Shown here: positions 1 to 64,000 of the stretch, in pieces | How the letters are laid out: the number at the start of each line of letters is the position of its first letter | Numbering within the stretch: position 1 is the stretch's first letter | Notes under the pieces: generated by a model | Databases searched by the model: none | Told to the model about the DNA's origin: nothing | The model's input: only the letters and a program-made list of their open reading frames with translations | Made by a program: the position numbers and the translations under genes | Assembly: GCA_015655545.1 (NCBI GenBank) | Contig: JAATET010000071.1 | Span: forward strand, 2,526 to 66,525 | Direction of reading: 5' to 3' | Length of the DNA: 64,000 bases | Source of the DNA: Chthoniobacterales bacterium | GTDB taxonomy: Bacteria; Verrucomicrobiota; Verrucomicrobiia; Chthoniobacterales; JAATET01

Positions 1-97
1 TGAACGAATACGAAGATTGAGTTCCGCGATCCGGCGGAACGAATTTTCTCTCCTCCCTTCCTTTACAAGTGAGGGCTCCTCCGTAGCCTTGGCGGAC

Positions 98-2386
98 ATG
101 GTTCCCCTCGTCTCTTTTCTTCGTCGTGCGTTTCTTTTTTTCGCCGCGCCGTTCGTTCTCGCCTCCGTTGCCTGCGCCGAGGAGCCGCCCGCCAGCTTCG
201 TCGATCCCTTCATTGGCACGGGCGGGCACGGGCACGTGTTTCCGGGCGCGACGACTCCCTTCGGCATGGTGCAACTCAGCCCCGATACCGGCACCGAGGG
301 CTGGGACCGATGCTCCGGATATCATTACTCGGACAAGTCGATCCTGGGCTTCAGCCACACCCACCTGAGCGGCACCGGCTGCGCGGATCTCGGCAACATC
401 CTCTTCGTGCCGCAGGTCGCGCCGGCAAAATGGGAGGCGGGCCCGGAGAACAAACCGGGCGAAGGCTACCGCACCGCTTTCGACCACAAGGACGAAGCCG
501 CAAGCCCAGGCTATTACCGCGTGAAGCTTGCGTCGGAAATCACCGCGGAACTGACCGCCACCGAGCGCACCGGCTTCCATCGTTACACGTTTCCAGCCTC
601 GGCCCAGGCCACCCTGCTCATCGATCTCGCCCATAAAATCGGCATGGGCGACAAGGGCGGGCATTTCGATGGCGCGGTGACCGTGGAGAGCCCGACCGTG
701 GTCTCCGGCTGGCAGCACACCGACGGCTGGTCGAGGGACAAGACGTTCTATTTCGTCGCGGAGTTTTCGCAGCGGATCACCGCCCAGTCGTTCCAGACCG
801 GCGGAGCGGCATCGAAGGGAACGGCGCCCGCCACGAAGAGTGTGAACGGAGTGAACGTCAAGGCGCTTCTCGAGTTCGGCAAGCTCGCAAGGCCGTTGCT
901 CATCCGGGTCGGACTCTCGCCGGTGAGCGTCGAAAAAGCGCGCGCGAACCTGCGCGCCGAGGCAGGATTGGCGGGGTTCGACGAAGTTCGTGCCAACGCC
1001 GTCAAAAAATGGAACGCGATGCTCGGGCGCGTCGCGATCGAGACGCCGGATACCGCGCAGCGGCAGATTTTCTACACCGCACTCTATCACACGATGATCG
1101 CGCCGAACCTTTACAACGACGCGGACCGCACCTACATCGGCGTCAATCGCAAGGTCGTTTCCAAGGCGGCCTTCAACTACTACTCCACCTTCTCGCTCTG
1201 GGACACCTTTCGCGCCGCGAATCCGCTTTTCACCTTGATCGCGCCGGAGCGCGTGAACGACTTCGTCCGCACGATGGTCGCGCACTCCGAGCGCTCGCGC
1301 AACCATGAGCTCCCGATCTGGACGCTCTGCGCCAACGACACGGGGTGCATGATCGGCTACCACTCCGTGCCGGTGATCACCGACGCCTACTTCAAGGGCT
1401 TCCGCGAGTTCGACGCCCACAAGACCCTCACCGCGATGAAGGCGAGCGCAAACGCGCGCGAGGACCACGAACGTTACGCGAAGGACGGATTCGCGGCCTC
1501 CGGCGAACGCGACAATCAAGGCACTTCGCGCACGCTGGAATACGCCTACGACGACTGGTGCATCGCACAGTTCGCGGACGCCATCGGCGCAAGAACGGAC
1601 GCGGAAACCTACCGGAAACGCGCGCAGAATTACCGCAAGGTCTGGGACCCGGAGGTCGGATTCATGCGCGGCCGCGACAAAGAGGGCAAATGGCTGCCGG
1701 ATTTCGATCCCGCCGACGCCCGCGAGGCGCGCAGCTTCACCGAGGCCAACTCGTGGCAATACACCTGGTCCGTGATGCAGGACGTCCCCGGCCTCATCGC
1801 CCTTATGGGCGGACCGGATAAATTTGCCACGAAGCTCGATGCCCTGTGGACGGCCCCCGGCGCGAAAAATACGAGCGGCCAGCCGCCCGACATTTCCGGC
1901 CTCATCGGCCAATACGCGCACGGCAACGAGCCAAGCCACCACATCGCCTATCTCTACGACTTCGTCGGCCAGGCGTGGAAGACGCAGCAGCGCATCCGCG
2001 AGATCCTGACCGGGCAATACCACGATCAGCCCGACGGCCTGGCCGGCAACGAGGACTGCGGTCAAATGAGCGCGTGGTATGTCTGGAGCGCGCTCGGCCT
2101 TTACCCCGTCAATCCCGCGAGCGGCCTCTACATGATCGGCGGCCCCCTGTTTCCGAAGGCCGCGATTTCGTTGGTGCAGGGCGGCCGGATCTTCACGATC
2201 GAATCGGAAAACGCCGCGCCGGCGAATCCCTACATCCAGTCGGCAACCCTGAACGGCAAGCCGCTGGATCGCGCCTGGATCACCCACCGGGAAATGATGG
2301 CCGGCGGGACGCTGCATTTCGTGATGGGGCCGCAGCCCAACAAATCGTGGGCCGCGCAGGCCACGCCTCCCCCGACGGGGTATTGA
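98..2386 (+). CDS. Glycoside hydrolase family 92 (alpha-mannosidase-like), secreted
   Basis: ORF 17..2386. It carries the GH92-type N-terminal motif 'DPFIGTGGHGHVFPGATTPFGMVQLSPDT' and is about 760 aa. The ATG at 98 opens a signal-peptide-like 'MVPLVSFLRRAFLFFAAPFVLASVACA', so I prefer it over the TTG at 17. Confidence 0.85.
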   Translation: MVPLVSFLRRAFLFFAAPFVLASVACAEEPPASFVDPFIGTGGHGHVFPGATTPFGMVQLSPDTGTEGWDRCSGYHYSDKSILGFSHTHLSGTGCADLGNILFVPQVAPAKWEAGPENKPGEGYRTAFDHKDEAASPGYYRVKLASEITAELTATERTGFHRYTFPASAQATLLIDLAHKIGMGDKGGHFDGAVTVESPTVVSGWQHTDGWSRDKTFYFVAEFSQRITAQSFQTGGAASKGTAPATKSVNGVNVKALLEFGKLARPLLIRVGLSPVSVEKARANLRAEAGLAGFDEVRANAVKKWNAMLGRVAIETPDTAQRQIFYTALYHTMIAPNLYNDADRTYIGVNRKVVSKAAFNYYSTFSLWDTFRAANPLFTLIAPERVNDFVRTMVAHSERSRNHELPIWTLCANDTGCMIGYHSVPVITDAYFKGFREFDAHKTLTAMKASANAREDHERYAKDGFAASGERDNQGTSRTLEYAYDDWCIAQFADAIGARTDAETYRKRAQNYRKVWDPEVGFMRGRDKEGKWLPDFDPADAREARSFTEANSWQYTWSVMQDVPGLIALMGGPDKFATKLDALWTAPGAKNTSGQPPDISGLIGQYAHGNEPSHHIAYLYDFVGQAWKTQQRIREILTGQYHDQPDGLAGNEDCGQMSAWYVWSALGLYPVNPASGLYMIGGPLFPKAAISLVQGGRIFTIESENAAPANPYIQSATLNGKPLDRAWITHREMMAGGTLHFVMGPQPNKSWAAQATPPPTGY

Positions 2387-2564
2387 GTTTTATTTCTGAT
2401 ACGACTCGTATCGAAGGGGCGATATTCGAATTTTCCAGCCGTTACTGGTCGCGATTTCCTGCCAGAGGTCCAACGAGAATCCCGTGAACGCGCCCCCGAT
2501 GGAGAAAAGCGGGAACGTTTCCGATCCTTGACGCCCGCTGCCGCCGCCGTGATTTTCTCCCCAA

Positions 2565-2765
2565 ATGCAGGATCTCGGAAAAATGCTCGTGATCGCCGGT
2601 CTCGCACTGGCCATCATCGGCGCGGTGATCTGGCTCGGAAAAGGCTTTCGCCTGCCGGGCGACATTTACCTCGAGCGCGGAAATTTCTCGTTCGGCTTTC
2701 CCGTCGTGACCTGCATCGTGGTCAGCCTCGTGATCACGGTTTTGCTGAATCTCTTTCGCCGCTGA
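2565..2765 (+). CDS. DUF2905-family small membrane protein
   Basis: 66-aa ORF with two hydrophobic segments flanking 'RLPGDIYLERGNFSFGFP', the pattern I associate with DUF2905. Its TGA overlaps the next ATG (TGATG). Confidence 0.6.
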   Translation: MQDLGKMLVIAGLALAIIGAVIWLGKGFRLPGDIYLERGNFSFGFPVVTCIVVSLVITVLLNLFRR

Positions 2766-4024
2766 TGCGCCGGGTGCTTCTTTTGCCCATCGGCAGCTCC
2801 GGCGACGTGAATCCATTCCTTTGGATCGGCCGCATCCTCCACGCCCGCGGCCACGCCGTGACCGTGGTGGCAAATCCGGTCTTCGCCGATTCGATCCGCA
2901 CGCTCGGTTTGCGCTTTGTGGCCTTCGGCGACGAGGCCGAGTTCCACGAGCTGCTGGCCCACCCCGACGTCTGGCATCCCACCAAAGGCCCGCCGCTCGT
3001 GCTGCGCTACGCGGGAGATGTGACGGGCCGGTATTTCGAACTCATCGCGCGGGAAGCCGGTGACGACCGCCCGCTCATGCTCGCCCCCGCCCCGGCTTTT
3101 GGCGCGCGGCTCGCCCGGGAAAAATTTGGCCTCCCGCTCGTCAGCGTGCACTTGCAGCCCTGCATGTTCCTCACCGTGGGCGACACGCCGCTGCTCGGTC
3201 AGCGCCTCGGATGGATTCGGCGGCTGCCCGCCTGGGCGAAACGCGTCGTCTTCGCGATCATCCGCGCCCGGATCGGTTCCGAAATCGCGCCGGGCGTGCG
3301 CAGGGCCAGCCGCGCCGCATCCGTGCCACCGCCGGGGAATCCGTTTCGCGACTGGTGGCAATCGCCCGACGGCGGGGTCTGCCTCTGGCCCGAGTGGTTC
3401 GGCCCCGCGCAGCCCGAGTGGGGCCCGCAGGTCCGCAGCGCCGGATTTCCGCTTTACGATCCGGCCGACCAGACCGCCCTCGCGCCCGATCTCGAGGCCT
3501 TCCTCGCCGCGGGCCCGCCGCCCATTCTCTTCACCCCCGGCTCGGCCATGGCGCAAGGCGGGGGATTTTTTGAAACCGCGCGGGCCGCATGCGTGGCGGC
3601 CGGGCGACGCGCGATCTTCGCCACAAAATTTCCGGAGCAACTCCCGCCCGATCTCCCGCCGGAGATCTTTCACGTCAGCTACGCCCCCTTTGGCACGCTC
3701 CTCCCCCGCTGCGCCGCCATCGTGCACCATGGCGGCGTCGGAACGACCTCGCAGGCTCTCGCGGCGGGCATCCCGCAACTCATCCGGCCGTTTTCCCACG
3801 ACCAACCCGACAACGCGGCCCGCGTGCGCCGCCTTGGCGCCGGCGAATGGATCTGGCCGGCGAAATTCACCGAAAAAAATCTCCGCCGCGTGCTCGATGC
3901 CCTGCTCGGCGACAAGGAACTCCAGGCCCGCTGCACCGCATGGGCCGCTCGCCTGCGCGCGGAGCCTTCCGAAGCCCGCCTGCTGGAAGCGCTCGCGCCG
4001 CATCTCGACGTCGATGACGACTGA
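2765..4024 (+). CDS. GT1-family glycosyltransferase (MGT/UGT/RhlB-like)
   Basis: Lies within ORF 2528..4024. The ATG at 2765 gives 'MRRVLLLPIGSSGDVNPFLWIG'. The C-terminal nucleotide-sugar signature is 'HHGGVGTTSQALAAGIPQLIRPFSHDQPDNA'. Confidence 0.75.
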   Translation: MRRVLLLPIGSSGDVNPFLWIGRILHARGHAVTVVANPVFADSIRTLGLRFVAFGDEAEFHELLAHPDVWHPTKGPPLVLRYAGDVTGRYFELIAREAGDDRPLMLAPAPAFGARLAREKFGLPLVSVHLQPCMFLTVGDTPLLGQRLGWIRRLPAWAKRVVFAIIRARIGSEIAPGVRRASRAASVPPPGNPFRDWWQSPDGGVCLWPEWFGPAQPEWGPQVRSAGFPLYDPADQTALAPDLEAFLAAGPPPILFTPGSAMAQGGGFFETARAACVAAGRRAIFATKFPEQLPPDLPPEIFHVSYAPFGTLLPRCAAIVHHGGVGTTSQALAAGIPQLIRPFSHDQPDNAARVRRLGAGEWIWPAKFTEKNLRRVLDALLGDKELQARCTAWAARLRAEPSEARLLEALAPHLDVDDD

Positions 4025-4838
4025 ATCCTTCCCGCTCGAAGCCTACCTGGCCCGGATCGGGTGGACGGGACCCGTCGATTCCTCGCTTGCCACGCTTGCC
4101 GCCCTGCATCGCCACCAGCTCCTCGCGATTCCGTTCGAAAATCTCGACCCGTTCTGCGGGCGGCCCATTTCCCTCGATCCCATCGACCTCGCGGACAAAA
4201 TGATCCACCGCCGCCGCGGCGGCTATTGTTTCGAACTCAACGGCCTGTTTCTTCTCGCGTTGCAGGCGATCGGTTTTCACACGACCTCGCTGTGCGCGCG
4301 CGTGCTGATCAGCGAGGGAAACTACGGCCCGCGCACCCACCAGATCACGCTCGTCGGCTTCGGCGGCGCACGCTGGCTCGCCGATGTCGGCTTCGGCGGC
4401 AACGGGCTCATCGAGGCGATTCCGTTCGAGCTCGAATGCGAGTTCGACCAGCAGCTCGACCGCTTTCGCCTCGTCGAAGACGCCACCTACGGCTGCCGCC
4501 TCGAGCATCGCCTGCAGCAAGGCTGGCGCGCGCTCTACGCCTTTTCACTCGATCCGTATCTGCCGGCCGACTTCGCCGCGTTGAATTACTTTATTTCCCG
4601 CGCGCCGGAGTCTTTTTTCACGCGGATTCCGATCTGCGTGCGCACCACGCCGACGGAACGCCGCATCGTCGTCGCGAATCAATTCAAAGTGCGCGCCGGC
4701 GACACCCGCTCCACTACGAAAATCGAAACCGCGGCACACCTGCGCACCATTCTCGTCGAGCAGCTCGGCATCGTCCTGCCGGCGGATTTCACGCTTCCCG
4801 ACCCTCCCGCGCCGCCGCCCGGAATGCGGGAGATCTAA
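4014..4838 (+). CDS. Arylamine N-acetyltransferase (NAT) family protein
   Basis: In-frame ATG at 4014 inside ORF 3060..4838. Motifs 'IPFENLD', 'RRGGYCFELNGLF' (catalytic Cys context), 'THQITLV' and 'DVGFGG' fit the NAT Cys-His-Asp pattern. It overlaps the GT1 stop by 11 nt. Confidence 0.8.
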   Translation: MTTESFPLEAYLARIGWTGPVDSSLATLAALHRHQLLAIPFENLDPFCGRPISLDPIDLADKMIHRRRGGYCFELNGLFLLALQAIGFHTTSLCARVLISEGNYGPRTHQITLVGFGGARWLADVGFGGNGLIEAIPFELECEFDQQLDRFRLVEDATYGCRLEHRLQQGWRALYAFSLDPYLPADFAALNYFISRAPESFFTRIPICVRTTPTERRIVVANQFKVRAGDTRSTTKIETAAHLRTILVEQLGIVLPADFTLPDPPAPPPGMREI

Positions 4839-4917
4839 ACCCGTCGCGTCGTCGCGCGCCCTCTCGCGCTCCGCTTTTTTGTGGGCACGAATCGCCCGGC
4901 GTTCTATCGTTCGGCGC

Positions 4918-5598
4918 ATGTCCTTCCCCCGAGGCTCGCTGCTTTTTATGGCCGCCATCGCGTGCGGTCTTTTCATTCCACCGGCGGCATTCGCCGGGCA
5001 GCTGCCCTCCGGCGATGGGCCCGCCGTGGAGCTCTTCGACGGCCATACTCTCGACGGCTGGGTGCAATACGGAGGGAAAGCTCGTTTTGCGGTCAAGGAT
5101 GGCGAGATCCTCGGCACCGCCGTCGCGGAAAAGAACAATTCCTTCCTCACGACCAGGAAAGATTACGGCGACTTCGTTCTCGATCTGGATTTCAAAATCG
5201 ATGGCGGAAATTCGGGTGTGCAATTTCGCAGCCACATCCGCCCCGAGGGAGGCCTCCAGCGCGTCTTCGGCTATCAAGCCGAGATCGATCCCGCCGCTCC
5301 CTCGAAAATCGGCAGCATCTACGAAGAAGGCGCGCGCGGCTGGATCCACGATCTCCGCGACACCGAGACCGGCCGGCGGGCGGCCTCGGCATTCAAAGCC
5401 GGCGGGTGGAATCACTTCCGCATCGAGGCCATCGGGGATCACCTCCGCACCTGGCTGAATGGCGTGGCGATCACGGACTTTCACGACGCGCAAACGAAGT
5501 CCGGTTTTATCGCGCTGCAAGTCCACGCCGTCCCGAAAAGCGAAGGCCAGACCGTTCGCTTTAAAAATATCGTTCTCCATGAAATTTCCCTCCCATAA
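4918..5598 (+). CDS. DUF1080 (3-keto-disaccharide hydrolase-like) secreted protein
   Basis: The ATG at 4918 gives the signal peptide '[26 protein letters not shown]'. Motifs '[10 protein letters not shown]', 'NSGVQFRS', 'GYQAEID' and 'FIALQVH...VRFKNIVL' are typical of DUF1080. Confidence 0.75.
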
Positions 5599-6337
5599 TC
5601 CCATTCGTTTCCCGATCGTCCTCGCGGCCATGGCCGCTTTGCAAACTCTCCACGCCGCGGAGCCAAACACCCTCACCGATTCGGAAAAAAAAGGCGGCTG
5701 GACGCTTTTATGGAACGGAAAAACCACCGACGGCTGGCGCAGCGCCCACTCCGAGGATTTCCCGAAAGTCGGCTGGGAGATCAAAGACGGCGTCCTCTCC
5801 GCCCAGGCCGCCGGCGACGCCGAATCGCAAAACGGCGGCGACATCATCACTCGCCGGAAATACGGAAATTTCGAGTTAGTCGCCGACTTTCGGATCACGC
5901 CCGGCGCCAACAGCGGGATCAAATATTTCGTGGATCCCGGGTTGAACAAAGGAGCTGGTTCCGCGATCGGCTGCGAGTTTCAGATCCTCGATGACGAGCG
6001 ACATCCCGATGCCAAACTCGGGCGGGAAGGAAACCGCACCATCGGCTCTCTCTACGACCTCATTCCCGCTGCGAGCGACAAAAAGGTGAATCCCCCGGGC
6101 GAATGGAATACGGCCCGCATCATCGTGCAAGGCAACCACGTCGAACATTGGCTGAACGGGAAAAAAGTCGTCTCCTACGAACGCGGCAATCCCGCATGGA
6201 GAGCGCTCGTCGCGACCAGCAAATACAAGGATTGGCCGAAGTTCGGCGAACTTCCCGAGGGGAACATTCTGCTCCAGGATCACGGATTTGCCGTCTCCTT
6301 TCGCAACCTCAAGATTCGCGAACTCCCCGCGGAGTAA
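5579..6337 (+). CDS. DUF1080 (3-keto-disaccharide hydrolase-like) secreted protein, tandem paralog
   Basis: The ATG at 5579 gives '[26 protein letters not shown]'. Motifs '[10 protein letters not shown]', 'NSGIKYF', 'EFQILDD' and '[20 protein letters not shown]'. It overlaps the previous gene by 20 nt. Confidence 0.75.
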
Positions 6338-6349
6338 CTCGCCCGCCGC

Positions 6350-6955
6350 TTAAATCTTCAGGCCCAGCTCCCGCATCCGCTGCAACGCGGCGTCATGATT
6401 GCGAAAATCATAGACGATTCCGCGCAATCCGGCCGCCTCGGCCGCGACGATATTTTCTTCGAGATCGTCGATATAAAGCGTCCGCGCGGGATCGACTCCG
6501 AACTGCGCGAGCGCGATATCGTAAATGCGCGCCCCAGGTTTCAGCACGCCCGCCTGGTAGGAATAGACTCCGTCGCGAAAGGTCGAGAAGACGGGATATT
6601 CGCGAAAAATGAACTCGTGGTGAATGCACGAGATATTTGAGAGCAGGTAAGTCGGCATTCCGCTCGCGGCGAGAGCGGCGGCGAGGCGGGAGAGCGGTTC
6701 GTTTTCCTCGAAAATATCCTCCCACATCGCGATGAAATCCGCGTCCGGACCCGTATGCGAAAATTCCGGCCGCACGAGCCGCAGAAACTCGGCCCGATCG
6801 ATTTTCCCGCCCTCCAGGGCCGCCTTCGCCACCACGATGCGCTCGCGATCCGGCTGCTCGGTCAGCCCGTTGTGCTCCATCAAACGGCGGGCGGCGATGA
6901 GATAGTCAAACTTGAGAAGGACGTTCCCGATGTCGAAAATAACGGCGTTGATCAT
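6350..6955 (-). CDS. HAD-superfamily hydrolase (subfamily IA-like)
   Basis: The ATG at 6955 gives 'MINAVIFDIGNVLL' (DxG/DxD-type HAD motif I). Also 'LLSN' and the 'YIDDLEEN' motif IV. The longer ORF to 7279 is an Arg/Gly-rich extension that overlaps the upstream gene. Confidence 0.75.
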   Translation of the reverse strand: MINAVIFDIGNVLLKFDYLIAARRLMEHNGLTEQPDRERIVVAKAALEGGKIDRAEFLRLVRPEFSHTGPDADFIAMWEDIFEENEPLSRLAAALAASGMPTYLLSNISCIHHEFIFREYPVFSTFRDGVYSYQAGVLKPGARIYDIALAQFGVDPARTLYIDDLEENIVAAEAAGLRGIVYDFRNHDAALQRMRELGLKI

Positions 6956-8076
6956 TTTAAGCTCAAAATCCACTCCGCGATTTCCCGCGCGGCATTCGGG
7001 CGGCTGAGCCGCTGCGCTCCGGCGTGCCAGCGCCGCCAGGTTTCGCCGTCGTTGGCCAACGCCTCGCGCACGGCTTCGGCGATTGTCTCCGGCGTGACCG
7101 CGATGACTCCCGCGCGGCCTTCCGAAATCAGGCGGGCGTTCCCCTCCTCCTGTCCCGGCACGACCTGGCTCACGATCATCGGCGTCACGGCGGCGAGGCA
7201 TTCCTGCACCGTCGCTCCGCCCGCCTTGCTGATGACGATATGCGCCTCCGCGATGAATCTCGGCAATTCCTTTGTCCATCCATGCACCTGCACCGCGCTC
7301 GCATGCGAAGCGGCGGCCGCGCGAATGCGCTTCTCCAGCACATCATCGCGACCCACCGTGATCATAAGCTCCATGCCATCGATGGTAAGCAGTTCGCGAG
7401 CGATATCCACGGCCGTATGCTTGCCGGAATTGACCATGAACAAAACTCGCCAGCGCTCGCCTCGGGAGGGCGCGATTTTCGGCAATCGAGCTTCCGCAAA
7501 AAATGCCGGCACGGGAAATCCGGTGACGCGTATCTTGCCGGGCGGCACACCCTGTTCCGTCATCACCGCCGCCGTCGCCTCGTTCGCCACGAGATAAAAG
7601 TCGTTGTAGCCGGTATGCCACACGCGATTGATGGTCAACGAATCGGTCACGATCGTGACTTGTCGAAACGGCCGGCGACTCATCCCCTGGCAAAGATGAT
7701 CGAGAAGATGGCTGCACCCGGGATAGACCGAGACGACGACCTCGGGTTGAAATTCGTCCAGCAGTCCTCGCAATAGCCGCGACGCGCGACCGAAGACGCC
7801 GATATTTCCCGCCACCGCGCTGGATCGATCGAGCCACTGGAACACGAGATTCCACACGCCCGGCAGCCGATTGATGACGAATAAATACGCCCGCACCGAG
7901 AGTCGGTTCAGCCACCCGTAAGCTTCGGAAAAAATATCGCGCATCTCGACGCGCGCGTCGGGAGCGGCGGCGGCCAGCGCGTCGCGCAAGTTGCGGGCGG
8001 CGGCATTGTGCCCCTCTCCGAATCCGGCGGTGAGGATCAGCACGCGCCGGGGTCGCGCCTCCGATTTCAGATCCAT
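6952..8076 (-). CDS. MGDG-synthase/UgtP-like glycosyltransferase (GT28-like)
   Basis: The ATG at 8076 gives 'MDLKSEARPRRVLILTAGFGEGHNAAARNL', the N-terminal pattern of the monogalactosyldiacylglycerol-synthase family. The C-terminal 'ISKAGGATVQECLAAVTPMIV' is a GT-B donor-binding pattern. Confidence 0.7.
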   Translation of the reverse strand: MDLKSEARPRRVLILTAGFGEGHNAAARNLRDALAAAAPDARVEMRDIFSEAYGWLNRLSVRAYLFVINRLPGVWNLVFQWLDRSSAVAGNIGVFGRASRLLRGLLDEFQPEVVVSVYPGCSHLLDHLCQGMSRRPFRQVTIVTDSLTINRVWHTGYNDFYLVANEATAAVMTEQGVPPGKIRVTGFPVPAFFAEARLPKIAPSRGERWRVLFMVNSGKHTAVDIARELLTIDGMELMITVGRDDVLEKRIRAAAASHASAVQVHGWTKELPRFIAEAHIVISKAGGATVQECLAAVTPMIVSQVVPGQEEGNARLISEGRAGVIAVTPETIAEAVREALANDGETWRRWHAGAQRLSRPNAAREIAEWILSLK

Positions 8077-9122
8077 TTCTTGCGTTTCACGATGAAGAAA
8101 GTCGTGCCGGCGACCACCGCGCAAAGCGCCCAGAAATAGGCATAACCGTATTTCCAATGCAGCTCTGGCATGAAGGCGAAGTTCATGCCGTAAACGCCGG
8201 CCACGAACGTGAGCGGAATGAAAAACGTCGAGACGACCGTGAGCACACGCATGATCTCGTTCGTGCGAAAGCCGAGGCTGGAAAGATAGACATCCATCAA
8301 TCCCGCGCTGATGTCGCGATAGCTTTCGACGAGGTCGATGATTTGCGTGATGTGATCGTAGCAATCGCGCAGGAACACGGCCGTCTCCTGCGCCACTCGC
8401 CCTGTCTCGTCGCGCATGAGCACGTTCACGATCTCACGCTGCGGCCAGGAGGCGCGGCGCAGCTGGATCAGCAGGCGCTTCGCTTCGTAAAGTCGCCGCA
8501 AGGTGGCCTTGGTCGGATGCTCCAGCAGTTCCTCTTCGATCTCCTCGATCGCATCGCCGAGCGTTTCGAGGATTGGGAAAAAATGGTCCACGATGCCGTC
8601 GAGCAGCGCGTAAGCGAGATAGTCGGCCTTGCGCTGCCGGGCGAAGCCTTTCCCCATGCGCAGGCGCTTGCGCACGTGCTCGAAGGCGTCGCGTCCTCTC
8701 TCTTCCTGGAAAGTCAGCAGAAAGGATTCGCCGAGAAAAATACTCACCTGCTCGAAAGTGAGCGCGCGGCTCTCCTCGAAATAGACCATCTCGCTGACGA
8801 TAAAAATATTGTCGTCGTAGGGCTCGACCTTCGGCCGCTGCGTGGTGTTGAGCACGTCCTCGAGCGCGAGCGGATGGATTTTGAAACGCTCCGCGATCCG
8901 GCGCAGGAGGTCGAGGTCGTTGAGGCCGTCGATATTGATCCAGTTCACTTTCGCCGGATCGAACCGCGCCATGAGATCGTCGAACGAATCGAACTCGCCT
9001 TCAAAGATCGCCTCCGCGTCGTATTGGATGAGCGTGAGTGTCGCCGGGTCGGTGGCGGCATCCACGCGCGGCTTCAAGGTCGCTGGCGCGGTGCCCGGGA
9101 GGTGATAATTCAGGCGGATCAC
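8067..9122 (-). CDS. corA: Magnesium/cobalt transporter CorA
   Basis: The C-terminus has two TM segments with the 'YGMNF' (GMN) signature. There is no ATG near the homologous N-terminus. The GTG at 9122 ('VIRLNYHLPG') lies 9 nt downstream of the thiL stop. Confidence 0.85.
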   Translation of the reverse strand: MIRLNYHLPGTAPATLKPRVDAATDPATLTLIQYDAEAIFEGEFDSFDDLMARFDPAKVNWINIDGLNDLDLLRRIAERFKIHPLALEDVLNTTQRPKVEPYDDNIFIVSEMVYFEESRALTFEQVSIFLGESFLLTFQEERGRDAFEHVRKRLRMGKGFARQRKADYLAYALLDGIVDHFFPILETLGDAIEEIEEELLEHPTKATLRRLYEAKRLLIQLRRASWPQREIVNVLMRDETGRVAQETAVFLRDCYDHITQIIDLVESYRDISAGLMDVYLSSLGFRTNEIMRVLTVVSTFFIPLTFVAGVYGMNFAFMPELHWKYGYAYFWALCAVVAGTTFFIVKRKKWI

Positions 9123-9130
9123 GGTGACGT

Positions 9131-10045
9131 CTATGAGCCAGATTTCGCCGGCGGCTGACAATCGGAAAAATGCGCGTAGCCCGACGCCAGCGGCGTGCGC
9201 CGGCTGCGATCCGCGAGCAACGTGCCGATCCGGGTGAGCGGAAGGCGCGGAAATCTCAGCCGCCACGCCGCGGCGAGCCTGGCCACGTCGCGCGCGCCAA
9301 TCGCGAAGAGCAGCTCGTAGTCCTCGCCGTCGCCGACGGCCTGCTCCGGCGTGCGGCCGCGATGACGGGGAACCGCCTCGCGATCGACCGCATAGCCTTT
9401 GCGGCTGGCCTTCGCGAGGCGCGGCAGATCGGTGCCGAGCCCGTCGCTGAGATCCATCATCGCGTGGATGTCGAAGTTTTTGACCAGCCATCTCGCTTCG
9501 TCGAGGCGAGGAGTGAATTTCAGATGCCGGCCGCTTTCGAGTGATCCGCCCATCCGCCCGGTGACGAACAATGCGTCCCGCGCCCGGCCGCCGCCGCGCA
9601 GCACGAGCCTCGTGCGTTTCACCCAGCCGGTGAGCGCGATGGAAAGGAACAATGCGCCGGGAGAGCGGGCGGTCTCGCCGCCGACGATGGAAATTTTATA
9701 GCGGCGCGCGGCCTGGCGCAGCCCGCGGTAGATCGCTTCGAGGTAGCCGACATCCAGATCCGCCGGCGCGGCGATCGTCACGAGAGCGGCATCGGGCCTG
9801 CCTCCACAGGCGGCGATGTCGCTGATCGCGCGGCACAGCGCCTTCCAGCCGACTTTTTCGCCGGCGTGCTCGCGCAAAAAGTGCACACCCTCGAGCAGAC
9901 AATCGGTTTTGAGCAGCTGCAGTTCCTTGCGCCCCGGCACGCGCACGGCAGCGCAATCGTCCCCCGCGCCAGCGATGACGCGGCCGTTGACCGGCAGCCG
10001 CCGCGTGAGCCGCTCCACCAAATCATCCTCGGACATCCCGTTCAT
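9131..10045 (-). CDS. thiL: Thiamine-monophosphate kinase
   Basis: Motifs 'AGDDCAAV', 'KALCRAISDIAACGG' and 'GGETARSPG' show the AIR-synthase-related fold of ThiL. The ATG at 10045 overlaps the CPBP stop as ATGA. Confidence 0.8.
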   Translation of the reverse strand: MNGMSEDDLVERLTRRLPVNGRVIAGAGDDCAAVRVPGRKELQLLKTDCLLEGVHFLREHAGEKVGWKALCRAISDIAACGGRPDAALVTIAAPADLDVGYLEAIYRGLRQAARRYKISIVGGETARSPGALFLSIALTGWVKRTRLVLRGGGRARDALFVTGRMGGSLESGRHLKFTPRLDEARWLVKNFDIHAMMDLSDGLGTDLPRLAKASRKGYAVDREAVPRHRGRTPEQAVGDGEDYELLFAIGARDVARLAAAWRLRFPRLPLTRIGTLLADRSRRTPLASGYAHFSDCQPPAKSGS

Positions 10046-10818
10046 GATTTTGGAATCCATTCCGGAAACCACAGGATGATCACCAGCGGAGCCAGGTTGA
10101 AGAGCATGTGCATGACGATCGGTGTCCAGAGCGACCCGGTGATTTCGTAGGCCAGGGTGAATCCGATCGCGAGAATGACGAGCGCGGGCATGGCGGGAAG
10201 ATTGTGATGCACGGCGGCGAAGAGCAGCGCGCTGGTGAACATGGCCGCCACCCGGCCGCCGTATTTTTTGGTCACCCCGTAGAGGTAGCCCCGGAAAACC
10301 AATTCCTCGGTGAGCGGCGCCACGACCACGGCGAGGACGACCGTCCAGGCGGTGTCCGAGGCGGAGAGTCGTCCGCGCAGGAACTGCACCATTTCATCGC
10401 CATCGCTCGCCGAGTATCCGAAATGCGACACGATTTGCTCCGTCAGCTGCACCAGCGGATAAGTCAGAACAATGCCGACGAAGCCAAGGGCGAGGGCGCG
10501 CCACGGCTGCGCGGGCGCGAGGCCGAATGCCCGTTGCGGAGTTTGCCCGCGCGCAAAGACGAGCGCGGAAAAAAGGGCGAAAATGATCAAGTAAGCCAGG
10601 ATTCCGCCCCGGATATCTTCCTGCGTGATGGCGATCCTTTTTCCGTCGTCCGCAAAAATTCCGAAGATGAAATACAAGGCCAATGCGGCCGCAAAAATCG
10701 CATCGCCCACGTGCCATTCCCCGGCCGGAGCCTGCCCGCCGGGGAAGCGCGGCGTTCGGCGCAGCAGCCACCACCAGCCGGCGAGGCCGGCGATGCACCA
10801 GGCGATTAGAACGAACAC
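10042..10818 (-). CDS. CPBP-family intramembrane metalloprotease (CAAX protease-like)
   Basis: Multi-TM protein with 'PLTEELVFRGYLYG' (EExxxR) and 'FAAVH' motifs. Confidence 0.75.
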   Translation of the reverse strand: MFVLIAWCIAGLAGWWWLLRRTPRFPGGQAPAGEWHVGDAIFAAALALYFIFGIFADDGKRIAITQEDIRGGILAYLIIFALFSALVFARGQTPQRAFGLAPAQPWRALALGFVGIVLTYPLVQLTEQIVSHFGYSASDGDEMVQFLRGRLSASDTAWTVVLAVVVAPLTEELVFRGYLYGVTKKYGGRVAAMFTSALLFAAVHHNLPAMPALVILAIGFTLAYEITGSLWTPIVMHMLFNLAPLVIILWFPEWIPKS

Positions 10819-10821
10819 ACG

Positions 10822-11823
10822 CTAGGGGGCGAAAAACGGAGGCAGCAGATAAAGGCGGCCGGGTTTAAGCTGCGGCATTTGCTGCAGGAGGTCGATTTGC
10901 ACGTTGGCTTTCGCCTGCGACGACTGGCCGAGGAACTGGAAAAAATTCGAAAACGTGAACGACCGCTTGTAGAGCACGACCGCGGCGCGCGGAGCATCGC
11001 CGAGTTTGCGGGCCTTGGCATAGGCATCCTCGACGTAGCCGAGCTGGTCGACCAGTTTCGCCTGCAACGCATCCGTGCCGCTCAGGATGCGCCCGTCGGC
11101 CACGCCGTCGCGCAACGCCGCCTCATCGAGCTTGCGCGCCTTCGCCACGATGCCGACGAAGCGGCCGTAGCTCTGCATCACGAGACCCTCGACATAGGCT
11201 TGCTCCTCGGGCGTCATCTCGCGCGCGCCGTTGAGCAGATCCTTGAACTTCCCGCTTTTGAAGACGACGGACTGCAAGCCGATTTTCCCGAAAAGCTCGC
11301 GGTAGTTCAGCGTGGAAATGATCACGCCGATGCTGCCGGTGAAGGTCGTGTCGTTGCACATCACCCAGCTCGCGCCGCACGCCGCGTAATAGGCGCCCGA
11401 CGCGCCAATGCTGTTCATGAAATACACGACCGGCTTGTGCCGCGCGAAACGCTGGATCTCGTGATAGATCGCATCCGAGGCCGTCACCTCCCCGCCTGGA
11501 GAATCCACGGTCATCACCACCGCCTTGATGGAGGGATCTTCCTCCGCTTGCCGGAATGCCGCTTTGAGATCGTCCACGAGCGATTCTCCGAGCGCACCGG
11601 CCGCGCCGAAGGAAATGATGCCTTCGAGCGGAATCACCGCGATCTTCCCGGGACCATCGCCATTCACGAGAATCTGCTCCTCGAATTTTTTGGGCCGCTC
11701 GATTTTGACGCCGTGCGAAATGGTTTTTTGGAACCCCATGCCCAGCAGCAGCGTGCCGTTCACAAAAATGCTCACGCACAACGCCAGGAAAAGCGCGACA
11801 ATCGCGCAGCCCGATTTCTTCAT
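10822..11823 (-). CDS. sppA: Signal peptide peptidase SppA (36K type)
   Basis: 'SPGGEVTASDAIYHEI' and 'GASGAYYAACGA...TFTGSIGV' are ClpP/crotonase-fold SppA motifs. The ATG at 11823 gives 'MKKSGCAIVALFLALCV' (TM anchor). An ATG at 11844 is also possible. Confidence 0.8.
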   Translation of the reverse strand: MKKSGCAIVALFLALCVSIFVNGTLLLGMGFQKTISHGVKIERPKKFEEQILVNGDGPGKIAVIPLEGIISFGAAGALGESLVDDLKAAFRQAEEDPSIKAVVMTVDSPGGEVTASDAIYHEIQRFARHKPVVYFMNSIGASGAYYAACGASWVMCNDTTFTGSIGVIISTLNYRELFGKIGLQSVVFKSGKFKDLLNGAREMTPEEQAYVEGLVMQSYGRFVGIVAKARKLDEAALRDGVADGRILSGTDALQAKLVDQLGYVEDAYAKARKLGDAPRAAVVLYKRSFTFSNFFQFLGQSSQAKANVQIDLLQQMPQLKPGRLYLLPPFFAP

Positions 11824-11910
11824 AGAAAGCAAACGCTGCCGCATTTGGAGGCCCGCCACAAGGCGGGATTGCCGGGAGGAACGACCCCGCAGCCTTGCGA
11901 TGTGCACGGC

Positions 11911-11980
11911 CTGTGAATAACCTGCGAGCAATTCCGCGCGCTCTCTGAAAATTGTTCACAGGAGAGCTGCGAATAACCTG
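11911..11980. repeat. Two copies of a 14-nt direct repeat, CTG(T/C)GAATAACCTG, 56 nt apart in the sppA/rsmA divergent intergenic region
   Basis: 'ctgtgaataacctg' at 11911-11924 and 'ctgcgaataacctg' at 11967-11980, read directly from the sequence. Confidence 0.5.
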
Positions 11981-12001
11981 GAAATCGCGAACCGCAACTC
12001 A

Positions 12002-13363
12002 ATGACCATCACCGAGATAAAGCATGCCGCAGCCACGATCGGCATGACGCCTTCGCGGTCGCTCGGGCAGAATTTTCTCTTTGATCAAAACCTGGCGCGC
12101 TGGATCGTCGCCCAGCTCGACATCCAGCCCGGCGATCACGTCGTCGAGATCGGTCCGGGATTCGGCTCGCTGACGGAGTTCCTCGTCCTCGCCGCGCAGC
12201 TCCGCGGCGACCTCGCCAACGGCGTGACCGTCACGCTGATCGAGAAGGACGACCGTCTCATCGAGCACCTGCGCGCCCGCTTCGCGAGCGCGACCGTCGA
12301 GATCGTGCACGGCGACGCCATCGAATTCGACACGCGCCGGCTGCTCGGCCGCGGCCCGCTCAAAATCGTCGGCAACCTTCCCTACTACGTCTCCACGCCG
12401 ATCATCGGCCGCTTTGCCGATCCCGTCCTCGCGCCCGCGAAAATGGTCTTCACGCTCCAACGCGAACTCGCCGAGCGGCTCAACGCGAAACCGCGCACGA
12501 AGGAATTCGGCGCCATGACGATTTGTCTCGCACGGCGATGGATCGTGCAATACCTGCGCACGCTTCCGGCGAGCGTGTTTTACCCCGCGCCGAAAGTGGA
12601 ATCCGCCGTCGTGCTGCTCGAGCCGCGCCCGCGCGTGGAAACGCCCCCCTGCGACGACGCGTTGTTCGACCGGCTGGTGCGAGGCGGCTTTTCCGAGCGC
12701 CGCAAGCAGCTCCGCAAAAATCTCGAACGCGTCGAGCCCGGTCCCGACTGGCCCGGGCACCTGCGCACGCTAGGCCTCGCGGAAACCGTCCGCGCCGAGG
12801 AGCTCGATCTCGCGCAATGGACGCAGCTCACGCGCTCGATCGACACTTCCGTGGCGCAGCACGGCGAGGAATTATTCGGCATCGTCGACGAGAACGACAC
12901 CGTGATCGGCTCCCTGCCGCGCGACGAAGTTCACGCGCGCGACCTCCGCCACCGCGCGATCCACGTGCAGATCTTCAATGCCGCCGGCGAAGTCTTCCTG
13001 CAAAAGCGCTCGATCTGGAAGGATCGCAGCCCCGGCAAATGGGACAGCTCGACCGCCGGCCACGTCGATGCGGGCGAAACTTACGAGCAGGCCGCCAGGC
13101 GCGAGCTCATGGAGGAGATCGCCATCGAGATCGGCACGCTCACGCCGATATGCAAGCTCGGTTGCGGCCCGGAGACCGGCTGGGAATTCCTCCAAATTTA
13201 CCGCGCCGAGCACGAGGGGCCGTTCCGTTTTGCCGCGCTGGAAGTCGAAGGCGGCGTGTTCCTGCCCGTGCCGCAAGTCCGCGAATGGCTCGCTCGCAAC
13301 CCGCGAGATTTCACCCCGATTTTCCGAATGGCGTTTCCGCAAGTGCTGGCCGCCTTCGGCTGA
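12002..13363 (+). CDS. rsmA: Fusion protein: 16S rRNA (adenine1518/1519-N6)-dimethyltransferase RsmA/KsgA (N-terminal) + IDI-like Nudix hydrolase domain (C-terminal)
   Basis: The N-terminal ~280 aa carry 'SLGQNFLFDQNL', 'VVEIGPGFGSLT' and 'VGNLPYYVSTPI' (RsmA motifs). The C-terminal ~165 aa carry 'RHRAIHVQIFNAAGEVFLQKRS..KD..PGKWDSSTAGHVDAGETYEQAARRELMEEIAI' (Nudix box GX5EX7REUXEEXaU). It is a single uninterrupted 453-aa frame. Confidence 0.8.
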   Translation: MTITEIKHAAATIGMTPSRSLGQNFLFDQNLARWIVAQLDIQPGDHVVEIGPGFGSLTEFLVLAAQLRGDLANGVTVTLIEKDDRLIEHLRARFASATVEIVHGDAIEFDTRRLLGRGPLKIVGNLPYYVSTPIIGRFADPVLAPAKMVFTLQRELAERLNAKPRTKEFGAMTICLARRWIVQYLRTLPASVFYPAPKVESAVVLLEPRPRVETPPCDDALFDRLVRGGFSERRKQLRKNLERVEPGPDWPGHLRTLGLAETVRAEELDLAQWTQLTRSIDTSVAQHGEELFGIVDENDTVIGSLPRDEVHARDLRHRAIHVQIFNAAGEVFLQKRSIWKDRSPGKWDSSTAGHVDAGETYEQAARRELMEEIAIEIGTLTPICKLGCGPETGWEFLQIYRAEHEGPFRFAALEVEGGVFLPVPQVREWLARNPRDFTPIFRMAFPQVLAAFG

Positions 13364-13390
13364 CCACCTCCAATCCCGGCGGTGAAAAAG

Positions 13391-13427
13391 AAAACGGCGC
13401 AGGAGCATGAAGCCCCCGCGCCGTTTT
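13391..13427. terminator. Candidate bidirectional intrinsic terminator
   Basis: The inverted repeat AAAACGGCGC(17 nt)GCGCCGTTTT starts 28 nt after the rsmA::Nudix stop. A/T runs on both flanks could serve either strand. The loop is large, hence the moderate confidence. Confidence 0.45.
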
Positions 13428-13590
13428 GAGAGGAAATCGACCCGGCTATTTTTTCAACGTGACCGTGACCTATCGCGTTGGCACAAAAGGCGCCTTCAAA
13501 CCTGCGCTTGGCACCACGTCGTGGAGCATCAACGCCAAGTTCAAGCCTGGCAAGAATGTGATCGCCATTCGGGTCACAGCAGAGGAAATG

Positions 13591-14625
13591 TCATTTTTTA
13601 TCCACATCGAGCGCGGCCTTCACCGCTTCCTCGATCTCCGCGAATAGCGCCGTGTCGTTTTTCAGGACTTCCTTGGCGGCGTCGCGGCCCTGCGCGAGCT
13701 GCGTGCCTTTGTAGCTGAGCCAGGAGCCGCGTTTTTCGAGCACGTTCTTCTCGATCGCGAGGTCGAGCAGCGATCCGGTGTGGGAAATGCCTTCGTTATA
13801 CATGATGTCGAATTCCGCTTCCGTGAACGGCGCCGCGACTTTGTTCTTCACCAGCTTCACGCGCGTGCGGTTTCCGGTGACCACACCGTCGCCGGTCTTG
13901 ATCGCGCCGATGCGGCGAATGTCCACGCGCACGCTGGAATAGAATTTCAGCGCCTTGCCGCCGGGCGTCGTCTCGGGATTGCCGAACATCACGCCGATTT
14001 TTTCGCGGATCTGGTTCGTGAAAATGACGACCGTGTTCGCCTTGGAAATGAAGGCGGTGAGCTTGCGGAGCGCGTTGCTCATGAGGCGCGCCTGCGCGCC
14101 GACGACCGCGTCGCCGATCTCGCCTTCGAGCTCGGATTTCGTCACCAGTGCCGCGACGGAATCCAGAACGATCACGTCGAGCGCGTTCGAACGGACGAGC
14201 GTCTCGCAGATGCGCAGCGCTTCCTCGCCGGAGTTCGGCTGGGAGACGAGCAGATCGTCGAGATTCACGCCGAGCTTCTTCGCGTAGCCGGGATCCATCG
14301 CATGCTCCACGTCGATGAAGCCGGCCAGCCCGCCGCGCTTCTGCGCCTGCGCGATGACGGTGAGCGTGAGCGTTGTTTTTCCCGAAGATTCCGGACCGTA
14401 GATTTCCACGATGCGGCCGCGCGGAAAACCGCCCACGCCGAGCGCGCGATCGATCAGGATATTTCCGGTCGGAATGACCTCGACCTTCGAATGCGTCGCG
14501 TCGCCGAGCCGCCGGATCGCCTCGCTGCCGTAATCTTTTTCGATCTGCTGGAGGGCGAGATCGAGGTTGCGGTTGCGGGCGGCGATCGCCTTGTCTTCGG
14601 TGGGTGCGGAATCGGTTTTGGCCAT
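13591..14625 (-). CDS. recA: Recombinase RecA
   Basis: '[19 protein letters not shown]' (Walker A), 'FIDVEHALD'-like '[18 protein letters not shown]' and '[24 protein letters not shown]'. The ATG at 14625 gives '[12 protein letters not shown]'. Confidence 0.95.
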
Positions 14626-14675
14626 GGTTCGGGTGCGTTGGAGCAGGACACTAATCCCGCCGATCTTCCCGCGAA

Positions 14676-15623
14676 ATGAAAAACTCCGCCGGAATCGCAC
14701 TTGCCATGCCCTTCGCGGCTTTTAACCTTCGCGTTTCGCCCATGACTGCCCAAAGGCTCACTTTTTTCATGCGCCTTGGCAGCACGTTGACGCTTTGGGC
14801 CATCATCCTGGCCTCCATCCTGTCGGGTCGCGAATGGGCTTTTTTTTGCGTGATCGCCGCCATGCCGCTCATCGCGCTGTGGGAATATTTCCGCATGCTG
14901 GACAAGGACGGCATCCCGAATTTCCAGCTCACCGCCATGATCTGCGCGTCGATTTTTCTCGGCGGCAGTTTTTACCTCTCCAGCGTCAAAGGCTCGGCGC
15001 ACGTGCTCGATTTCGAGCTGGCGACGCTCGTGCTCTTTCTCCTCGTGATGTTCGCGCGGCAAATGTTCGCCTCGATCCGCGACCGCGAACCGCTCCAGAC
15101 GCTGGCCTACACGCTTTTCGGGCTCTTCTGGATTGCGTGGATGTTCAGCTTCGTCACGAAAATCCTCTTCCTGCCGCCGCGCTCGCCGCTCGGTGATGCC
15201 ACGGGCCAGTTTTACGTGCTCTTTCTCGTCGCGGTGACGAAATTCAGTGACATGGGCGCGTATGTTTTCGGCAGCCTGTTCGGCAAACATCCGTTCGTCC
15301 CGCACATCAGCCCGAAGAAAACGTGGGAGGGGTTCGCCGGCGCGCTCTTCGCGTCGCTGGTCGCGGCGTTCGGCTTGCACGCGCTCATTCCCGACAAACT
15401 TTCCGCTTTTGGAAATCTCGATCTTGCCATTCTCGGCCTCGTGCTGGGCTTCGCCGCGGTGATCGGCGACCTCGCGGAATCCATCGTGAAACGCAGCACG
15501 CAGATCAAGGATTCCGGCGGCGTGCTTCCGGGCATCGGCGGCACGCTCGATCTGATCGACAGCCTCCTTTTCACGGCGCCCTTGCTCTATTTTTACATGC
15601 GGTTCGTCCTCGGCATTCCATGA
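14676..15623 (+). CDS. cdsA: Phosphatidate cytidylyltransferase
   Basis: Multi-TM protein with '[15 protein letters not shown]....ISPKKTWEG' and '[30 protein letters not shown]'. The start is uncertain (ATG 14676 or 14742). Confidence 0.85.
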
Positions 15624-16723
15624 GAGCCAGGCGGGTCGTCATTCTCGGCGCCACCGGCTCGATCGGCCGCAGCGCGCGGCAGGTCGCTCGCAATCTTCCC
15701 GACCACATGGAGATCGTCGGCATGTCGGCCCACACCAATGTCGCCGAGCTCACGGAAGCCGGCGCGGAATTTCCCAACGCACGCATCGTGCAATCGAACG
15801 GACCGGACGGCGCGGAGAAATTGATCGAGCTGGCCACCATGCCCGGCGCCGATCTCGTGCTCGTCGCCATCGTCGGCACCGCCGGCCTCGCGCCCGCCCT
15901 CGCCGCCATCGAGGCGGGAAAAGATCTGGCCGTCGCGAGCAAGGAAATCCTCGTGCTGGCCGGCGAAATCGTGATGGCCGCCGCCCGCCGAAAAGGCGTG
16001 CGCGTGCTGCCGATCGACAGCGAGCACAATGCCATTTTCCAATGTCTCGAAGGGCGACCGCCGGAACACGTGCGAAAGCTCATCCTCACTTGCTCGGGCG
16101 GACCGTTTCGCACACTGCCAGCCGACGAACTCGAGCACGCCACTCCGGAAATGGCGCTCAAGCACCCGACCTGGAGCATGGGCCGCAAGATCACCATCGA
16201 CTCCGCCACGCTCTTCAACAAGGCGCTCGAGATGATCGAGGCGCGGTGGCTCTTCGATGTCGGCATGGACCGCATCGACGTGATCATCCATCCGCAGAGC
16301 ATCGTCCACTCGATAGTCGAATTCATGGACCGCTCGCAGCTCGCCCAGCTCAGCCGCTCGGACATGTGCTTTCCGATTCAATACGCGGTCACCTATCCCG
16401 ACCGCGTCGCCGGCGCGCTCGCCCCGCTCGACCTCGCCGCACTCGGGCGGCTGGAGTTCGAGGCGCCGCGGGAGGACGTTTTCCCGGCCTTGAAACTCGC
16501 GCGACAGGCCGGGACCGCCGGGGGAGCCATGCCCGCCGTGCTGAACGCCGCCAACGAAGTCGCCGTCGAGGCTTTCCTCGCGGGCGGCATCCCGTTTCCG
16601 AAAATTTGGGAGCTCGTTGAAAGAGCCATGGAAGCGCACGCACCGGACGGCAGCACCGACCTCGCCGGATTGCTCGCAGCGGATCGCCAGGCGCGGGAAT
16701 TCACGCTCGCGCAACTGCCCTGA
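15620..16723 (+). CDS. dxr: 1-deoxy-D-xylulose-5-phosphate reductoisomerase
   Basis: The ATG at 15620 (ATGA overlap with the cdsA stop) gives '[19 protein letters not shown]'. Also 'LPIDSEHNAIFQCL', 'LTCSGGPFR' and 'HPTWSMGRKITIDSATLFNKALE'. Confidence 0.9.
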   Translation: MRARRVVILGATGSIGRSARQVARNLPDHMEIVGMSAHTNVAELTEAGAEFPNARIVQSNGPDGAEKLIELATMPGADLVLVAIVGTAGLAPALAAIEAGKDLAVASKEILVLAGEIVMAAARRKGVRVLPIDSEHNAIFQCLEGRPPEHVRKLILTCSGGPFRTLPADELEHATPEMALKHPTWSMGRKITIDSATLFNKALEMIEARWLFDVGMDRIDVIIHPQSIVHSIVEFMDRSQLAQLSRSDMCFPIQYAVTYPDRVAGALAPLDLAALGRLEFEAPREDVFPALKLARQAGTAGGAMPAVLNAANEVAVEAFLAGGIPFPKIWELVERAMEAHAPDGSTDLAGLLAADRQAREFTLAQLP

Positions 16724-16762
16724 AAAAAAGAAAAGCTTCTCTGTGTGTTTCCGTGCAGCCGC

Positions 16763-17947
16763 CTAGCGGTAGAAACTGCGGATCACCTCTACGACTTCGG
16801 CCTGCTCTTCCTCGCGCAATTCCGGGAAAATCGGAAGCGCCAGGGTCTCGGCCGCCGCGCGTTCGGATTCCGGGAAATCGCCGGACTTGTAACCGAGGTA
16901 TGCGAAACATTCCTGCAGATGCAGCGGCACGGGATAATAGACGCCGTGGCCGATCGCGTGCTTCGCGAGATGCGCGAGCAATTCGTCGCGGCGTCGCGCG
17001 CGCAGCACGTATTGGTGGAAGATGTGATGCTCGGCCACCCGGCCCGCGAAGGGCGTGGCGGGCAGGGTGAGAAACTCGAGCAGCCCCGCGGCCTCGAAGG
17101 CGGCGGCGTATTTTTCGGCGTTCGCGCGGCGGGCGGCATTCCACGTGCCGACGTGCGGAAGCTTGACCTGCAGGATCGCGGCCTGAAGCGCGTCGATGCG
17201 GAAATTTCCACCGACCTGATGGTGATAGTAACGCTGCTCCATGCCGTGATTGCGCATGAGCCGCAGGGCATTCGCATCCACGGCGGCGCGGCAGGTCGCG
17301 AGGCCGGCGTCGCCAAACGCGCCGAGATTTTTCGCGGGGAAAAAACTGAAATACGCGGACTCGCCGATCGCGCCGGCCTGCACGGTGCCCTCGCGCGACG
17401 GGTATTCCGCGCCGATGGCCTGCGCGGCGTCCTCGATGACGGCCAGTCCGTATTCGCTCGCGAGATCGCGGATCGCATCCATCTCGCAGCACAGGCCGAA
17501 AAGATGCACCGGCGTGATCGCGCGCACGCGATTTCCTTTTGCCGAACGCAGCACGCCATCCGCATCGCGCCGGCACCGCTCGCGCAGGCATTCCGCCAGC
17601 CGCTCAGGATCGAGGTTCAGCGAGACGGGATCGATATCGACGAAAATCGTCTCGGCCCCGACGCGGTGAATACAGCCGGCCGTGGCGAAAAATGTGTAAG
17701 GCGTCGTGATGACCGCGTCACCCGCGCCGATGCCGAGCGCCATGAGGATCGCGAGCTGCGCGTCGGTGCCCGACGACATGCCGACCGCGTGGCCGCAGCC
17801 GATTGCCGCGACGATGGCGGCCTCGAATTCCTCGACCTTGCGGCCGAGAATGAATTGCTGCGAAGTCACGACCTCGTCGATCTCGCGAACGACTTCGTCG
17901 CGGATCTGCGCGTATTGACGCGTCAGGTCGAGAAGCGGAACGGCCAC
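16763..17947 (-). CDS. DegT/DnrJ/EryC1/StrS-family PLP-dependent sugar aminotransferase
   Basis: 'LLDLTRQYAQIRDEV', 'SGTDAQLAILMALGIGAGDAVITTPYTFFAT' and 'SFFPAKNLGAFGDAG' (Lys-containing PLP site). Confidence 0.85.
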   Translation of the reverse strand: MAVPLLDLTRQYAQIRDEVVREIDEVVTSQQFILGRKVEEFEAAIVAAIGCGHAVGMSSGTDAQLAILMALGIGAGDAVITTPYTFFATAGCIHRVGAETIFVDIDPVSLNLDPERLAECLRERCRRDADGVLRSAKGNRVRAITPVHLFGLCCEMDAIRDLASEYGLAVIEDAAQAIGAEYPSREGTVQAGAIGESAYFSFFPAKNLGAFGDAGLATCRAAVDANALRLMRNHGMEQRYYHHQVGGNFRIDALQAAILQVKLPHVGTWNAARRANAEKYAAAFEAAGLLEFLTLPATPFAGRVAEHHIFHQYVLRARRRDELLAHLAKHAIGHGVYYPVPLHLQECFAYLGYKSGDFPESERAAAETLALPIFPELREEEQAEVVEVIRSFYR

Positions 17948-17969
17948 GAAAAGAGCGCCGTAAACCCGG

Positions 17970-18464
17970 TTACTTGATCACGCCGAATTCGGCGCGGCGG
18001 TTCTTGGCGTCGTCATTCGGTGAGGCCGGCATTTCCTCGCCGAAGCTCACGGTCTGCACGCGACCGCCGCTCACGCCCATGCCGATGAGCGACTCGCGCA
18101 CGGCCTGCGCGCGGCGCTCGCCGAGACCGCGATTGTATTCCTCGGTGCCGGCGGCGTCGGTGAAACCCACGATAATGATGTCGTTCTTCATGCCCTTCAT
18201 CGCGCCGGCCACGGCATCGAGCTTTGCGAGCTCGGCGTCGGAAACGGTGAAGCTGTCGTAGCTGAAGTAAACGGGCTGGAACTGGCCGCTGTTCACGGTG
18301 CCGCCGAAGAAATTCGAACCTTCCACACGGTCGGGCAGCGGCGTGCCGGTCACATAATCGCCATCCACGCCGCCTTCATCGGCGCTCTTCTTCTTGAACA
18401 AGGCGCAGGAAGAAAGGGAGATCGTCGCGCAAAGAGCGATGGCGAGAAGGAACGGTTTCGTCAT
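17970..18464 (-). CDS. pal: Peptidoglycan-associated lipoprotein (OmpA-family C-terminal domain)
   Basis: Lipobox 'LSSC' in 'MTKPFLLAIALCATISLSSC'. OmpA-like 'GFTDAAGTEEYNRGLGERRAQAV...NRRAEF'. It lies immediately downstream of tolB. Confidence 0.8.
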   Translation of the reverse strand: MTKPFLLAIALCATISLSSCALFKKKSADEGGVDGDYVTGTPLPDRVEGSNFFGGTVNSGQFQPVYFSYDSFTVSDAELAKLDAVAGAMKGMKNDIIIVGFTDAAGTEEYNRGLGERRAQAVRESLIGMGVSGGRVQTVSFGEEMPASPNDDAKNRRAEFGVIK

Positions 18465-18492
18465 GCGCGTATTAAAAACGGGGAATCGAATA

Positions 18493-18516
18493 AGGAAATC
18501 AGGAAATCAGGAAATT
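18493..18516. repeat. Tandem 8-mer (AGGAAATC x2 + AGGAAATT) in the tolB-pal intergenic spacer
   Basis: Read directly: 'aggaaatcaggaaatcaggaaatt' at 18493-18516. Confidence 0.6.
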
Positions 18517-18580
18517 TTTCCACTCCCGGCTTCGCCGACCCGCGGAGCCGTGTTCCTGTTTTCTCGTTCAATCACCTATC

Positions 18581-19735
18581 TCATCGCGACCAGCTCGGCT
18601 CGCTGACTTTGCCCAGGCCGCTCACGATCGGCACGCTGCGTCCATTCTGCGAATCGAGCAGCAGCAGCGAGGAGCCGTCGCTATAGATCAGATGCCGCGA
18701 GTCCGCGCCCCAGGCCGGATCTTCTCCGCCGGAAGCCACGATGCGCGTGGCGCCGCTGCGCATGTCGGTGAACGCGATCGAAAATCCGCCCTGGCGAACC
18801 GTGAACGCGATCTTGTGGCCGTCCGGCGACCAGCTCGGCTCGGTGCAGAATCCGAAACCCGTGCTCACCGGCTGCGCGGTGCCGCCGCCGGAGGAAATGC
18901 GGAACAGCCGCGGGCTGCCATTCTCATCGGACGAGAAAACGATCTCGTTGCCATCCGGCGACCACGAGGGCGAGGACTCGACGCCTCGCGTGCGGGTGAG
19001 CCGGCGCGCGCCGGAGCCGTTCGCGCCGACGACGTAGAGCTCGGGATTGCCGTCCTTGCTGATCGAGCAGGCGATGCGTCCGCCATCCGGCGAGAACGCC
19101 GCGCCGGAATTCGTGCCGGGAAACTTCACGATGCGATCGCGTTTCCCGCTCGCGAGCTGAACGAGATAAATATCCGCATAGCCGCTCAGGTAGCCGGTGT
19201 AGGCCAGCTTCGTGCCATCCGCGCTCAACGCCGGGGCGACGCTGATGTTTCCGTCCTTCGTGATCTGGCGCACGTTCGCGCCGTCGTAGTCGGCGGTGTA
19301 GATTTCCTTGCGGCCCGTGCGCGTCGCGGCGAACGTGATCTTCGAACTCGCGATGCCGGGATGCCCGGTGATCGTCTCGACGATGTCATCCGCGAAACGA
19401 TGCGCGACGTCGCGCGACGAGCCCGAATAGGTCTTCGACAAAACCGTGCCGCCGCTGCGGTCCTTGACGAGTCCTTGCAAGCTGCCGCCGTCCGCGGCGC
19501 CCGAGACCACGTAGGAGGCGGTCGCCGGCTGGCCGAGCAGGAATGCGCCCGCGAGCCCGAGATCGTTTTGCAAAACCGCTCCCACCGCCTTGCCCTCGCC
19601 GCCGCCAATGCCGCCGAGCGCGAGATTGATCGCGTCACTTTTGCGGATCGTGATGGTCGGCGCGTCCTGCGCAAGGACAGCGGGAATAGCAAGCAGCAAT
19701 GCGGCGCGAACAGAGAAAATGAGCAGGGATTTCAT
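18581..19735 (-). CDS. tolB: Tol-Pal system beta-propeller protein TolB
   Basis: The ATG at 19735 gives the signal peptide 'MKSLLIFSVRAALLLAIPAVLAQ'. Repeated 'P.(W/F)SPDG..I(A/V)F' blades ('PALSADGTKLAY', 'AAFSPDGGRIAC', 'SPSWSPDGNEIVF', 'EPSWSPDGHKIAF'). Confidence 0.85.
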   Translation of the reverse strand: MKSLLIFSVRAALLLAIPAVLAQDAPTITIRKSDAINLALGGIGGGEGKAVGAVLQNDLGLAGAFLLGQPATASYVVSGAADGGSLQGLVKDRSGGTVLSKTYSGSSRDVAHRFADDIVETITGHPGIASSKITFAATRTGRKEIYTADYDGANVRQITKDGNISVAPALSADGTKLAYTGYLSGYADIYLVQLASGKRDRIVKFPGTNSGAAFSPDGGRIACSISKDGNPELYVVGANGSGARRLTRTRGVESSPSWSPDGNEIVFSSDENGSPRLFRISSGGGTAQPVSTGFGFCTEPSWSPDGHKIAFTVRQGGFSIAFTDMRSGATRIVASGGEDPAWGADSRHLIYSDGSSLLLLDSQNGRSVPIVSGLGKVSEPSWSR

Positions 19736-19775
19736 GGCCAGATGACGGGTTGACGGATACCATGCGTCGCGAATC

Positions 19776-22436
19776 GTGCCCTTTTCAACAACGAAGAGAT
19801 CGACCGCAGTGGAAGGTTCCCTCCCGCCTGCCGTTCGGCCATGGCGGGATGCGGCCCTCGCCGGCCTCGCGGTGGCCGCCGCCATCAGTCTCGGCGCCTA
19901 TATTGTTTACGAGCGCGCGTGGGTCGAAAAAGTTTCCGACGTGCGTCACCACGTGGCCGAGCTGGCCAAACGCCTCAGCCGCTTCGCGACCGCGCCGCAC
20001 CAGACCGCCAAAAAATTGCCGCCCGCGGAACGCGCCAAGGCCGCCGCCTCGCTGAGCTCGCCGCTTTCCTACGTGCGCGACAACAGCGAGGAAGTCCGCC
20101 GCATTTACACCTTCGCGCTCGAGGACGAAGAGAAATTGACGCTGCTCGACACGAGCAAAAACGGCCAGAAGCCCGCGCCCCACACGCTGCCTCCGGACGC
20201 GCAGCGGGCGCGCCAGCACTACCGCGATCCCGGCAGCGGCGGCGAGCCTCTGTGGACCTCGACGAACGGGGTCGAGGCCACCGCATTTTCGCTCATTGCC
20301 GATCGCGACAACAAATCCGTCGGCGTGATCGGAGTCGAGGCCAACGCCGATCTGCTGCAGGTGAAGCTCGGCGCCATCCGGCAGGCGCTGTGGTTCACCT
20401 GCCTGCTCGGATTGGGAGTCGGCGCGATCTCGGCCATCTTCGTCTGGCGCATGCGCGCGCGGGCGGCTCTGGCGCAGGCGCAGATCGAGGAAAATCGCCG
20501 TGTGGAGGAAGCGATCATCGCCTCGCTCGGAGAGGTCATCTACACCTTCGACATCGCCGCGGAAATTTTCCGTTGGCGCGGCAACGTGGTGCCGCTGCTC
20601 GGTTTCACGCCCACCGTCGAAGGCGAACGCAAAAGCTCGTGGCTCGCGCGGGTGCATCCCGACGACCAGGCCCGTTACGTCGCCGCTCTGGCGGATGCCG
20701 CCGAAGGATCCCGCCCGATGCAGCTCGAATACCGCATCCAGCGCGGCGACGACTCCCCGCTCTGGGTGCTGGATCGCAGCCGTCCGCTGGAAATGCACGA
20801 CGGGCAGATTCAACTCATCGGTTCGCTGATCGACCTGACCGCGAAACGCGCCGCGGAAGCACAGCTGATCGAGAGCGAGCAGCGGTTTCGCGACGTCAGC
20901 GAGGCGGCGGGCGAATTCATCTGGGAGGTGAACCGGGAATGTCACTTCACCTATGCGTCACGCCGGGTGACCGACGTGCTCGGCGTCGAGCCCGAAACGC
21001 TGGTGGGACAGTCGCCTTTCGAGTTCGTGCCGGAGGAAGATCGCGAATCGGTGCGGCAGCGTTCGCAGGAAATTCACGCCGCCGGACTTGCGTTCCGAAA
21101 CTTCGAACATCGCGTCCGCCGCACGGACGGAGCCCTGCGCTGGATCAGCGTCAGCGGCGTGCCGATCCGCGACTCGGCGGGACAGATCCTCGGCTACCGC
21201 GGCGCCTCGCTCGACATCAGCAAACATCGCGAATACGAACGCGAGCTCGTCCTGCAAAAAGAGGCCGCCGAAGCCGCCGCCCGCGCGAAGAGCAACTTCC
21301 TCGCGATGATGAGCCACGAGATCCGCACCCCGCTCAACAGCGTGCTCGGCTTCGCCGATCTCGTGCTCGACTCTCCGCTGAATCCCGCGCAGCGCGAGCA
21401 TCTGGAGATCATCAAAAGCAGCGGCGACGCGCTCCTGGTCCTGCTCAACGACATTCTCGATTTTTCGAAGATCGAATCGGGCCGGATGGAAATCGAAATC
21501 CGCCCGACGGATCTCCGGCGCTGCATCCGCGAAGTGCTCGATCTCTACCGGCTGAGCGCCACGGCGAAGCAGCTGAAGCTCTCCGCCGAAATCGCGCCCG
21601 ACGTGCCGCACCATGTGCTCACGGACTGGTCGCGGCTGCGGCAGATCCTGGTCAACCTCGTCGGCAATGCGGTGAAATTCACCGCCGAGGGCGGGGTCCA
21701 CGTCCGCGTGTTTTTGGCGCGCGGCGAGGAAGTCGCGAACACGCGCCTGCGCATCGAGGTCTCCGACACCGGCATCGGCATCAGTGCCGAGCAGCGCCTG
21801 CGGCTCTTCAAGCCATTCACGCAGGCGGATTCCTCGACGACCCGTCGTTTCGGCGGCACTGGCCTCGGGCTGGCGATCAGCAGGCGCCTGGCCGTGTTGC
21901 TCGACGGCGAGCTGGGATTGATGGACCACGATGGCGCGGCCTCCACATTCTACGTCGATCTGCCGGCGCAGATTCCCTCCGAGCAGGACTTCGCGGATAT
22001 GGCGCATGAGCCGGAAGCGGAAATTTTTTCGGCCGGGGCGCGCGAGCATTTCGACGGGCGCGTCCCGAGCGTCCTGGTGGTGGACGACAACACGCTCAAC
22101 CGCCGCCTCACGACCCACCTGCTGCGGCAGCTCGGCGCGGAGACGACGACCGTTTCCAGCGCCGCCGAATGCTTTGAGAAACTCGCGATCGGCCATTTCG
22201 ACTTCGTGTTGATGGACGTGCAAATGCCGGCCATGGATGGGCTCGACGCGACGCGGCACATTCGCCGGCAGGAATGGGGCCGCACGATTCCCATCATCGC
22301 GCTCACGGCCGATGCGATGGTGGGCGATCGCGAACGCTGCCTCGAAGCGGGGATGAACGACTACCTCACGAAGCCGCTGCGCCGGGCGGAATTGTCCCGC
22401 GTTCTGCATTCCTTCATGGCCAAAGCGGTGCCGTAA
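19776..22436 (+). CDS. Hybrid sensor histidine kinase/response regulator with PAS domains
   Basis: N-terminal TM segments and PAS-like regions ('ESEQRFRDVSEAAGEFIWEVN'). H-box 'MSHEIRTPLNSVLGFADL', N/G boxes 'LVNLVGNAVKFT' and 'GTGLGLAISRRL', and a receiver domain 'VLVVDDNTLNRRL...LMDVQMPAMDG...ALTA'. The start codon (GTG 19776) is uncertain. Confidence 0.85.
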   Translation: MPFSTTKRSTAVEGSLPPAVRPWRDAALAGLAVAAAISLGAYIVYERAWVEKVSDVRHHVAELAKRLSRFATAPHQTAKKLPPAERAKAAASLSSPLSYVRDNSEEVRRIYTFALEDEEKLTLLDTSKNGQKPAPHTLPPDAQRARQHYRDPGSGGEPLWTSTNGVEATAFSLIADRDNKSVGVIGVEANADLLQVKLGAIRQALWFTCLLGLGVGAISAIFVWRMRARAALAQAQIEENRRVEEAIIASLGEVIYTFDIAAEIFRWRGNVVPLLGFTPTVEGERKSSWLARVHPDDQARYVAALADAAEGSRPMQLEYRIQRGDDSPLWVLDRSRPLEMHDGQIQLIGSLIDLTAKRAAEAQLIESEQRFRDVSEAAGEFIWEVNRECHFTYASRRVTDVLGVEPETLVGQSPFEFVPEEDRESVRQRSQEIHAAGLAFRNFEHRVRRTDGALRWISVSGVPIRDSAGQILGYRGASLDISKHREYERELVLQKEAAEAAARAKSNFLAMMSHEIRTPLNSVLGFADLVLDSPLNPAQREHLEIIKSSGDALLVLLNDILDFSKIESGRMEIEIRPTDLRRCIREVLDLYRLSATAKQLKLSAEIAPDVPHHVLTDWSRLRQILVNLVGNAVKFTAEGGVHVRVFLARGEEVANTRLRIEVSDTGIGISAEQRLRLFKPFTQADSSTTRRFGGTGLGLAISRRLAVLLDGELGLMDHDGAASTFYVDLPAQIPSEQDFADMAHEPEAEIFSAGAREHFDGRVPSVLVVDDNTLNRRLTTHLLRQLGAETTTVSSAAECFEKLAIGHFDFVLMDVQMPAMDGLDATRHIRRQEWGRTIPIIALTADAMVGDRERCLEAGMNDYLTKPLRRAELSRVLHSFMAKAVP

Positions 22437-22504
22437 CACGCCCTTGTCACCGCTCCGCGGCGCGTGCATATTCGGCGTTCCCGCATGACGCGGCGCACAT
22501 TCGC

Positions 22505-23374
22505 ATGAAGGTATATATCGACGGAGAATTTTACGAAAAAGAGCACGCGAAAGTATCGGTGTTCGACCACGGGCTGCTTTACGGCGACGGCGTTTTTGAG
22601 GGCATTCGTTTTTACAATGGCCGCGTCTTTCGCCTCGAGGAGCACATTGACCGTTTGTTCGATTCCGCGCGCGCCATTTGCCTCACCATCCCGCTCGGCA
22701 AGGCGGAAATCATCGCCGCGACATGCGAGACCATTCGCAAAAACGAGCTCCGCGACGGCTACGTGCGTCTCGTCATCACCCGCGGCCCCGGCGACCTCGG
22801 CCTGAACCCCGCCCTTTGTCCGAAAGCGACGGTCATCGTTATCGCGGCCAAGATCACGCTCTACCCGCAGGCCGCATACGAAAACGGCCTCATGGTCGTG
22901 ACCTGTGCCACCCGCCGCATTCCTCACGGCGCGCTCAGCCCGATGGTGAAATCGCTGAACTATCTCAACAACGTTCTCGCGAAAATCGAGGCGCAGAACG
23001 CCGACGCCGGCGAAGGCCTCATGCTCAACGAGCAGGGCTACGTCGCGGAATGCACGGGCGACAATGTTTTCATCGTGAAAAACGGCAGGATCTACACCCC
23101 GCCGATCGCTTCCGGCGCGCTGGCGGGTGTGACCCGCGGCGTCGTTTTCGAGATGGCCGCCGAGGCCGGCATCTCGATCACCGAACCGAACATCACCCGC
23201 TACGATTTGTGGACCGCCGACGAGTGCTTCCTCACTGGCACCGCGGCGGAGTTGATTCCCGTCGTCACGCTCGACCGCCGCTCGATCGGCGAGGGCAAGC
23301 CCGGCCCGATCACGCGCCAGCTTATGACACGCTTCCATGAGTTGACACAGAGCACGGGCACTGTGATTGATTAG
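22505..23374 (+). CDS. ilvE: Branched-chain-amino-acid aminotransferase (class IV PLP fold)
   Basis: The ATG at 22505 gives 'MKVYIDGEFYEKEHAKVSVFDHGLLYGDGVFEGIRFYNG'. Also 'VKSLNYLNNVLAKIEA' and 'ECFLTGTAAELIPV'. Confidence 0.8.
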   Translation: MKVYIDGEFYEKEHAKVSVFDHGLLYGDGVFEGIRFYNGRVFRLEEHIDRLFDSARAICLTIPLGKAEIIAATCETIRKNELRDGYVRLVITRGPGDLGLNPALCPKATVIVIAAKITLYPQAAYENGLMVVTCATRRIPHGALSPMVKSLNYLNNVLAKIEAQNADAGEGLMLNEQGYVAECTGDNVFIVKNGRIYTPPIASGALAGVTRGVVFEMAAEAGISITEPNITRYDLWTADECFLTGTAAELIPVVTLDRRSIGEGKPGPITRQLMTRFHELTQSTGTVID

Positions 23375-23376
23375 GT

Positions 23377-23868
23377 ATGCAATGCGACGTATGCGGTGAG
23401 AAGGACGCCACCGTCTTCCTCACGCAGATCGTGGAAGGGAAGATGCAGAAGGTGAACCTCTGTGAATCCTGCTCGAAGGCCAAGGGCGTGAACGACCCCA
23501 CCGGCTTCGCGCTCGCCGATCTCCTGCTCGGACTCGGCGCCGCCCAGCAGATCGAAAAAAGCCCGTCCTCGCAGAAATGCCCGGTCTGCGGCTTCACCCA
23601 GGCCGATTTCAAAAAGACCGGCCGCCTCGGCTGCAGCGAATGCTACACGACCTTCGCCGACGGCCTTTCCGCCATGCTCGCGAACATGCACAAAGGCACG
23701 ACGCATGTGGGCAAAGCGCCGGGCAACCGGGCGCAAAAACGCGAAATGATCGCGAAGATCAAAACGCTGCAGACCACGCTCGACGAAGCCGTGGCCCACG
23801 AGCAATACGAGACCGCCGCCAGCCTCCGCGACGAAATCCGCAAGATCGAGACCGAGATCGCGCCATGA
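23377..23868 (+). CDS. mcsA: McsA-like protein-arginine kinase activator (zinc-finger + UVR motif)
   Basis: Cys pairs 'CDVCG...CESC' and 'CPVCG...CSECY', followed by the UVR-like 'AVAHEQYETAASLRDEIRKIE'. It is directly coupled to mcsB. Confidence 0.7.
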   Translation: MQCDVCGEKDATVFLTQIVEGKMQKVNLCESCSKAKGVNDPTGFALADLLLGLGAAQQIEKSPSSQKCPVCGFTQADFKKTGRLGCSECYTTFADGLSAMLANMHKGTTHVGKAPGNRAQKREMIAKIKTLQTTLDEAVAHEQYETAASLRDEIRKIETEIAP

Positions 23869-24972
23869 AACTTTCCCGCATCATTTCGAATGCGGGCGAA
23901 TGGCTTTCCGGTGACGGCCCTCATCGCCAAATCGTCGTCAGCAGCCGCATCCGCCTCGCGCGCAACCTCGCCCGCACCCCTTTTCCCGGCTGGGCCAAAC
24001 GCGCCGAGCGCATGGACACCCTCGGCCTCATCCGCCCCGCGATCGAGTCGCTCGACGAAATGCGCGAAGCCTACGCGCAGAATTTGACGGAACTCACGGC
24101 ATTGGAACGGCAGGTGCTTGTCGAGAGACATCTGATCAGTCGCGAACATGCCGCAAAGGGCGCGGGAAGCGCCGTTGTAATGAACGTGGAGCAAACCTTG
24201 AGCTTCATGGTCAACGAGGAAGATCACCTCCGGATGCAGGCCATCCGCTGCGGCCTCCAGCTTCGCGAAGCCTACGCGACCGTGGACAAATGCGACACCG
24301 AGCTCAGCCGCGTGCTCGATTTCGCCTATCACGAAGAGCTCGGCTACCTCACCGCCTGCCCCACGAATGTCGGCACCGGCATGCGCGCCTCCGCCATGCT
24401 TCACCTGCCCGGCCTCGTGATGAGCGATCTCATCAACAAGACGATCAACTCGGTCAACAAGATCGGCCTGGCCGTCCGCGGCCTCCACGGCGAAGGCACC
24501 GAGGCCATGGGCAATCTCTTCCAGGTCTCGAACCAGACCACCCTCGGCGAGAGCGAGGAAAAAATCATCGATCGCCTGAACGACGTCATCGTCCACATCG
24601 TCGAGCACGAGGAAAACGCCCGCCAGACCCTCGTCGAGCGCCGCGCCACCACCGTCCTCGACCAGGTTGGCCGCGCCTACGGCATCCTCTGCAACGCCCA
24701 CAGCATGACCTCGAAAGAGGCGCTGAACCTCCTTTCCGTCATCAAGCTCGGCACCGATCTCGGCCTCTTTCCGGATGCCGCGCGCGTCACCATCGACGAA
24801 TTGTTCATCGAGACGCAGCCAGCCCACTTACAAAAGGGAGCGCAGGGACAGAAAATGACAGCCGACGCTCGCGACGCCTTGCGAGCCACGCTAATCCGAG
24901 CGAAACTCAAGCAGCTTCCCGAGCCGGATATGACGAAGGTCCCGGCCACGGATGTCGATATAAAGGAACCCA

Positions 24973-24983
<11 letters not shown>
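23865..24983 (+). CDS. mcsB: Protein arginine kinase McsB (ATP:guanido phosphotransferase fold)
   Basis: The ATG at 23865 (ATGA overlap) gives 'MKLSRIISNAGEWLSGDG'. Also 'SSRIRLARNL...PF', 'VNEEDHLRMQ', 'LTACPTNVGTGMRASAMLHLPGL' and 'RGLHGEGTEA.GNLFQVSNQ'. Confidence 0.85.
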
Positions 24984-27471
<2,488 letters not shown>

Positions 27472-27478
27472 TCCCTTC

Positions 27479-27520
27479 GCAGCAAAAAGCACCGCGGGTG
27501 ACTGCGGGACTTTTTGCTGC
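27479..27520. terminator. Candidate bidirectional terminator hairpin between the convergent clpC and lyase genes
   Basis: GCAGCAAAAAG-CA-CCGC(gggtgact)GCGG-GA-CTTTTTGCTGC. That is an 11-bp outer stem plus a 4-bp inner stem, with A/T runs built into the stem. It starts 8 nt after the clpC stop. Confidence 0.45.
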
Positions 27521-27650
27521 CTTCCTCCGATCATCAAGTGCTCCAGACGAAATCGGACGGAAAGCCGTCGTGGGAATTCGCCAAAGCGCACGCCTACGCG
27601 CGTCATCGGGTCAAACTGCCAAATCCCTTTTACGACATTCCGTAGTCCGC

Positions 27651-28376
27651 TCAGCGTTTCGTGATGCTGCCACCACCCTCCGCCTGATCAGGATGGGTGA
27701 TCTTCGATGTCGTATTGACTCCGACGTCGATAGCCGCACCGTCCAGCGCCTTCAAAAACCATTTGCTCCGGCTGACATCATTGTTCTCCACGATTGCGCG
27801 GGCTCCGTTTCCATCCGCCATCACGAATGCGGTCGTGTCGCGGCTCACATTATTGCGCACCGTCACCGTGACTCCCGGCTTCACGCGCACCGGCTTGGAA
27901 CAATTCTCGAAATAGCAGTTCTCGATCACGATGTTTCGGCCGGCATTGAGCTGCACGGCCTTGTCCCGCGCCCCGCGGAAGGCACAATTGCGGATGATCA
28001 AATTATCGGCGCCATTTGCCGTGATCGCGTCCTCGCAGACTTTGGGAAATATGATGTTTTCGATGATCGCATTTTTGCCGCTCACGTGAATCCCGTCCGG
28101 CGATTCCACGATGACGGCATTGCGAACGGTCACCCCGTCGCCCTGCACGGAAATGATCGGCTCCATATGCTCGTTCTGCGAGCAGTCGCCTTCGCCTTTC
28201 CATTTCAGCGCGTCGCCTCCGAAACTCACCGTCCGCCCGTTTTGCGCGAAATACTGAATGGTTCTAAAGCTGCGGGCCTTTGCCGGCTTTTGATCGAAGA
28301 CCGACGCCTCCGGAGCGGCAATCACCGAACTCACCCAGCCCATCAAGCCCACCACCGCTCCAATTTTATGACGCAT
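27651..28376 (-). CDS. Secreted right-handed beta-helix lyase, PL3-type pectate-lyase-like
   Basis: The ATG at 28376 gives the signal peptide 'MRHKIGAVVGLMGWVSSVIAAPEA'. 'VIVESPDGIHVSG', 'PKVCEDAITANGADNLIIRNCAFRGARDKAVQLN' and 'IENCYFENCSKPVR' resemble the PF03211-type pectate-lyase pattern. Confidence 0.6.
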   Translation of the reverse strand: MRHKIGAVVGLMGWVSSVIAAPEASVFDQKPAKARSFRTIQYFAQNGRTVSFGGDALKWKGEGDCSQNEHMEPIISVQGDGVTVRNAVIVESPDGIHVSGKNAIIENIIFPKVCEDAITANGADNLIIRNCAFRGARDKAVQLNAGRNIVIENCYFENCSKPVRVKPGVTVTVRNNVSRDTTAFVMADGNGARAIVENNDVSRSKWFLKALDGAAIDVGVNTTSKITHPDQAEGGGSITKR

Positions 28377-28410
28377 CCCAACCCCTTCGCCCGAACTGCG
28401 CCGCCACGCA

Positions 28411-28441
28411 AAAACAAAAAAGGCCGGGAAAGTTCCCGGCC
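28411..28441 (-). terminator. Rho-independent terminator closing the glycan mega-operon
   Basis: The minus-strand transcript reads GGCCGGGAA-CT-TTCCCGGCC followed by TTTTTTGTTTTTG. The hairpin starts 24 nt after the TGA at 28466-28468. Confidence 0.65.
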
Positions 28442-28465
28442 CGGCGAATCCAACTGAAATTTCGC

Positions 28466-29545
28466 TCATTCGATGGCGTCCAAAAACGCGTTCACGTTTC
28501 GCTCGTTATCGTGCAGTTCCGCCACGAACCTTTCACAACCGTGCTGCGCGGACGAAAGCATTCCCGCTGAACACAACAACGCCCGCGCCTCCCCCGCAAA
28601 TTTTTCCACGTCGCCTCCGGCAAAACACCCCGGCAAAAACCGCTCGAAAAGCCGATCGGGATTTACATCCAGCGAAAGCAACGCGGCGCCCCCGAGGCCT
28701 GCCTGAATGAAGCTGTTCGGCCAGCCCTCGTAGCTCGACGTATTCACGAAAATTCTCGCGGCGTCATAGTGCGCTTGAATGTCGCGATACGGCACGCGCT
28801 CGATGAAATCGAGATTCGGCAGCCCGCGAGCCCGCTCGAAAATTTCTCCCCACAATGCTTCGTCCTCACGCGGGCAAATCATCCGGCACTTTGCCTCCGG
28901 AAGCCGCGCGACCATATCCAGAAAAAGATGGGGCCGCTTGATTGGCTGGCAGCGGGCAATCCAGAGCAAATCGATCGTTTTCTCGGCCGTTCGCGAAGCC
29001 GCCCGCGGCAAAATGAGATTGCGATACATGCCGCACGCGAGTCCCTGCCTGGCGAATTGCTCCGCCTGATAATCGCTCATCGCCAGCCGGATATCGGCCC
29101 CCCGCACGCCGGCTTCAAAGACCGCGCCGCGCACCGGATTCTCCCGTCGAAACTCGCCATTCACTTCCGTGTCGAGACCGCAAATGAACCCGAGCCGGTA
29201 AGGGACGACCCGCCGGAGATGAAGCAGGTAGAGCCATGTCGTCCACCCCAGTATCAAGACATAATCCGGGCGTGCCTCCCGAAGAATCGAGCGCACCCGC
29301 GGCAGTGCCCGGAGCATATCGGCGAGTCCTCCGGTTTGAAACGGACCTCCATTTCGAGTGATGACGCCGTCGAAAACCATCCCGTCCCGCTGCCCGATAT
29401 CGCCGCCAATGATGACCGCCTCGTGCCCACGTTTTACGAGCTCCCGGGCCAGCAGCGCGACTTGCAATTCCGCGCCGCCGGACACCCGATCCGAAGCGGG
29501 ATCGAGCGCCAAATGGGCGTAACTCGAGAGAAAGCAAAACTTCAT
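28466..29545 (-). CDS. Glycosyltransferase family 4 (GT-B)
   Basis: 'MKFCFLSSY....GGAELQVALLARELVKRGHEV'-type N-terminus. C-terminal 'IFVNTSSYEGWPNSFIQAGLGGAALL' (EX7E-like). The start is an ATGA overlap with the upstream stop. Confidence 0.8.
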   Translation of the reverse strand: MKFCFLSSYAHLALDPASDRVSGGAELQVALLARELVKRGHEAVIIGGDIGQRDGMVFDGVITRNGGPFQTGGLADMLRALPRVRSILREARPDYVLILGWTTWLYLLHLRRVVPYRLGFICGLDTEVNGEFRRENPVRGAVFEAGVRGADIRLAMSDYQAEQFARQGLACGMYRNLILPRAASRTAEKTIDLLWIARCQPIKRPHLFLDMVARLPEAKCRMICPREDEALWGEIFERARGLPNLDFIERVPYRDIQAHYDAARIFVNTSSYEGWPNSFIQAGLGGAALLSLDVNPDRLFERFLPGCFAGGDVEKFAGEARALLCSAGMLSSAQHGCERFVAELHDNERNVNAFLDAIE

Positions 29546-30543
29546 TTGCGCAACCCTGCCGCCAGCATCCTCAGCCAGGGCAACCTAAGGATCATTCCGA
29601 AATTCCCCTTGCTTAACGCCTTCAAAAAAGCCCCGCCGCCGTCCGTTCGCTTTTCTTGAAAATAGAGCGCGTAATGTTGCTCGGCCACCAGACGGGTCCA
29701 TCCCGGCGGCTTGCGGCGTCCCCGCAAAAATCCGAGCTCCAACATCCTCACCGCGTCAAAATATCGACGCCAGTTCGCTGGCCGTCTCCCGCTCCAGACC
29801 TCGGCGATGCATTCCCTTTCCGAGCGATCCAGCCCCGGCGCGACTCCCGCCATGTGATCTTTCAAAATCGTTCGGACCTCACCCAGTCTTGCCTCATCCG
29901 TGGCCGCGGCGGCCATCATCGATGCGTCGTGCAAACGATATTTCACCAACGGCGCGCGCAAAGTCACCACCGGAAACTCCGCCGCCACGCGCGACCAGAG
30001 ATCGAGATCCTCGCACGCATGCAAATCGCGATAGCCGGAAAATCGCTCCCGAACCAAATCGCGTCGAAACAACGCGCTCCCGTGAGCAAACGGCGCGCGA
30101 AAGCACAAATCCCACGACACGAGATCGGCATGGCCGCCCGTCCGCCAACGACCGCAAAATCGACCGCCGTCGTTGATCAGCCATGCATCGGAACCAATCA
30201 GTGGCACGGAAGGATTCCCGCGCACGAATGCCATCTGCGCCGCCAGCCGCCCAGGGGCGCTGATATCATCGGCATCCTGCCGCGCGATCCATTCGCCACG
30301 CGCTTCCGCGAGACCGCGATTCAGCGTCGCGACCAAGCCGAGGTTTTTTTCATTCCGCAGCACGCGCACTCGCGGATCGGCAAACGAGAAAAGAAGGGCC
30401 GCCGAATCGTCGGTCGATCCATCGTCGATCGCCAACAGCTCAAAGTCGCAAAACCGCTGCCGCAGAATGCTCGCAACCGATTCGCGCAAATGCCGGGCGC
30501 CATTAAAGACCGGCAGCAGCACGGTCACCGCCGGGCCGCTCAT
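29542..30543 (-). CDS. Glycosyltransferase family 2
   Basis: The ATG at 30543 (ATGA overlap) gives 'MSGPAVTVLLPVFNGARHLRESVASILRQRFCDFELLAIDDGSTDDS'. Also 'ARQDADDIS' (DxD). Confidence 0.85.
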   Translation of the reverse strand: MSGPAVTVLLPVFNGARHLRESVASILRQRFCDFELLAIDDGSTDDSAALLFSFADPRVRVLRNEKNLGLVATLNRGLAEARGEWIARQDADDISAPGRLAAQMAFVRGNPSVPLIGSDAWLINDGGRFCGRWRTGGHADLVSWDLCFRAPFAHGSALFRRDLVRERFSGYRDLHACEDLDLWSRVAAEFPVVTLRAPLVKYRLHDASMMAAAATDEARLGEVRTILKDHMAGVAPGLDRSERECIAEVWSGRRPANWRRYFDAVRMLELGFLRGRRKPPGWTRLVAEQHYALYFQEKRTDGGGAFLKALSKGNFGMILRLPWLRMLAAGLRK

Positions 30544-31712
30544 GATCGGACACGCGTTTCCAGCAGACGCGAAAAAATCGCCGCGTGGCGATCCACCCAC
30601 CGCGTGCGATCGAAATGAATCGCCGCGTGGGCGCGAGCCGCGCGCGCGAACCCGCCATGCCTTCCCATGATATCGACGACCCCGTCCGCCATCCGCCCCG
30701 CGTCCGGTGCATGATCGCGCAGCCAGTCATCGGGCACATCGACTAGCCGCCCCGCCGCTTCCGGAACCAGCTCCGGCATTCCCCCGCTGCGGGAGGCGAC
30801 CACCGGCACGCCGCAAGCCATCGCCTCGATCGGCACCGTGGGACACGGATCTTTGTATTTCGGATGCAGCAGCACATGGGCCTGTCGGTAGAGGCCGGGC
30901 GCTTCCGCCTGCGTAAATCGTGGCAGCAGCCTTACGTGATCGCGCAGTTTTTGTTTCGCGATGTATTCCGCCACCTCGCGATCGCCGTGCTCCCAGCGAA
31001 ACTCCCCGGCAATGGTCAGCCGAACCGACATTCCGCGTCCGATCAACGCCCGCAGCGTGTCCAGCGACGACTTCACGCGGTAGAATGCGTGATTCGTCCC
31101 CATGGCGAGCAGCTGCCAGACATTGAGCGGAAGAGGCTCCGCAATCGGCGAGAATCGATCCGTATCCACGGGATTCCACAAAATCTCCGCCGGCACATCG
31201 ACCGCGCCCAGATAACGGTCCGCGCACCGCCGGCAAAAATCGCTTTGATAGACAACGTGATCCGCCCGCGCAATCAAGCGCCGCATCGATTCGTTGAACC
31301 AGGGATAACTCGCACCGCACCACGCCGGATACGCGACACCGTTTTGATTCCACACGATGGCCGCACCATTCCGCTTTGCCCAATCCACCAACTCCCCGGC
31401 GTGCGGCACGAGATGCAGCACACTACTGACGAGGTAGAGAACATTGAATCCCTCGCGAGCCTCGCCAAATCGCTCGCGCAAATGCGACAGCTTCACCCCG
31501 CCGCCAATGCGCGTCTCCCGCGCGCGCGCCGGCTCGTCGATCCAGCCGAAATTCAGCCGGACGCCGTCCGGCCACGAAGCTTTCGCCGATTTTTCCAGAC
31601 GCCGCCCAAATGCGATGCGCCCCGGAGCATGGTAGGCGCGCCGTGCCGCCGCCACGGCATCATTGCGCGCCCGCAGCCATGCGGAGACCGGCTCCACGAT
31701 TTTCACTCCCAT
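30540..31712 (-). CDS. Glycosyltransferase family 4 (GT-B)
   Basis: 'VLLHPKYKDPCPTVPIEAMACGVPVVASRSGGMPELV'. The start is either ATG 31712 or GTG 31706 (a GTGA overlap giving 'VKIVEP'). Confidence 0.8.
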   Translation of the reverse strand: MGVKIVEPVSAWLRARNDAVAAARRAYHAPGRIAFGRRLEKSAKASWPDGVRLNFGWIDEPARARETRIGGGVKLSHLRERFGEAREGFNVLYLVSSVLHLVPHAGELVDWAKRNGAAIVWNQNGVAYPAWCGASYPWFNESMRRLIARADHVVYQSDFCRRCADRYLGAVDVPAEILWNPVDTDRFSPIAEPLPLNVWQLLAMGTNHAFYRVKSSLDTLRALIGRGMSVRLTIAGEFRWEHGDREVAEYIAKQKLRDHVRLLPRFTQAEAPGLYRQAHVLLHPKYKDPCPTVPIEAMACGVPVVASRSGGMPELVPEAAGRLVDVPDDWLRDHAPDAGRMADGVVDIMGRHGGFARAARAHAAIHFDRTRWVDRHAAIFSRLLETRVRS

Positions 31713-32515
31713 GGAAAATCCCGGCCCAGCAGGTCGGCGAGCTCCTTGTTTCGCGGCGCAAAGAAATCCCGCAATTCCCGCTCCGTGTCAGCAGGCATCG
31801 CCTCGGCGTAGCAACCGTCCCGCGCTTTCGGCAACTCGGGAGCACCCGTGGCCGGCAGGCCGATATGCCGAAAAACCGCGGGCATGGCCGTGTGCGGAGC
31901 AGTCAATAACTCCTCGCTCACGACAAAGAGGCACTGTTCGCGCGGAAAAACGGAAAGCCACCTTTCGATCGCTCGCGCATACCAGCCACAAAGCACGTAT
32001 CGGGCGGGATGATGGGCCTGCCGTGCCGCGGCATCGACCAGCGGAAGCACCGCGGGATCGTCGAGCCAGCTCATCGCGCTCCGAACCGTCGCGGAAAAAT
32101 CCGCGGAGTCGCTGCCGAACTTGCGGAACATCTGGTAGTCCGACCACGCCCGCTTGACCGGATCGCGCAGCAAAAAAATCAATCTCGCCTCGGGAACGAC
32201 ATCCCGCACATTTTGCGGTCCCCGCGGATCGGCGAAATATTCCACGCTGCCGTCTCCGACAATGAAGCGCTGCCCCGGCAAACGAATCGGATAATTCATC
32301 GCCGCCCGCAAGCGGCTGCCGGGAAAATGCAGGAAATTGGTCGGCTCCTTGCGCGCGCCCCGGCGGACGCCGGGCAGCCCGGCCAGATAATCGTAGAGCG
32401 TCGAGGTGCCGCATTTTGGGGCGCCGGCGATCACAAAGGAAGGCAGCGGCCGCAGGGGCGCCGTGGCGAGTCTCCATGCTTTTTCGAGCTCGAAGCGCAA
32501 ATCGGGTTTCGTCAC
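31703..32515 (-). CDS. Sulfotransferase (Sulfotransfer_1/3-like, HS-sulfotransferase-like)
   Basis: 5'-PSB loop 'VIAGAPKCGTSTLYDYL', 'KEPTNFLHF' and 3'-PB 'IFLLRDPVKRAWSDY'. The GTG at 32515 forms GTGA with the upstream stop. The ATG at 32569 would overlap the upstream gene by 58 nt. Confidence 0.8.
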   Translation of the reverse strand: MTKPDLRFELEKAWRLATAPLRPLPSFVIAGAPKCGTSTLYDYLAGLPGVRRGARKEPTNFLHFPGSRLRAAMNYPIRLPGQRFIVGDGSVEYFADPRGPQNVRDVVPEARLIFLLRDPVKRAWSDYQMFRKFGSDSADFSATVRSAMSWLDDPAVLPLVDAAARQAHHPARYVLCGWYARAIERWLSVFPREQCLFVVSEELLTAPHTAMPAVFRHIGLPATGAPELPKARDGCYAEAMPADTERELRDFFAPRNKELADLLGRDFPWE

Positions 32516-33615
32516 AAGTCGATTTCCTTTCGCATGCGGTTCGCCATTTTGCCGCAGACCGACTCCCACGTGAAGCGCTCGTTCGCCAATTTGCGTCCGG
32601 CTTCGCCGAATTCACGGCGCAATTCCGGCGAATTGAGCAACTGCACAAGGCGGCCCGCAAGCTCCGTCGACTCGCAAAGAAATCCGCTGACCCCATGCTC
32701 GACCCGCTCCGGATTTCCGCCCACGGCCGTGGCCACGACGGGCAGCCCGTGGGAAGCCGCCTCGGCCAGCACGGAAGCGGAGGGATCCGTGCGGCTGGGC
32801 AGACAAAAAACATCGGCCTCACGATAACATTCCGCCACCCGCTCCGGCGCCAGCCGACCGCGCACCCAGACGCCCGGCTCGGCCAAAACCGGAGAGCAAC
32901 CGACGATCCAAAGTCCGGCATCGGGCACCACCGCGCGCACCTCGCGAAAAGCCTCGATCAACTCCGGTCCGCCTTTTCGCTCCCAGTCCACGCCGACGAA
33001 CAAAATGACGTGTCCTTTCCGATTTCCGAAATCGCCGCCGGCGACATTCGAGCCGGAGAACACGACCTCCACGCGCTCTTCCGGCACGCCATAATATTCG
33101 CGTAAAGATTCCGCGGCGAAGCGACTCGACACGAAGGTGCAACGCGCACCCGCATACAAATCGCGCTCCATCCGCCGCCAGGCTTCGGCGACCGGCAACA
33201 AAGGCTTCGGCTGCGGATAGCGCCTGTTGGCGAGATATGTGTGATCGGTATAGATAAAATGCGGCAACTCCGGATGACGGGCATCGAAGAGCGACTGCGT
33301 CTGGAAAATCATGGCGGTGCCCGACGGATCGACATGCGAGCGCACCCAGCTCCGCACCGCCTCGATCACCACCGGCATGCGCGAGAAAAAATCCCGGGGC
33401 GGCTGCCGATTCGCAAGGATGAGATTTCCGTAACGCCGCATCGCCCCAGCCGTCGCGCGCACCCGCAGCGCAAGGTTTGTCCTCACGATCTCCCTCTCCA
33501 CATCGACGATCCGCCACTCGAGATCGTCGAACCGTGCCCGCAAGCCGGCGAAGACCGCGTCATTGATGAGCGAAAACTCTCCGATGCGAAAAAAAAACGC
33601 GCACCGTTTTTTCAT
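32512..33615 (-). CDS. Glycosyltransferase family 4 (GT-B)
   Basis: The ATG at 33615 (ATGA overlap) gives '[14 protein letters not shown]'. Also 'VFCLPSRTDPSASVLAEAASHGLPVVATAVGGNPERV'. Confidence 0.8.
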   Translation of the reverse strand: MKKRCAFFFRIGEFSLINDAVFAGLRARFDDLEWRIVDVEREIVRTNLALRVRATAGAMRRYGNLILANRQPPRDFFSRMPVVIEAVRSWVRSHVDPSGTAMIFQTQSLFDARHPELPHFIYTDHTYLANRRYPQPKPLLPVAEAWRRMERDLYAGARCTFVSSRFAAESLREYYGVPEERVEVVFSGSNVAGGDFGNRKGHVILFVGVDWERKGGPELIEAFREVRAVVPDAGLWIVGCSPVLAEPGVWVRGRLAPERVAECYREADVFCLPSRTDPSASVLAEAASHGLPVVATAVGGNPERVEHGVSGFLCESTELAGRLVQLLNSPELRREFGEAGRKLANERFTWESVCGKMANRMRKEIDL

Positions 33616-34721
33616 TTCGCGTGCGCCATTTTTTCGATCCACGCGGCATGCTGCCGCGCCACGACGCCGGTTTCGTAATGCAGCCTCACGACCTCAAAAG
33701 CCGCGGCTCCCGACGCGCGCAATCGCGAAGGATCCGACAGGAAATTTTCGAAAGCGCTTTTCCATTCTTCGTTGGTTCGACAAATCGCGACAGCTCCGTT
33801 TTTGGAACGATCGGCCAGATCCAGATAGCTGGGAACCGGACTCGCGATCGCCGGCAATTCACACGCCATCCCGAGCGAGATTTTCCACTCGGTGTGCGAA
33901 AGATTATACGGCACGTCGAGAAAACGCGGAGAGACGATGACGCCGCCGCCCGCATACAGGCCCAGCAGATGGCGGATATCGCGAAACCGATGCAGGGTAT
34001 GCGGCACACGCGCGAGCAGATGCTCCAAGCGCTCCCGCACGGCCGCCGGCCAGCGCGACTTCGCTTTCTCGACCTCGTCGGTGACGAGCTGGAGATGGAT
34101 GCGATCCGCCAGCGCGAGAAAGGTGTCCTCCGCGGCCAGGAATTCAAAAAGCTTTGCAGCCATGCCGCTCCACCAGACTTGCAAGCGGCCCTCGCGAAAC
34201 GGCTCCGTCTGCACGGCGGCTGGGCGCAGGCTAAGATTCACGTTGTCGGGAATCCAGGCGGTTCGGGGATTGAATGCCTTGCAGACTTCGGCCAGATGCC
34301 ACGATGACGCGATGACCCCGCGCGCCGATTGAGTCATGGCCACGGCGTCCTCTCGCTGTTCGGCGCCCGGGGCCATCGCGTCCAGCGGCGGCTCGCCTTC
34401 GAAGCGCGTGTAGTAATCGACGTTCGCCTCGAAAAGAACACACGTCCCCGCCGCGCAAAGACGGCTGGCCAGCGACAGACAATGCCCACCCATGGATTTC
34501 AGAAAAACGACGGCGGCGTATCCGCGCCACGGGCGATAGAGCTCATAGCGCCAATCGGATCCGGATTTTTCCAAGGCTTCCGCAATCCAGCGGAAACGCA
34601 TGAAGCTCATCGGCGATCCGGCGTCATCCCAGCCAGACACGAGTGCATGTGGCGGCATGCCTTTCCGCACCGAAGCCAGCTCCGGCACGCGGCTGTTGAT
34701 GATGAATCCTACGCGTTTCAC
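33612..34721 (-). CDS. Uncharacterised protein, possible divergent GT-B glycosyltransferase
   Basis: The GTG at 34721 (GTGA overlap) gives 'VKRVGFIINSRVPELASV'. The C-terminal 'VSPRFLDVPYNLSHTEWKISLGMACELPAIASPVPSY' loosely resembles a GT-B donor-binding half. I recognise no confident family. Confidence 0.45.
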   Translation of the reverse strand: MKRVGFIINSRVPELASVRKGMPPHALVSGWDDAGSPMSFMRFRWIAEALEKSGSDWRYELYRPWRGYAAVVFLKSMGGHCLSLASRLCAAGTCVLFEANVDYYTRFEGEPPLDAMAPGAEQREDAVAMTQSARGVIASSWHLAEVCKAFNPRTAWIPDNVNLSLRPAAVQTEPFREGRLQVWWSGMAAKLFEFLAAEDTFLALADRIHLQLVTDEVEKAKSRWPAAVRERLEHLLARVPHTLHRFRDIRHLLGLYAGGGVIVSPRFLDVPYNLSHTEWKISLGMACELPAIASPVPSYLDLADRSKNGAVAICRTNEEWKSAFENFLSDPSRLRASGAAAFEVVRLHYETGVVARQHAAWIEKMAHAK

Positions 34722-35515
34722 GGGCGCGTGGCAAGGAAGGGCGCGATCGATTCCGTGACCATCGGACCGCGCGCATACTTTTCTTCCTTCCAACTTGCAG
34801 CCGACTTTCCGCCCAGCGCGGAGCGGAAACGCGAAAGCAGCTTTTCGATGCTCCATGCGTGACGGTCCATGATATTGAGCCGGGACTGGGAGTTTCCAGC
34901 ATCCCGCGACGATCGATCGAGAAAGCAAAGATGCAGGCAGCGAAAATCGGCTTCGTCCCAGCTTGATTGGTCGTGGAGGTTCAGACGCAACGAAGCGTCG
35001 AAGCCGGAGCGAAAACGGATATCGCCGCCGTGGAGACGCTCCACGGTTCTCCCGTCCCACGACTCGATGGCAGCGAAGTTGTAGAGCTTCGTCATGCTGC
35101 GGCAAGGGGGAGCGAGATGACCGTCGGCTTGCGCGGCGGCGAGGTCGAGACGCTTTACGTTGAGCACATTTCCGAAGAGCGCCCACCAGCGGGCGAATTC
35201 TCCCGCGGCGATGCGCAGCCGCAGCCGCGCGAGCGCGGAGGAGTCATATACTTCATCGCCATCCACGCCGAAAATCCAAGTCGGGGTTCCCGCGTAAGCC
35301 TGGATCATCTTGTGCGAATCGCCGGATTTGCGGCAGCGGCGCACCACGAGCTTGCGGCCATATTCGCGCGCAAGGCGCCTGAGAATGACCGCGGTCTCGT
35401 CCTGGGATTCGTGATCGCAGACGAAAAACTCGTCGCAGAAATCGATCGCGCTGCGGATCGCCCATTCGACAAACCGATCCTCGTCGCGCACCAGCATGAT
35501 GCCGACGATCTTCAC
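34718..35515 (-). CDS. GT2-like glycosyltransferase (Glyco_tranf_2_4-like)
   Basis: The GTG at 35515 (GTGA overlap) gives 'VKIVGIMLVRDEDRFVEWAIRSAIDFCDEFFVCDHESQDETAVIL'. Also 'IFGVDGDEVYD'. This matches the pattern of PF13704-type GT-A proteins. Confidence 0.6.
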   Translation of the reverse strand: MKIVGIMLVRDEDRFVEWAIRSAIDFCDEFFVCDHESQDETAVILRRLAREYGRKLVVRRCRKSGDSHKMIQAYAGTPTWIFGVDGDEVYDSSALARLRLRIAAGEFARWWALFGNVLNVKRLDLAAAQADGHLAPPCRSMTKLYNFAAIESWDGRTVERLHGGDIRFRSGFDASLRLNLHDQSSWDEADFRCLHLCFLDRSSRDAGNSQSRLNIMDRHAWSIEKLLSRFRSALGGKSAASWKEEKYARGPMVTESIAPFLATRP

Positions 35516-36387
35516 TCCAGCGGCATGTTTTCGAGCGTCTCGATCCAATCGTTGCGCCGGCCAACCATGAAAAGAAAAAGCGCGTTGGGATTGATGGCCC
35601 CTTTGCGCATGAGTCCGCTCCAGATGAGAGGATATGGGCCGTGGTAATAGTGATGGACGCCGAGGATGCGCTCGTCGACCGCGGCGCGCGCCTGCTTGCC
35701 GGCGATCTGCCGCACCGCGTAACGATACAAATCGGTCGAGGCTTTCAGCCATTCGAACCTCGTGGGAAAAGGCTTCGCGGACTTCGAGCGGCCCTCGATG
35801 CGATAGCTGTGGGACGTGAGTGACTCCGGAAGACCGGAGTCCGTCGCGCCGCCCTTGCGCTCGAAAGCCCAGGGCGTGTGCTCCGCTTCGGGCAGCGTCG
35901 CGATCAGGTGATCGAGAATGTCCCGCAGCGCGTCGAGCCGCCACAGGGCCGGATGAAGCGGAAATTTCCAGAGGTTGGACGTGATGCAGAGATCGAGATC
36001 CCAATCTTTCCACCGCCGGGGTTTTCCCATGGGCTCGCGGCCCTGCCCCCAGCCGGAAAGCGAGATACTCACCGCCTGGAGTTCGCGCATCATGGCGGGG
36101 AGTGTTTCATTAAGATGCGGCGCGTGACAGGTCCCCAGCGGCGGATGGTCGTCGAGGATGAGGTATGCCTGGGAAAATCCGTCCGCGAGGAGATCCTCGC
36201 ACGCGGAGCGCGTGATTTTCATCCAGTCGCGCGGATCGTCGCGCAGCGGCAGCGCACAAGGGTCGCCGGCGATCCCGCACAGGCGGAGCGGCGGCGCGTC
36301 TTTCCAGAACTCGCGGATGCGCGCGCGCGTAAACTCGGCCAGTGCGCGATATTTCGCACAGGTCGAAATGAGGATGCACGTGTTCAA
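35512..36387 (-). CDS. Hypothetical protein (no family recognised; possible GT-A-like 'YLILDDH')
   Basis: The TTG at 36387 forms TTGA with the upstream stop and gives '(M)LNTCILISTCAKYRALAEF'. It is a 291-aa soluble protein. The coding call rests on tight coupling on both sides and non-repetitive composition. Confidence 0.5.
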   Translation of the reverse strand: MNTCILISTCAKYRALAEFTRARIREFWKDAPPLRLCGIAGDPCALPLRDDPRDWMKITRSACEDLLADGFSQAYLILDDHPPLGTCHAPHLNETLPAMMRELQAVSISLSGWGQGREPMGKPRRWKDWDLDLCITSNLWKFPLHPALWRLDALRDILDHLIATLPEAEHTPWAFERKGGATDSGLPESLTSHSYRIEGRSKSAKPFPTRFEWLKASTDLYRYAVRQIAGKQARAAVDERILGVHHYYHGPYPLIWSGLMRKGAINPNALFLFMVGRRNDWIETLENMPLE

Positions 36388-37364
36388 AGTCTTCCCGATT
36401 CGACGGCCAGCCTCTGGATGGTATCCGCGTAGTCGAGGACCATGCGCTCGCCCGAAGGAAGCTTTTCGAGCAGTTGGTGACGAAGATCTCCGATTCGCTC
36501 GACGGCCTTGCGAATGGCACCCGGCAAATCCTCGCGGAAACCCACGCCATAACGTTCGCCGGCCTCGACGATGCCGCCGCCGTCTTCGTGGTAGAGAAGT
36601 GGAAGGCCGCATTGCGCGCCCTCGACATGGTGCATGCCGCAAGGCTCCCAGCGGGATGCGGTGAGATAGAGGTGACACTCGCGGAGCTTGGCAGCGAGAG
36701 GCTTCCCGGTCATGGGGCCGAATGTTTCCGTCGCCTTCCAGCGAATGTTCGCCGGCCAGCGACCGATGACGCGGAACGCGACGCCGGGAAGATTTCCGGC
36801 GACGATTAATTCGTCGAGCTGTTGATAGACATCGAAGCCTTTGAGCGGATTGTCCGACCAGTGGTGCGTGACGATGCGCACGGTTTCGCCGGGCCCGGGC
36901 ATGTGGTTGCCGATCGGATGATACACGCGCGAGTCGGCGCCATTGTAGATGACCGCCTGGGAAAGGCCCGCGTCGAACCACCGTTCGGTAAAGTAATCGC
37001 GCAACCACTCCGAGATGAAGACGGTGTGATCGGCGAGCGCGTTCGTGCGACGAAGCAGCTCGTCGATATCGTTGGTGCCCTTGCGCTGATCGCACTCGTT
37101 GATGCGGTGGAGAATCGGCACTTGCGGACTGCGATCGCGAAATTTTTCGAGATCCTCCAACCCGAATTTCTTGGCTGGATGGTCGCGACGCGGATCGATC
37201 ACGAGCACGACGTCGGGTTCGCGTTTGAGGTCAAAGACGACGCGCCAGCCGCGGCGCCACATGCAGTTTGCAAGCTGCGAGACGAACGGGCTCGCGCCTC
37301 CCCAGGACGAACGCGCGGGCACGAGGCTGATCGCAAGCGTGGGTTTGAACTTCGAAAAAAACAT
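36384..37364 (-). CDS. Glycosyltransferase family 4 (GT-B)
   Basis: The ATG at 37364 (TGATG junction) gives 'MFFSKFKPTLAISL'. Also 'LYLTASRWEPCGMHHVEGAQCGLPLLYHEDGGGIVE' (EX7E). Confidence 0.75.
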   Translation of the reverse strand: MFFSKFKPTLAISLVPARSSWGGASPFVSQLANCMWRRGWRVVFDLKREPDVVLVIDPRRDHPAKKFGLEDLEKFRDRSPQVPILHRINECDQRKGTNDIDELLRRTNALADHTVFISEWLRDYFTERWFDAGLSQAVIYNGADSRVYHPIGNHMPGPGETVRIVTHHWSDNPLKGFDVYQQLDELIVAGNLPGVAFRVIGRWPANIRWKATETFGPMTGKPLAAKLRECHLYLTASRWEPCGMHHVEGAQCGLPLLYHEDGGGIVEAGERYGVGFREDLPGAIRKAVERIGDLRHQLLEKLPSGERMVLDYADTIQRLAVESGRL

Positions 37365-38449
37365 CAGGAAAGTGAAGCCGCAGAAATCACGGCGCCCAGA
37401 TGGCTGGCAAATGCATCGATGCGGCCATGCTGGAGCGCCGCCTCGCGTGCGGCACGGCCAATGTGTTCGCGTTGCGCGGCGTCGTCCAGCAACTGTTGCA
37501 TCGCGCCGCGCAGCGCGGCGGGTGAAGCCGGATCGACGAGCAGCAGATCGCGTCCGTCTCGAATGTCCGCGCCGATCCACAATCCGCTCGTGCGCGTGAG
37601 CACCACGGGCCGACCGCAGGCCATGGCTTGCAACGCCACACTTTGACCCGACGGCTGAACGGCCTCCTCGAGCGGCACGATGACCATGAGCGCCCGGCGA
37701 TAGAGATCGCGAAGCTCTTCGTCGGTAACGGCGGGAGCATGCCACGAACCGCGCAGGTGCTCGATGTGCGGCGGCAGCGGATCGGGAAGAGGGCGACCGG
37801 TGAGAATTTTTACCGGGATTTTGAGATCGGCCGCCGCGGCGACGAAGGTCGCGTAATCCCGACGGCCATCATTCCCGACCGCCAGGATGAATTCGCGCCC
37901 GGCCGCGGCCGGAGTCCAAAAGGCCGTGTCCACACCGAAGGCATTCGCATGAATGCGGCGTGGATCGACGTCGAATTGACGGACGGTTTGCTCGCGCTCG
38001 GAATCGGCAAAAAGCACGATCTCCTGCGCACGCATGGCGCGACGCGTGGCGCGCCGGCGCGCGGGCGTGAGCGAATAATTGACGTGCCCGCAGTGGATCC
38101 CGACGAGCGGCGCGCGAAAAAATCCCAGCCGCTTCCAAAACGCGAGGGCATTCGCGTGCGAAGTGGAGGCGGCGACCACGGCATCCACCGTCTTCAAACG
38201 GCCCAGACTCGGGATGACCGCCGCCACATGCTCGCCGCGCGTACGCACGGGCGTGCGCGCATTCAGCAATATATTGTAAGCCGTGGCCAGCCACGACGAG
38301 CGTGGATCCGGCGCATCGATGCAGACGACATCGTGGCCGGCCTTCGCGAGCTCGACCGCTCCATAAAAAAAATCGCTCGGAACACGCCCTTCCCGCGCCG
38401 CGGCCCATTTGGCTTCGCGACCTCCCGCATAAACGAAGGCGATCTTCAC
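37364..38449 (-). CDS. Glycosyltransferase family 4 (GT-B)
   Basis: The GTG at 38449 (GTGA overlap) gives 'VKIAFVYAGG'. Also 'MVIVPLEEAVQPSGQSVALQAMACGRPVVLTRTSGL'. Confidence 0.75.
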   Translation of the reverse strand: MKIAFVYAGGREAKWAAAREGRVPSDFFYGAVELAKAGHDVVCIDAPDPRSSWLATAYNILLNARTPVRTRGEHVAAVIPSLGRLKTVDAVVAASTSHANALAFWKRLGFFRAPLVGIHCGHVNYSLTPARRRATRRAMRAQEIVLFADSEREQTVRQFDVDPRRIHANAFGVDTAFWTPAAAGREFILAVGNDGRRDYATFVAAAADLKIPVKILTGRPLPDPLPPHIEHLRGSWHAPAVTDEELRDLYRRALMVIVPLEEAVQPSGQSVALQAMACGRPVVLTRTSGLWIGADIRDGRDLLLVDPASPAALRGAMQQLLDDAAQREHIGRAAREAALQHGRIDAFASHLGAVISAASLS

Positions 38450-39270
38450 TTCAGCACTCGCCGCTTCAGATTGCGCAAGACCCGCTCCGCGAGGGTAAAC
38501 GGCGCGACACTGGCGTGGATGAGGCCCCCGACGATCCGTCCCGGGCGGGAAAGAATCGTGAAATGACGCCCTTCAAGCTGGAGGGCGCCGGGCAGGAAGA
38601 GACGGATGCTTTGGCTCGCGTTGACCCAGCGCTCGAGCTGCGCCATGTCCGGACCGCGACCGTGGATGATGCGCACTTTGCAGCGGCCGACCGCGGCGGG
38701 CATCACGGTGCGCAGGTTGTATTCCGGAGGCAGCACGCAGGACGAAAGTCGCGAGCGGTAAAGCGCTTCGCGAAAGGCCGGCTGATCGCTCTCCATCCGG
38801 CCGGTCTCGGAAACTTCTTTTTCGTAAAGCCGCAGCCAGTCTTGAAACAGCGCGATGACTTCCGGCGAGCGACGATAGGCGAGGACGCCGGTGTTGAGTT
38901 CGGCAAAGCAATTCGGCGTCACGAAGGGGCGGTCGTGGCGATACGGCGCATGCGCGAGCGCGAGATCGAAACGGTCGAGGATTTCGAAAAGATCCGGAAA
39001 CGGCGCGCAGGCCAGCGTATCGGTATCGAGAAAAATGGTTCGCTCGAAAGGCGTGTCGCAAAGCGGCGCGATCTTATCGATGAACGAATGCCGCGGGTTG
39101 GCAATGGGGCGGATTTCGTCAAAGAGATCGTCCGGCAACCCGTCCTGATCGGTAGAGACAACGATCGGCACGCCCGGCATGTGCCGGCGCACGGATCGAG
39201 CGGAGATCAACATCTCGTCGAGATGACGCCGGCCGGTCGCGATGTAGAGAATGCCTTCTTTCGCGCTCAT
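38446..39270 (-). CDS. GT8-like nucleotide-diphospho-sugar transferase
   Basis: The ATG at 39270 (ATGA overlap) gives 'MSAKEGILYIATGRRHLDEMLISARSVRRHMPGVPIVV'. Also 'TIFLDTDTLACAPFPDLFE' (DxD). Confidence 0.6.
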   Translation of the reverse strand: MSAKEGILYIATGRRHLDEMLISARSVRRHMPGVPIVVSTDQDGLPDDLFDEIRPIANPRHSFIDKIAPLCDTPFERTIFLDTDTLACAPFPDLFEILDRFDLALAHAPYRHDRPFVTPNCFAELNTGVLAYRRSPEVIALFQDWLRLYEKEVSETGRMESDQPAFREALYRSRLSSCVLPPEYNLRTVMPAAVGRCKVRIIHGRGPDMAQLERWVNASQSIRLFLPGALQLEGRHFTILSRPGRIVGGLIHASVAPFTLAERVLRNLKRRVLK

Positions 39271-40112
39271 GCGGATGGCCGGCTTCCAAATTGCCGCGGC
39301 CAACCCTGGACCATCACCGGCGCCGCGCCGAAGATGCGACGCAGCAGCTCATCGGTGATCCTTTCCGCAAGTCTGGAATCGAGCCGCGCGACCCGGTCAC
39401 GGATGCAATACGAAAGATGATTGAGATCCATCGCGCCATTGTGGCGCCGCCCGATCGCCGCGATCTCATGCATGCGCTTCCAGCCGCCGGTGGAGGTCTT
39501 CGTATCGTCGTAGTAACGAATCTCGGCCAGCGTGTCCTCGATGGCGATCACGTCGCATTTTGCGGCGAGACGGATGAGCAGATCCCAATCCATCGCATAG
39601 TGGAGATCTTCGTCGAGACCGCCGATCTCCAGAAACAGGTCGCGTTTAAAAAACATCGCCGGCTGAACGACACGATAGGCCGTTTTGAGATGGCGGCGAT
39701 TGAAGGGGCGAAACGGCACGGTGTAGATCTCCTTTCCGTCACGCGCGACCTTGGCTCCGCGTCCGAAGACGACACCGGCGTCGGGATTCGCGATGAAGCT
39801 GCGAGCCACGGTATGGAGGGCGCCGGGGCGAAACCGGTCGTCCGAGTTCAACCAGCATGTGATTTCACCCGTGGCCTGGCGGACGCCTTTGTTGATGCCG
39901 TCGCTCTGGCCGCGGTCTGCTTCGCGAATCACGCGCATCGGCAGCCGCTGGGCGAAACGGGCGAGAATTTGCGGCGTGTCGTCGGTGGAGAGCGCATCCA
40001 CGACGATATGCTCCAGATTCGGATACGCCTGCGCTTCGATGCTGAGCAGTGTCTCCTCGATAAACTCCGCCTGGTTGTAAGTCGGCGTGATGACTGAAAT
40101 TTTGGGAAGCAT
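39267..40112 (-). CDS. Glycosyltransferase family 2
   Basis: 'MLPKISVITPTYNQAEFIEETLLSIEAQAYPNLEHIVVDALSTDDT' and 'WLNSDDRF'. Confidence 0.85.
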   Translation of the reverse strand: MLPKISVITPTYNQAEFIEETLLSIEAQAYPNLEHIVVDALSTDDTPQILARFAQRLPMRVIREADRGQSDGINKGVRQATGEITCWLNSDDRFRPGALHTVARSFIANPDAGVVFGRGAKVARDGKEIYTVPFRPFNRRHLKTAYRVVQPAMFFKRDLFLEIGGLDEDLHYAMDWDLLIRLAAKCDVIAIEDTLAEIRYYDDTKTSTGGWKRMHEIAAIGRRHNGAMDLNHLSYCIRDRVARLDSRLAERITDELLRRIFGAAPVMVQGWPRQFGSRPSA

Positions 40113-40118
40113 TTGAGT

Positions 40119-40448
40119 TCAGGGCGTCTTGTGTTCCAGCGCCTGCAATCGTTCGTCAATTTGAATGCTTGCCGCGGTCAGCCCTTTGGCAATTTCAAGC
40201 AGGTTATTCTCGGCCCGTCGCCCGGCTTCGGCATCCTTCCTCGCTAGCACCGCCTGGTGTTTCACTTGCGCCTCGAGTTGACGCAACTCCTCCCGCAGCC
40301 GGGCGTCGGCACCCCGCAGCCGCTGGAGGGATCTCTCCTCGAACTCGCGGAGAGCTTTTAAAACCAACCCGCGCCCGAGAGCCGCGGCGACGATCAGCGT
40401 GAGGACATTTATCGAGACGGCGATGAGAATCGTCACCAATGGACTCAC
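40119..40448 (-). CDS. Small N-terminal TM + coiled-coil protein (module copy A)
   Basis: The GTG at 40448 (GTGA overlap) gives 'VSPLVTILIAVSINVLTLIVAAAL' (TM). A heptad-like Arg/Glu/Leu-rich region follows, ending 'IDERLQALEHK'. The architecture and tail resemble 45006..45308. Confidence 0.55.
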   Translation of the reverse strand: MSPLVTILIAVSINVLTLIVAAALGRGLVLKALREFEERSLQRLRGADARLREELRQLEAQVKHQAVLARKDAEAGRRAENNLLEIAKGLTAASIQIDERLQALEHKTP

Positions 40449-41293
40449 GAGTTCGCCTCCGTTTCCGAATAAAAATGGCGGGCGACTTTGGATCGCGCGG
40501 AACGGGCGGCCGCATCCGCGCGGACGGCGATTTTTTCGAGAAACATCCGATAAAGCGCCGCGTAGGCTTTCACCCCGCCATCGTTTGCACGCCCGTCTTC
40601 GAGCATGAGCGGCGGACCGACTTCCGTTTCCAGACCGGAGCCCGAGAGCCAGGCCTGCGTCGCCGGCACGAATACGCGAGACACATCCTCCAGCCGCATC
40701 AGGAGCACTTTCGCGGCGCCCCGCTCGTGGATTTCATACGCGCGCGCGCGGGGAAATGGCTGCGCGAAAACGTCGACCCCAAACACTCCGCTCATCTCGC
40801 GATCAAACCATTCGTCGAACAGATCCCTGGGATATTCGCGGATAAAAACATTCACCAGATCATCGGCCAGCGCCCCCAACTCCTCGCCCCCGACCGCATC
40901 GCGAGACTTTTTCCGAGTCAGCACTCGACGACAAATCGCGCGCGTCTTCTCGGGAATCCGGTGAATCCAGTAAACGTGCAGATTTTGAAAAAATGCGGAG
41001 AGATCGCGCTGGAGAGGATCGCGCACGAGGCAAAGCACAAACCAACGCGCCGCGGAAAAATCCCCACCAAACCGTCGGCGCAGTTCGATGCTGCCGGACA
41101 AATGATCGGGAAATTTGCAGCGGGGCGCCTCGGGGCGATCGAGCCACCAAGCCATCCCATTCAACACGCCGCCTTCGCTGAGAGCGTGGGTCTGGTAGAT
41201 TTTTCGCGTCGGAAATCGCCGTTGCAGCGCACTGGCCACGCTGGTCGAACCGACCTTGCCGATTTGATGAACGCAAATAACCGCCGGCTTCAT
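40445..41293 (-). CDS. Sulfotransferase-fold protein, family-2-like (module copy A)
   Basis: The ATG at 41293 (ATGA overlap) gives 'MKPAVICVHQIGKVGSTSV' (PKxGGTS-like 5'-PSB loop). Also 'LCLVRDPLQRDLSAFF' (RDPxxRxxS 3'-PB-like). It is a clear paralog of 48435..49337. Confidence 0.6.
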   Translation of the reverse strand: MKPAVICVHQIGKVGSTSVASALQRRFPTRKIYQTHALSEGGVLNGMAWWLDRPEAPRCKFPDHLSGSIELRRRFGGDFSAARWFVLCLVRDPLQRDLSAFFQNLHVYWIHRIPEKTRAICRRVLTRKKSRDAVGGEELGALADDLVNVFIREYPRDLFDEWFDREMSGVFGVDVFAQPFPRARAYEIHERGAAKVLLMRLEDVSRVFVPATQAWLSGSGLETEVGPPLMLEDGRANDGGVKAYAALYRMFLEKIAVRADAAARSARSKVARHFYSETEANS

Positions 41294-41787
41294 TCGTGGG
41301 CCGGCGCGCCCACGTCGCGGAGCACCGGAAGGGGGCGCAGATTCGGGATGTGATCGTGGCGCGGAACGAACGAACGCGACTTCATGCTGAGGTTGCTGAA
41401 ATGCACGGCACCGGCCGTTTCCCATCCGGGACGCCCAAACTCCGCGCAGCCTTCGGCCTGCTCGAACATCCAGGTGTTTTTCGTCACGATCATCATGTCG
41501 GAGACATGCTGCTTTCCTTGCAAACGGTCGTCGGACATCACTTCGTAAGCTGCAAACAGCCGCGCGACGCGGTCGTATTCCGCCGCGGTGCCACTCACGA
41601 GACAAGGGACGCTCCGCTCGTAAAGCGCAAGATTGCCGACCGGACGCGGACGGAAGCTATAGTTGATCACATCGTAGTCGCACATGAACCCGCCGCCCGC
41701 CTGCGCGACGGCCAGCCAGCGGACGTAGCAATAGTAATCGAGCTTCTTGCGATTGATGCTGGGCAGCGCGCGGTAAGCGAGGAGCAT
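41290..41787 (-). CDS. Fragment 3/3 of the split Maf-like transferase: C-terminal half of a GT32-like domain
   Basis: 'KKLDYYCYVRWLAVAQAGGGFMCDYDVINYSF' matches the GT32/Caps_synth 'D..R..L...GG.Y.D.D' pattern. It is in the same frame as 41797..42621, separated only by TAA + 9 nt. Confidence 0.5.
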   Translation of the reverse strand: MLLAYRALPSINRKKLDYYCYVRWLAVAQAGGGFMCDYDVINYSFRPRPVGNLALYERSVPCLVSGTAAEYDRVARLFAAYEVMSDDRLQGKQHVSDMMIVTKNTWMFEQAEGCAEFGRPGWETAGAVHFSNLSMKSRSFVPRHDHIPNLRPLPVLRDVGAPAHE

Positions 41788-41796
41788 TTTGGTGAC

Positions 41797-42621
41797 TTAC
41801 TCATCAATCTGCACGGAGGATTCGTCGAGCACGATGGCCTCCCAGCCGTTTGCGGTCCAGCTGGCCTTCCAGAGATCGACCAGCGCCGCCTCGTGCTCGG
41901 GGATCTTGCCGTGGATCGGTGCGCAGAAGGTATAAACGACCGGGCGCGGCGGAAGCGCCGGCGGCAGATCGTTCGTCGAATCGCGCCGCGAAAGCGCGGG
42001 CACGTGCGAGGTGGTGATGTTGCGAAAAATGCGTCCGTCCTGCTCCCCCTGGCGCATGAGCAGCTCGAGAGTCGCGCAATGCTGATCGTAATAATCGGTG
42101 TAGCTGATTTTGAAAAATCCGGGATGCGCTTCCTTCGCGTCGTCCATTTTATCGGCGATCTGCGATGGGCCGTGATGGCTCCAAAAATATGTCTGCGCCT
42201 TGTCCGAACGGCCATCGCAGCCGCCCACGCAAATTTCACGGGCCAGCGTGGAGGCGACCGGGAGCATGAGCATGGTGAGAATGTTTCCCGTCTGGTTGGC
42301 GCTGAAATTCGACATCAGATCGAAGTTGAAACGTCCCAGTTTATGAATCGGAATGCCAATGATCCGCTTCAGGAGCTCCGCGGGAAAATGCGCGGCATAG
42401 TAGGGATAATGCGTGATGGGCACGATCGCGTAGAGCGGGTAGCGCATCATCGCATCGACGAGATTGCGCCGGAACTCGGCGGCATAGCGCGAGCAGCCGG
42501 CGTGGAAAACCGGATCCCCGCAGCAGACGATGGACGGCTGGATTTTATCCATGAGCCGCGTGTTGCGCACGAGGCTGTTGGAGACCACGCGCACACCGTC
42601 GAGCAGATGCGCGTCGGCCAC
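41797..42621 (-). CDS. Fragment 2/3 of the split Maf-like transferase: rest of the DUF115 domain + N-terminal half of a GT32-like domain
   Basis: Starts at a GTG 3 nt after an in-frame TAG. 'DPVFHAGCSRYAAEFRRNL', 'NILTMLMLPVASTLAREICVGGCDGR' and 'HPGFFKISYTDYYDQHC' align with 45313..48438. The C-terminal 'VVYTFCAPIHGKIPEHEAALVDLWKASWTANGWEAIVLDE' is GT32-N-like. Confidence 0.5.
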   Translation of the reverse strand: MADAHLLDGVRVVSNSLVRNTRLMDKIQPSIVCCGDPVFHAGCSRYAAEFRRNLVDAMMRYPLYAIVPITHYPYYAAHFPAELLKRIIGIPIHKLGRFNFDLMSNFSANQTGNILTMLMLPVASTLAREICVGGCDGRSDKAQTYFWSHHGPSQIADKMDDAKEAHPGFFKISYTDYYDQHCATLELLMRQGEQDGRIFRNITTSHVPALSRRDSTNDLPPALPPRPVVYTFCAPIHGKIPEHEAALVDLWKASWTANGWEAIVLDESSVQIDE

Positions 42622-42624
42622 CTG

Positions 42625-43341
42625 CTAGAGCGAGGGACCGGTGCCGAAAACGTAGGCGCGCGGCGAGTTTCCCAGCGTTTTTGCCATCGCGATGAATTTT
42701 TCCCGGCATTGCGCGACAACGGCCGAGCGGCAGGCGCCCAACAATCGCGGGACGTCGAGCCAGGTCGAAGCTTCTCTCGCATAGGTTTGGCGGTCGACAT
42801 TGAAGAAGGTCCGTCCACCGCGCCGAAACACTCCGTAGTTCGAAAGCTGAGCGGGCGGATCCCATAAACGGGAGTCCCAGACGAGCACGATGTCGGCATC
42901 GGCGATCACTCCGCGTTCGTCATCGAGACTTCCGATTTCGCGAAATTCGAAGAGCGGGAGAAGTTGCCGCCGGCACTGCGCGGTTTCCTCGTCGAGATAA
43001 GGCGGGAGATCGCGCTCTCCCGGCCCGATGCCGACCGCCACGGGAAAGATAATGCCGCGGATTTTTTCGACGACCGGGCTGAGATACCAGCTCGATCGAT
43101 AAACCAGATCCGCCAAGACCGCGGCATCGGAAATCGCCGGCAGGAACGTAACCGTGACCGCCCGCTTCCCGCCCAAGGCCGCAATCGCCGGAGCCATGAC
43201 GCCATTCCGCGGCGCAAATGTAAACACCCTCTCCGCGAGGGAAATAAGCCTGGCGTGTTTCGGGAGATAGTCTCGGGTTCGAGTCATAGAATGGTGGCGA
43301 TCTGAATCGGGCATGGTGTCCCACGCGAGCTGGAAATCCAA
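42625..43341 (-). CDS. Fragment 1/3 of the split Maf-like transferase: N-terminal region ending in the 'GTGPSL' glycine-rich motif
   Basis: Ends 'RAYVFGTGPSL*', exactly where the paralog continues 'AYCLATGPSLAAFKETNFDG'. The start is uncertain (TTG 43341, ATG 43314 or ATG 43287). Confidence 0.5.
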   Translation of the reverse strand: MDFQLAWDTMPDSDRHHSMTRTRDYLPKHARLISLAERVFTFAPRNGVMAPAIAALGGKRAVTVTFLPAISDAAVLADLVYRSSWYLSPVVEKIRGIIFPVAVGIGPGERDLPPYLDEETAQCRRQLLPLFEFREIGSLDDERGVIADADIVLVWDSRLWDPPAQLSNYGVFRRGGRTFFNVDRQTYAREASTWLDVPRLLGACRSAVVAQCREKFIAMAKTLGNSPRAYVFGTGPSL

Positions 43342-44085
43342 CTACGGGAAAAGCCCATAGCGAATGATCGCGTAGAGCGCTCGGAAGCCGTCCTTCCATC
43401 CGATCTTTTTTCCTTCCTCATAAGTCCGGCCGCGATAGCTGATTCCGACTTCGTAAACCACGCAGCGGAGCCTCGCAATTTTCGCGGTAATTTCGGGTTC
43501 GAAACCGAATCGATTCTCCTGGATGCGCACTTGCGCAATCACCTCGCCGCGGAAGATTTTATAGCACGTCTCCATGTCTGTGAGGTTGAGATTCGTGAAA
43601 CAGTTCGACATGAAAGTCAGGAAACGATTCCCGAGCATGTGCCAGAAATACACGACTCGATGAGGCCGCCCGCCCTGGAAGCGCGAGCCGAAAACCACAT
43701 CCGCACCATGCTCGAGAATAGGAACCATCAAGTCGCGAAGCTCGCGCGGATCGTATTCCATATCGGCATCCTGGATGGCCACGATGTCGCCGGTGACGTT
43801 TTGAAAGCCCGACCGCAGCGCGGCGCCTTTCCCTTGATTGACCTGATGATAAATCACCTTGTCCACGAGCGGCTCGATCTCCGCGCGCAGAACCTGGACG
43901 GTGCCATCCGTCGAGCAATCATCGACGACAATGATTTCGAGATGCTCCAGACCGCAGGATTTCACCGCAGCCACGATTTTGTGGATGCTTTCGCGCTCGT
44001 TGTAGCAAGGAATCACGATGCTGAGCTTCACGGTGGAAAGCTCGAGCTGGCGCGTGGGGAAATGGCTTTGACCCGGCGGTTGCAT
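43342..44085 (-). CDS. GT2 polyprenol-phosphate glycosyltransferase (DPM1/GtrB-like)
   Basis: '[18 protein letters not shown]', '[10 protein letters not shown]', '[13 protein letters not shown]', '[10 protein letters not shown]', 'VFGSRF' and the tail '[20 protein letters not shown]'. Confidence 0.85.
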
Positions 44086-44198
44086 GATGGAAATGAAGGA
44101 GCGATCAAGCCGCCCCGGGCTCGGACAACCAAAGCGAGCGGCGAGCGCCGAAGACAGCTTTTTTCGACCGAGTCGTCAAATGGCTTCCGATCCGGAAA

Positions 44199-44984
44199 TC
44201 AGGCCGCGGGAGAGGCGCCGCGTTTTTGATAGATTTGCGTTTCCCATTCGGCGGCGAGGAGGCCGAAGCCGTCGAAGGCCGCGGCTGGAGGATTTGCGGC
44301 GCCGTGGGTCACGAGCAACCCGCCCTCTTTTATGGAACCGAGCAACGAAACCGGCGCGCGCGCGAAAGCATCCGCCGAGGTAATGATCAAAACATCCAAC
44401 GGCCCCATGCCGGTCGATTCGCCCGACACTTCCGAAATCGTGATCTCGCGGGGCGATCCGGAAAAAACGCGGCGCAGCATCGCCGCGCGCGACTCGGCCG
44501 CCGCTCCCGTCACGCCGACGGAAAGACGACGATCCAGCCGCCAGGACAGGGCGATGGCTTCGGCCACCAGATCGGGCATCGCCGCATCGATGTAGTTTCC
44601 TTCGAGAATTTCAGCGCGCTCGATCGCCCGGGCCCACTTCTCGATTTGTCCGCTTTCGAGCTTCCCTCCGAACATGGCGGCCCAATCCCCCAGCGCGGAC
44701 AGATCCAGTTCGCTCAGCCGACTCCGCGGCCCGGGGGACAAAAGCTCGCCGTAACGTCGGGCGGCATTTTCCTGCAGACGCACGAATCCGAGATGCAGCC
44801 GCCGCAACTGCGCATCCGTCGTGCTGCGCTCGATGCCGAGCTTGATCACGGCGACAGCACGTTCGATTTCGATTTGCCGGCGTTCGATATTGTCGAACTG
44901 CCGCCCCAGCCGTCGGCGGGTAATGACCAGCATTACGCCGGTAAAAAGCGCACTGACAAAAATGGAGGAAATAAAGACGAGCAT
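44199..44984 (-). CDS. TM + coiled-coil protein with a possible degenerate Rossmann/methyltransferase-like C-terminal region
   Basis: 'MLVFISSIFVSALFTGVMLVI' (TM), then 'IERRQIEIERAVAVIKLGIERS'. The C-terminal 'LDVLIITSADAF....LGSIKEGGLLVTHG' is only loosely MTase-like. Confidence 0.5.
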   Translation of the reverse strand: MLVFISSIFVSALFTGVMLVITRRRLGRQFDNIERRQIEIERAVAVIKLGIERSTTDAQLRRLHLGFVRLQENAARRYGELLSPGPRSRLSELDLSALGDWAAMFGGKLESGQIEKWARAIERAEILEGNYIDAAMPDLVAEAIALSWRLDRRLSVGVTGAAAESRAAMLRRVFSGSPREITISEVSGESTGMGPLDVLIITSADAFARAPVSLLGSIKEGGLLVTHGAANPPAAAFDGFGLLAAEWETQIYQKRGASPAA

Positions 44985-45005
44985 GGGGAAATTAAAAAAA
45001 CGGGA

Positions 45006-45308
45006 TCAATCGCCGGCGGGTTTCGACCGGGCATTGCCAGCCGGACGGTCGAGTTCGGAAAGACGGTCTTCCATGCGGCGGCAAACCGTGGCCACGCCCT
45101 CGAGCATGGCCGAGACGTGGCGTAATTCGGTCGCCGCCGCTTTTTCGGAAAGGGCCGCTTCGGCTTTGGCGAGTCGCTCGGCCATCGCGCGTTCCCGTTC
45201 GTGGATCGCGGAAATCGCCGCCCGAAATTTTTCCCGGGCCTTCACGGCGGCAAAGGCGATCAGGCCGCCCGCGACCAGCGCGCCTCCCGTAAACCAAACG
45301 TAAATCAT
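45006..45308 (-). CDS. Small N-terminal TM + coiled-coil protein (module copy B)
   Basis: 'MIYVWFTGGALVAGGLIAFAAV' (TM), then an Ala/Glu/Arg-rich helix ending 'MEDRLSELDRP'. It starts 4 nt after the stop of the 1041-aa gene. Confidence 0.55.
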   Translation of the reverse strand: MIYVWFTGGALVAGGLIAFAAVKAREKFRAAISAIHERERAMAERLAKAEAALSEKAAATELRHVSAMLEGVATVCRRMEDRLSELDRPAGNARSKPAGD

Positions 45309-45312
45309 TTCG

Positions 45313-48300
45313 CTATTTCCAAATGGTAAGTCGCCCGCGATGCGCGCCGGGAAAAACTTCGCGCAATTCCTCCATGCGATGGCGGAAAAATTGCCCGACT
45401 TGATAGCGCACGTTTAACCGCCGGAGCGCCGCGAGCCAAGCTTTCAGCCAATTCCCGATGCGGGCGGAAATGCTCGCCGGATCGGCTCCCGATGCGCGCG
45501 CGGCGGAATGCGCGTCAATCGCCGCGGAATAGGCCTTGCGCAGGCGAATCACCGCCGCCGGAGCGCCGCGTCGCACTCGGATCAATGCCGGATCGAGCAA
45601 AATAAGCACCCCCGGCTGGGCGGGCGGAATGTCCTCTCCGGCCGACACCTCACAAAGCACGCGATATTCTCCGGGGCCGTTTTTCCCGAGTGGAAAATAG
45701 CGTCCGCTCCACACCGCCCGCAGGCCATCGAGGTGGCGAAGCCGATCCAGAATCATCGTCCGCTCCGCATCCGTGCCGTCACAGAAAACCAGTGTCGCCG
45801 CCGTCCGCAGGGGCAGCACTTCCACGCCCCGGATATCGCGGGCGCGGCAAAGCACGACGGCCACCGCATCCTTTCCGAAAGTCGGCATCAACGTCGAAAA
45901 ATGACGACTCGCCCCGGCGAGCGCCGGGCACGCCACGGCCTTCCATTCGCGATTCATGAATTTTTCGAGCCAATCCGACGGAATATCGCCGAAAGCCACG
46001 GCGACTCGAGCCGCCGCTTCCTCGCGGAAGAACCGCGCGGCGACTTCGCAATCATCGACCTCACGACGATCCAGCCGCGTGTAGGGACCGAGCAAAGTCG
46101 GCCGGGAAGACAAAGGCCGCCGCGCCCCATCGAGCCGCGAAACGAGCTGTTGAAATAATTGCCGCGAGGCGTCCGCGCCGAGCTCGCCGAGAGCGCGTTC
46201 GCGCGCGGCCAGCGCCTTTTCTCGAAACACCTCCGGCGACGCAGCCAGCCGGCGCAGTTCGCTTTTCAGCAAGTCCGCCTCCGGCCGATCCACGACGATC
46301 GCCGCGCCCAGTTCCCGCGCCCGCCTTACGGTGGCGATGGTTTCCGGACCGAACACCAGCAGAGGCACGCCCGACGCAAGGCATTCAGGCAATTTGTTGG
46401 CCATCGAGAATTGCGTGTAAACGCGCGTGCGCTCATCGAAATTGTAGGCAATCAGCAGCGCGCCGGCCGTCGAAAGCAGCTTCGGATATTCCGACCACTC
46501 CACGGACGGAAGGACTTCGACCCCGCGAAGCCCGTTGAATTTTTCCCGCGCGACTTTGAACGCGGCCGGCAGCGCGCAGACCTCGAATCGGATCGGCAAC
46601 TCATCGCCAAGCTCGGCCACCGCGCGCGCGACCATCTCGACGCTCGCCAGCGTCATGTCCTCGGTGAGCCCGCCGCAATACCGGATGACCAGCGGCTCGC
46701 CCGGCTGTCGGCCGGAAGGCAGGCCGGTCCATTCCGACGGATCGATCCCATTGGCGACGGCCACGAAATCCTGCCCATAGCGTTCGCGATACGCATCACT
46801 CATCGCATCGGAAATGCTCAGCCGCACCGCGGATTGTCGCAGCAGGGCACACAGCGTCGGCTCGATGCGCGCGAAGCTTTCGGGATTTTCCATCCGCAGT
46901 CGCTCCGGCCAGTCGTCCATGATGTGCGTCACCACCGGCACGCCCGATCGCCGCACGATCTCCCAGCCCAGCTCCAAAAACTCGGGCGGGCTATCCGTCG
47001 GACGAAAATAAATCAGCTGCGGAGCGAAATCCGCACATTCCCGGAGCACGTCGTCGCGCGTAAGTTTCGCGCCCGGGAAATCCGGATGCGCTTCCTGGCT
47101 GTGCAGGCGAAAATACGATCCGTCCCTCGTGCTGAGCGGGCGGATTTGCAGGACTTTTTTCGCGGGCCATTTCTGGAAAAGCGTCGCCTTCAGCTGGCCC
47201 GTGGCATTGCGCGCGCCGATCTCGGTGAAGTCGATCACCAGCATGCGCGGCAAGTTCGCGGGGCGGCTCGACAGCGCCGGAATGAACGAGGGCGTGACGG
47301 TGCCGTATTCGCGCCCCATTTTCTCGCCGTCGTGAATCAGCTCCTCGAGCTGGCGGCAGTGGTCGAGATAGTAATCGTTGTAATCGATCGCGAAGAATCC
47401 GGGATGCACGAGCCGGATGGTTTCCATCTGGTCGTTGATCTGCGTCGTTTTGTTGTGCTGCCAGAAGTAGCCGCTCTCGTCGAGCGGACGCCCGTCGCAG
47501 CCGAGCAGATAAATTTTCCGCGCCAGCGTCGAAGCCACCGGGAGCATGAGATAGGTGAGGATGTTCGCCGTGGTGTAGACGCGAAATTCCGCCGCGAGAT
47601 CGAGATTGAAGCCGTTCGGCTTGTCGGACGGAATGCCGATCGTCCGCGCTTGCAGCTCCGGCATCGCGTCGGTCAGCAGGCCGTGATAACGCATCGGCAC
47701 AATGATCGTGTAGTCGTGCCGCACGCAGGATTCCCGCAGCTTTCGGCGGAATTCCGCCGCGTAGTTCGACGGTCCGTAATGGAATATCGGATCGGCAAAA
47801 ACCAGAAAGCGCGGGCGCACCCAATCCATCAATTCCTCGTCCAAAATCGCGCTGTTGCAGACGATGGAAAGCGCGCCGTCGAAATTGGTCTCCTTGAACG
47901 CGGCCAATGACGGGCCGGTCGCCAGGCAATAGGCCGTTTCGAATTGCCCGTATTCTTCCAGCAGCCGCCCGAAGCGAATGCGCGATTGTTCGATTTCGGC
48001 CTCGCGATCGGCCCGAAGTTGAAAATTCAATTCGACCCAGTTGCCGAATTCCTGCCTCGTGCGCACAGGATCGCCGCGGAGGATTTTTTTCCGGCTCAAC
48101 GCCTCCGTCCATTCTTCCTCCGTGAGAATGTCCCATTGCGGCGGATCCTCGACGAAGACCACGAAGTCGGTGATTACCAGGCGCTCGACAATTTCTTCCT
48201 TCGTCGGGACGGGAACAAATCGGACGCGGGGGCGCAGAGCTGGGAAATTGGCCGCGATGGCGGGATCCATGAGCACGGGCACCTTCCACTCGACATCCGC

Positions 48301-48438
48301 AAGCGTCGGACTCTCGAGATAAATCGTGCAATCGTGGAACGACGCCAGGCCGATGCCCCAGGCCATGCGGGCGATCAGATCGTGCAACTCCTCCTCGCTG
48401 CGGATCAGCGGCAGGATCGTGATGCGGCTTTCCTTCAC
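45313..48438 (-). CDS. 1041-aa multidomain transferase: unknown N-domain + DUF115/MptE-like (Maf-like) domain + GT-B (GT4-like) domain + unknown C-domain
   Basis: The GTG at 48438 forms GTGA with the upstream stop (the ATG at 48483 would overlap by 49 nt). DUF115-like 'CLATGPSLAAF...IVCNSAIL...PRFLVFADP...LLGCDG'. GT-B 'LLIAYNFDERTRVYTQFSMANKLPECLASGVPLLVFG'. I did not recognise the last ~265 aa. Confidence 0.7.
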   Translation of the reverse strand: MKESRITILPLIRSEEELHDLIARMAWGIGLASFHDCTIYLESPTLADVEWKVPVLMDPAIAANFPALRPRVRFVPVPTKEEIVERLVITDFVVFVEDPPQWDILTEEEWTEALSRKKILRGDPVRTRQEFGNWVELNFQLRADREAEIEQSRIRFGRLLEEYGQFETAYCLATGPSLAAFKETNFDGALSIVCNSAILDEELMDWVRPRFLVFADPIFHYGPSNYAAEFRRKLRESCVRHDYTIIVPMRYHGLLTDAMPELQARTIGIPSDKPNGFNLDLAAEFRVYTTANILTYLMLPVASTLARKIYLLGCDGRPLDESGYFWQHNKTTQINDQMETIRLVHPGFFAIDYNDYYLDHCRQLEELIHDGEKMGREYGTVTPSFIPALSSRPANLPRMLVIDFTEIGARNATGQLKATLFQKWPAKKVLQIRPLSTRDGSYFRLHSQEAHPDFPGAKLTRDDVLRECADFAPQLIYFRPTDSPPEFLELGWEIVRRSGVPVVTHIMDDWPERLRMENPESFARIEPTLCALLRQSAVRLSISDAMSDAYRERYGQDFVAVANGIDPSEWTGLPSGRQPGEPLVIRYCGGLTEDMTLASVEMVARAVAELGDELPIRFEVCALPAAFKVAREKFNGLRGVEVLPSVEWSEYPKLLSTAGALLIAYNFDERTRVYTQFSMANKLPECLASGVPLLVFGPETIATVRRARELGAAIVVDRPEADLLKSELRRLAASPEVFREKALAARERALGELGADASRQLFQQLVSRLDGARRPLSSRPTLLGPYTRLDRREVDDCEVAARFFREEAAARVAVAFGDIPSDWLEKFMNREWKAVACPALAGASRHFSTLMPTFGKDAVAVVLCRARDIRGVEVLPLRTAATLVFCDGTDAERTMILDRLRHLDGLRAVWSGRYFPLGKNGPGEYRVLCEVSAGEDIPPAQPGVLILLDPALIRVRRGAPAAVIRLRKAYSAAIDAHSAARASGADPASISARIGNWLKAWLAALRRLNVRYQVGQFFRHRMEELREVFPGAHRGRLTIWK

Positions 48439-49337
48439 GTCGGGGAGTGTGTCATCGGCGACGCCGTTTCGGTTTTGGTCCACTTGGCCGCGAAGCGCGC
48501 GCGCTCGAGGCCGGAATAGAAATGGCGCGCGGTCCGGGAAGCGTATTCCTGCTCCACCACGGCCGGATCAAACGTCAGCTGATCCATGAATTTTCGATAA
48601 AGCAGGGCGTAGCGTTTATTGCCGGCCTCGTTCGCCCGCGGCAACTCGAGGCCGCCTCCCGCCATGAGCGCATTTTGCCATGGGGAGCCGTCGAGCCAGG
48701 CGCGGAGGCCGGGCTCGAACCCTGCGGCGAGATCCTCGATCCGGAGCAGAAGCAGGCGCACGCGTTTGTTTTGATAAAGTTGATAGCCGCGATCCGGTGC
48801 GAAGGGTTCGGCAAACACATCGATGCCGAAAACTCCACACATCTCGTCGTCGAACCAGCGATCGAGGAATTGCCGGGAGTAACGCTCGTGGAAAAGGGCG
48901 ACCAATGCCCGCGCGACCTCGTGAATTTCGTCCTCTCCCGGCACTGGCCCGGATTTTTTCCGCAGCAGGCGGCTGCAAATTTCGCGCGCTGCAGCGGGCA
49001 GACGATGCACCCAGACCAGATGGAGATTCTGGAAAAACGCGGAGACGTTGCGCCCGATCGGATCCCGAACGAGCGACAGCAAATACCAGTCGCGCTGCTC
49101 CAGGCCGCCGTGAAGATAGCCGCTCACTTCGATGCTCGAGAGCAGATTCGGCGACGGCTTGAAGCCGGGCGAACGCCGCGAGCGGTCCAGCCACCGAATG
49201 ATGGAATCGAGCATCCTGCGTTCGCTGAGTCCGTGGGTCTGATGGATTTTTTCGCCCGGCAAAAAGTGATTCAACGTCTGGAGAACGCTGGTCGAACCGA
49301 CCTTGCCGATCTGATGAATACAAATGACTGGTTTCAT
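48435..49337 (-). CDS. Sulfotransferase-fold protein, family-2-like (module copy B)
   Basis: The ATG at 49337 gives 'MKPVICIHQIGKVGSTSV'. Also 'LLSLVRDPIGRNVSAFF'. It is a paralog of 40445..41293, and a 33-nt stretch is shared with one mismatch (41239-41271 vs 49286-49318). Confidence 0.6.
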   Translation of the reverse strand: MKPVICIHQIGKVGSTSVLQTLNHFLPGEKIHQTHGLSERRMLDSIIRWLDRSRRSPGFKPSPNLLSSIEVSGYLHGGLEQRDWYLLSLVRDPIGRNVSAFFQNLHLVWVHRLPAAAREICSRLLRKKSGPVPGEDEIHEVARALVALFHERYSRQFLDRWFDDEMCGVFGIDVFAEPFAPDRGYQLYQNKRVRLLLLRIEDLAAGFEPGLRAWLDGSPWQNALMAGGGLELPRANEAGNKRYALLYRKFMDQLTFDPAVVEQEYASRTARHFYSGLERARFAAKWTKTETASPMTHSPT

Positions 49338-49389
49338 GCGCTGAGAAGAGTCCGCGCGCCGGGGACGGAAAAGCAGGCGAATCGGGATT

Positions 49390-50265
49390 TCAATTTTCCG
49401 CGAGCAGCCGGCGGAGGTAAGCGCCGTAGGTGGATTTCCCGAGCCGCTCGATCTGGCGTTCCAGTCCTGCGCGGTCGATCCATTTTTGCCGGAAAGCGAT
49501 TTCTTCGAGGCAGGCAATTTTGAGGCCTTGCCGATTCTCGATGATGTGGACGAACTCCGCGGCTTCGAGCAGTGATTCATGCGTGCCGGTGTCGAGCCAG
49601 GCGATGCCGCGACCGAGCAACTCCACGCGCAAGGTGCCGCGCTCGAGATAGCGGCGGTTCAGGTCGGTGATTTCGAGCTCGCCGCGGGCCGAGGGCTGGA
49701 GCGTGCGCGCCAGGGCGGAGGCGTCGCCGTCGTAATAATAGATGCCCGGAACGGCGTAGTTCGACTTCGGCCTGGCGGGTTTTTCCTCGATGGAAAGCAC
49801 CTCGCCCGTCGGGCTGAATTCGACGACGCCGTAGGCCGCGGGATCGGAAACGAGACAGCCGAAGATCGTGGCGCCGGATTCCTGCGCGCTGGCGGCGAGC
49901 AGCGCCTTCACGAAATCGTGTCCGTAAAAAAGGTTGTCCCCGAGCACGAGAGCCGAGGGTTTTCCGGCGAGAAATTCCTCTCCGATGAGGAACGCCTGGG
50001 CGAGTCCGTCGGGCTTTTCCTGGGTCGCGTAGGAAAGGCTCAGTCCGAACTGCGACCCGTCGCCGAGCAGCTGCTGGAAGAGCGGCATGTCGTGCGGCGT
50101 CGAGATGACGAGGATCTCGCGGATGCCCGAAAGCATGAGCGCCGACAGGGGATAATAAATCATCGGCTTGTCGTAGATCGGCATGAGCTGCTTGCTCACC
50201 GCGATGGTGAGCGGATAGAGCCGCGTGCCGGTGCCGCCGGCGAGAATGATGCCTTTGCGTTCCAT
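49390..50265 (-). CDS. rfbA: Glucose-1-phosphate thymidylyltransferase
   Basis: '[38 protein letters not shown]' and 'LGDNLFYG'. The 291-aa length fits RmlA. Confidence 0.9.
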
Positions 50266-50304
50266 TTTGATGCGTTTACAACCTCGCGGGTTTCCCCGGA
50301 GAGA

Positions 50305-51885
50305 TCATGCGGAGGACGGCGTTTTCACCGAGCGGCGGTGGTCCACAAACGTGTGGCTCATCAAGGTCTCGACGGAATCGGGCCGCGTGGCCTCGATCAT
50401 GATCTGGTAGGCAAACACGCCTTTCCAAAACTGCGCGATCCAGGCGGAGAAGCGATCGATGACCGGCAGCAATCCGGAGCTGGCCTCGCTCAAATCGGCA
50501 ATCGGCGGCCCAAAGCCGTGCACGGCGTCGATGCGGAAGCCGGCGTTGCGAATGAGACGCCGAAACGAGGAGACGGTGAAGAGGCGCGTGTGGGTGAGAT
50601 CAAGGATGCCGCGCCGGCCGTAGTTGAAGTGGCCGATCAAGTGAATGAAACGGATCACGATGTAGGCGATATTTCCGGTGCTCGCGTAGAGTTTTCCCCC
50701 CGGCTCCATCATGGAAAAAATTTGCCGGGCGGCTTTTTCGGGCGCTTTCAAGTGCTCGAGAATGTCGAGCGCGATGACGGTCTGGTAGCGCGTCTCTCCG
50801 AGGGCGGCCGGCCAATCTCCATCGAGGTCGCCTTCGACATGTCGCATCCGGGGATGGACGGCGGCGCGGTTTCCGATCTCGTCGCCGACCGAGATAAACT
50901 GGTCGATCACCGTCACGGAGACTCCGGCGTCCGCGTGCGACAGGCTCACGGCGCTGCCGTCCCCGCCGCCCAGATCGAGCATCGCCGAGCTCTTCGCCAG
51001 CGGGCGGCCGCGCACATAGGAGTGCACGCTCGTGGGCGATTGCTTGATGGTGTATTTCCGGGCGCGATTCGGAATATCGAACTTGGGATTGTAAAAAATC
51101 TCCAGCTGCATGAGCCGGTATTGGAGCGCGGACTTGATGCAGGCGGCGGCGTATTTCACACCGTCCACGCGGCAAATCTCATCCCCGTAGAAAGTGGGAA
51201 TCGCCACCTCGCGAATGGCGAGGCCCGCGGCGGTAAACTGGATGATGATATCGGAGTCGAAATCGAAGCCGAGGCTATTCGCCTCGAACGGCACCTTGCT
51301 CAGCGCGGACGTGCGATACGAGCGGTAGCCGCTGTGCAGTTCGCTGAGATTCGAGCCGATTATCTTGTTTTGCAGCCAGGTGAGGACGCGATTGCCGACG
51401 AATTTATAGAGTGGCATCCGGCCGCGGAGTGCGCCGAGCTTCGTAAGAAACCGACTGCCATACACCGCATCCGCCCCGTCTGGGCGCGAATACTCCGCTA
51501 GGATCTCGGGGAGATATTCCGGCGCGTATTGCCCGTCGCCGTGGAGCAGCACCACGATATCGAATTTTTGCGCGATTGCGTAAAGATACCCGAGCCGCTG
51601 ATTGCCGCCGTAACCTTGGTTGTAGGGGGTGCTGAAGACTCTCAACGGGGCGTTTGCCGCCGCCCATTGCGCCTCGACCGCACGCGAAACCGTCGCATCG
51701 CTCGAATTATCGTCGATAATGAAAACCTCCGCGAGCGACTGGGCGACCCAGGTCGGGATGCGCTCCAGGACTTTCTCGATATGGCGCTCGGCATGGTAGG
51801 AAACGATGAATACCGCCACGCGGTTGGTCTTCAGCGTCTCCGTGGCCAGCCGGACGATTTCGTCGGGATACGGGTGCAAAAACAT
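50305..51885 (-). CDS. Bifunctional GT2 glycosyltransferase (N-terminal) + class I SAM-dependent methyltransferase (C-terminal)
   Basis: GT2 motifs: 'VAVFIVSYHAERHIEKV', 'IIDDNSSDAT', 'LLHGDGQYAPE' and 'VYGSRF'. MTase motifs: 'MLDLGGGDGS' (motif I) and 'MEPGGKLYAST'. I prefer the ATG at 51885 over the TTG at 51891. Confidence 0.75.
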   Translation of the reverse strand: MFLHPYPDEIVRLATETLKTNRVAVFIVSYHAERHIEKVLERIPTWVAQSLAEVFIIDDNSSDATVSRAVEAQWAAANAPLRVFSTPYNQGYGGNQRLGYLYAIAQKFDIVVLLHGDGQYAPEYLPEILAEYSRPDGADAVYGSRFLTKLGALRGRMPLYKFVGNRVLTWLQNKIIGSNLSELHSGYRSYRTSALSKVPFEANSLGFDFDSDIIIQFTAAGLAIREVAIPTFYGDEICRVDGVKYAAACIKSALQYRLMQLEIFYNPKFDIPNRARKYTIKQSPTSVHSYVRGRPLAKSSAMLDLGGGDGSAVSLSHADAGVSVTVIDQFISVGDEIGNRAAVHPRMRHVEGDLDGDWPAALGETRYQTVIALDILEHLKAPEKAARQIFSMMEPGGKLYASTGNIAYIVIRFIHLIGHFNYGRRGILDLTHTRLFTVSSFRRLIRNAGFRIDAVHGFGPPIADLSEASSGLLPVIDRFSAWIAQFWKGVFAYQIMIEATRPDSVETLMSHTFVDHRRSVKTPSSA

Positions 51886-52012
51886 GGTCAAATATCGCTC
51901 CCATGCACGAAGTCTGCGGGCTCAGGACGAGCTGCTGCTTCTACGGAGTCGGCACACATTTGGCAAGGGATTCGCAACGGCGCCGCGAATCGATCGGCAG
52001 GCGGGAGGCTGC

Positions 52013-53650
52013 TCATCGATCGGGTTGGTTGCGCTGAAAAAGGTAGGCGAATTTGCCGGCGCCGTCCGGATACGTGCCGGCCAAATGCCAGGCGGGATCC
52101 GCACGAAAGAGCGCCAGCAATTCCGGCTGTAATTTCTCGGCGGGGATATCGTTTCCTTCCGGCCGGCCACTCAATCCGGGATCCTGCAACAAGACGTAGC
52201 TGGCGTCGCGGGTGAATCGCAGGACTTCCTCACGACGATGCGCGAGAGCGGCACTGATCATGGTGAGTTTACGATTTCGAGCCCGGAACTCGATTTCGAA
52301 ATATTGAGGCACGATCGGATTGGCCTGCGTGACCACCAGCGTCGGATCGTCGTTGGCACCCGAGGCCGCAAGCAGATCGCGGAGGACGCCGTTGTTTACC
52401 GACGTCTGAACTTTTCGTATTTTTTTCGAAACGACGCAGACCGGCGGAAACGAAAAGGCGGTCGCACAAAACGCCAGCACTACACCGGCGAAGACTGCTT
52501 GTCGCCAAAGCGGACGCAGCCATTCACGAGCCCGGGTGCATCGAAGCAGCCGCACGGCATACCACGCGGCGCCGAAGATGAGAAATCCGTAGAACGATCC
52601 TCCCAAATAGGGACTCTTCATCGAAAAAGCCGCGTTCACCACGCAAGTGCCGGCCAGCATCCATAAGAAAGCAGCCGCGCGCAGTCGGACGGCAAGCGTC
52701 TCTCCGCGGGCCAGGTCGACAAGCGATCCCGTCAAAAATATCGCCAGGAGCGGATAGAAGAAATTTCCCAGATTGGAGGCCAGTGCCTTGCCGGGAGCCA
52801 CGTAGTAGGTGAGTTGGTCCCAAAGCGAGCCGTGGAATTCCCAGACTTCGCGGTTGTCTCCGAAGCTGTTGACGAAAAAGTAATCGAAAATTTCGCGACC
52901 GTGCTGCACCCAATACCAGCCCGCCACGGCCATGGCACTCGCGATCGCAAGGGCGAGTCGAATCCCCAAGTCACGAAAGGAAACACCGCCGGTCAAGAGC
53001 GCGATCGCCGCGGAGAGAAACCACGTGCCCCCCATGACCAGCAGCGTCATGGCGAAGGTCGAAGGCTTGATGAGCAGCACCAGGCCGACTGCCACTCCAA
53101 AGGCGACCGCGAAAAGTTTCCGCTCGAAGGGCCGTTCGCTCGCGAGCAGCAGCGTGCAGCTTCCACCGAGCACCACGGCCCACATCATATCGGGCCGGAA
53201 CTGCTGCGCGCACATCGTCGCGAAAGGAAACGCCAGCGTGCCGATGACAAGAGCGGCTTTGATCAACGGCGGCAGCGACCGGGTGATAGCCGCGACGAAA
53301 GCGAGCAGGGCGAACACAACCAACGCGAGTACATAATAGGCGCGCTCGACACTGGGGCCGAAAAGCAGGAAGCCGAAGACCCCCGCGAAGACGGGAAACG
53401 GCGCGTGAAGATTCTGGGTCAGCAGCGCGCCTGCGGCCGCGACGGCGCCTTGATTCGCGCCGAGGAAATAGATTTCCGACGCCTTGTTGAAATAAACGAC
53501 ATCGTCGTAGTTCGTAATCGTCGAGAGACGGCCAATTTCTTTCGACGTCTTAAGACTCGCCGCGGTGAAAAGTGCGGCGCAGCAAAGCAAAATCAACCCT
53601 CCGGTCAACGCCGGCCCGAGATGCCAAAGACTATTTCGACAGCTGCCCAT
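52013..53650 (-). CDS. Polytopic membrane protein, GT-C-like (ArnT/PMT-family-like) putative glycosyltransferase
   Basis: About 12 hydrophobic segments. The first loop carries 'NYDDVVYFNKASE' (a DxxxY-type acidic motif as in GT-C enzymes). A ~140-aa soluble C-terminal domain follows. I prefer the ATG at 53650 over the TTG at 53668. Confidence 0.55.
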   Translation of the reverse strand: MGSCRNSLWHLGPALTGGLILLCCAALFTAASLKTSKEIGRLSTITNYDDVVYFNKASEIYFLGANQGAVAAAGALLTQNLHAPFPVFAGVFGFLLFGPSVERAYYVLALVVFALLAFVAAITRSLPPLIKAALVIGTLAFPFATMCAQQFRPDMMWAVVLGGSCTLLLASERPFERKLFAVAFGVAVGLVLLIKPSTFAMTLLVMGGTWFLSAAIALLTGGVSFRDLGIRLALAIASAMAVAGWYWVQHGREIFDYFFVNSFGDNREVWEFHGSLWDQLTYYVAPGKALASNLGNFFYPLLAIFLTGSLVDLARGETLAVRLRAAAFLWMLAGTCVVNAAFSMKSPYLGGSFYGFLIFGAAWYAVRLLRCTRAREWLRPLWRQAVFAGVVLAFCATAFSFPPVCVVSKKIRKVQTSVNNGVLRDLLAASGANDDPTLVVTQANPIVPQYFEIEFRARNRKLTMISAALAHRREEVLRFTRDASYVLLQDPGLSGRPEGNDIPAEKLQPELLALFRADPAWHLAGTYPDGAGKFAYLFQRNQPDR

Positions 53651-53684
53651 GAGGAGGTTCCGCGACAATCGACACCGCAGGCCT

Positions 53685-55505
53685 TTATGGGACGTGCGTC
53701 GCGCTGGTGGAGTCCCCGGGCGGCTGGGCGACGTAGAGCCAGAATTTTTCGCCGAAGTCCTCGGGGCCGCGAATCAATTTCCACCCGCGTGCTTCCGCGC
53801 TGGCGATGAATTCCTGCACCTTGGGGAATTTTGACTCGTAGGGGGGAATGATCAAATAGCGCACGTCCCTCTGCTTGAGCGCGGCATCGAGCGAATCCGC
53901 CGGAGCGAGTTTCTGGATCAGCGCCATCGTGTCGACAAACCGCTTTTCGATGATCTGGCCGCCGAATCCGAAATAGGAATTCAGCTCAAACGGGTAGCCC
54001 CCCGTGCCCGCCTTCCCTTCTTCACGACTCAGCAATTGGCGGTAAGGCTCCAACAATCGAAAATTCGAGAGCAGTGGCCGCGCTCCCATCGTGCGAGGAC
54101 GAAGCGCTTTTTTGGACTTCACATTTTTGGGGTTCGGCATCAATCGTGCCTCCACATAATAGCGGGGTGTCAGGAAAGCCGCCGCCAGCATCGCGACAAT
54201 CGCAACTTTCCGACAAACCGGACAAACCGCCCGCGCTCTCGGCAAATAATACAGTAGCACCTGCAATGAAAAACCCGCGAGCCACATGAGCGCCAGGCTT
54301 TGCGCGAACATATAGGACGGGCGCGGACGCTGCATGATCATCACGACGCACACCGTCGAGCAGACGGACAGGATCGCGAAGATCACCCAGGCGCGACGCG
54401 CCAGCCAATAGTCCCACCAGAATCGAAAATTTCTCGCCACCAGCACGACACCGCACGCGACGAGAGCGAGATAAGCCGCGCTCAATGAGAGCGCCAGGGG
54501 CTTGTTCACCGCCGTGCTCGCGTAGTCGGGATTGTCGGCGCCGGCGCGGCAGTTGAACAAGGCCACTTGCAATCCACTGGGAATGAGCTGCGCGTTCCAC
54601 CAGAAGTGCTCGAACATCGCCTTGGGATTCGCCTGGATGGCCTCTCGCATCGTGGGCAGCTCGTTGCCGAAATCGCGAACCATCAAAGGCGCATATCCGA
54701 CCCACGGATCGTCGGTATATTCCGGATGACGCTGGCTGTATCCGAAGCAATAGATTTGGGAAATATTCAGCGTGTGCTTGCCCTTGAGTTCAATATCCAG
54801 GGCGGGATATTTGACATTCGATCGCCAATAAAAGAGGCCAATAATCAAGCACGCCACCGCCACGGGGACCACATACGCGGCCAGATAGCGCACGGGACGA
54901 AACGCGGCCTGTTTTCGCCAGATTTGCCAGATGTCGAATGCGACCGACACAACCGTAAACGTCCCGAGAACGAGCAGCATCTCGTTGCGGACGAGAATCG
55001 TCGTGACGGCGAGCAGCCCGATGCAGATGCCCCGCATCCACAAGGACGGTCGCATGGCCAGCAGGAGCCAGAAAATCAAAATGGGGATCAGCGCAAAAAG
55101 GTGAACCTCGTAGAGCGCGTTGAAATTGATCGGAAGCAACAGCCACCACGCCGTGATGAACCAGGCAATGGTGGGAACCAAAAGCCGTCGCGATACTTCG
55201 AAGATCAGCACGGTCAGGATCGCAAGAATTCCAATTCGATGCGCGATCAGGACGACGAAAGGATCTCCACTGAACCAATGAAATGCTCCGAAGTAACTCG
55301 TGTAGAGCGGCGACCAGGCGATGTTGCAAGTAAGGTGGCGGGCGAAATCCAGTGCGGTCGGATAATACGAGCTCGTGTCGCCCGTCGTCATATCCCGAAT
55401 GTCCCACATTCCCCAGATCGTCCGGAGAAACAGCACGGCGAGCAGCAGATATTGCCAGAAAAGCGGGGACCGGTAAAACGCCGGGCCGCGTGGAGGAGTC
55501 GTCAT
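53685..55505 (-). CDS. Polytopic membrane protein, GT-C-like putative glycosyltransferase or polymerase
   Basis: The ATG at 55505 (ATGA overlap) gives 'MTTPPRGPAFYRSPLFWQYLLLAVLFL'. Early loop 'TTGDTSSYYPTALDF'. At least 12 hydrophobic segments and a ~150-aa soluble tail. Confidence 0.5.
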   Translation of the reverse strand: MTTPPRGPAFYRSPLFWQYLLLAVLFLRTIWGMWDIRDMTTGDTSSYYPTALDFARHLTCNIAWSPLYTSYFGAFHWFSGDPFVVLIAHRIGILAILTVLIFEVSRRLLVPTIAWFITAWWLLLPINFNALYEVHLFALIPILIFWLLLAMRPSLWMRGICIGLLAVTTILVRNEMLLVLGTFTVVSVAFDIWQIWRKQAAFRPVRYLAAYVVPVAVACLIIGLFYWRSNVKYPALDIELKGKHTLNISQIYCFGYSQRHPEYTDDPWVGYAPLMVRDFGNELPTMREAIQANPKAMFEHFWWNAQLIPSGLQVALFNCRAGADNPDYASTAVNKPLALSLSAAYLALVACGVVLVARNFRFWWDYWLARRAWVIFAILSVCSTVCVVMIMQRPRPSYMFAQSLALMWLAGFSLQVLLYYLPRARAVCPVCRKVAIVAMLAAAFLTPRYYVEARLMPNPKNVKSKKALRPRTMGARPLLSNFRLLEPYRQLLSREEGKAGTGGYPFELNSYFGFGGQIIEKRFVDTMALIQKLAPADSLDAALKQRDVRYLIIPPYESKFPKVQEFIASAEARGWKLIRGPEDFGEKFWLYVAQPPGDSTSATHVP

Positions 55506-56608
55506 GTCGAAGACCTTTGAAATTTTTGCCGGATCAGCGCCGCGACCTTCCGGGCCTGGCTCCATTTTACGGAGAGATACAATCGGATCATGCGCGGCAG
55601 CGAACGGTGGATTCGGGCGTAGGCACCGATGTCGCGTCGCAGTGCGATCACCTTTTCGCGGGTCGAACGGACTTCATCCTCGAGGAGGACGACTCGAGCC
55701 TTGAATTTGTCGCCACGCTCCGTCGCCGCGCGGATGCGCTCGTCGCGGCGCGCGAAATAAATTTTGTGCATCTCGAGGCGGTCGAAAAATTGCTGGTAGC
55801 GCCTCCGCAGCGCGACGAGCCATCCGCGCAAAATCTCACGCTCCTCATCGGGCAGCATCGCCGCCTCCAGCGCCTCGGTGCCGCGCCGAAACATATCGTC
55901 AAACTGCGTGATCTCGACCGCCGGCGCGAAGCCGCCGAAAGGCTCCTTTGCATGCACGATAAATTGCGACACCGCCCGCGCGGTCACCGCGACGCGCGCC
56001 GCGAGGCTATGCGAAATCATCCAGGCGGAATCCGCGCAATGCCCCCATCCTTCCGGGAACGGGTGGCCGGCCAGAAACGCGGTGCGGTAAAGATTCCCCG
56101 CGCTGCTGCCGAGCAAAGTTTCCGGCACGAAGCTCACCGCGAGCCGGAAGACATCGGCGGGCGCCAGCCGTCGCGGTTCCGCGGAGGGAAGATTTTCCGT
56201 GATCGAATGAATCGGCCAGCGACCGGGCGGAAGCGCGACGCCGCGGTCGTCGAGCATGGCCGGCGGAGAAATCAGGATGTCCGCATCCGCAGCCCGGATC
56301 GCGGCGAGCAAATGCTGCAATCCCGGAAAATCGATCGTATCGCCGACCGTCGAAAAATAGACAAACTCCTCGCGCGCCTGCCGCACGCCGAAGTTCCATC
56401 CTTCGTAAAGCCCGCGCGGACGCGAGTGGAACTCGACATTCGAAAGCGCGATCTCGGCGCGCAGATAATCCAGCGTGCCGTCCTCCGAGCTATCCACGAC
56501 CACGACCTGCGCAACGTGCGGCAGCCACTCGCGAATGGCGCGGATGTGGGGCTCGATCGCGCCCATCGCATTGCGCGTGGGCAGGATGGCAGTGATCGGC
56601 AAAGTCAT
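55502..56608 (-). CDS. Glycosyltransferase family 2 with a C-terminal coiled-coil extension
   Basis: 'ITAILPTRNAMGAIEPHIRAI', 'VVVDSSEDGTLDYL' and 'YFSTVGDTI'. The last ~110 aa are helical and charged ('RVVLLEDEVRSTREKVIALRRDI'). Confidence 0.75.
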   Translation of the reverse strand: MTLPITAILPTRNAMGAIEPHIRAIREWLPHVAQVVVVDSSEDGTLDYLRAEIALSNVEFHSRPRGLYEGWNFGVRQAREEFVYFSTVGDTIDFPGLQHLLAAIRAADADILISPPAMLDDRGVALPPGRWPIHSITENLPSAEPRRLAPADVFRLAVSFVPETLLGSSAGNLYRTAFLAGHPFPEGWGHCADSAWMISHSLAARVAVTARAVSQFIVHAKEPFGGFAPAVEITQFDDMFRRGTEALEAAMLPDEEREILRGWLVALRRRYQQFFDRLEMHKIYFARRDERIRAATERGDKFKARVVLLEDEVRSTREKVIALRRDIGAYARIHRSLPRMIRLYLSVKWSQARKVAALIRQKFQRSST

Positions 56609-58062
56609 CTTTTCGACGGGAGACCGGCCACTCTCCGCAGTTCCTCGACCACGCGCATTCGCAATGGCTTCGCCTTTTCACGATAAAATTTTTCGAGCGC
56701 TCCCTGCGTTTCCTCCTTGGCCGCGCGCAGCCGTTCTTCCAGGCCGCGCCGGCTCTCCGCCGCTTTTTCGCGCGTTTCCTGGAGTTTTCGAGCGGCCTCT
56801 TCTTCGCGGGTGCGAAGGCGCGCTTCGTTTTGAGTGAGACGCCGATTCTGGCTCTCGAGGTAATCGATGTAGGTCAAAGGATTCGTCTTCAGTTCATCGA
56901 TCGGATCGACCCATTTCGAGCGAGCCCGGCCTTTCGTCCGAAATTCCGCCGAGACCAGCACGCAAAAATCAATCAGGCCGCTCGCCCATTGCCGGCCGCG
57001 CTCCCGCTCCGCCTGGAGACTTGTCTGCTCGACCGCTTCGCCCAGCCAGCCGCCGCCGGACCAATCTTGCGCCGCGAGGTGCGCGGCCAGCGGCGAGGCA
57101 TCATCGGGCGGAAAGAAGAAGGCGGCGGGCGCTTGCTCGCGATGGGTCGCGATATCGGAACAGGCAACGGATTTCCCGAGCGCGAGCGCATCCTGCACCG
57201 TGGTGTTCCAGCCTTCGAATTCCGACGGCTGGATGATCTCCGTCGCACTTCGCAAAATCGCCACCAGATCGGAAAACGGCACCTCCCCGAGGACGCTGAT
57301 GTTCTCGAAAAGCTTTTCGGTCGTGAGCCGCCGGACGATTTCCGAGAGATGTGGATTGGCGACATCCCGTGAGTCGGAAAGCATGCCCACCATCACGACA
57401 TGCACCTTGGGGTTTATCTTCCTGGCCTGCGCGACCGCCTCGACGACCAAACGGTGGTTTTTGTGCTTCCAAAATTGATTGGCCACGAGCGCGAAGGCTT
57501 CGGGAAGGTTGTATTTTTGCCTCACCGCGCCTGGATCGCCCTTGATGAGCCCCGCATCGCTCGCGAACGACGAACAAAAATGCACCGCATCGCTCGGGCC
57601 GGAAAAACCGGGATAAAACACGCGGAAATCGGCGCGCACCGCCTCGCTGGAAAACATCATCGCATCGCAATTTCCAATGAGGTAACCGAAATGCCGGTCC
57701 CGCTGGGCGCGCTGGGCTTCCGTAAAATATTTCTGAAGATGCCGGTGCTGGAAATCGGGAATCCAGCCGATCAACGCGCAATCGGTGTCGGGCAGCAACG
57801 CCTCGGTCACCGGCAGCAATACGTCGATGCGCTCGTCCTTCACGATTTGCCGCACTTGAGCCGGAGCCAGATCCGGCGTCTCCGCGCAGATCGTGCGGAC
57901 GCCCGGCGGCAGCGCAGCCAGCGAACTCCGCGTTCCGCTCACGACGCAGATTTCGCAGCGTTCGTCCGCTGCACTCGCCAGGGCATGCACCATGCTGCGC
58001 GAGTAGCTCGCGCCCGCGGTCCAGCTCGGATCGGAGCGATCCAAAAATCCGATTCTGATCAT
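56605..58062 (-). CDS. Glycosyltransferase family 4 with a C-terminal coiled-coil extension
   Basis: 'FALVANQFWKHKNH', 'IIQPSEFEGWNTTVQDALALGKSVACSD' (EX7E) and the tail 'LESQNRRLTQNEARLRTREEEAARKLQETREKAAESRRGLEERLRAAKEE'. Confidence 0.8.
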   Translation of the reverse strand: MIRIGFLDRSDPSWTAGASYSRSMVHALASAADERCEICVVSGTRSSLAALPPGVRTICAETPDLAPAQVRQIVKDERIDVLLPVTEALLPDTDCALIGWIPDFQHRHLQKYFTEAQRAQRDRHFGYLIGNCDAMMFSSEAVRADFRVFYPGFSGPSDAVHFCSSFASDAGLIKGDPGAVRQKYNLPEAFALVANQFWKHKNHRLVVEAVAQARKINPKVHVVMVGMLSDSRDVANPHLSEIVRRLTTEKLFENISVLGEVPFSDLVAILRSATEIIQPSEFEGWNTTVQDALALGKSVACSDIATHREQAPAAFFFPPDDASPLAAHLAAQDWSGGGWLGEAVEQTSLQAERERGRQWASGLIDFCVLVSAEFRTKGRARSKWVDPIDELKTNPLTYIDYLESQNRRLTQNEARLRTREEEAARKLQETREKAAESRRGLEERLRAAKEETQGALEKFYREKAKPLRMRVVEELRRVAGLPSKR

Positions 58063-58125
58063 CGTGAAGTCCCAACCCGCCAGCCGCCCGTGGCAACGAA
58101 TGCTCCGAGGCGGAACTCGCCGCAG

Positions 58126-58845
58126 CTAATAAAGAACTTCATCGAGAATGAGATAAATCCCCTCTTCCGCCTCGACTTGATCGATCCTCGCCGCCTGCTC
58201 CGCGCTGAGATGACGCTGCCAGTCGCCCATGATGCCTTTGCGGAAAAAGCGTTTTTCTTCCGGCACGGTCGCGCCGCTGAGCTTGGAAAACTGGGTGTTC
58301 TGCCGCGCTTCGCGGATTTGCAGCTTCGTCAGCGTTCGCCCCAAAAAACGTCCAAGCCGGAAAAGCTCGTCATCGAAGACGGTGTGCAGCTTTTGATAAG
58401 TCGTGAAGAATATCCGATCCTCGACGCCGCGGTTGTCCCAATACAAATGATAGCGCGTCAGCGCGCGGACCAGATTCTCGCCGCGCTTGGCGAAGAACTC
58501 ATCCATCGTGCCCACAAAATGTCCGAGCCGCTTGAAATGATAGTAGGCGGACACCACCACGTCCTTCGGGTCGCGATAGATATTGAGGATCTTTACCCCC
58601 GGCTCCGCGAGAAGCAGCGGGCGCATTTCATCCTCGGGCTTGAAGTGCGCCTTGATGAGGTAGTCGTTCGTCTCGATATCCGCGACGCGTAGAAACTCAG
58701 GCATCCGCCGCGGCTCGATCGTGTTGTTTTTCCACGACTCGTTTTTAAATTCCGCCGGCACTTCCAACACGGCACCGAGCTGCCGGACGATCAACGTCAG
58801 CCAGGTCGAGCCGCTTTTGAACGCGCCGTTGCTTACGATCAACAT
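58126..58845 (-). CDS. Sulfotransferase (Sulfotransfer_1, cytosolic-type)
   Basis: 5'-PSB 'GAFKSGSTWL', 3'-PB 'IYRDPKDVVVSAYYH' and the C-terminal 'FFRKGIMGDWQRHL'. Confidence 0.85.
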   Translation of the reverse strand: MLIVSNGAFKSGSTWLTLIVRQLGAVLEVPAEFKNESWKNNTIEPRRMPEFLRVADIETNDYLIKAHFKPEDEMRPLLLAEPGVKILNIYRDPKDVVVSAYYHFKRLGHFVGTMDEFFAKRGENLVRALTRYHLYWDNRGVEDRIFFTTYQKLHTVFDDELFRLGRFLGRTLTKLQIREARQNTQFSKLSGATVPEEKRFFRKGIMGDWQRHLSAEQAARIDQVEAEEGIYLILDEVLY

Positions 58846-58864
58846 GAGAAATACGGCCGAAGCG

Positions 58865-59734
58865 TCAGGCGCTCCAGCGTTCGATCACCAGCGGCATCGC
58901 GGCCCGCACCACCACCAAGCCGATCACCAACACGACGAGGCCCAGCCCCACGACACCGAGGAATTGCGGCAGCATCGTCAAATGCTCACCCGCCATCAGC
59001 TGCCGGGAAGTTATGATCATCGGCGTCATCGGGTTGATTTTGGTCGCCCATGCATATTTGCCGGCGAAGGGAGTCAGCGCGGCGAAGACCGCCGGCGTCA
59101 CCGCGAGCCAGCCTTTTTCAAGAATGGGAATGGCCAGCGCCACGTCTCGATAGAGCAGCCCGATCGGCATGATCAGGAGGCCGAAGGCCGTTCCCAAAAC
59201 CGCGACGCAGATCATGGCGGGCGGCCCCAGCAATGTGGTCGCGTGAAATGGAAGATGAAACCAAAGAAAGGTGAAGAAGATTAGCAGAAGCTGCAGCACC
59301 ATGGTGATGCCCAGCTTGAGCATGCTGGAAAGGATGATCGCCTCGGGCGGCACGACGACTTTCGTGAGCACGCTGCGATAGCTGCCCATCACGAGGAGCG
59401 GGCCGCTCACGGCCGTGGCGAAGATCTGCCACACGGACATGCCGATCAAAATGTAGGCGCCGGTCGGGATGCTCGCTTCGCCGAAATTGACCAAATTATT
59501 TTGCTGCGCGACCGACAGGCCGACTGCGACCACGATCGGCGGCGCGAGAATCCAAAAAAGGCCGAAGAGCGACTGGCGATATTGCGAGCGCAGATCGCGC
59601 ACCGCGAGAATGACCGCCAGCTGCCGGCTGCCGATCATATCGTGCCACATCTCGGCCAGCATTTTCCACGGCCGGAGCACGATGCTTTCCGCGCCGTATT
59701 CGTAAGTTTGGGTATGTCCGCTTTCGAGGCTCAT
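58865..59734 (-). CDS. ABC-2-type polysaccharide/teichoic-acid exporter permease (Wzm/KpsM/TagG-like)
   Basis: 'LAVILAVRDLRSQYRQSLFGLFWILAPPI' is the typical ABC-2 N-terminal motif. Six predicted TM segments, 289 aa. Confidence 0.8.
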   Translation of the reverse strand: MSLESGHTQTYEYGAESIVLRPWKMLAEMWHDMIGSRQLAVILAVRDLRSQYRQSLFGLFWILAPPIVVAVGLSVAQQNNLVNFGEASIPTGAYILIGMSVWQIFATAVSGPLLVMGSYRSVLTKVVVPPEAIILSSMLKLGITMVLQLLLIFFTFLWFHLPFHATTLLGPPAMICVAVLGTAFGLLIMPIGLLYRDVALAIPILEKGWLAVTPAVFAALTPFAGKYAWATKINPMTPMIITSRQLMAGEHLTMLPQFLGVVGLGLVVLVIGLVVVRAAMPLVIERWSA

Positions 59735-59747
59735 GAAATTAAAACGT

Positions 59748-60494
59748 TCAACCTACGCGGATGGCGAAGGCGACTCCGTAGCCTAAGCTGCCATATTCGA
59801 AAGCACGAATCGCAAAGTCGACCTCAGCGATCGCCTGCCGCCAGACTTGGCGCAGGTTGGGATGCGCAGGGTGGCTGATGTCGTCAAAGATAAGCGCCCC
59901 GCCGACGGCGAGGCGCGGCAGCACATCGCGCAAATCCTGGAGCGCACCTTCGTCGCTATGATCTCCGTCGACCACAATGATCGAAAATTTCTCGTTCGCC
60001 TTCTCGGCGAAAAACTTGGGGAGCGTGACGTGGCTGTTTCCGTCAACAAACGAGACGGGCCCGCGGTGTCCGACACGGCGCAGCTCGGTTTTCACGAAAT
60101 CGGGCCCGGGATTTTCCATGCCGGCGTAGTCGGCCATCCACATATCGAAACCATAGAGCGCGCACTTCGGAGCGGCGGCGGCGGCGGTCGCCATGCTGCG
60201 TCCCCGCCGGACTCCGATCTCCAAATAACTGGTTGGTTGAATGAGCTGCGCCGTGGCGGCGACGACATCCACGATATCGAGATACCTCCAATGCTCGCCG
60301 AATTTTTTTTCGCCTTCGTGACGAAAATCGGTGATGTAACGCGAGTAGGCATCCGGCGCGAGGCGCGCAAAGGTCTTCCGCACGAAACGCCGGCATTCGC
60401 GGGTATGGGCAAATGCGATGATCGTCTCGGGATCGACCAGGACAGGGTTATACCATTTACCAAGCTCTTCGTGCCGCGAAAACAGGGAGTTCAT
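59748..60494 (-). CDS. Class I SAM-dependent methyltransferase (Methyltransf_24-like)
   Basis: 'YLEIGVRRGRS' (motif I-like) and 'SIIVVDGDHSDEGALQDLRDVLPRLAVGGALIFDD'. The ATG at 60494 lies 5 nt after the upstream stop. Confidence 0.75.
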   Translation of the reverse strand: MNSLFSRHEELGKWYNPVLVDPETIIAFAHTRECRRFVRKTFARLAPDAYSRYITDFRHEGEKKFGEHWRYLDIVDVVAATAQLIQPTSYLEIGVRRGRSMATAAAAAPKCALYGFDMWMADYAGMENPGPDFVKTELRRVGHRGPVSFVDGNSHVTLPKFFAEKANEKFSIIVVDGDHSDEGALQDLRDVLPRLAVGGALIFDDISHPAHPNLRQVWRQAIAEVDFAIRAFEYGSLGYGVAFAIRVG

Positions 60495-60498
60495 CAAA

Positions 60499-61173
60499 TC
60501 AAACCAATGAGCGCACAATCCGCGCCGGATTGCCAGCAACGACGCAATCGTCATCGACATCTGCAGTCACGACGCTGCCAGCGGCAACGACCGAACGGCT
60601 CCCGATTTTCACGCCTTTAAGCACGATGCTGTTTGCGCCGATCCAGCAATCCTCACCGATCTCGATCGGAGCGGAAGGAATGGCGTGCGTGCGCGGCCGG
60701 CCTTCGAGAAGATTCAAATAGTCCTCATGCCTGTCACGCGCGTCGAGTGGATGCGAGTCGTTGTCGAAAATCTGGACACCGTGGCCGATCAACGTGCGCG
60801 AGCCGATGAGAATCCGCTCCCGCGTCGAGACGATCACGTCGTCGCCGATATAAACGAACTCGCCGATCTCGATCTCCCCCAGCCCGCCGTCGCATAAAAG
60901 AATGCCCCGGCAAATGGTGCGCGAACCGAGGCGAATCTTTTCCCGAGTGCCCGTGCACCATGCCATCGCACCGAGCATGCAGTCATCGGCGATCGTCGAA
61001 CACTCGCGGAATCGCCGCCAGACGCTCCACCCGGGATCCTTGCAATCCCCGGTGCGTGGGTGGACCGCACCGAGAGCGAAGGCGTGCTCATTCCTCGGAA
61101 CCGAGGGCGGAACAGGGGCGATTGATTCGCTTGGGGCGCGGAATCCAAGACACTGTAAAATGATTCGAATCAC
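60499..61173 (-). CDS. Left-handed beta-helix (hexapeptide-repeat) acetyltransferase
   Basis: 'IGSRTLIGHGVQIFDNDSHPL', 'IGEDCWIGANSIVLKGVKIGSRSVVAAGSVVTADV' and 'VVAGNPARIV'. The start is uncertain (GTG 61173, or the ATG at 60978 in 'MLGAMAW'). Confidence 0.75.
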   Translation of the reverse strand: MIRIILQCLGFRAPSESIAPVPPSVPRNEHAFALGAVHPRTGDCKDPGWSVWRRFRECSTIADDCMLGAMAWCTGTREKIRLGSRTICRGILLCDGGLGEIEIGEFVYIGDDVIVSTRERILIGSRTLIGHGVQIFDNDSHPLDARDRHEDYLNLLEGRPRTHAIPSAPIEIGEDCWIGANSIVLKGVKIGSRSVVAAGSVVTADVDDDCVVAGNPARIVRSLV

Positions 61174-61193
61174 AAGTTCTCTCCAGACAAGAT

Positions 61194-62510
61194 TCAGACA
61201 GGATGTGCGGCCTCTTCCCTGGTGGTCGCACCAATGGCTTTTCCGGTGAACTGAAGCTCCGCCCGCCACCGCTTCTCACGATCCGGCATTTTGAGATGGC
61301 CGTACACTTCGGAATTCTGCGCGCGCCGGCTCCACAACACCGACGCCCCGTCCCAAGTCTCCAAGCTTCGACGATATTCCCAAAGCTCCGAGAACAACTC
61401 GAAAAAACGGGAGGCCTCCGTCGGATCCTTTCCAAACTCTGCCACCACTTCATCGACCGAAGGAAGGTGCACATCGATCCCTAGCAGCCAGGGAATAAGC
61501 ACGCTCGAGTAAGACCCGACAGGCGTCAGAACCGACCGAAACCCATAGCGCCTGAGCACCACCTCGAGCGGCAAATGGCTGATCGCAAGCTCGGTTTCTT
61601 TCTGGAAAAGGAAGGCCTCTCCTCCAAAATTCAGACGATTGAGACGCCGCACCACCTCCGCCGCCTGCCCGGCAGTCTCCCGAGGGTGCGGCTTCACGTA
61701 GACGCGATCCACCCCGCCCAGGTGCGGCAATGCCAGACCCACCACCAGACGAACCTCGTCTTCAAAGGACAGCATGCGTGCCTCGGTATAAGTGGAAGTC
61801 AGAAGCAACGCGGCGTTTTCGGACTTCGTCGACGCTGCTCCAGGAGACGACTCAGCGGGGATGTTCGCCGCGGCACTCTCGATGATCCGCAGATAGTAGC
61901 GCCGGGGAATGATCGTCAACTCAGTGCTGACCGACGTCATCGAGCTCTCATCGTCGAGCAGAATGTGAAAATCGGGCAAAACGGCGTAGGCCCTGCTGAC
62001 GTCAGCAAACGAAACCATGCGCACGGAGTCGATTTTTCCGAGCACATCCCCGCAGACGCAAACCTCCGCCTCCTCGAACGCGGCACAAACCAACTCATTC
62101 GTAAGCTGCCAGTTCCGGGCGAGATGAAGCTCGTCCAACCTCTCGATTCCGACCCGCCGGCGAATCTCGGCGATCACCTCCGAGAAATCCGCGGCGGGAT
62201 TTTGCCAAAGCGCATCTTCCAGATCGTAGGCATCCACGATGCGGCTCCACGTTTTCGATTGGGAAAGAATGCCCGCCGCCAAGGCAATTCCGCTGTTCCT
62301 GCCGAAGGCATACTTCCCGAAGAGAAGGCAGATATTGATTCCCTCCTGCCCTTCCTCCTCATTTTCCCCGAGATACTGCGCGACGGTCTCACACATGAGC
62401 AGCTGGGCGGGACCCTGCGCAACAAAGAGCCGGAAGACCGCATCCTTTTGACGACTTCGCTCCGCGCCGTACCCGCGCAACCGCCGCCAGACCTTTTTCA
62501 AGACACCCAT
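61194..62510 (-). CDS. Putative sialyl/nonulosonyl-transferase-like GT-B protein (HP-motif)
   Basis: The ATG at 62510 gives 'MGVLKKVW'. 'VDRVYVKPHPRE' (H-P motif context), a downstream 'PVGSYSSVLIP' (SS-type phosphate-binding-like) and an N-terminal acidic 'NEEEGQEG'. It lies next to the CMP-sugar genes. The assignment is tentative. Confidence 0.4.
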   Translation of the reverse strand: MGVLKKVWRRLRGYGAERSRQKDAVFRLFVAQGPAQLLMCETVAQYLGENEEEGQEGINICLLFGKYAFGRNSGIALAAGILSQSKTWSRIVDAYDLEDALWQNPAADFSEVIAEIRRRVGIERLDELHLARNWQLTNELVCAAFEEAEVCVCGDVLGKIDSVRMVSFADVSRAYAVLPDFHILLDDESSMTSVSTELTIIPRRYYLRIIESAAANIPAESSPGAASTKSENAALLLTSTYTEARMLSFEDEVRLVVGLALPHLGGVDRVYVKPHPRETAGQAAEVVRRLNRLNFGGEAFLFQKETELAISHLPLEVVLRRYGFRSVLTPVGSYSSVLIPWLLGIDVHLPSVDEVVAEFGKDPTEASRFFELFSELWEYRRSLETWDGASVLWSRRAQNSEVYGHLKMPDREKRWRAELQFTGKAIGATTREEAAHPV

Positions 62511-62557
62511 TTGGCATTCCCCACCGGTCTTTCCCGGAGCGGACTCGACATGCTTTC

Positions 62558-63796
62558 TCAACTCCCGCCCGGAATAAAAAAATCCAGACCTCGATCCCTC
62601 AGAATTTGCTCGGCAAATTCCCTCACCGCCCCGTTTCCGCCACCTTTGCTGCAAATATAATGGGCACGTGCCGCCACATCCGCAACCGCGTCGCTCGGGC
62701 AGCACGCCAGTCCAACCGCCTCGAGCACAGGGATATCCGCCAAGTCGTCACCGATGTAGGCCACCTCATCCAGGGTGACATTTGCTTCCGCGGAAATTCT
62801 GCCCAACTCCAGCATCTTGTCCACCGCACCCTGTGCGAGATAATTTACCTTCAACTTCGCCGCGCGGCGCTCCACGATCTTCGTGTCTTCCACGGTAATA
62901 ATGCCCGTAAGAATGCCTGCCAGTCGCAGCAATTCGATGCCCTTCCCGTCGCGGGTGTTGAATTTTTTGATCTCGTCCCCGCATTCCGAATAATACATTC
63001 CCGCGTCCGTCAGCACCCCGTCCACATCGGTCAGAAAGAGTTTAATTTTCCCCACACGGGCGCGGAAATCGTCCGCGGAAATTCTCAGTTTCCCAAGGAG
63101 GGCGGAGCCTCCCAGCAAAGAACCGGCCTTGCTCTTTGCGAGGATCGCCTCCACCACATCCCAGTCCGACGGCTCGTCGAGCTCAAAATATGACTCTTCT
63201 CGCATTTCATAGAGGGACACCTTGCCTGGGAGCCTGCTCCCCGTGCGAAGAAGCGCCTCCCTTTCGCAAATATAAAAGGCTCCATTCTCCACATAATAGG
63301 GCTTCATCTCCTGGCGTCGCGGCCTGGAGCGCGGGTCGTAATTCCCAGATGATGCAACGCCGTCTGAATCGCGGCTCCAAATAAACCGCTTCTGCGGCAC
63401 GACGGAAAGGAGGCTATCCGCGCCGGCACGATTGAGCTCCGCCAACCCCGACGCGAGGTCCTGCGAGGTAAGCAGGGGCGAAGTGGCCTGAATGAGAACC
63501 ATTTTCCCGAATTCATGTTTGCCGGCGAATTCGAGCATCACAAACTCCGTACTGGCCGTGTCGCTGGCGGACTCGACGCTTCGCCCGGAGACAAACACCT
63601 TGGGATTGGCAAGTGCAGTGACGACTTGCGCAATCCTGTCGTCGTCCGTGCAAACATGGACTTCCTCAATTTCATCGCAGCCTGCGGCGGCCTCTATGAC
63701 CCATTGGCAAAGCGGCTTTCCGGCAAGCAGCTTAATGTTCTTGAGCGGGATGTTCTTGCTGCCGCCTCGCAGCGGAATAAAGGCAATCGTCTTCAC
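62558..63796 (-). CDS. Fusion: acylneuraminate-type cytidylyltransferase (CMP-nonulosonate synthetase) + KdsC-like HAD phosphatase
   Basis: N-terminal 'IAFIPLRGGSKNIPLKNIKLLAGKPL' (CTP_transf_3). C-terminal 'LFLTDVDGVLTD' (HAD motif I), 'KVNYLAQGAVDK' and 'YIGDDLADIPVLEAVG' (motif IV). GTG start at 63796. Confidence 0.8.
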   Translation of the reverse strand: MKTIAFIPLRGGSKNIPLKNIKLLAGKPLCQWVIEAAAGCDEIEEVHVCTDDDRIAQVVTALANPKVFVSGRSVESASDTASTEFVMLEFAGKHEFGKMVLIQATSPLLTSQDLASGLAELNRAGADSLLSVVPQKRFIWSRDSDGVASSGNYDPRSRPRRQEMKPYYVENGAFYICEREALLRTGSRLPGKVSLYEMREESYFELDEPSDWDVVEAILAKSKAGSLLGGSALLGKLRISADDFRARVGKIKLFLTDVDGVLTDAGMYYSECGDEIKKFNTRDGKGIELLRLAGILTGIITVEDTKIVERRAAKLKVNYLAQGAVDKMLELGRISAEANVTLDEVAYIGDDLADIPVLEAVGLACCPSDAVADVAARAHYICSKGGGNGAVREFAEQILRDRGLDFFIPGGS

Positions 63797-63803
63797 GAGA
63801 TTT

Positions 63804-64000
63804 TTAGCGAGTAATCCATTTCAGCTTGTCGCGCTGGACCTTTTCGACCTCGAGAAGCTCGGTCTTCTTGTATTCCAGCGCCGCGGAGACGTGCTTGATG
63901 TCGCGGCAGAGGCGGCGCATTCCATCCGGCTCGAGCGAGGCGGCATGGTCCGTGCCCTTCCATGTGCGATCGAGCGTAAAATGCCGCTCCACCCAGGCGG
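63804..64000 (-). CDS. NeuB-family nonulosonate (sialic-acid/Kdn-type) synthase, C-terminal end only (gene continues beyond the window)
   Basis: 'ERHFTLDRTWKGTDHAASLEPDGMRRLCRDI' matches the conserved NeuB-family 'HFTLD...G.DH..SLEP.E' segment. The ORF is open at the window edge. Confidence 0.65.
   Translation of the reverse strand, partial: AWVERHFTLDRTWKGTDHAASLEPDGMRRLCRDIKHVSAALEYKKTELLEVEKVQRDKLKWITR

Follow-up and report, generated by a model that had tools for sequence, protein, structure and literature searches.

Gene content of the locus

The analysed window, a stretch of 64,000 nucleotides, belongs to an uncultured, soil-type Verrucomicrobium that is Chthoniobacterales/Terrimicrobiaceae-like, and carries an operon of tightly packed or overlapping genes, all on one strand (Table 1). 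The operon covers at least 36 kb inside the window and about 45 kb including the part beyond its end. It includes about 15 glycosyltransferases (GT1, GT2 and GT4 families among them in Pfam/NCBIfam scans) and a nonulosonic-acid pathway, a gene content of the Wzm/Wzt (ABC-transporter) glycan type. The L004 orthologue of the Wzm permease matches PF01061 (ABC2_membrane), and Wzt, a 464-aa ABC ATPase, is encoded past the window end. The NeuB gene, also outside the window, is the next one upstream of the synthetase–phosphatase fusion, which has a PseF-like N-terminus and scored 170.8 bits with the NCBIfam KDN-9-P phosphatase model (cut-off 180). The gene order of the operon is matched by the related metagenomic contig k141_197214 (ENA), and the order of the four sulfotransferase genes is kept in a related contig, where the ST-C orthologue shows about 65% identity.

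Table 1. Features of the glycan operon with their positions in the window and the supporting evidence
Feature	Position	Strand	Evidence or remark
Glycan operon	27651..64000	-	One strand; tightly packed/overlapping genes; carries four sulfotransferase genes; runs beyond window end
Beta-helix pectate-lyase-like protein	27651-28469	-	Terminal gene of operon
ST-A, heparan-sulfate 3-O-sulfotransferase/NDST-like, 270 aa	31703..32515	-	Pfam Sulfotransfer_1 + Sulfotransfer_3
ST-B, NKWYS (PF10364) protein, 282 aa, probable divergent sulfotransferase	40445..41293	-	PF10364 E 1.5e-10
ST-B partner, 635 aa, same GT42-like domain as ST-C partner	41290..43197	-	Similarity to 1056-aa protein
ST-C partner, 1056 aa, N-terminal 410-aa CstII/GT42-like domain	45313..48483	-	Foldseek; no significant Pfam match
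ST-C, NKWYS (PF10364) protein, 300 aa, probable divergent sulfotransferase	48435..49337	-	PF10364 E 3.4e-17
RmlA	49390-50265	-	Operon member
GT2-methyltransferase	50305-51891	-	Operon member
ST-D, compact cytosolic-SULT-like, 239 aa	58126..58845	-	Pfam Sulfotransfer_1; immediately downstream of wzm
Wzm-type ABC-2 permease	58865..59734	-	NCBIfam galactan_ABC_perm (Wzm/RfbD) E 2e-9, under curated cut-off
Methyltransf_24	59748-60494	-	Operon member
Hexapeptide acetyltransferase	60499-61173	-	Operon member
Polysialyltransferase-like (PF07388) glycosyltransferase	61194..62510	-	Pfam A-2_8-polyST E 7e-8; 438 aa gene call
CMP-ulosonic-acid synthetase + Kdn-9-P/KdsC-type phosphatase fusion	62558..63796	-	Pfam CTP_transf_3 plus HAD

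When all ORFs of the window were scanned with HMMs, exactly four proved to be of sulfotransferase type. They are the four that an earlier note on this DNA had listed, found where it placed them, all on the minus strand and with the peptides it quoted present in their translations. Its division into two types had to be extended to three classes: 3-OST/NDST-like with a Glu base (ST-A), SULT-like with a His base (ST-D), and NKWYS (ST-B and ST-C).

The canonical enzymes ST-A and ST-D

The reading of two of the proteins as Sulfotransfer_1-type enzymes was confirmed: both exceed the Pfam threshold, and alignment with solved structures matches their catalytic base as well as the PSB Lys and the Arg/Ser of the 3'-PB. 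ST-A matched Sulfotransfer_3 at E 2.3e-10 and Sulfotransfer_1 at E 6.6e-13 (49 bits against a cut-off of 22). Among solved structures, 3-OST-3 (1t8t, E 7e-14), NDST1 and 3rnl, a bacterial sulfotransferase, are closest to it. In the alignment to the solved enzymes, the Lys of the PSB (PKCGT/KKGGT), the catalytic Glu (KEPTNF/AEPHFF) and the RDPV.RA.SDY element match. A 270-aa orthologue occupies the same position in L088. The match of ST-D to Sulfotransfer_1 was stronger still (E 2.6e-27, 96 bits), and its alignment with 8xgz and SULT1E1 (1g3m) brought together KSGSTW/KSGTTW, IKAH/VKTH (catalytic His), RDPKDVVVSAYY/RNAKDVAVSFYY and RKGIMGDW/RKGITGDW. The arrangement of wzm followed directly by this 239-aa gene is kept in L003, L004 and L008. 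Judged from their sequences, ST-A is a canonical 3-OST/NDST-like sulfotransferase with a Glu base and ST-D a canonical SULT-like one with a His base.

The NKWYS pair as probable divergent sulfotransferases

ST-B and ST-C are 45% identical and matched in Pfam only PF10364 (NKWYS), and only with their C-terminal halves. This widespread family bears the Pfam name "putative capsular polysaccharide synthesis protein" and has no assigned activity. The earlier note had regarded the pair as Sulfotransfer_2-like, for which several independent and individually modest lines of evidence were obtained, although the formal profile assignment is to PF10364 and not to a sulfotransferase family. Direct comparison of ST-B and ST-C with Pfam Sulfotransfer_2 (E 0.18, 12.4 bits against a cut-off of 22) and with an HMM of canonical sulfotransferases (E 3 and 20) was not significant; as traced by profiles, their link to the canonical enzymes is transitive, through other NKWYS members.

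Such members were examined in a set of 40 diverse homologues, of which 19 gave sub-threshold matches to Sulfotransfer_2 (best E 1.9e-4) and four to Sulfotransfer_1, with no other family recurring in the low-stringency Pfam scan. Two multidomain proteins of the NKWYS family exceeded the Sulfotransfer_2 cut-off of 22 bits (24.6 and 23.2 bits), the matched segment directly preceding the NKWYS match. Alignment of NKWYS by hhalign with 36 canonical sulfotransferases, 32 of which match PF00685 in a Pfam check, gave E 8.6e-5 at 60% probability, and a trimmed version gave E 1.3e-4 over 158 columns with the PSB, the 3'-PB and the YEDL strand in register, the probabilities for this link being only 54-60%. 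Among 8270 ORFs, the HMM built from the canonical enzymes alone picked up 22 of NKWYS type at E<=1e-3, seven of them at E<=1e-5, also with alignments in register. In a PDB profile search with ST-C the top five places were filled by 3-OSTs (best E 0.012), and the best four Foldseek matches of its model were HS6ST and SULT1C at E 0.06-0.14, which is not significant.

Across the 40 homologues GKVGS, H35, R91 and P93 do not vary and S99 hardly does, and ST-B likewise retains GKVGS, the His, R-D-P and the Ser of the family. In the AF2 model of ST-C (pLDDT 92.3) a first strand runs into the GKVGS loop, a helix comes next, and H35 belongs to the strand behind it; further on, another strand precedes RDP and a helix with S99. 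In genomes, arrays of NKWYS genes with three canonical sulfotransferase genes occur in a Caldilineaceae locus and one further locus, and a canonical sulfotransferase lay within 10 kb of the NKWYS gene in 18 of 80 GTDB loci. Natural fusions join NKWYS to Sulfotransfer_3 and MptE-like domains or to glycosyltransferase domains.

The main competing explanation, which we consider unlikely, is that ST-B and ST-C are some other P-loop-like transferase (for instance a sugar or polymer kinase, or a phosphotransferase) or else assist glycan assembly as non-catalytic accessory proteins, so that only ST-A and ST-D would carry out sulfation. It would agree with the placement of the pair solely in a family of no assigned activity, with the position of the window copies below every sulfotransferase threshold, with the non-significant Foldseek matches to solved sulfotransferases, and with the lack of enrichment of PAPS-synthesis genes near NKWYS members (cysD/cysNC in only one of the 80 loci). 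However, the loop reads K-x-G-S-[ST], its Lys preceding the Gly in the manner of sulfotransferase PSB loops, and is not the Walker A pattern G-x4-G-K-[ST]; the R-[DE]-P…S element and the YEDL-like strand follow at the right spacing, in register with canonical sulfotransferases. The recurrence of sulfotransferases alone at low stringency, the two members above the Sulfotransfer_2 cut-off, and the repeated adjacency to or fusion with canonical sulfotransferases also speak against it. NKWYS is probably to be seen as a divergent Sulfotransfer_2-like domain, a third and overlooked kind of sulfotransferase.

GT42-like partners of the NKWYS genes

Both NKWYS genes are paired with a CstII/GT42-like transferase gene, the two transferases being paralogues; the gene of ST-B overlaps its upstream partner by 4 nt. 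In the 1056-aa partner of ST-C, a sialyltransferase-fold N-terminal domain is followed by a weakly GT-B-like C-terminal part. The AF2 model of residues 1-420 (pLDDT 91) matched Campylobacter jejuni CstII and Cst-I in Foldseek with probability 0.99-1.0 and TMt 0.45-0.51. The 635-aa partner of ST-B is 36% identical to the 1056-aa protein over 411 aa (E 2e-66). Its window copy has two in-frame stop codons (42625-42627 and 41797-41799); in the Logan assembly made from the same sample both are Glu codons, and L003 carries an intact 681-aa orthologue. In all, the two assemblies differ at ten positions, each time by a single-base substitution, which looks like assembly or consensus noise. The pairing itself suggests that each NKWYS enzyme sulfates the residue installed by its partner or a neighbouring one.

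Proposed role in polymer decoration

On balance, we favour the reading that the region is the core of a Wzm/Wzt polysaccharide operon whose polymer is decorated by four sulfotransferase-fold enzymes, the NKWYS pair included. At the cytoplasmic face the glycosyltransferases, three of them sialyltransferase-like and presumably supplied by the NeuB and CMP-synthetase–phosphatase pathway, would assemble the polymer on a lipid carrier. The polymer may additionally be methylated and acetylated, and ST-A to ST-D, as PAPS-type enzymes, would act on it ahead of export. In the NKWYS enzymes the K-x-G-S-[ST] loop is predicted to bind the 5'-phosphosulfate and the R-[DE]-P…S element the 3'-phosphate, and the invariant His that closes strand 2 would serve as base. 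Sequence and family assignments, conserved motifs, synteny and fused domains are observations of this analysis; we infer that the operon product is sulfated, perhaps at several positions as the earlier note supposed, and likewise the use of PAPS, the identity of the acceptor and the joint action of all four enzymes on one polymer.

At least one sulfotransferase, especially ST-D, might instead have as its acceptor a small molecule, a lipid or a glycan linked to protein; the exported polymer would then not be multiply sulfated. The closest solved relatives of ST-D are indeed cytosolic small-molecule sulfotransferases, and acceptor specificity is not something the sequence reveals. Moreover, the O-antigen cluster of Aeromonas salmonicida has the order wzt, sulfotransferase-domain ORF, wbbB, and the published O-antigen structure has no reported sulfate to match this ORF (PMC4483657). 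Another acceptor is nevertheless rather improbable, given that the four genes sit within one tight glycan operon with overlapping stops and starts and that the wzm–ST-D adjacency and the whole gene order are kept in related contigs.

As the earlier note had stated for cysDN/cysC, none of the plausible genes at 1-64000, all scanned with Pfam, encodes ATP sulfurylase, APS kinase or CysQ, and the 9 kb past the window end contained no PAPS-synthesis genes either. That this, or the broken GT42-like gene, marks a partly decayed or inactive locus with relic sulfotransferase genes is very improbable, as each stop arises from a G-to-T difference to an independent assembly that reads Glu there, all four sulfotransferases retain every conserved residue, and another contig conserves the locus at about 65% protein identity with the orthologue intact.

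Comparison with known systems

Over about 200 residues ST-A aligns with 3-OST/NDST enzymes (1t8t, 1nst) and 3rnl, and has in common with them the Lys of the PSB loop, the catalytic Glu and, in the 3'-PB, the RDPxxRxxSDY element; where 3-OST has its second catalytic-site His (EPHFF), ST-A has Thr (EPTNF), and it differs in being a bacterial, cytoplasmic protein from an O-antigen/capsule-type operon. The cytosolic SULTs (SULT1E1 1g3m, SULT1C 3bfx, 8xgz) and ST-D have KSGSTW, IKAH with the catalytic His, RDPKDVVVSAYY and RKGxxGDW in common, but ST-D has only 239 aa, lacks the N-terminal segment, has shorter acceptor loops, and its gene always directly follows that of the Wzm permease within a glycan operon. 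In gene position it resembles the small sulfotransferase-domain gene adjoining the ABC-transporter genes in the A. salmonicida cluster.

With Sulfotransfer_2 (PF03567; HS2ST 4ndz, HS6ST 5t05) the NKWYS proteins have the K-x-x-S-T-S loop and the [IV]RDPxxRxxS motif in common; their matches to PF03567 range from sub-threshold to just above, and HS6ST is the top Foldseek match. The window copies, in contrast, stay below that cut-off, and their C-terminal half belongs to the separate model PF10364. The catalytic His of HS2ST (HGH) has no aligned counterpart, the invariant His following strand 2 instead, as in SULTs. The 410-aa domain of both NKWYS partners matches the CstII/Cst-I (GT42) fold, but at only about 12% identity, without a Pfam match at E<=0.01 and inside much larger proteins. 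With regard to MptE-like/Maf nonulosonate transferases, the combination of NKWYS with an MptE-like domain recurs in the natural fusions.

The view that bacterial glycan sulfation is confined to a few systems, also taken from the earlier note, has been overtaken by published examples, among them the capsules of Vibrio and Cobetia, exopolymers of Pontiella, and synechan. The survey of the synechan paper, based on PF00685, PF03567 and PF13469, would have missed PF10364 proteins. As in the present operon, the Synechocystis xss (synechan), Vibrio KMM 8419, Cobetia and Pontiella loci combine several sulfotransferases of different subfamilies in one glycan cluster. Compared with synechan and similar loci, export is here of the ABC-transporter (Wzm/Wzt) and not the Wzx/Wzy type, two of the four sulfotransferases come from PF10364, and a nonulosonic-acid pathway with GT42-like transferases is also present.

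Gene content and organization of the glycan locus

The window has a G+C content of about 62%. Its left 27 kb are ordinary chromosome (GH92, CorA, recA, dxr, cdsA, a hybrid histidine kinase and mcsA-mcsB-clpC), and from 27.6 kb to the window end nearly all coding is on the minus strand, where the genes are closely spaced and many of them overlap. The earlier note had described four sulfotransferase-fold genes; all four (ST-A to ST-D) were found at its coordinates on this strand, the peptides quoted for them are present in the translations, and HMM scans of every window ORF gave exactly four sulfotransferase-type ORFs. Its statement that cysDN/cysC are missing from the window also held, as ATP sulfurylase, APS kinase and CysQ were all absent from Pfam scans of all plausible genes from 1 to 64000. 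Overall, the observation was confirmed and its interpretation borne out in part; the product would carry sulfate at several distinct positions.

Two features of the left part lie apart from the glycan locus. A single ORF joins a KsgA-type rRNA adenine dimethylase (PF00398) to a C-terminal NUDIX domain in what looks like an unusual fusion. This verrucomicrobial, OmpA/TolB-encoding genome also carries a trio of mcsA-like (UVR), mcsB (ATP:guanido phosphotransferase) and clpC genes, a quality-control module based on arginine phosphorylation that is known chiefly from Gram-positive bacteria.

Features of the glycan operon in order of transcription, followed by other features (window coordinates unless a retrieved locus is named)
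Feature	Coordinates	Strand	Remarks
Epimerase/dehydratase, ABC ATPase, GT28_C-type protein, NeuB	L001:4640-9126		Operon start, upstream, beyond window end
Wzt-type ABC ATPase (ABC_tran)	beyond window end, upstream		464 aa; long C-terminal extension
GT28_C-type protein	beyond window end		PseG-like?
CMP-sugar synthetase fused to Kdn-9-P/KdsC-type phosphatase, then polysialyltransferase-like GT	61194-63796	-	
Hexapeptide acetyltransferase, methyltransferase			Before Wzm
Wzm-like ABC-2 permease	58865-59734		Orthologue matches PF01061
ST-D	58126-58845	-	
GT1	56605-58062	-	Directly after ST-D; coiled-coil tail
GT2	55502-56608	-	Coiled-coil tail
Large polytopic membrane protein	53685-55505	-	~606 aa
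Large polytopic membrane protein	52013-53650	-	~545 aa
GT2-methyltransferase, RmlA			
ST-C	48435-49337	-	NKWYS
GT42-like protein	45313-48483		1056 aa
Small ORFs, GT2			
GT42-like protein	41290-43197	-	635 aa; in-frame stops at 42625-42627 and 41797-41799
ST-B	40445-41293	-	NKWYS
Small protein	40119-40448	-	109 aa
More GT2, GT4 and GT1 genes			
ST-A	31703-32515	-	
Further GTs			
Beta-helix pectate-lyase-like protein	27651-28469	-	Last operon gene
mcsA-like, mcsB, clpC	23377-27471	+	Outside the operon
KsgA-type dimethylase-NUDIX	12002-13363	+	Outside the operon
Anaerolineales MAG open frame	L021:8312-12064		1,251 aa; canonical sulfotransferase, MptE-like segment, NKWYS

The operon is an ABC-transporter-dependent (Wzm/Wzt) glycan pathway, and no Polysacc_synt or Wzy_C match was found by Pfam among the window genes. 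It also holds a predicted nonulosonic-acid branch made up of NeuB, the CMP-synthetase-phosphatase fusion and the polysialyltransferase-like GT, for which Kdn, Neu5Ac-like and Pse/Leg-like sugars are candidates; the phosphatase scored 170.8 bits on the Kdn-9-P phosphatase model versus a cut-off of 180. The full gene order, including all four sulfotransferases, is kept in ENA contig k141_197214, and proteins identical to those of the locus are present in Logan assemblies of SRR10968246 and on an NCBI contig of 149 kb. The order of wzm followed by a 239-aa sulfotransferase is kept in a JGI contig and a Terrimicrobiaceae MAG as well. The nearest GTDB genome is a Terrimicrobiaceae MAG at 60% identity, the next being a Chthoniobacterales MAG.

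Several other operon products have distinctive architectures. The GT1 and GT2 after ST-D carry long charged, heptad-like C-terminal tails (e.g., ...RLRTREEEAARKLQETREKAAESRRGLEERLRAAKEE..., judged by eye only), which are reminiscent of the coiled-coil 'molecular rulers' in enzymes that terminate chains in ABC-dependent O-antigen systems. The two polytopic membrane proteins in the middle of the operon are without a Pfam match and may be GT-C-type transferases or ligase-like; the 606-aa one is kept in the retrieved locus L003. The 109-aa protein after ST-B combines an N-terminal hydrophobic segment with a coiled-coil-like tail and has the same place and length in loci L003 and L088. The terminal right-handed beta-helix protein (PF03211, E 9e-18) likewise has a hydrophobic N-terminal segment; it might work on the acidic polymer as a lyase or epimerase, in the periplasm or outside the cell.

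Canonical sulfotransferases ST-A and ST-D

By every test that sequence allows, ST-A and ST-D are predicted sulfotransferases, and taken alone they are ordinary. In Pfam, ST-A scored 49.1 bits on Sulfotransfer_1 (PF00685; gathering cut-off 22) and 42 bits on Sulfotransfer_3, and ST-D scored 96.3 bits on Sulfotransfer_1 (same cut-off); no NCBIfam model matched any of the four sulfotransferases. In both proteins the Lys of the 5'-phosphosulfate-binding (PSB) loop, the Arg/Ser of the 3'-phosphate-binding element (3'-PB) and the catalytic base match those of solved enzymes. The nearest solved relatives of ST-A are heparan-sulfate 3-O-sulfotransferase-3 (3-OST-3; E 7e-14), the bacterial sulfotransferase 3rnl and the sulfotransferase domain of NDST1. 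Its PSB-loop Lys lies in PKCGT(S), aligned with KKGGT of 3-OST-3, its catalytic Glu in KEPTNF, aligned with AEPHFF, and its 3'-PB RDPVKRAWSDY aligns with RDPVTRAISDY. ST-D aligns with cytosolic SULTs (SULT1E1, 8xgz): KSGSTW of the PSB loop pairs with KSGTTW, the catalytic His in IKAH(F) with that in VKTH(L), RDPKDVVVSAYY with RNAKDVAVSFYY, and RKGIMGDW with RKGITGDW, the 3'-PB RDPKDVVVS being aligned with both SULT1E1 and 8xgz. ST-D was also considered as a misidentified Wzt ATPase in the position following wzm, an idea rejected because its assignment to Sulfotransfer_1 is clear and the Wzt gene lies upstream.

ST-B and ST-C belong to the NKWYS family

ST-B and ST-C share 45% identity and score 41.6 and 63.1 bits, respectively, on PF10364 (gathering threshold 25.1), with no other Pfam match; the model covers only their C-terminal halves (residues ~143-276). 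PF10364 is NKWYS, titled in Pfam "putative capsular polysaccharide synthesis protein", and a literature search on NKWYS/PF10364 found nothing relevant. The family is large: a word-indexed search gave 577 matches and an exhaustive search 6,189 cluster representatives at E<=1e-3, i.e., about 6,200 clusters at 50% identity, from Planctomycetota, Verrucomicrobiota, Cyanobacteria, Chloroflexota, Proteobacteria and Bacteroidota, several cultured strains included, among them Thiohalobacter thiocyanaticus, Bauldia litoralis, Desulfobulbus alkaliphilus and Winogradskyella tangerina. About ten of the best family matches are tandem NKWYS-NKWYS proteins of 540-580 aa.

GKVGS (ST-C residues 11-15), H35, R91 and P93 never vary across 40 diverse members, and S99 hardly does. 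In the confident AlphaFold2 (AF2) model of ST-C (pLDDT 92.3), strand 1 leads into the GKVGS loop and a helix, strand 2 ends at H35, strand 3 is followed by RDP and the helix with S99, and LLLLRIEDL lies on a later hairpin. This is the order known from SULT structures, namely the PSB loop, the catalytic His, the 3'-PB and the YEDL strand. Both ST-B and ST-C have the PSB-type loop K-x-G-[ST]-[ST], the R…S of a 3'-PB on a later strand and a candidate base, all fitting the AF2 order. The earlier note had called the two paralogues family-2-like; the PSB-type loop and 3'-PB pattern behind that description are present, whereas the window copies do not reach the Sulfotransfer_2 gathering threshold and their only profile match is PF10364.

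Evidence for NKWYS as a probable sulfotransferase domain

NKWYS proteins are probably sulfotransferases; each line of evidence is modest, and all of them point the same way. In a relaxed-stringency Pfam search, Sulfotransfer_2 recurred in 19 of 40 NKWYS members (best E 1.9e-4) and Sulfotransfer_1 in four, with no other family recurring. Two multidomain members exceeded the Sulfotransfer_2 gathering score (24.6 and 23.2 bits vs 22) with the stretch that immediately precedes their NKWYS match. The NKWYS profile searched against PDB sequences had heparan-sulfate 3-O-sulfotransferases as its top five matches (E 0.012-0.76).

Profile comparison was carried out with 36 canonical sulfotransferase ORFs from the fetched loci (PF00685 in 32 and PF13469 in 26 on a Pfam check). 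Against this set, the NKWYS profile gave E 8.6e-5 and 60% probability in hhalign; after trimming, E was 1.3e-4 over 158 columns with the PSB loop, the 3'-PB and YEDL…FLG in register, and probabilities across versions were 54-60%. An HMM trained on the canonical sequences only recovered 22 NKWYS ORFs at E<=1e-3 and seven at E<=1e-5 from a database of 8,270 ORFs, with alignments in register. NKWYS was left out of this training; an earlier iterative HMM had absorbed the family once NKWYS sequences entered its training. Moreover, the four best Foldseek matches of the ST-C model in the PDB were HS6ST (twice), SULT1C2 and SULT1C1, with E only 0.06-0.14 and TM below 0.3.

The window proteins taken singly gave no significant match: ST-C scored 12.4 bits on Sulfotransfer_2 (PF03567; E 0.18, cut-off 22), ST-B and ST-C had E 3 and 20 with the canonical-only HMM, and phmmer of ST-C against PDB sequences returned no match even at E 10. 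Aligned to single sequences (ST-A, ST-D or HS2ST), the NKWYS profile reached only E 0.015-0.12, and aligned to a low-diversity HS2ST alignment, E 0.0044 with 8% probability. The HS2ST seed sequence aligns almost identically with PDB 4ndz and 3f5f over residues 62-356 (E 7.7e-198).

The genomic context supports NKWYS as a sulfotransferase. One Caldilineaceae genome has an NKWYS gene immediately after three Sulfotransfer_1/3 genes and a sulfatase gene, and on another contig three canonical sulfotransferases flank an NKWYS gene inside a Wzx/Wzy polysaccharide cluster. Of the 80 GTDB NKWYS loci, retrieved with a closer-clade alignment as query, 18 include a canonical sulfotransferase at a distance of up to 10 kb. 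PAPS-synthesis genes were not enriched near NKWYS (cysD + cysNC in 1/80 loci), which neither supports nor refutes the sulfotransferase reading because PAPS genes are usually unlinked. Natural fusions comprise Sulfotransfer_3 + NKWYS + MptE-like + TPR, Sulfotransfer_3 + WbsX + RgpF + NKWYS, Sulfotransfer_3 + TPR + NKWYS, and GT1 + two NKWYS domains. The Anaerolineales MAG frame likewise runs from a canonical sulfotransferase through an MptE-like segment, called by eye from GNGPSL…GVDHN motifs without a score, to NKWYS.

Sulfotransfer_1/3, MptE-like, NKWYS, glycosyltransferase, methyltransferase and TPR domains are found joined in multidomain proteins (the Anaerolineales frame and the family members P0347, P0408, P0399, P0277 and P0278).

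GT42-like partners of the NKWYS genes

ST-C lies directly upstream of the 1056-aa protein and ST-B directly downstream of the 635-aa one, and these two proteins share a common 410-aa domain (36% identity, E 2e-66). The domain had no Pfam or sequence-family match and is rare, with only 34 relatives in a word-indexed search. Its AF2 model (pLDDT 91) matched the Campylobacter GT42 enzymes CstII/Cst-I in Foldseek with a probability of 0.99-1.0 and TMt of 0.45-0.51; the domain is thus predicted to fold like the GT42 sialyltransferases CstII/Cst-I, a likeness that is structural and separate from CAZy family membership. Its invariant residues include N210, D231, H235, R246, G328 and G331-R332 (GCDGR motif).

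The NKWYS + GT42-like pairs are a duplicated two-gene module. In other phyla the combination of NKWYS with MptE-like domains occurs as fusions, and MptE-like domains have the same fold as Maf nonulosonate transferases. The NKWYS/GT42-like linkage suggests that the residue sulfated by each NKWYS enzyme may be the one its partner adds, or one next to it. As regards the two in-frame stops of the 635-aa copy, both codons read Glu in the Logan assembly of the same sample. The window and that assembly differ at 10 positions, each by a single-base substitution; a real pseudogene therefore seems less likely than an assembly or consensus error or the presence of minor variants.

Proposed pathway

The polymer would be built on a lipid carrier in the cytoplasm, where the four sulfotransferases would use PAPS supplied by unlinked genes. 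They may act at different positions, consistent with the presence of three sequence classes and two paralogues, and the product would leave via Wzm/Wzt. More speculatively, ST-D, fixed beside wzm, might add a terminal cap read by the extended Wzt. Other ABC-dependent O-antigens carry methyl, phosphate or Kdo caps, to which such a cap would correspond, and the two methyltransferases of the operon are equally good candidates for the capping enzyme.

To our knowledge, enzymes for O-sulfated nonulosonic-acid residues have been assigned only in animals. The enzymes assigned there are WSCD1/2 (PMC9304399). A joint reading would make NKWYS proteins overlooked PAPS-dependent carbohydrate sulfotransferases that form a module with CstII/Maf-like nonulosonate transferases; the two pairs would install O-sulfated nonulosonic acid (Kdn or sialic-acid-like), and the terminal sulfate cap added by the wzm-adjacent ST-D would be recognised by Wzt through its long C-terminal domain, leading to chain termination and export. 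Taken as a whole, this reading is rather improbable.

Implications and comparison with known systems

If NKWYS is a sulfotransferase family, surveys of polysaccharide sulfation by PF00685, PF03567 and PF13469 overlook about 6,200 clusters, and the estimated bacterial capacity for sulfated glycans goes up. Such a capacity is relevant to the cycling of carbon and sulfur in the sea and in soils, to biofilm matrices and to the production of heparin-like or fucoidan-like polymers by microbes. For NKWYS, its repeated association with sialyltransferase-fold enzymes offers an acceptor hypothesis that is concrete and can be tested.

Multi-sulfotransferase polysaccharide clusters are known from Pontiella (PMC7356697) and, by our literature search, from the capsules of Vibrio and Cobetia, and the synechan cluster has two sulfotransferases (PMC8205485), so a bacterial glycan locus with sulfotransferases is not new in kind. 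The survey in the synechan study counted only PF00685, PF03567 and PF13469, by which PF10364 would be left out (PMC8205485). In Aeromonas salmonicida, a sulfotransferase-domain ORF adjoins wzt, noted without explanation (PMC4483657). What is new is the presence of four sulfotransferases in a Wzm/Wzt-type verrucomicrobial locus, the evidence for the widespread PF10364 as a divergent sulfotransferase domain, and its recurrent coupling to sialyltransferase-fold enzymes.

Follow-up and report, generated by a model that had tools for sequence, protein, structure and literature searches.

Stop codons lying in frame within an otherwise conserved ORF, whose orthologues are intact, are the usual mark of a young bacterial pseudogene, and the loss of surface-polysaccharide genes is a common event, to which phages or grazing may give an advantage. 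Substitutions of the G:C>T:A type form the spectrum of mutM and mutY mutators, known from E. coli GO-repair genetics. Oxidation of guanine while a library is being prepared is also known to leave an exclusive C>A/G>T pattern (Costello et al. 2013, PMC3616734). On the protein side, two described groups come closest to the gene considered here: the MptE-like/DUF115 family (PF01973), that of the Maf motility accessory factors, with a GxGPS motif resembling that of GT42-type sialyltransferases, and the retaining glycosyltransferases of GT-A fold, such as GT8 (LgtC, glycogenin, LARGE1), GT6 and PBCV-1 A64R.

In this work, we describe a gene of a Chthoniobacterales bacterium, contained in a stretch of 64,000 nucleotides (the window, meaning the whole DNA analysed), whose reading frame is interrupted twice. 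It shares with young pseudogenes the in-frame stops in a conserved ORF with intact orthologues, and with GO-repair mutants the type of substitution, but differs from them in that no relaxation of constraint is detectable and the changes are locally clustered, not genome-wide. The resemblance to 8-oxoG artefacts (PMC3616734) lies in six scattered differences which are all G:C>T:A, show no synonymous enrichment and are absent from another assembly; the classic artefacts, however, feature low allele fraction and read-orientation bias, while here such errors would have had to make their way into the consensus, and the codon-position-1 bias seen at this locus is no known property of such artefacts.

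Structure of the interrupted gene

The first-pass annotation, made from the letters of the DNA alone, had described three ORFs lying in one frame and separated by single TAG and TAA codons, with no frameshifts and with GTG or ATG codons within 3-9 nt after the stops. Translation bears this out: the minus-strand frame 43341..41290 can be read without frameshift and contains exactly two internal stops, a TAG at codon 221 (42627-42625, minus strand), between the residues GTGPSL and QVAD, and a TAA at codon 497 (41799-41797, minus strand), between VQIDE and VTKML; a GTG lies 3 nt past the former and an ATG 9 nt past the latter. The frame ends with a TGA at 41292-41290 (minus strand), and its true start is probably the ATG at 43287, opening a sequence (MTRTRDYLPK) conserved in orthologues, and not the TTG at 43341. 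In relatives the gene is found as one CDS of 665 codons, corresponding to 41290..43287 of the minus strand, as indicated by translation, by 12 full-length single-ORF orthologues and by an intact copy in the independently assembled contig L030 (see below); in the window, 43287..41290 is broken solely by the TAG and the TAA. Since the joined frame can be aligned over its whole length with the 12 orthologues, the split ORFs are more than a chance arrangement. What is interrupted here is an ordinary single gene, kept up by selection, whose product is a sugar-transferase-like protein of about 665 aa with three domains.

Its setting is a large surface-polysaccharide operon of a verrucomicrobium of the Chthoniobacterales/Terrimicrobiaceae type. 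The operon is a variable locus, and the genomic context includes the nonulosonic-acid genes NeuB, CMP-sugar synthetase and a polysialyltransferase-like gene. In the downstream NKWYS gene (PF10364; 40445..41293, minus strand), the ATG overlaps the TGA that ends the interrupted gene (ATGA), an arrangement pointing to an operon with translational coupling. An intact paralogue of 1056 aa, encoded at 45313..48483 (minus strand), has a GT4-type domain fused to the N-terminal and MptE-like module that it has in common with the interrupted gene. This paralogue shares 35% identity with the joined frame over 430 aa (E=8e-67), in an alignment crossing the first junction without indels; the uninterrupted reading ATGPSLAAFKE, previously noticed in the paralogue at this junction, is indeed present in the 1056-aa ORF. 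A GC3-based scan of the window for further same-frame split genes saw no other interrupted gene. The only other candidate, 10045-10818 / 10825-11931, turned out not to be a single gene but an Rce1-like one next to one for a peptidase S49.

Domain organization and placement of the stops

The protein is composed, in order, of an N-terminal alpha/beta domain, a central MptE-like (DUF115-like) domain and a C-terminal GT-A glycosyltransferase domain. The searches of Pfam with the single pieces and with the joined protein matched no model, even at E<=10, nothing useful was found in NCBIfam, and a profile search of PDB sequences for the identity of the domains found nothing.

The central domain, common to the paralogue (approximately 41968..42690, minus strand), is outlined by paralogue and family alignments and by a structure model, and contains the motifs GTGPSL, NS, DPVFH, GCDGR, YFWSHH and HPGFF. 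As in MptE-like proteins, GTGPSL follows a beta strand, and the genes nearby deal with nonulosonic acids. In contrast to them, none of the family members reaches the Pfam gathering score for PF01973, which was matched below threshold in 17 of the 49 (best E 0.0013) and gave no hit with the protein studied here; similarly, Foldseek comparison of the full-length model with the PDB returned nothing significant. The central domain may tentatively be taken as a distant, sub-threshold relative of MptE-like/DUF115 proteins. The TAG falls inside a beta-loop-alpha unit of this domain, modelled with pLDDT >90, where the helix coming after the beta-strand and the GTGPS loop begins. The earlier placement of this stop right after the glycine-rich motif of a Maf-like DUF115 domain is correct as to the loop, while the family assignment holds at sub-threshold level only.

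The C-terminal domain (approximately 41323..41943, minus strand), which carries a DYD motif, is outlined by an AF2 model, Foldseek and homologues. These number about 45 and are mostly single ORFs of 203-222 aa; standalone proteins of this type measure 205-220 aa, one example being encoded at 5995-6633 of contig L005. The AF2 model of the domain (pLDDT 95) matches LARGE1, GT8, GT6 and PBCV-1 A64R structures of the PDB with E from 7e-5 to 1e-3 and probability up to 1.00, sequence identity being 7-15% and TM-scores about 0.5. The residues D88-Y89-D90 are invariant, and the DYD lies after a GGGF segment, as in retaining GT-A glycosyltransferases, from which the domain differs by this low identity and by the lack of any Pfam hit. 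For GT32 in particular (Gly_transf_sug, PF04488), neither the C-terminal piece nor the joined protein nor P0001 gave a Pfam hit. The structural comparison supports a predicted GT-A fold class with a DxD motif, family membership apart; of the previous "GT32-like" label, the fold and the motif can be retained, and the family name has no Pfam match. The TAA falls at residue 48 of this domain of about 210 aa, after beta1-alpha1-beta2 and before the DYD motif.

The protein joins two domain families that Pfam does not cover, one being a distant MptE-like module and the other a small GT-A domain; each is widespread in polysaccharide loci of Verrucomicrobiota.

Conservation in related genomes

All 12 orthologues are single proteins, 634-677 aa long, with 59-85% identity. 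In 11 of them the position of the TAG is occupied by E, and at the DNA level this site reads GAG in 7 out of 7 orthologues; the second site reads GAA, GAG or GAC in the same number of sequences. Relatives hold codons for Glu, Asp or Ala at the stop positions, and the check for sense codons in relatives, which the first-pass annotation had suggested, gave sense codons at both stops in all 7 orthologue DNAs. The GTG past the TAG corresponds to a conserved Val/Ile position of the intact protein (ATC in some orthologues), and the ATG past the TAA to an invariant Met.

Each of the three pieces has a pairwise dN/dS of 0.07-0.14, as is also found between orthologues. Terminal-branch dN/dS is uninformative, since the dS separating the window copy from the nearest diverged orthologue is about 1, and saturated; changes at orthologue-invariant columns were used in its place as a measure of decay. 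None of the 281 invariant columns is altered in the window copy; by the same measure, in a leave-one-out analysis, each orthologue differs at 2-6 columns and the most distant one at 58. With about 620 nonsynonymous sites at invariant codons, a neutral phase would be confined to an estimated divergence of roughly 0.5% at most. Neither frameshifts nor indels are found in the window copy with respect to the orthologues and L030, and the gene shows no decay beyond the two stops. Signs of relaxed selection, such as an excess of nonsynonymous changes at conserved sites or further lesions, were not found in this copy, which fits only a very recent event.

Comparison with a near-identical assembly

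Three contigs from SRR10968246, a plant-associated metagenome, match 27.3 kb of the 64-kb window, the part covered by the comparison, at >99.95% identity. The matches span 49674-39470 (5 mismatches in 10,205 bp), 64000-50165 (5 in 13,836 bp) and 39499-36217 (none in 3,283 bp), all without gaps. Three exact protein look-ups gave matches; those of pieces 2 and 3 and of six other window ORFs gave no match in the protein collection, a probable cause being that start calls or residues differ, and the three pieces are absent among homologue hits.

In the Logan contig L030 (99.95% identity over 10.2 kb) the two sites read GAG and GAA, respectively, and the gene is unbroken, being called as one ORF (6478-8385) from a downstream ATG. 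The TAG corresponds to a single G>T change at window position 42627 (GAG>TAG), the TAA to a single G>T at 41799 (GAA>TAA). The stops are derived, private to the window assembly and of one mutational type. Given the Glu codons in the near-identical assembly and in relatives, they represent either base-call errors or brand-new mutations, and not an evolved gene design.

Altogether, ten differences separate the window from the SRR10968246 contigs: a cluster of four and six scattered singletons. The cluster (62037-62061) is made of third-position changes, all synonymous and of mixed type, and is ordinary strain variation; it shows that the haplotypes behind the two assemblies are not entirely identical. 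The singletons are, without exception, G:C>T:A, with the window holding T or A. Besides the two stops, they include a G>T at 44594, producing D131Y in a 261-aa gene (44199-44984) at a site which is D, D, E, E and D in five relatives; a C>A at 44191, in the intergenic region between this gene and a GT2 gene; a C>A at 45471, producing L1005I at a variable site of the 1056-aa paralogue; and a C>A at 53245, producing L142I in the gene at 52013-53668 (all on the minus strand).

A span of 3,672 bp contains five of the six singletons (P=0.007 by simulation). The five coding ones comprise two nonsense and three missense changes and no synonymous one, and all affect codon position 1 (P ~0.005), a restriction for which simple random damage is no explanation. 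Nonsense changes, 2 out of 5 among coding G:C>T:A changes and both in one gene, somewhat exceed random expectation at P ~0.04, a value inflated by the finding having been picked because of its stops. Inspection of the contexts of the six G>T sites revealed no shared sequence motif, the CTCGAG of site 1 not being repeated at the others. As a whole, the singleton differences look unselected.

Discussion

Four explanations had been put forward from the sequence: a young pseudogene, a sequencing or assembly error, a fission into re-initiated subunits and a stop-codon readthrough. The former two survive the present analysis, in which orthologues and the 99.95%-identical assembly show Glu codons at both positions; the latter two are contradicted, as detailed below. 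In choosing between an error and a real recent mutation, we infer, with modest confidence, that the stops are errors of the consensus or of base calling, of the kind caused by guanine oxidation (8-oxoG). Both G>T stops belong to a small, local G:C>T:A cluster unfiltered by selection; as expected of artefacts, the spectrum is exclusive (6/6 singletons) and the changes are missing from an independent, near-identical assembly. Against this reading, oxidation artefacts usually have a low allele fraction, and are seldom carried into a consensus except at very low coverage; a thinly covered, strain-variable polysaccharide locus is where they could have got into the assembly. A distinctly less probable explanation is that of a very young pseudogene, the G>T changes being real in the sampled strain or sub-population, as a result, for example, of oxidative damage or of a MutY/MutM-type repair defect; a surface-polysaccharide transferase would then be lost, with probable polarity on the coupled NKWYS gene. 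The stops are indeed in frame in an ORF intact in orthologues, and derived with respect to these and to L030; the locus is a variable polysaccharide operon, and the four synonymous differences attest real strain variation between the assemblies. Two hits in one gene, with nonsense changes above random expectation, would be in keeping with a loss of function under relaxed or positive selection. The second stop, moreover, is neutral once the first exists. A genome-wide mutator, however, should scatter its changes, while five of the six fall within 3.7 kb, and no invariant column testifies to relaxed constraint. A pure G:C>T:A spectrum, devoid of transitions, is moreover unusual for natural polymorphism, and a damage-type spectrum without synonymous changes, equally expected of artefacts, gives a pseudogene no advantage.

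The remaining explanations have far less in their favour. All six G:C>T:A changes might be real and reflect a local burst of oxidative-type mutagenesis in the polysaccharide locus, by which a double nonsense silenced the transferase in one sub-lineage; we regard this as improbable, and it would demand a mechanistic cause for the restriction of the five coding changes to codon position 1. It is just as doubtful that TAG and TAA belong to different haplotypes, merged by the assembler into a chimeric consensus, with positive selection for inactivation of the gene: both assemblies derive from metagenome-type data and the nonsense excess lies in one gene, but the exclusive G:C>T:A type of the neighbouring, non-nonsense differences would be left unexplained. 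A functional fission, with three pieces translated by termination and re-initiation at the GTG and the ATG and assembling into an active enzyme, is very hard to credit. The start codons found close to the stops, and the purifying selection that pairwise dN/dS indicates for all three pieces, would speak for it; the low dN/dS, however, records the history of a long branch (dS ~1) and not the time since the split, and the supposed restart codons are ordinary, conserved internal codons. The split, besides, is shared by no relative (12 protein orthologues and 7 orthologue DNAs) nor by the 99.95%-identical genome, and both cuts lie inside folded domains, not at their boundaries. The same very low probability applies to programmed readthrough, suppression or reassignment, with TAG and TAA decoded, for example, by a Glu suppressor tRNA, or acting as the "expression valve" initially imagined. 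Both stops replace Glu and both are UAR, which one ochre-type suppressor might read; a first-position G>T, however, turns the codons of no amino acid but Glu into UAA or UAG. Furthermore, TAG and TAA end 4 and 2, respectively, of 26 neighbouring gene calls as normal terminators, no tRNA genes were found within the window, and the stops are conserved in no relative, the near-identical genome included.

These results call for caution, as triplets of same-frame ORFs with nearby start codons can mimic fission or recoding, an appearance dissolved here by a near-identical assembly. Annotations should keep 43287..41290 together as a single gene, or else mark it as possibly a pseudogene or a stretch of low quality, and the 41.8-45.5 kb portion of the window assembly should be regarded as bearing errors of the G>T type. 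If the stops are indeed consensus errors, the organism would make the full-length protein, and the "three ORFs" would be an artefact. If they are real, a polysaccharide transferase would have been knocked out privately in one strain, which is nothing out of the ordinary; should a local mutagenesis burst have taken place, the cell surface would be varied in an on/off manner by damage, perhaps with selection acting on it.

Results

Translation of the minus-strand frame from 43341 to 41290 confirmed the split described in the first-pass annotation: the frame is unbroken, with no frameshift, except for exactly two internal stops, a TAG at 42627-42625 (site 1, between AYVFGTGPSL and QVADA) and a TAA at 41799-41797 (site 2, between SSVQIDE and VTKML). 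At 41292-41290 the frame ends in TGA, which shares an ATGA overlap with the start codon (ATG) of the following gene. The start-type codons reported beyond the stops are also in place, GTG 3 nt past the TAG and ATG 9 nt past the TAA. The gene probably starts at ATG 43287, since MTRTRDYLPK is conserved in orthologues. As had been claimed, the intact paralogue, a 1056-aa ORF at 45313..48483(-), is uninterrupted at junction 1, across which it aligns without indels to the joined frame, i.e. the three pieces read through both stops (35% identity over 430 residues).

Searches with the joined protein retrieved 12 orthologues from Chthoniobacterales/Terrimicrobiaceae-type MAGs and metagenomes, 59-85% identical and each a single protein of 634-677 aa. 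The TAG column holds Glu in 11 and Ala in one, the TAA column mostly Glu, with Asp in some. Whether orthologous genes carry sense codons at both positions, a question raised by the first-pass annotation, was answered in the affirmative at DNA level: in all seven examined, site 1 is GAG and site 2 is GAA, GAG or GAC. From the Glu codons of relatives, each stop is thus one first-position G>T step away. The two stops aside, the window copy differs from the orthologues at none of 281 invariant columns and has no indels; in a leave-one-out comparison, each orthologue differs at 2-6 such columns, the most distant one at 58. Judged by this alignment, any neutral phase must have been extremely short. 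Pairwise dN/dS is 0.07-0.14 in each of the three pieces, the same as between orthologues, a value which, with dS around 1, reflects long-term history only.

An exact-match search of the Logan assemblies for the neighbouring GT2 protein led to a contig from SRR10968246, a run which bioRxiv 10.1101/2025.04.20.649691 describes as plant-associated metagenome data. This contig aligns to window positions 49674-39470 over 10,205 bp, gap-free and with 5 mismatches; it reads GAG at site 1 and GAA at site 2, and gene calling on it gives a single ORF for the gene. A second contig covers 64000-50165 (5 mismatches in 13,836 bp) and a third, identical, 39499-36217. The contigs break within an RmlA-type nucleotidyltransferase gene (49390-50265), presumably a conserved gene common to strains or species in the sample, and 490 bp (49675-50164) fall outside the comparison.

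Ten differences were found over 27,294 bp. Four of them (C>T, C>T, C>G, G>A), all synonymous third-position changes, are clustered within 25 bp, at 62037-62061, in a polysialyltransferase-like gene, 61194-62705(-). By its sequence, the cluster resembles ordinary, genuine variation between strains or a short tract of recombination, and it shows that the haplotypes of the two assemblies differ. The remaining six are scattered singletons, all G:C>T:A, with T/A always on the window side: the two Glu-to-stop changes at 41799 and 42627 in the minus-strand gene, an intergenic one at 44191, D131Y at 44594 (D/D/E/E/D in relatives), L1005I at 45471 and L142I at 53245. Five of the six lie within 3,672 bp (simulation P=0.007). 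None is synonymous, against the 29% expected if G:C>T:A changes struck this coding sequence at random. The five coding ones all affect the first position of their codons, for which the expected share is 35% (P about 0.005), and no common sequence context was found among them.

In the AF2 model of the orthologue P0001, residues ~40-440 are confident (pLDDT >90), and the TAG corresponds to codon 221, at a helix start just after a beta strand and the GTGPS loop. The C-terminal ~210 residues belong to a separate family, usually standalone proteins of 205-220 aa, and their model (pLDDT 95) has the fold of GT-A glycosyltransferases, with similarity to LARGE1, GT8, GT6 and PBCV-1 A64R; the TAA falls at residue 48 of this domain, past beta1-alpha1-beta2 and ahead of the invariant DYD. 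According to these models, neither stop lies at a domain boundary. Orthologue alignment and DNA show that the "restart" codons are part of the intact protein's own sequence: one encodes an invariant Met, the other lies at a Val/Ile position.

The interrupted gene's protein had no significant match among Pfam or NCBIfam models. Across the wider family, the sub-threshold match seen most often is PF01973 (MptE-like, formerly DUF115; 17 of 49 members, best E 0.0013), so that the proposed DUF115/Maf-like assignment stands as a plausible distant relationship, not as membership. "GT32-like" holds at the level of a GT-A fold plus DxD motif and no further.

The ~420-aa module at 41968-43287 and 47200-48483 (-), shared by the homologues P0013-P0049, has no Pfam match above threshold. 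It comprises an N-terminal alpha/beta domain and a GTGPSL / DPVFH / GCDGR / YFWSHH / HPGFF domain, and its fold, although confident (pLDDT >90), gave no significant Foldseek match in PDB. The module occurs alone or fused to GT4 (the paralogue and many relatives), GT2 (P0020/P0028) or the small GT-A domain of the interrupted gene. The latter domain, at 41323-41943(-), also found on contig L005 (5995-6633) and in P0053-P0093, represents an unannotated, mostly standalone family of Verrucomicrobiota, predicted as a minimal GT-A fold, with invariant W..W....W and GGGF.CDYD, a conserved PRH motif and no Pfam or NCBIfam model.

The gene lies within a minus-strand surface polysaccharide operon of more than 25 kb (36000-64000, continuing on contig L031, 1-5042), which contains GT2 and GT4 transferases, sulfotransferases, methyltransferases, a hexapeptide acyltransferase and RmlA. 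Nonulosonic-acid genes (NeuB, just outside the window, a CMP-sugar synthetase with a fused HAD domain, and the polysialyltransferase-like gene) lie beside two sulfotransferase-type genes and many glycosyltransferases. Each of the operon's two NKWYS genes adjoins and overlaps one MptE-like paralogue, 48435-49337(-) upstream of the intact one, overlapping its start, and 40445-41293(-) downstream of the interrupted gene, coupled by the ATGA; this arrangement points to an old duplication in which the two genes were copied as a unit.

Discussion

Four explanations had been put forward for the split frame. Fission into re-initiated subunits is contradicted, because the split is absent even from a 99.95%-identical genome and cuts folded domains. 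Stop-codon readthrough or recoding is likewise rejected, the split being unconserved and decoding showing no sign of alteration: TAG or TAA are the ordinary terminators of 6 of 26 neighbouring genes, and no tRNA genes occur within the 64-kb window.

The choice narrows to the other two, a young pseudogene or a sequencing/assembly error. With modest confidence, we favour base-call or consensus errors, because the singletons are all of one damage-type class, show no filtering by selection, cluster locally and are missing from the independent assembly. A G>T/C>A-only spectrum is the signature of guanine oxidation, a known library-preparation artefact (PMC3616734). The stops may instead be a real, very recent, strain-private double knock-out, a tentative reading to which we give clearly less weight: two of the five coding changes are nonsense, slightly above chance (P about 0.04), though this figure is biased, the locus having been picked for its stops. 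A G>T/C>A-only spectrum is also that of MutM/MutY-deficient cells. The restriction to codon position 1 is unexplained by artefact and mutation alike.

The operon content suggests that the surface polymer of this soil or plant-associated verrucomicrobium is sialic-acid-like and sulfated or methylated. The split in the gene is most likely no biological feature; if it is one, it would amount to no more than a very young, trivial pseudogene private to the strain.

What the first reader, a model, noticed from the sequence alone, without database searches (positions are those of the whole stretch)
45313..48438. 1041-aa four-region protein: two regions look like DUF115 and GT-B domains, and two (~165 aa N-terminal, ~265 aa C-terminal) match nothing I recognise
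**Seen in the sequence**
- A single uninterrupted frame.
- Approximate layout from the GTG at 48438:
  - aa 1-165: unknown, but shared with the split paralog (for example 'TDFVVFVEDPPQWD' vs 'ADIVLVWDSRLWDPP').
  - aa 165-395: DUF115-like, coordinates ~47254-47946.
  - aa 398-770: GT4-like GT-B, coordinates ~46129-47247.
  - aa 775-1041: unknown, coordinates ~45316-46116. It contains 'AVAFGDIPSDWLEKF...VVLCRARDIRGVEVL...LVFCDGTD'.

**Inference:** two catalytic modules in one polypeptide suggest a bifunctional polymerase or terminator. The unknown C-domain could be a substrate-binding or regulatory module.

The likely real start is a GTG hidden inside a GTGA overlap. An automatic caller would probably pick the ATG at 48483 instead.
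Basis: partly seen in the sequence, partly recalled or inferred. Interest (0 to 1): 0.55.

Follow-up and report, generated by a model that had tools for sequence, protein, structure and literature searches.

The report
Three-module polysaccharide glycosyltransferase with dead methyltransferase
This is a real 1041-residue enzyme of a bacterial surface-polysaccharide gene cluster, built from a sialyltransferase-like module of an unannotated but widespread family, an ordinary GT4-type glycosyltransferase, and a C-terminal domain that is a decayed methyltransferase, so it is a new variant of a known kind and not a new kind of system.

Summary
The ORF is real: 45313-48438 on the minus strand, 1041 aa from GTG 48438, with 12 full-length orthologs in Chthoniobacterales/Terrimicrobiaceae.

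- **Module A (aa 1-392).** The "unknown" N-terminus and the "DUF115-like" part form one conserved unit, found in more than 100 multidomain proteins and as stand-alone proteins of about 430 aa. Neither Pfam nor NCBIfam matches the target. It is remotely homologous to PF01973-type domains (hhalign E 1e-5). Its model best matches the Cst-II/Cst-I sialyltransferases.
- **Module B (aa 397-772).** A GT4-like GT-B fold.
- **Module C (aa 780-1041).** It is confined to the orthologs. Its first ~80 residues are homologous to the FkbM methyltransferase that relatives carry at the same position (95%, E 2e-8), but the SAM-binding motifs are lost. I read it as a pseudo-methyltransferase followed by a basic helical tail.

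**Context.** The cluster encodes NeuB, a CMP-nonulosonate synthase and a Wzt-like ABC ATPase. A cytidylyltransferase lies within 10 kb of module A in 28 of 68 loci.

**Best reading.** A cytoplasmic dual glycosyltransferase in an ABC-transporter-type pathway, with module A adding a CMP-activated ulosonic acid.

**Corrections.** 48483 is GTG, not ATG. The paralog's two stops are absent from a near-identical public contig.

The parts
45313..48438 (-). Complete CDS, 1041 aa from GTG 48438 (stop codon at 45313-45315). The longest ORF would start at GTG 48483.
   Evidence: orthologs; N-termini
48435..48438 (-). GTGA overlap: the start GTG of the target overlaps the TGA stop of the upstream NKWYS sulfotransferase-like gene (48435-49580).
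   Evidence: the same 4-nt overlap with the upstream gene is seen in ortholog locus L001
47989..48438 (-). Module A, N-terminal alpha/beta subdomain (aa 1-~150). It has five beta-strands alternating with helices. It is the more variable half of the module and is a candidate acceptor-binding lobe (inference).
   Evidence: DSSP and pLDDT; several relatives align only from aa ~110-165 onward although they have N-terminal residues of similar length
47263..47988 (-). Module A, sialyltransferase-fold / DUF115-superfamily catalytic subdomain (aa ~151-392). Invariant motifs are ATGPS (174-177), CNS (194-196), ADPIFH (215-220), LGCDGR (312-317), VHPGFF (344-349) and YNDYYxxHC (353-361).
   Evidence: invariant columns; Foldseek: Cst-II/Cst-I top hits, prob 1.0; hhalign against PF01973-type domains, E 1.2e-5
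46123..47250 (-). Module B, GT-B fold GT4-like glycosyltransferase (aa 397-772). Conserved motifs are HxMDDWPxR (505-513), RYG (553-555), YNFD (665-668) and NKxPExLASG (681-690).
   Evidence: Foldseek: GlgM, MshA, BshA, WaaG, PimA, E 1e-13 to 1e-9; weak Glyco_trans_1_2 / WcaI hits; relatives pass the Pfam GT1/GT4 models; conservation across 42 sequences
45589..46101 (-). Module C, degenerate FkbM-type methyltransferase-derived domain (aa ~780-950). Its element order matches a class I methyltransferase. Motif I reads AFGDIPSD in place of DVGAHxGS, and the end of beta2 reads ACP in place of FEPD.
   Evidence: hhalign 95.3%, E 2.1e-8 over the first ~80 columns; DSSP, pLDDT ~90; no homologs outside the orthologs among 1.84 billion representatives
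45316..45588 (-). C-terminal basic helical tail (aa ~951-1041). It has three helices, 17 K/R against 5 D/E, and an amphipathic helix at 990-1006. Candidate membrane- or partner-docking element (inference).
   Evidence: DSSP; lower pLDDT of 55-70; charge, hydrophobic moment, no TM segment
41290..43287 (-). Paralog: module A plus a ~220-aa C-terminal domain. In the window it is interrupted by TAG (42625-42627) and TAA (41797-41799). It is intact in contig L006 (635 aa) and in L001 (657 aa).
62558..63796 (-). CMP-nonulosonate synthase fused to a Kdn-9-P/KdsC-type phosphatase. It is the likely supplier of the CMP-sugar donor in this cluster. NeuB, a PseG-like protein and a Wzt-like ATPase lie just beyond the window end (locus L005).

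Best explanation
The ORF encodes a soluble or peripheral cytoplasmic glycan-assembly enzyme made of three modules. It works in an ABC-transporter-type surface-polysaccharide pathway that also makes a nonulosonic acid.

- **Module A (aa 1-392)** is a two-lobed unit. Its C-terminal lobe has the sialyltransferase (GT42/GT29, DUF115-superfamily) fold and keeps every family-invariant residue. I infer that it transfers a CMP-activated ulosonic acid to the growing glycan. Here the donor would be the NeuB/CMP-synthase product of the same cluster. One of the invariant histidines (H345 or H360) would act as general base, as His188 does in Cst-II (own knowledge). The variable N-terminal lobe would hold the acceptor.
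- **Module B (aa 397-772)** is a GT4-like GT-B enzyme that adds a second sugar, probably from an NDP-hexose. Together A and B would add two consecutive residues of the repeat unit, acting as a co-polymerase component.
- **Module C (aa 780-1041)** descends from the FkbM methyltransferase that follows the GT-B module in relatives. It has lost its SAM-binding motifs and part of its core. It most likely survives as a structural or docking domain, with a basic amphipathic tail for membrane or partner association.

Shown: the module boundaries, folds, homologies, motif loss and gene context. Inferred: donor identity, catalytic residues, the polymerase role and the role of module C.
For: **The gene is real and conserved.**

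**Models are confident.**
- Whole protein: pLDDT 89.7.
- Module A alone: pLDDT 91.4, pTM 0.90.

**Module A.**
- Of 350,542 PDB chains, the three best Foldseek hits are Cst-II and Cst-I (E 6e-4 to 9e-4, prob 1.0). ST6GALNAC2 and a Pasteurella sialyltransferase follow.
- hhalign against PF01973-type domains found in the same proteins and loci gives 81%, E 1.2e-5 over 213 collinear columns. The GPS, N, D, GxD and H motifs are matched.
- PF01973 is the only Pfam family hit by more than one module A segment: 5 of 20, best E 2e-4.
- 34 invariant columns in the 20-sequence module A alignment (25 in the earlier 60-protein alignment), all of them present in the target.
- Stand-alone ~430-aa versions exist.

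**Context.**
- The same cluster encodes NeuB, a CMP-nonulosonate synthase fused to a phosphatase, a PseG-like protein and a Wzt/TagH-like ABC ATPase.
- Across 68 independent module A loci, a CTP_transf_3-type cytidylyltransferase lies within 10 kb in 28. Among the 38 loci with at least 8 kb on both sides, it does so in 21. It is usually within 5.5 kb.
- The cytidylyltransferase often comes with a 2-hydroxyacid dehydrogenase, an SDR and an HpaI-type aldolase.
- A distant stand-alone homolog sits next to neuB on an Azospirillum plasmid.
- Relatives lie next to Wzm/Wzt genes.

**Module B.** The top Foldseek hits are GT4 enzymes. About 60 positions are at least 90% conserved across 42 sequences.

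**Module C.** In relatives, FkbM (PF05050) follows the GT-B module directly. hhalign of the C-terminal alignment against those FkbM domains gives 95.3%, E 2.1e-8, and shows DVGAHxGS replaced by AFGDIPSD and FEPD replaced by ACP.

**Localisation.** There is no TM segment and the tail is basic and amphipathic.
Against: - No biochemical data exist for any member of the module A family.
- The target itself hits no Pfam or NCBIfam model for module A. A profile search of PDB sequences found nothing.
- The direct profile alignment to the Cst-II sequence is collinear but not significant (P 0.044). TM-scores are modest (0.45-0.49 on the target length).
- PF01973 also contains a pyrophosphokinase (MptE), so the fold does not prove glycosyl transfer.
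- About half of the module A loci show no cytidylyltransferase within 10 kb. One example is Mesorhizobium, where only GDP-6-deoxyhexose genes are nearby. Some members are in Actinomycetota, which I would not expect to make Kdo (own knowledge). The donor may therefore not be a CMP-ulosonic acid in all members, or in any.
- This cluster contains two other candidate nonulosonate transferases: the paralog and a PF07388-like protein.
- The fold of module C was not searched on its own. Only its first ~80 residues are demonstrably FkbM-like.
- No control set of unrelated glycosyltransferase loci was scanned for the co-occurrence figure.
Confidence: 0.55

Rival explanations
1. Chain terminator or adaptor instead of polymerase. 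Module A would add a single non-reducing-end ulosonic acid cap, which the C-terminal extension of the Wzt ATPase recognises for export. This is what the Kdo-adding terminators WbbB (GT99) and K. pneumoniae O4 ORF7 (GT137) do. Module B would add the last or the linking hexose.
For: - A Wzt-like ATPase of 464 aa, with ~190 residues beyond the nucleotide-binding domain, lies in the same cluster.
- A relative sits directly upstream of Wzm and of a Wzt with a weak Wzt_C hit.
- Relatives carry methyltransferase domains, another typical capping activity.
- Known terminators are multimodule proteins that use CMP-Kdo (PMC11231755).
Against: - Characterised terminators carry a long coiled-coil molecular ruler (PMC11231755). 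The target has only three short helices (17-21 aa) after module C.
- The methyltransferase remnant is degenerate.
- The C-terminal extension of the Wzt ATPase was not shown to be a carbohydrate-binding module.
- Two module A proteins occur in one cluster, which argues against a single cap.
Confidence: 0.2
2. Module A is not a glycosyltransferase. It is an MptE-like nucleotide-dependent phospho-, pyrophospho- or other group transferase that decorates the glycan. Only module B would then be a glycosyltransferase.
For: - The only Pfam family weakly hit by module A members is PF01973, which is named after a pyrophosphokinase.
- Roughly half of the loci have no cytidylyltransferase nearby.
- Kinase-methyltransferase pairs are known glycan terminators (PMC11231755), and relatives pair module A with methyltransferases.
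Against: - The best structural matches are sialyltransferases of two CAZy families, not kinases.
- Cytidylyltransferase genes are strongly enriched next to module A. NeuB linkage is seen in the window's cluster and in Azospirillum.
- The characterised bacterial PF01973 proteins described in the literature retrieved here are Maf glycosyltransferases that use CMP-nonulosonic acids or CMP-Kdo (abstracts listed: bioRxiv 10.1101/2020.06.03.131540 and PMC11339370).
Confidence: 0.12
3. Module C is still an active but highly divergent SAM-dependent methyltransferase that methylates the product of modules A and B.
For: - It is positionally and sequentially derived from FkbM.
- Its core is modelled with pLDDT ~90 and a methyltransferase-like element order.
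- It keeps 32 invariant positions among the orthologs.
Against: - The glycine-rich motif I and the acidic residue at the end of beta2 are replaced in all orthologs.
- The FLKIDTEG region of FkbM aligns to a gap.
- Pfam gives no methyltransferase hit at E<=1 for the target.
- Separate intact methyltransferase genes are present in the cluster.
Confidence: 0.08

Closest known systems
Campylobacter jejuni Cst-II / Cst-I sialyltransferases (CAZy GT42; PDB 1RO7, 2P2V)
   Same: - They are the best fold matches for module A.
- The motif order is collinear: GNGPSL/ATGPSL, CNQ/CNS, YNP/ADP, IYLSGID/IYLLGCD, and a histidine near the C-terminal end.
- The donor is presumed to be CMP-activated in both.
   Different: - There is no significant sequence or profile match.
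- Module A has an extra ~150-aa N-terminal alpha/beta lobe and its own invariant motifs (VHPGFF, YNDYYxxHC).
- Module A is fused to other catalytic modules and occurs in polysaccharide clusters, not lipooligosaccharide clusters.
DUF115 / PF01973 (MptE-like; Maf flagellin nonulosonic-acid glycosyltransferases)
   Same: - Remote profile-profile homology over ~213 columns.
- Weak PF01973 hits in 5 of 20 family members.
- Maf enzymes use CMP-Pse, CMP-Leg, CMP-Neu5Ac and CMP-Kdo (abstracts listed: bioRxiv 10.1101/2020.06.03.131540, PMC11339370).
- PF01973-type domains co-occur with module A in the same proteins and loci.
   Different: - The target does not reach the Pfam model at all.
- The acceptor is presumably a glycan, not flagellin.
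- Accessory domains and fusion partners differ.
Neisseria meningitidis serogroup W/Y capsule polymerases (GT4 hexosyltransferase + GT97 sialyltransferase in one ~1037-aa chain)
   Same: - A single polypeptide of about the same size combines a GT4-type hexosyltransferase with a sialic-acid transferase (own knowledge of the family; papers listed, e.g. PMC6048754).
- It works in an ABC-transporter-dependent pathway and builds an alternating hexose-sialic acid polymer.
- It is the best functional analogy for a co-polymerase reading.
   Different: - The domain order is reversed.
- The sialyltransferase module belongs to a different family.
- There is no third methyltransferase-derived domain.
- Homology to the target was not detected or tested here.
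Multimodule O-antigen polymerase-terminator proteins of ABC-transporter pathways (WbbB GT99/102/103; K. pneumoniae O4 ORF7 GT137; WbdA/WbdD)
   Same: - The logic is the same: modular, cytoplasmic and multi-activity, with ulosonic-acid (Kdo) transfer from a CMP donor and methyltransferase modules.
- They show Wzm/Wzt linkage (PMC11231755, PMC9587256).
   Different: - There is no coiled-coil ruler.
- GT99 structures did not appear among the fold matches of module A.
FkbM-family methyltransferases (PF05050)
   Same: Module C aligns with the start of the FkbM domain that occupies the same position in relatives. Its secondary-structure order is compatible.
   Different: The SAM-binding motif I, the beta2 acidic residue and the KIDTEG region are lost. 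Pfam gives no hit.

Membership tests
DUF115 / PF01973 (MptE-like) | Match to the Pfam PF01973 model at or above its curated cut-off | tested here: not met
   The target has no hit at E<=1. Five of 20 module A segments hit weakly (best E 2.2e-4). The one PF01973 score shown (30.7 bits, for a separate C-terminal domain of P0033) is below the 34.6-bit cut-off; bit scores for the module A segments were not printed.
DUF115 / PF01973 (MptE-like) | Profile-profile homology to PF01973-type domains, with the GxGPSL, N, D, GxD and H motifs collinear | tested here: met
   hhalign of alignment A2 against 11 PF01973-type domains gave Prob 81%, E 1.2e-5 over 213 columns with the motifs aligned. This supports superfamily-level relatedness only.
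GT42 sialyltransferases (Cst-I/II) | Sialyltransferase-type fold | tested here: met
   Foldseek against the PDB: ranks 1-3 are Cst-II and Cst-I (E 6e-4 to 9e-4, prob 1.0, TM 0.47-0.49 on the target length). GT29 ST6GALNAC2 is also listed.
GT42 sialyltransferases (Cst-I/II) | Sequence-level family membership | tested here: not met
   The profile search of all PDB sequences found no sialyltransferase at E<=10. hhalign against the Cst-II sequence gave P 0.044, Prob 1.2%.
GT42 sialyltransferases (Cst-I/II) | Catalytic histidine (His188 in Cst-II) and use of a CMP-nonulosonate donor | tested here: inconclusive
   Invariant H345 and H360 are candidates. The weak alignment pairs H360 with His188, while the DUF115 alignment pairs H345 with a conserved His. 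The donor is inferred only from gene context. Activity is not testable here.
GT4 / GT-B glycosyltransferases | Two-Rossmann GT-B fold closest to GT4 enzymes | tested here: met
   Foldseek on the whole model: GlgM, MshA, BshA, WaaG, PimA and others, E 7e-13 to 1e-8, TM on target length mostly 0.5-0.74.
GT4 / GT-B glycosyltransferases | Pfam Glycos_transf_1 / Glyco_trans_1_4 / Glyco_transf_4 above the curated cut-off | tested here: not met
   The target hits only Glyco_trans_1_2 at 16.9 bits against a 25-bit cut-off. Homologous B modules of relatives do pass, e.g. P0014 with PF13692 at 50.8 bits and P0016 at 31 bits.
GT4 / GT-B glycosyltransferases | EX7E-type C-terminal motif | tested here: inconclusive
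   The conserved sequence is S678..N681-K682-x-P684-E685-x-LASG. The second Glu is present, but the first position is not Glu.
FkbM methyltransferases (PF05050) | Homology to the FkbM domain | tested here: met
   hhalign of alignment A3 against 52 FkbM domains of relatives gave 95.3%, E 2.1e-8. Only the first ~80 columns are confidently aligned. Pfam itself gives no hit.
FkbM methyltransferases (PF05050) | SAM-binding motif I (DVGAxxG), an acidic residue at the end of beta2, and the KIDxEG motif | tested here: not met
   These read AFGDIPSD, VACP and an alignment gap respectively, in all orthologs.
Polymerase-terminator proteins with a coiled-coil ruler (WbdD, WbbB, Kp O4 ORF7, Kp O7 ORF6) | Long C-terminal or central coiled coil | tested here: not met
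   DSSP of the model shows no helix longer than 21 residues after aa 772. No dedicated coiled-coil predictor was run.
GT137 (K. pneumoniae O4 ORF7, CMP-Kdo-dependent terminator) | Sequence or fold similarity to the founding member | not testable with these tools

The most novel reading that the evidence does not exclude
Module A (about 390 aa: a variable alpha/beta lobe plus a sialyltransferase-fold lobe carrying the VHPGFF and YNDYYxxHC motifs) would define a new, uncatalogued glycosyltransferase family.

- The family is spread over at least ten bacterial phyla.
- It would install CMP-activated ulosonic acids into ABC-transporter-dependent polysaccharides.
- Its donors would include a so far undescribed 3-deoxy-2-ulosonic acid, made by the linked cassette of HpaI-type aldolase, 2-hydroxyacid dehydrogenase, SDR and cytidylyltransferase.
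- The Verrucomicrobia lineage would have turned the adjoining FkbM methyltransferase into a pseudo-enzyme scaffold.
Probability: 0.35. Interest if true: 0.6.

Novelty: new variant of a known kind. Interest (0 to 1): 0.42.

Why it matters
- If module A is an ulosonic-acid transferase, it gives glycobiologists a new sequence family for finding sialic-acid-like and Kdo-like sugars in environmental bacteria. The phyla covered include Verrucomicrobiota, Planctomycetota, Cyanobacteria, Actinomycetota and many Proteobacteria. At present these genes are annotated as 'hypothetical' or mislabelled 'FkbM family methyltransferase'.
- The linked cassette (cytidylyltransferase, dehydrogenases, aldolase) points to a CMP-sugar pathway that does not use a NeuB-type synthase.
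- The target also offers a clear case of a methyltransferase module decaying into a non-catalytic domain inside a multimodule glycan-assembly enzyme.
- None of this changes the general picture of how such pathways work.

Tried and rejected
- **Wrong paralog candidates.** I first tested the 551-aa and 626-aa neighbours (52013-53668, 53685-55565) as the 'split paralog'. They show no similarity and look like membrane proteins. The true paralog was found by tblastn.
- **Whole-model fold search.** Only GT-B hits filled the 50 rows shown, so it gave no information on modules A or C. I therefore spent the second structure job on module A alone. Module C could not be searched separately.
- **PDB sequence and profile searches for modules A and C.** These gave only chance-level hits (IspH E 0.09, NNF1 E 0.6, PLZ2.3 E 0.09), which I disregarded.
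- **Weak Pfam and NCBIfam hits.** I disregarded VpsR (E 0.23) and protochlorophyllide reductase (E 0.011).
- **P0124.** This hit from the exhaustive search is a low-complexity tandem-repeat protein, not a homolog.
- **Profile search of the 5.8-billion-protein set with module A.** It returned only close relatives and no named or distant families.
- **Plasmid collection.** Two 'hypothetical protein' hits only.
- **GT137.** It was considered but could not be compared.
- **Literature.** A search for FkbM-type O-antigen terminators found nothing relevant.

Full report
**1. The observation**

The minus-strand frame 45313..48483 is open for 1056 codons. It has a coding-type composition, with GC3 0.75 against GC2 0.45.

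A second GTG at 48438 overlaps the TGA of the upstream NKWYS-type gene (48435-49580) as GTGA.

A search of 5.8 billion proteins found an identical protein and eleven further full-length or near-full-length orthologs. They are 59-81% identical, and the named ones come from Chthoniobacterales and Terrimicrobiaceae MAGs. The gene is therefore real.

Several observations favour the 48438 start:
- Six orthologs are called from the position equivalent to 48438.
- The 12-16 extra residues in the longer calls are not conserved.
- The wider family also begins 2-4 residues before the conserved 'RITxLPLI' strand.
- In ortholog locus L001 the gene again overlaps its upstream neighbour by 4 nt.

**2. Anatomy: three modules, not four regions**

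BLAST of the target against 120 relatives shows two recurring alignment blocks, aa ~4-392 and aa ~397-836. aa ~837-1041 aligns only in the orthologs. The AlphaFold2 model built on a 60-sequence alignment is confident (mean pLDDT 89.7). Its only segments of pLDDT below 50 are 774-778 and 1030-1033.

- They are found at the N-terminus or inside more than 100 large multidomain proteins. Partners include GT1/GT4, GT2, FkbM, Methyltransf_24/CmcI and NKWYS domains. Stand-alone proteins of 412-440 aa also exist.
- A 20-sequence alignment has 34 invariant columns. They include G175-P176 of the ATGPS motif, N195, D216-P217-x-x-H220, G313-x-D315-G316, H345, F348-F349, Y353, Y356-Y357 and H360. P346 is nearly invariant.
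- Neither Pfam (2025) nor NCBIfam (2026) recognises the target here. PF01973 is the only family hit by more than one module A segment: 5 of 20, best E 2e-4.
- Against an alignment of PF01973-type domains taken from the same proteins and loci, hhalign gives 81% probability and E 1.2e-5 over 213 collinear columns, with the motifs matched.
- A separate model of module A (pLDDT 91.4, pTM 0.90) was searched against 350,542 PDB chains. The three best hits are the GT42 sialyltransferases Cst-II and Cst-I (E 6e-4 to 9e-4, probability 1.0). Human ST6GALNAC2 (GT29) and a Pasteurella sialyltransferase follow.
- A profile search of PDB sequences found nothing. The direct profile alignment to the Cst-II sequence is collinear (GPS, CNS/CNQ, ADP/YNP, IYLLGCD/IYLSGID, H360/His188) but not significant (P 0.044).
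- The N-terminal ~150 residues form a five-stranded alpha/beta lobe and are the more variable half. Several relatives align only from aa ~110-165 onward although they have residues there. I take this lobe to be the acceptor side, by inference.

*Module B (aa 397-772).*
- The whole-model Foldseek search returned only GT-B enzymes. GT4 members lead the list (GlgM, MshA, BshA, WaaG, PimA; E 7e-13 to 1e-8).
- The target reaches only sub-threshold Pfam and NCBIfam hits (Glyco_trans_1_2 at 16.9 bits, WcaI). Homologous B modules of relatives pass PF13692, PF00534 and PF13439.
- About 60 positions are at least 90% conserved across 42 sequences, including HxMDDWPxR, RYG, YNFD and NKxPExLASG. The module is therefore under purifying selection.

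*Module C (aa 780-1041).*
- An exhaustive HMMER scan of 1.84 billion representative proteins found only fragments of orthologs and one ortholog.
- In relatives that share A and B collinearly, an FkbM methyltransferase domain (PF05050, E 1e-18 to 1e-24) starts directly after the GT-B module.
- hhalign of the eleven-sequence module C alignment against 52 such FkbM domains gives 95.3% and E 2.1e-8 over the first ~80 columns. This stretch covers the LLGPYTRL linker motif, helix Z, beta1, helix A and beta2.
- In that stretch the SAM-binding motif DVGAHxGS has become AFGDIPSD, and the FEPD at the end of beta2 has become ACP. In a relaxed alignment the FLKIDTEG region falls in a gap.
- The modelled core (pLDDT ~90) has the element order of a class I methyltransferase.
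- It is followed by three short helices of lower confidence. These are basic (17 K/R against 5 D/E) and partly amphipathic. The protein has no transmembrane segment.
- I conclude that module C is a decayed FkbM domain kept for a non-catalytic role.

**3. Surroundings**

A minus-strand cluster runs from ~27.6 kb to the window end. It contains:
- about a dozen GT2 and GT4 genes;
- two NKWYS and two Sulfotransfer_1 genes;
- several methyltransferases;
- an RmlA-type nucleotidyltransferase;
- a hexapeptide acyltransferase;
- a PF07388 (polysialyltransferase-like) gene;
- a cytidylyltransferase fused to a Kdn-9-P/KdsC-type phosphatase.

A public contig that differs from the window at 5 positions over their ~11.4-kb overlap (L005) extends past the window end. 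It adds a NeuB-type synthase, a PseG-like protein and a Wzt/TagH-like ABC ATPase of 464 aa. The cluster therefore makes a nonulosonic acid and probably exports its product through an ABC transporter.

**4. Context of the family**

A scan of one genome per species returned 65 loci from Verrucomicrobiota, Alpha-, Beta- and Gammaproteobacteria, Desulfobacterota, Actinomycetota, Cyanobacteria, Planctomycetota, Nitrospirota, Spirochaetota, Acidobacteriota, Bdellovibrionota and Campylobacterota.
- In 28 of 68 independent loci a CTP_transf_3-type cytidylyltransferase lies within 10 kb. Among the 38 loci with at least 8 kb on both sides, this holds for 21. In 26 of the 28 it lies within 5.5 kb of module A.
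- The three cytidylyltransferases I tested are distantly PseF/KdsB-like and fall below every equivalog cut-off.
- The cytidylyltransferase usually sits in a cassette with a PGDH-like 2-hydroxyacid dehydrogenase (26 loci) and an SDR (22 loci), and sometimes with an HpaI/GarL-type pyruvate aldolase (10 loci).
- A NeuB-type synthase accompanies it in only two of these loci.
- A distant stand-alone homolog on an Azospirillum lipoferum plasmid lies one gene away from neuB.
- Wzt-like and Wzm-like genes occur in 21 and about 19 loci. In Mesorhizobium the relative is the gene immediately upstream of wzm and wzt.
- No control family was scanned. By my own estimate, a genome with one to three such cytidylyltransferase genes would place one in a random 20-kb stretch about 1% of the time.

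**5. Mechanism**

The best-supported reading is a cytoplasmic dual glycosyltransferase. Module A would add a CMP-activated ulosonic acid, here the cluster's nonulosonate. Module B would add a hexose from an NDP-sugar. Module C would serve as scaffold or docking domain.

The folds, homologies, motif loss and gene linkage are shown. The donor, the catalytic histidine (H345 or H360) and the polymerase role are inferred.

The protein lacks the long coiled coil that marks the known terminators (PMC11231755). I therefore favour a polymerase-component role (0.55) over a terminator role (0.2).

The main weaknesses are:
- There are no biochemical data for any family member.
- TM-scores are modest.
- About half of the loci have no nearby cytidylyltransferase.
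- PF01973 also includes a pyrophosphokinase.

**6. Comparison with known systems**
- By fold, the closest are GT42 Cst-I/II.
- By remote homology, the closest are the DUF115/Maf transferases, which use CMP-nonulosonic acids and CMP-Kdo (abstracts listed: bioRxiv 10.1101/2020.06.03.131540, PMC11339370).
- By architecture and logic, the closest are the meningococcal W/Y capsule polymerases (GT4 plus a sialyltransferase module in one chain; papers listed) and the multimodule O-antigen enzymes WbbB and K. pneumoniae O4 ORF7/GT137 (PMC9587256, PMC11231755).
- The target fails the sequence-membership tests for PF01973, GT42 and PF05050. It passes only the fold or profile-profile tests. GT137 could not be compared.

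**7. Verdict**

This is a real and well-conserved gene. The protein is a new variant of a known kind: a modular polysaccharide glycosyltransferase. Its first module belongs to an unannotated, phylogenetically broad, sialyltransferase-fold family. Its last module is a pseudo-methyltransferase. The finding is of moderate interest to specialists and is not categorically new.

Noticed in passing
window 41290-43341 (-); stops at 42625-42627 and 41797-41799: The module A paralog carries two in-frame stops, GAG->TAG and GAA->TAA. It is otherwise 77% identical, without frameshifts, to the intact 657-aa gene of L001. In the near-identical contig L006 the gene is intact (635 aa). All 5 differences between the window and L006 over 10.2 kb are G:C->T:A transversions (window 45471, 44594, 44191, 42627, 41799). 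That pattern fits DNA damage or assembly error as well as a strain variant.
   Followed up: partly
loci L004, L017, L021, L023, L026, L027, L057-L059 and others (e.g. L017:7535-9910): A conserved cassette lies next to module A genes in 22-28 of 68 loci. It comprises a PseF/KdsB-like cytidylyltransferase, a PGDH-like 2-hydroxyacid dehydrogenase and a glucose-dehydrogenase-like SDR. In 10 loci each there is also an HpaI/GarL-type aldolase or a protein that looks to me like an SMP-30/gluconolactonase family member but had no NCBIfam hit. A NeuB-type synthase accompanies the cytidylyltransferase in only 2 loci. This may be a pathway to an undescribed CMP-activated 3-deoxy-2-ulosonic acid.
   Followed up: partly
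window 60499-63796 (-) and L005:4640-9126: Nonulosonic-acid genes sit at and beyond the window end. They are a hexapeptide acyltransferase, a PF07388 polysialyltransferase-like protein, a CMP-synthase fused to a Kdn-9-P/KdsC-type phosphatase, a short (288-aa) NeuB-like synthase, a PseG-like protein, a Wzt/TagH-like ABC ATPase with a ~190-aa C-terminal extension, and an epimerase.
   Followed up: partly
window 52013-53668 (-) and 53685-55565 (-): Two large proteins (551 and 626 aa) whose hydrophobic sequence suggests membrane proteins lie in the middle of the cluster. Neither has a Pfam or NCBIfam match, apart from a chance-level Wzz hit (E 0.066). They are candidates for the missing permease, polymerase or ligase-type component.
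   Followed up: partly
window 31703-32569, 40445-41605, 48435-49580, 58126-58845 (all -): Four sulfotransferase-like genes (two Sulfotransfer_1, two NKWYS) occur in one cluster with at least three methyltransferases. This suggests a heavily sulfated and methylated polysaccharide in a verrucomicrobial soil or freshwater lineage.
   Followed up: no
window 44199-44984 (-) and 40119-40448 (-): A 261-aa gene directly downstream of the target, and a 109-aa Glu/Ala-rich gene after the second NKWYS gene, keep the same relative positions in ortholog locus L001. Neither has a family match. They are possible partners of the target.
   Followed up: no
window 46159-47910 (+): A 583-aa ORF lies antisense to the target (GC1 0.79, GC3 0.64). 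Similar long antisense ORFs recur in the high-GC relatives: an antisense ORF cluster is present in 49 loci. This is a composition artefact, not a gene.
   Followed up: yes
proteins P0026, P0033, P0058, P0064; loci L002, L003, L004: Some relatives carry two copies of module A (P0026). Others carry module A plus a separate PF01973-type domain, either in the same chain or in an adjacent gene. One small neighbour in L002 has faint hits to both MptE-like and WaaZ_KDO_III (a Kdo transferase family).
   Followed up: partly
window 62037-62061: Four clustered substitutions relative to contig L005 fall within 25 nt inside the polysialyltransferase-like gene. The rest of the ~11.4-kb overlap differs at only one other position (53245, C->A).
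   Followed up: no
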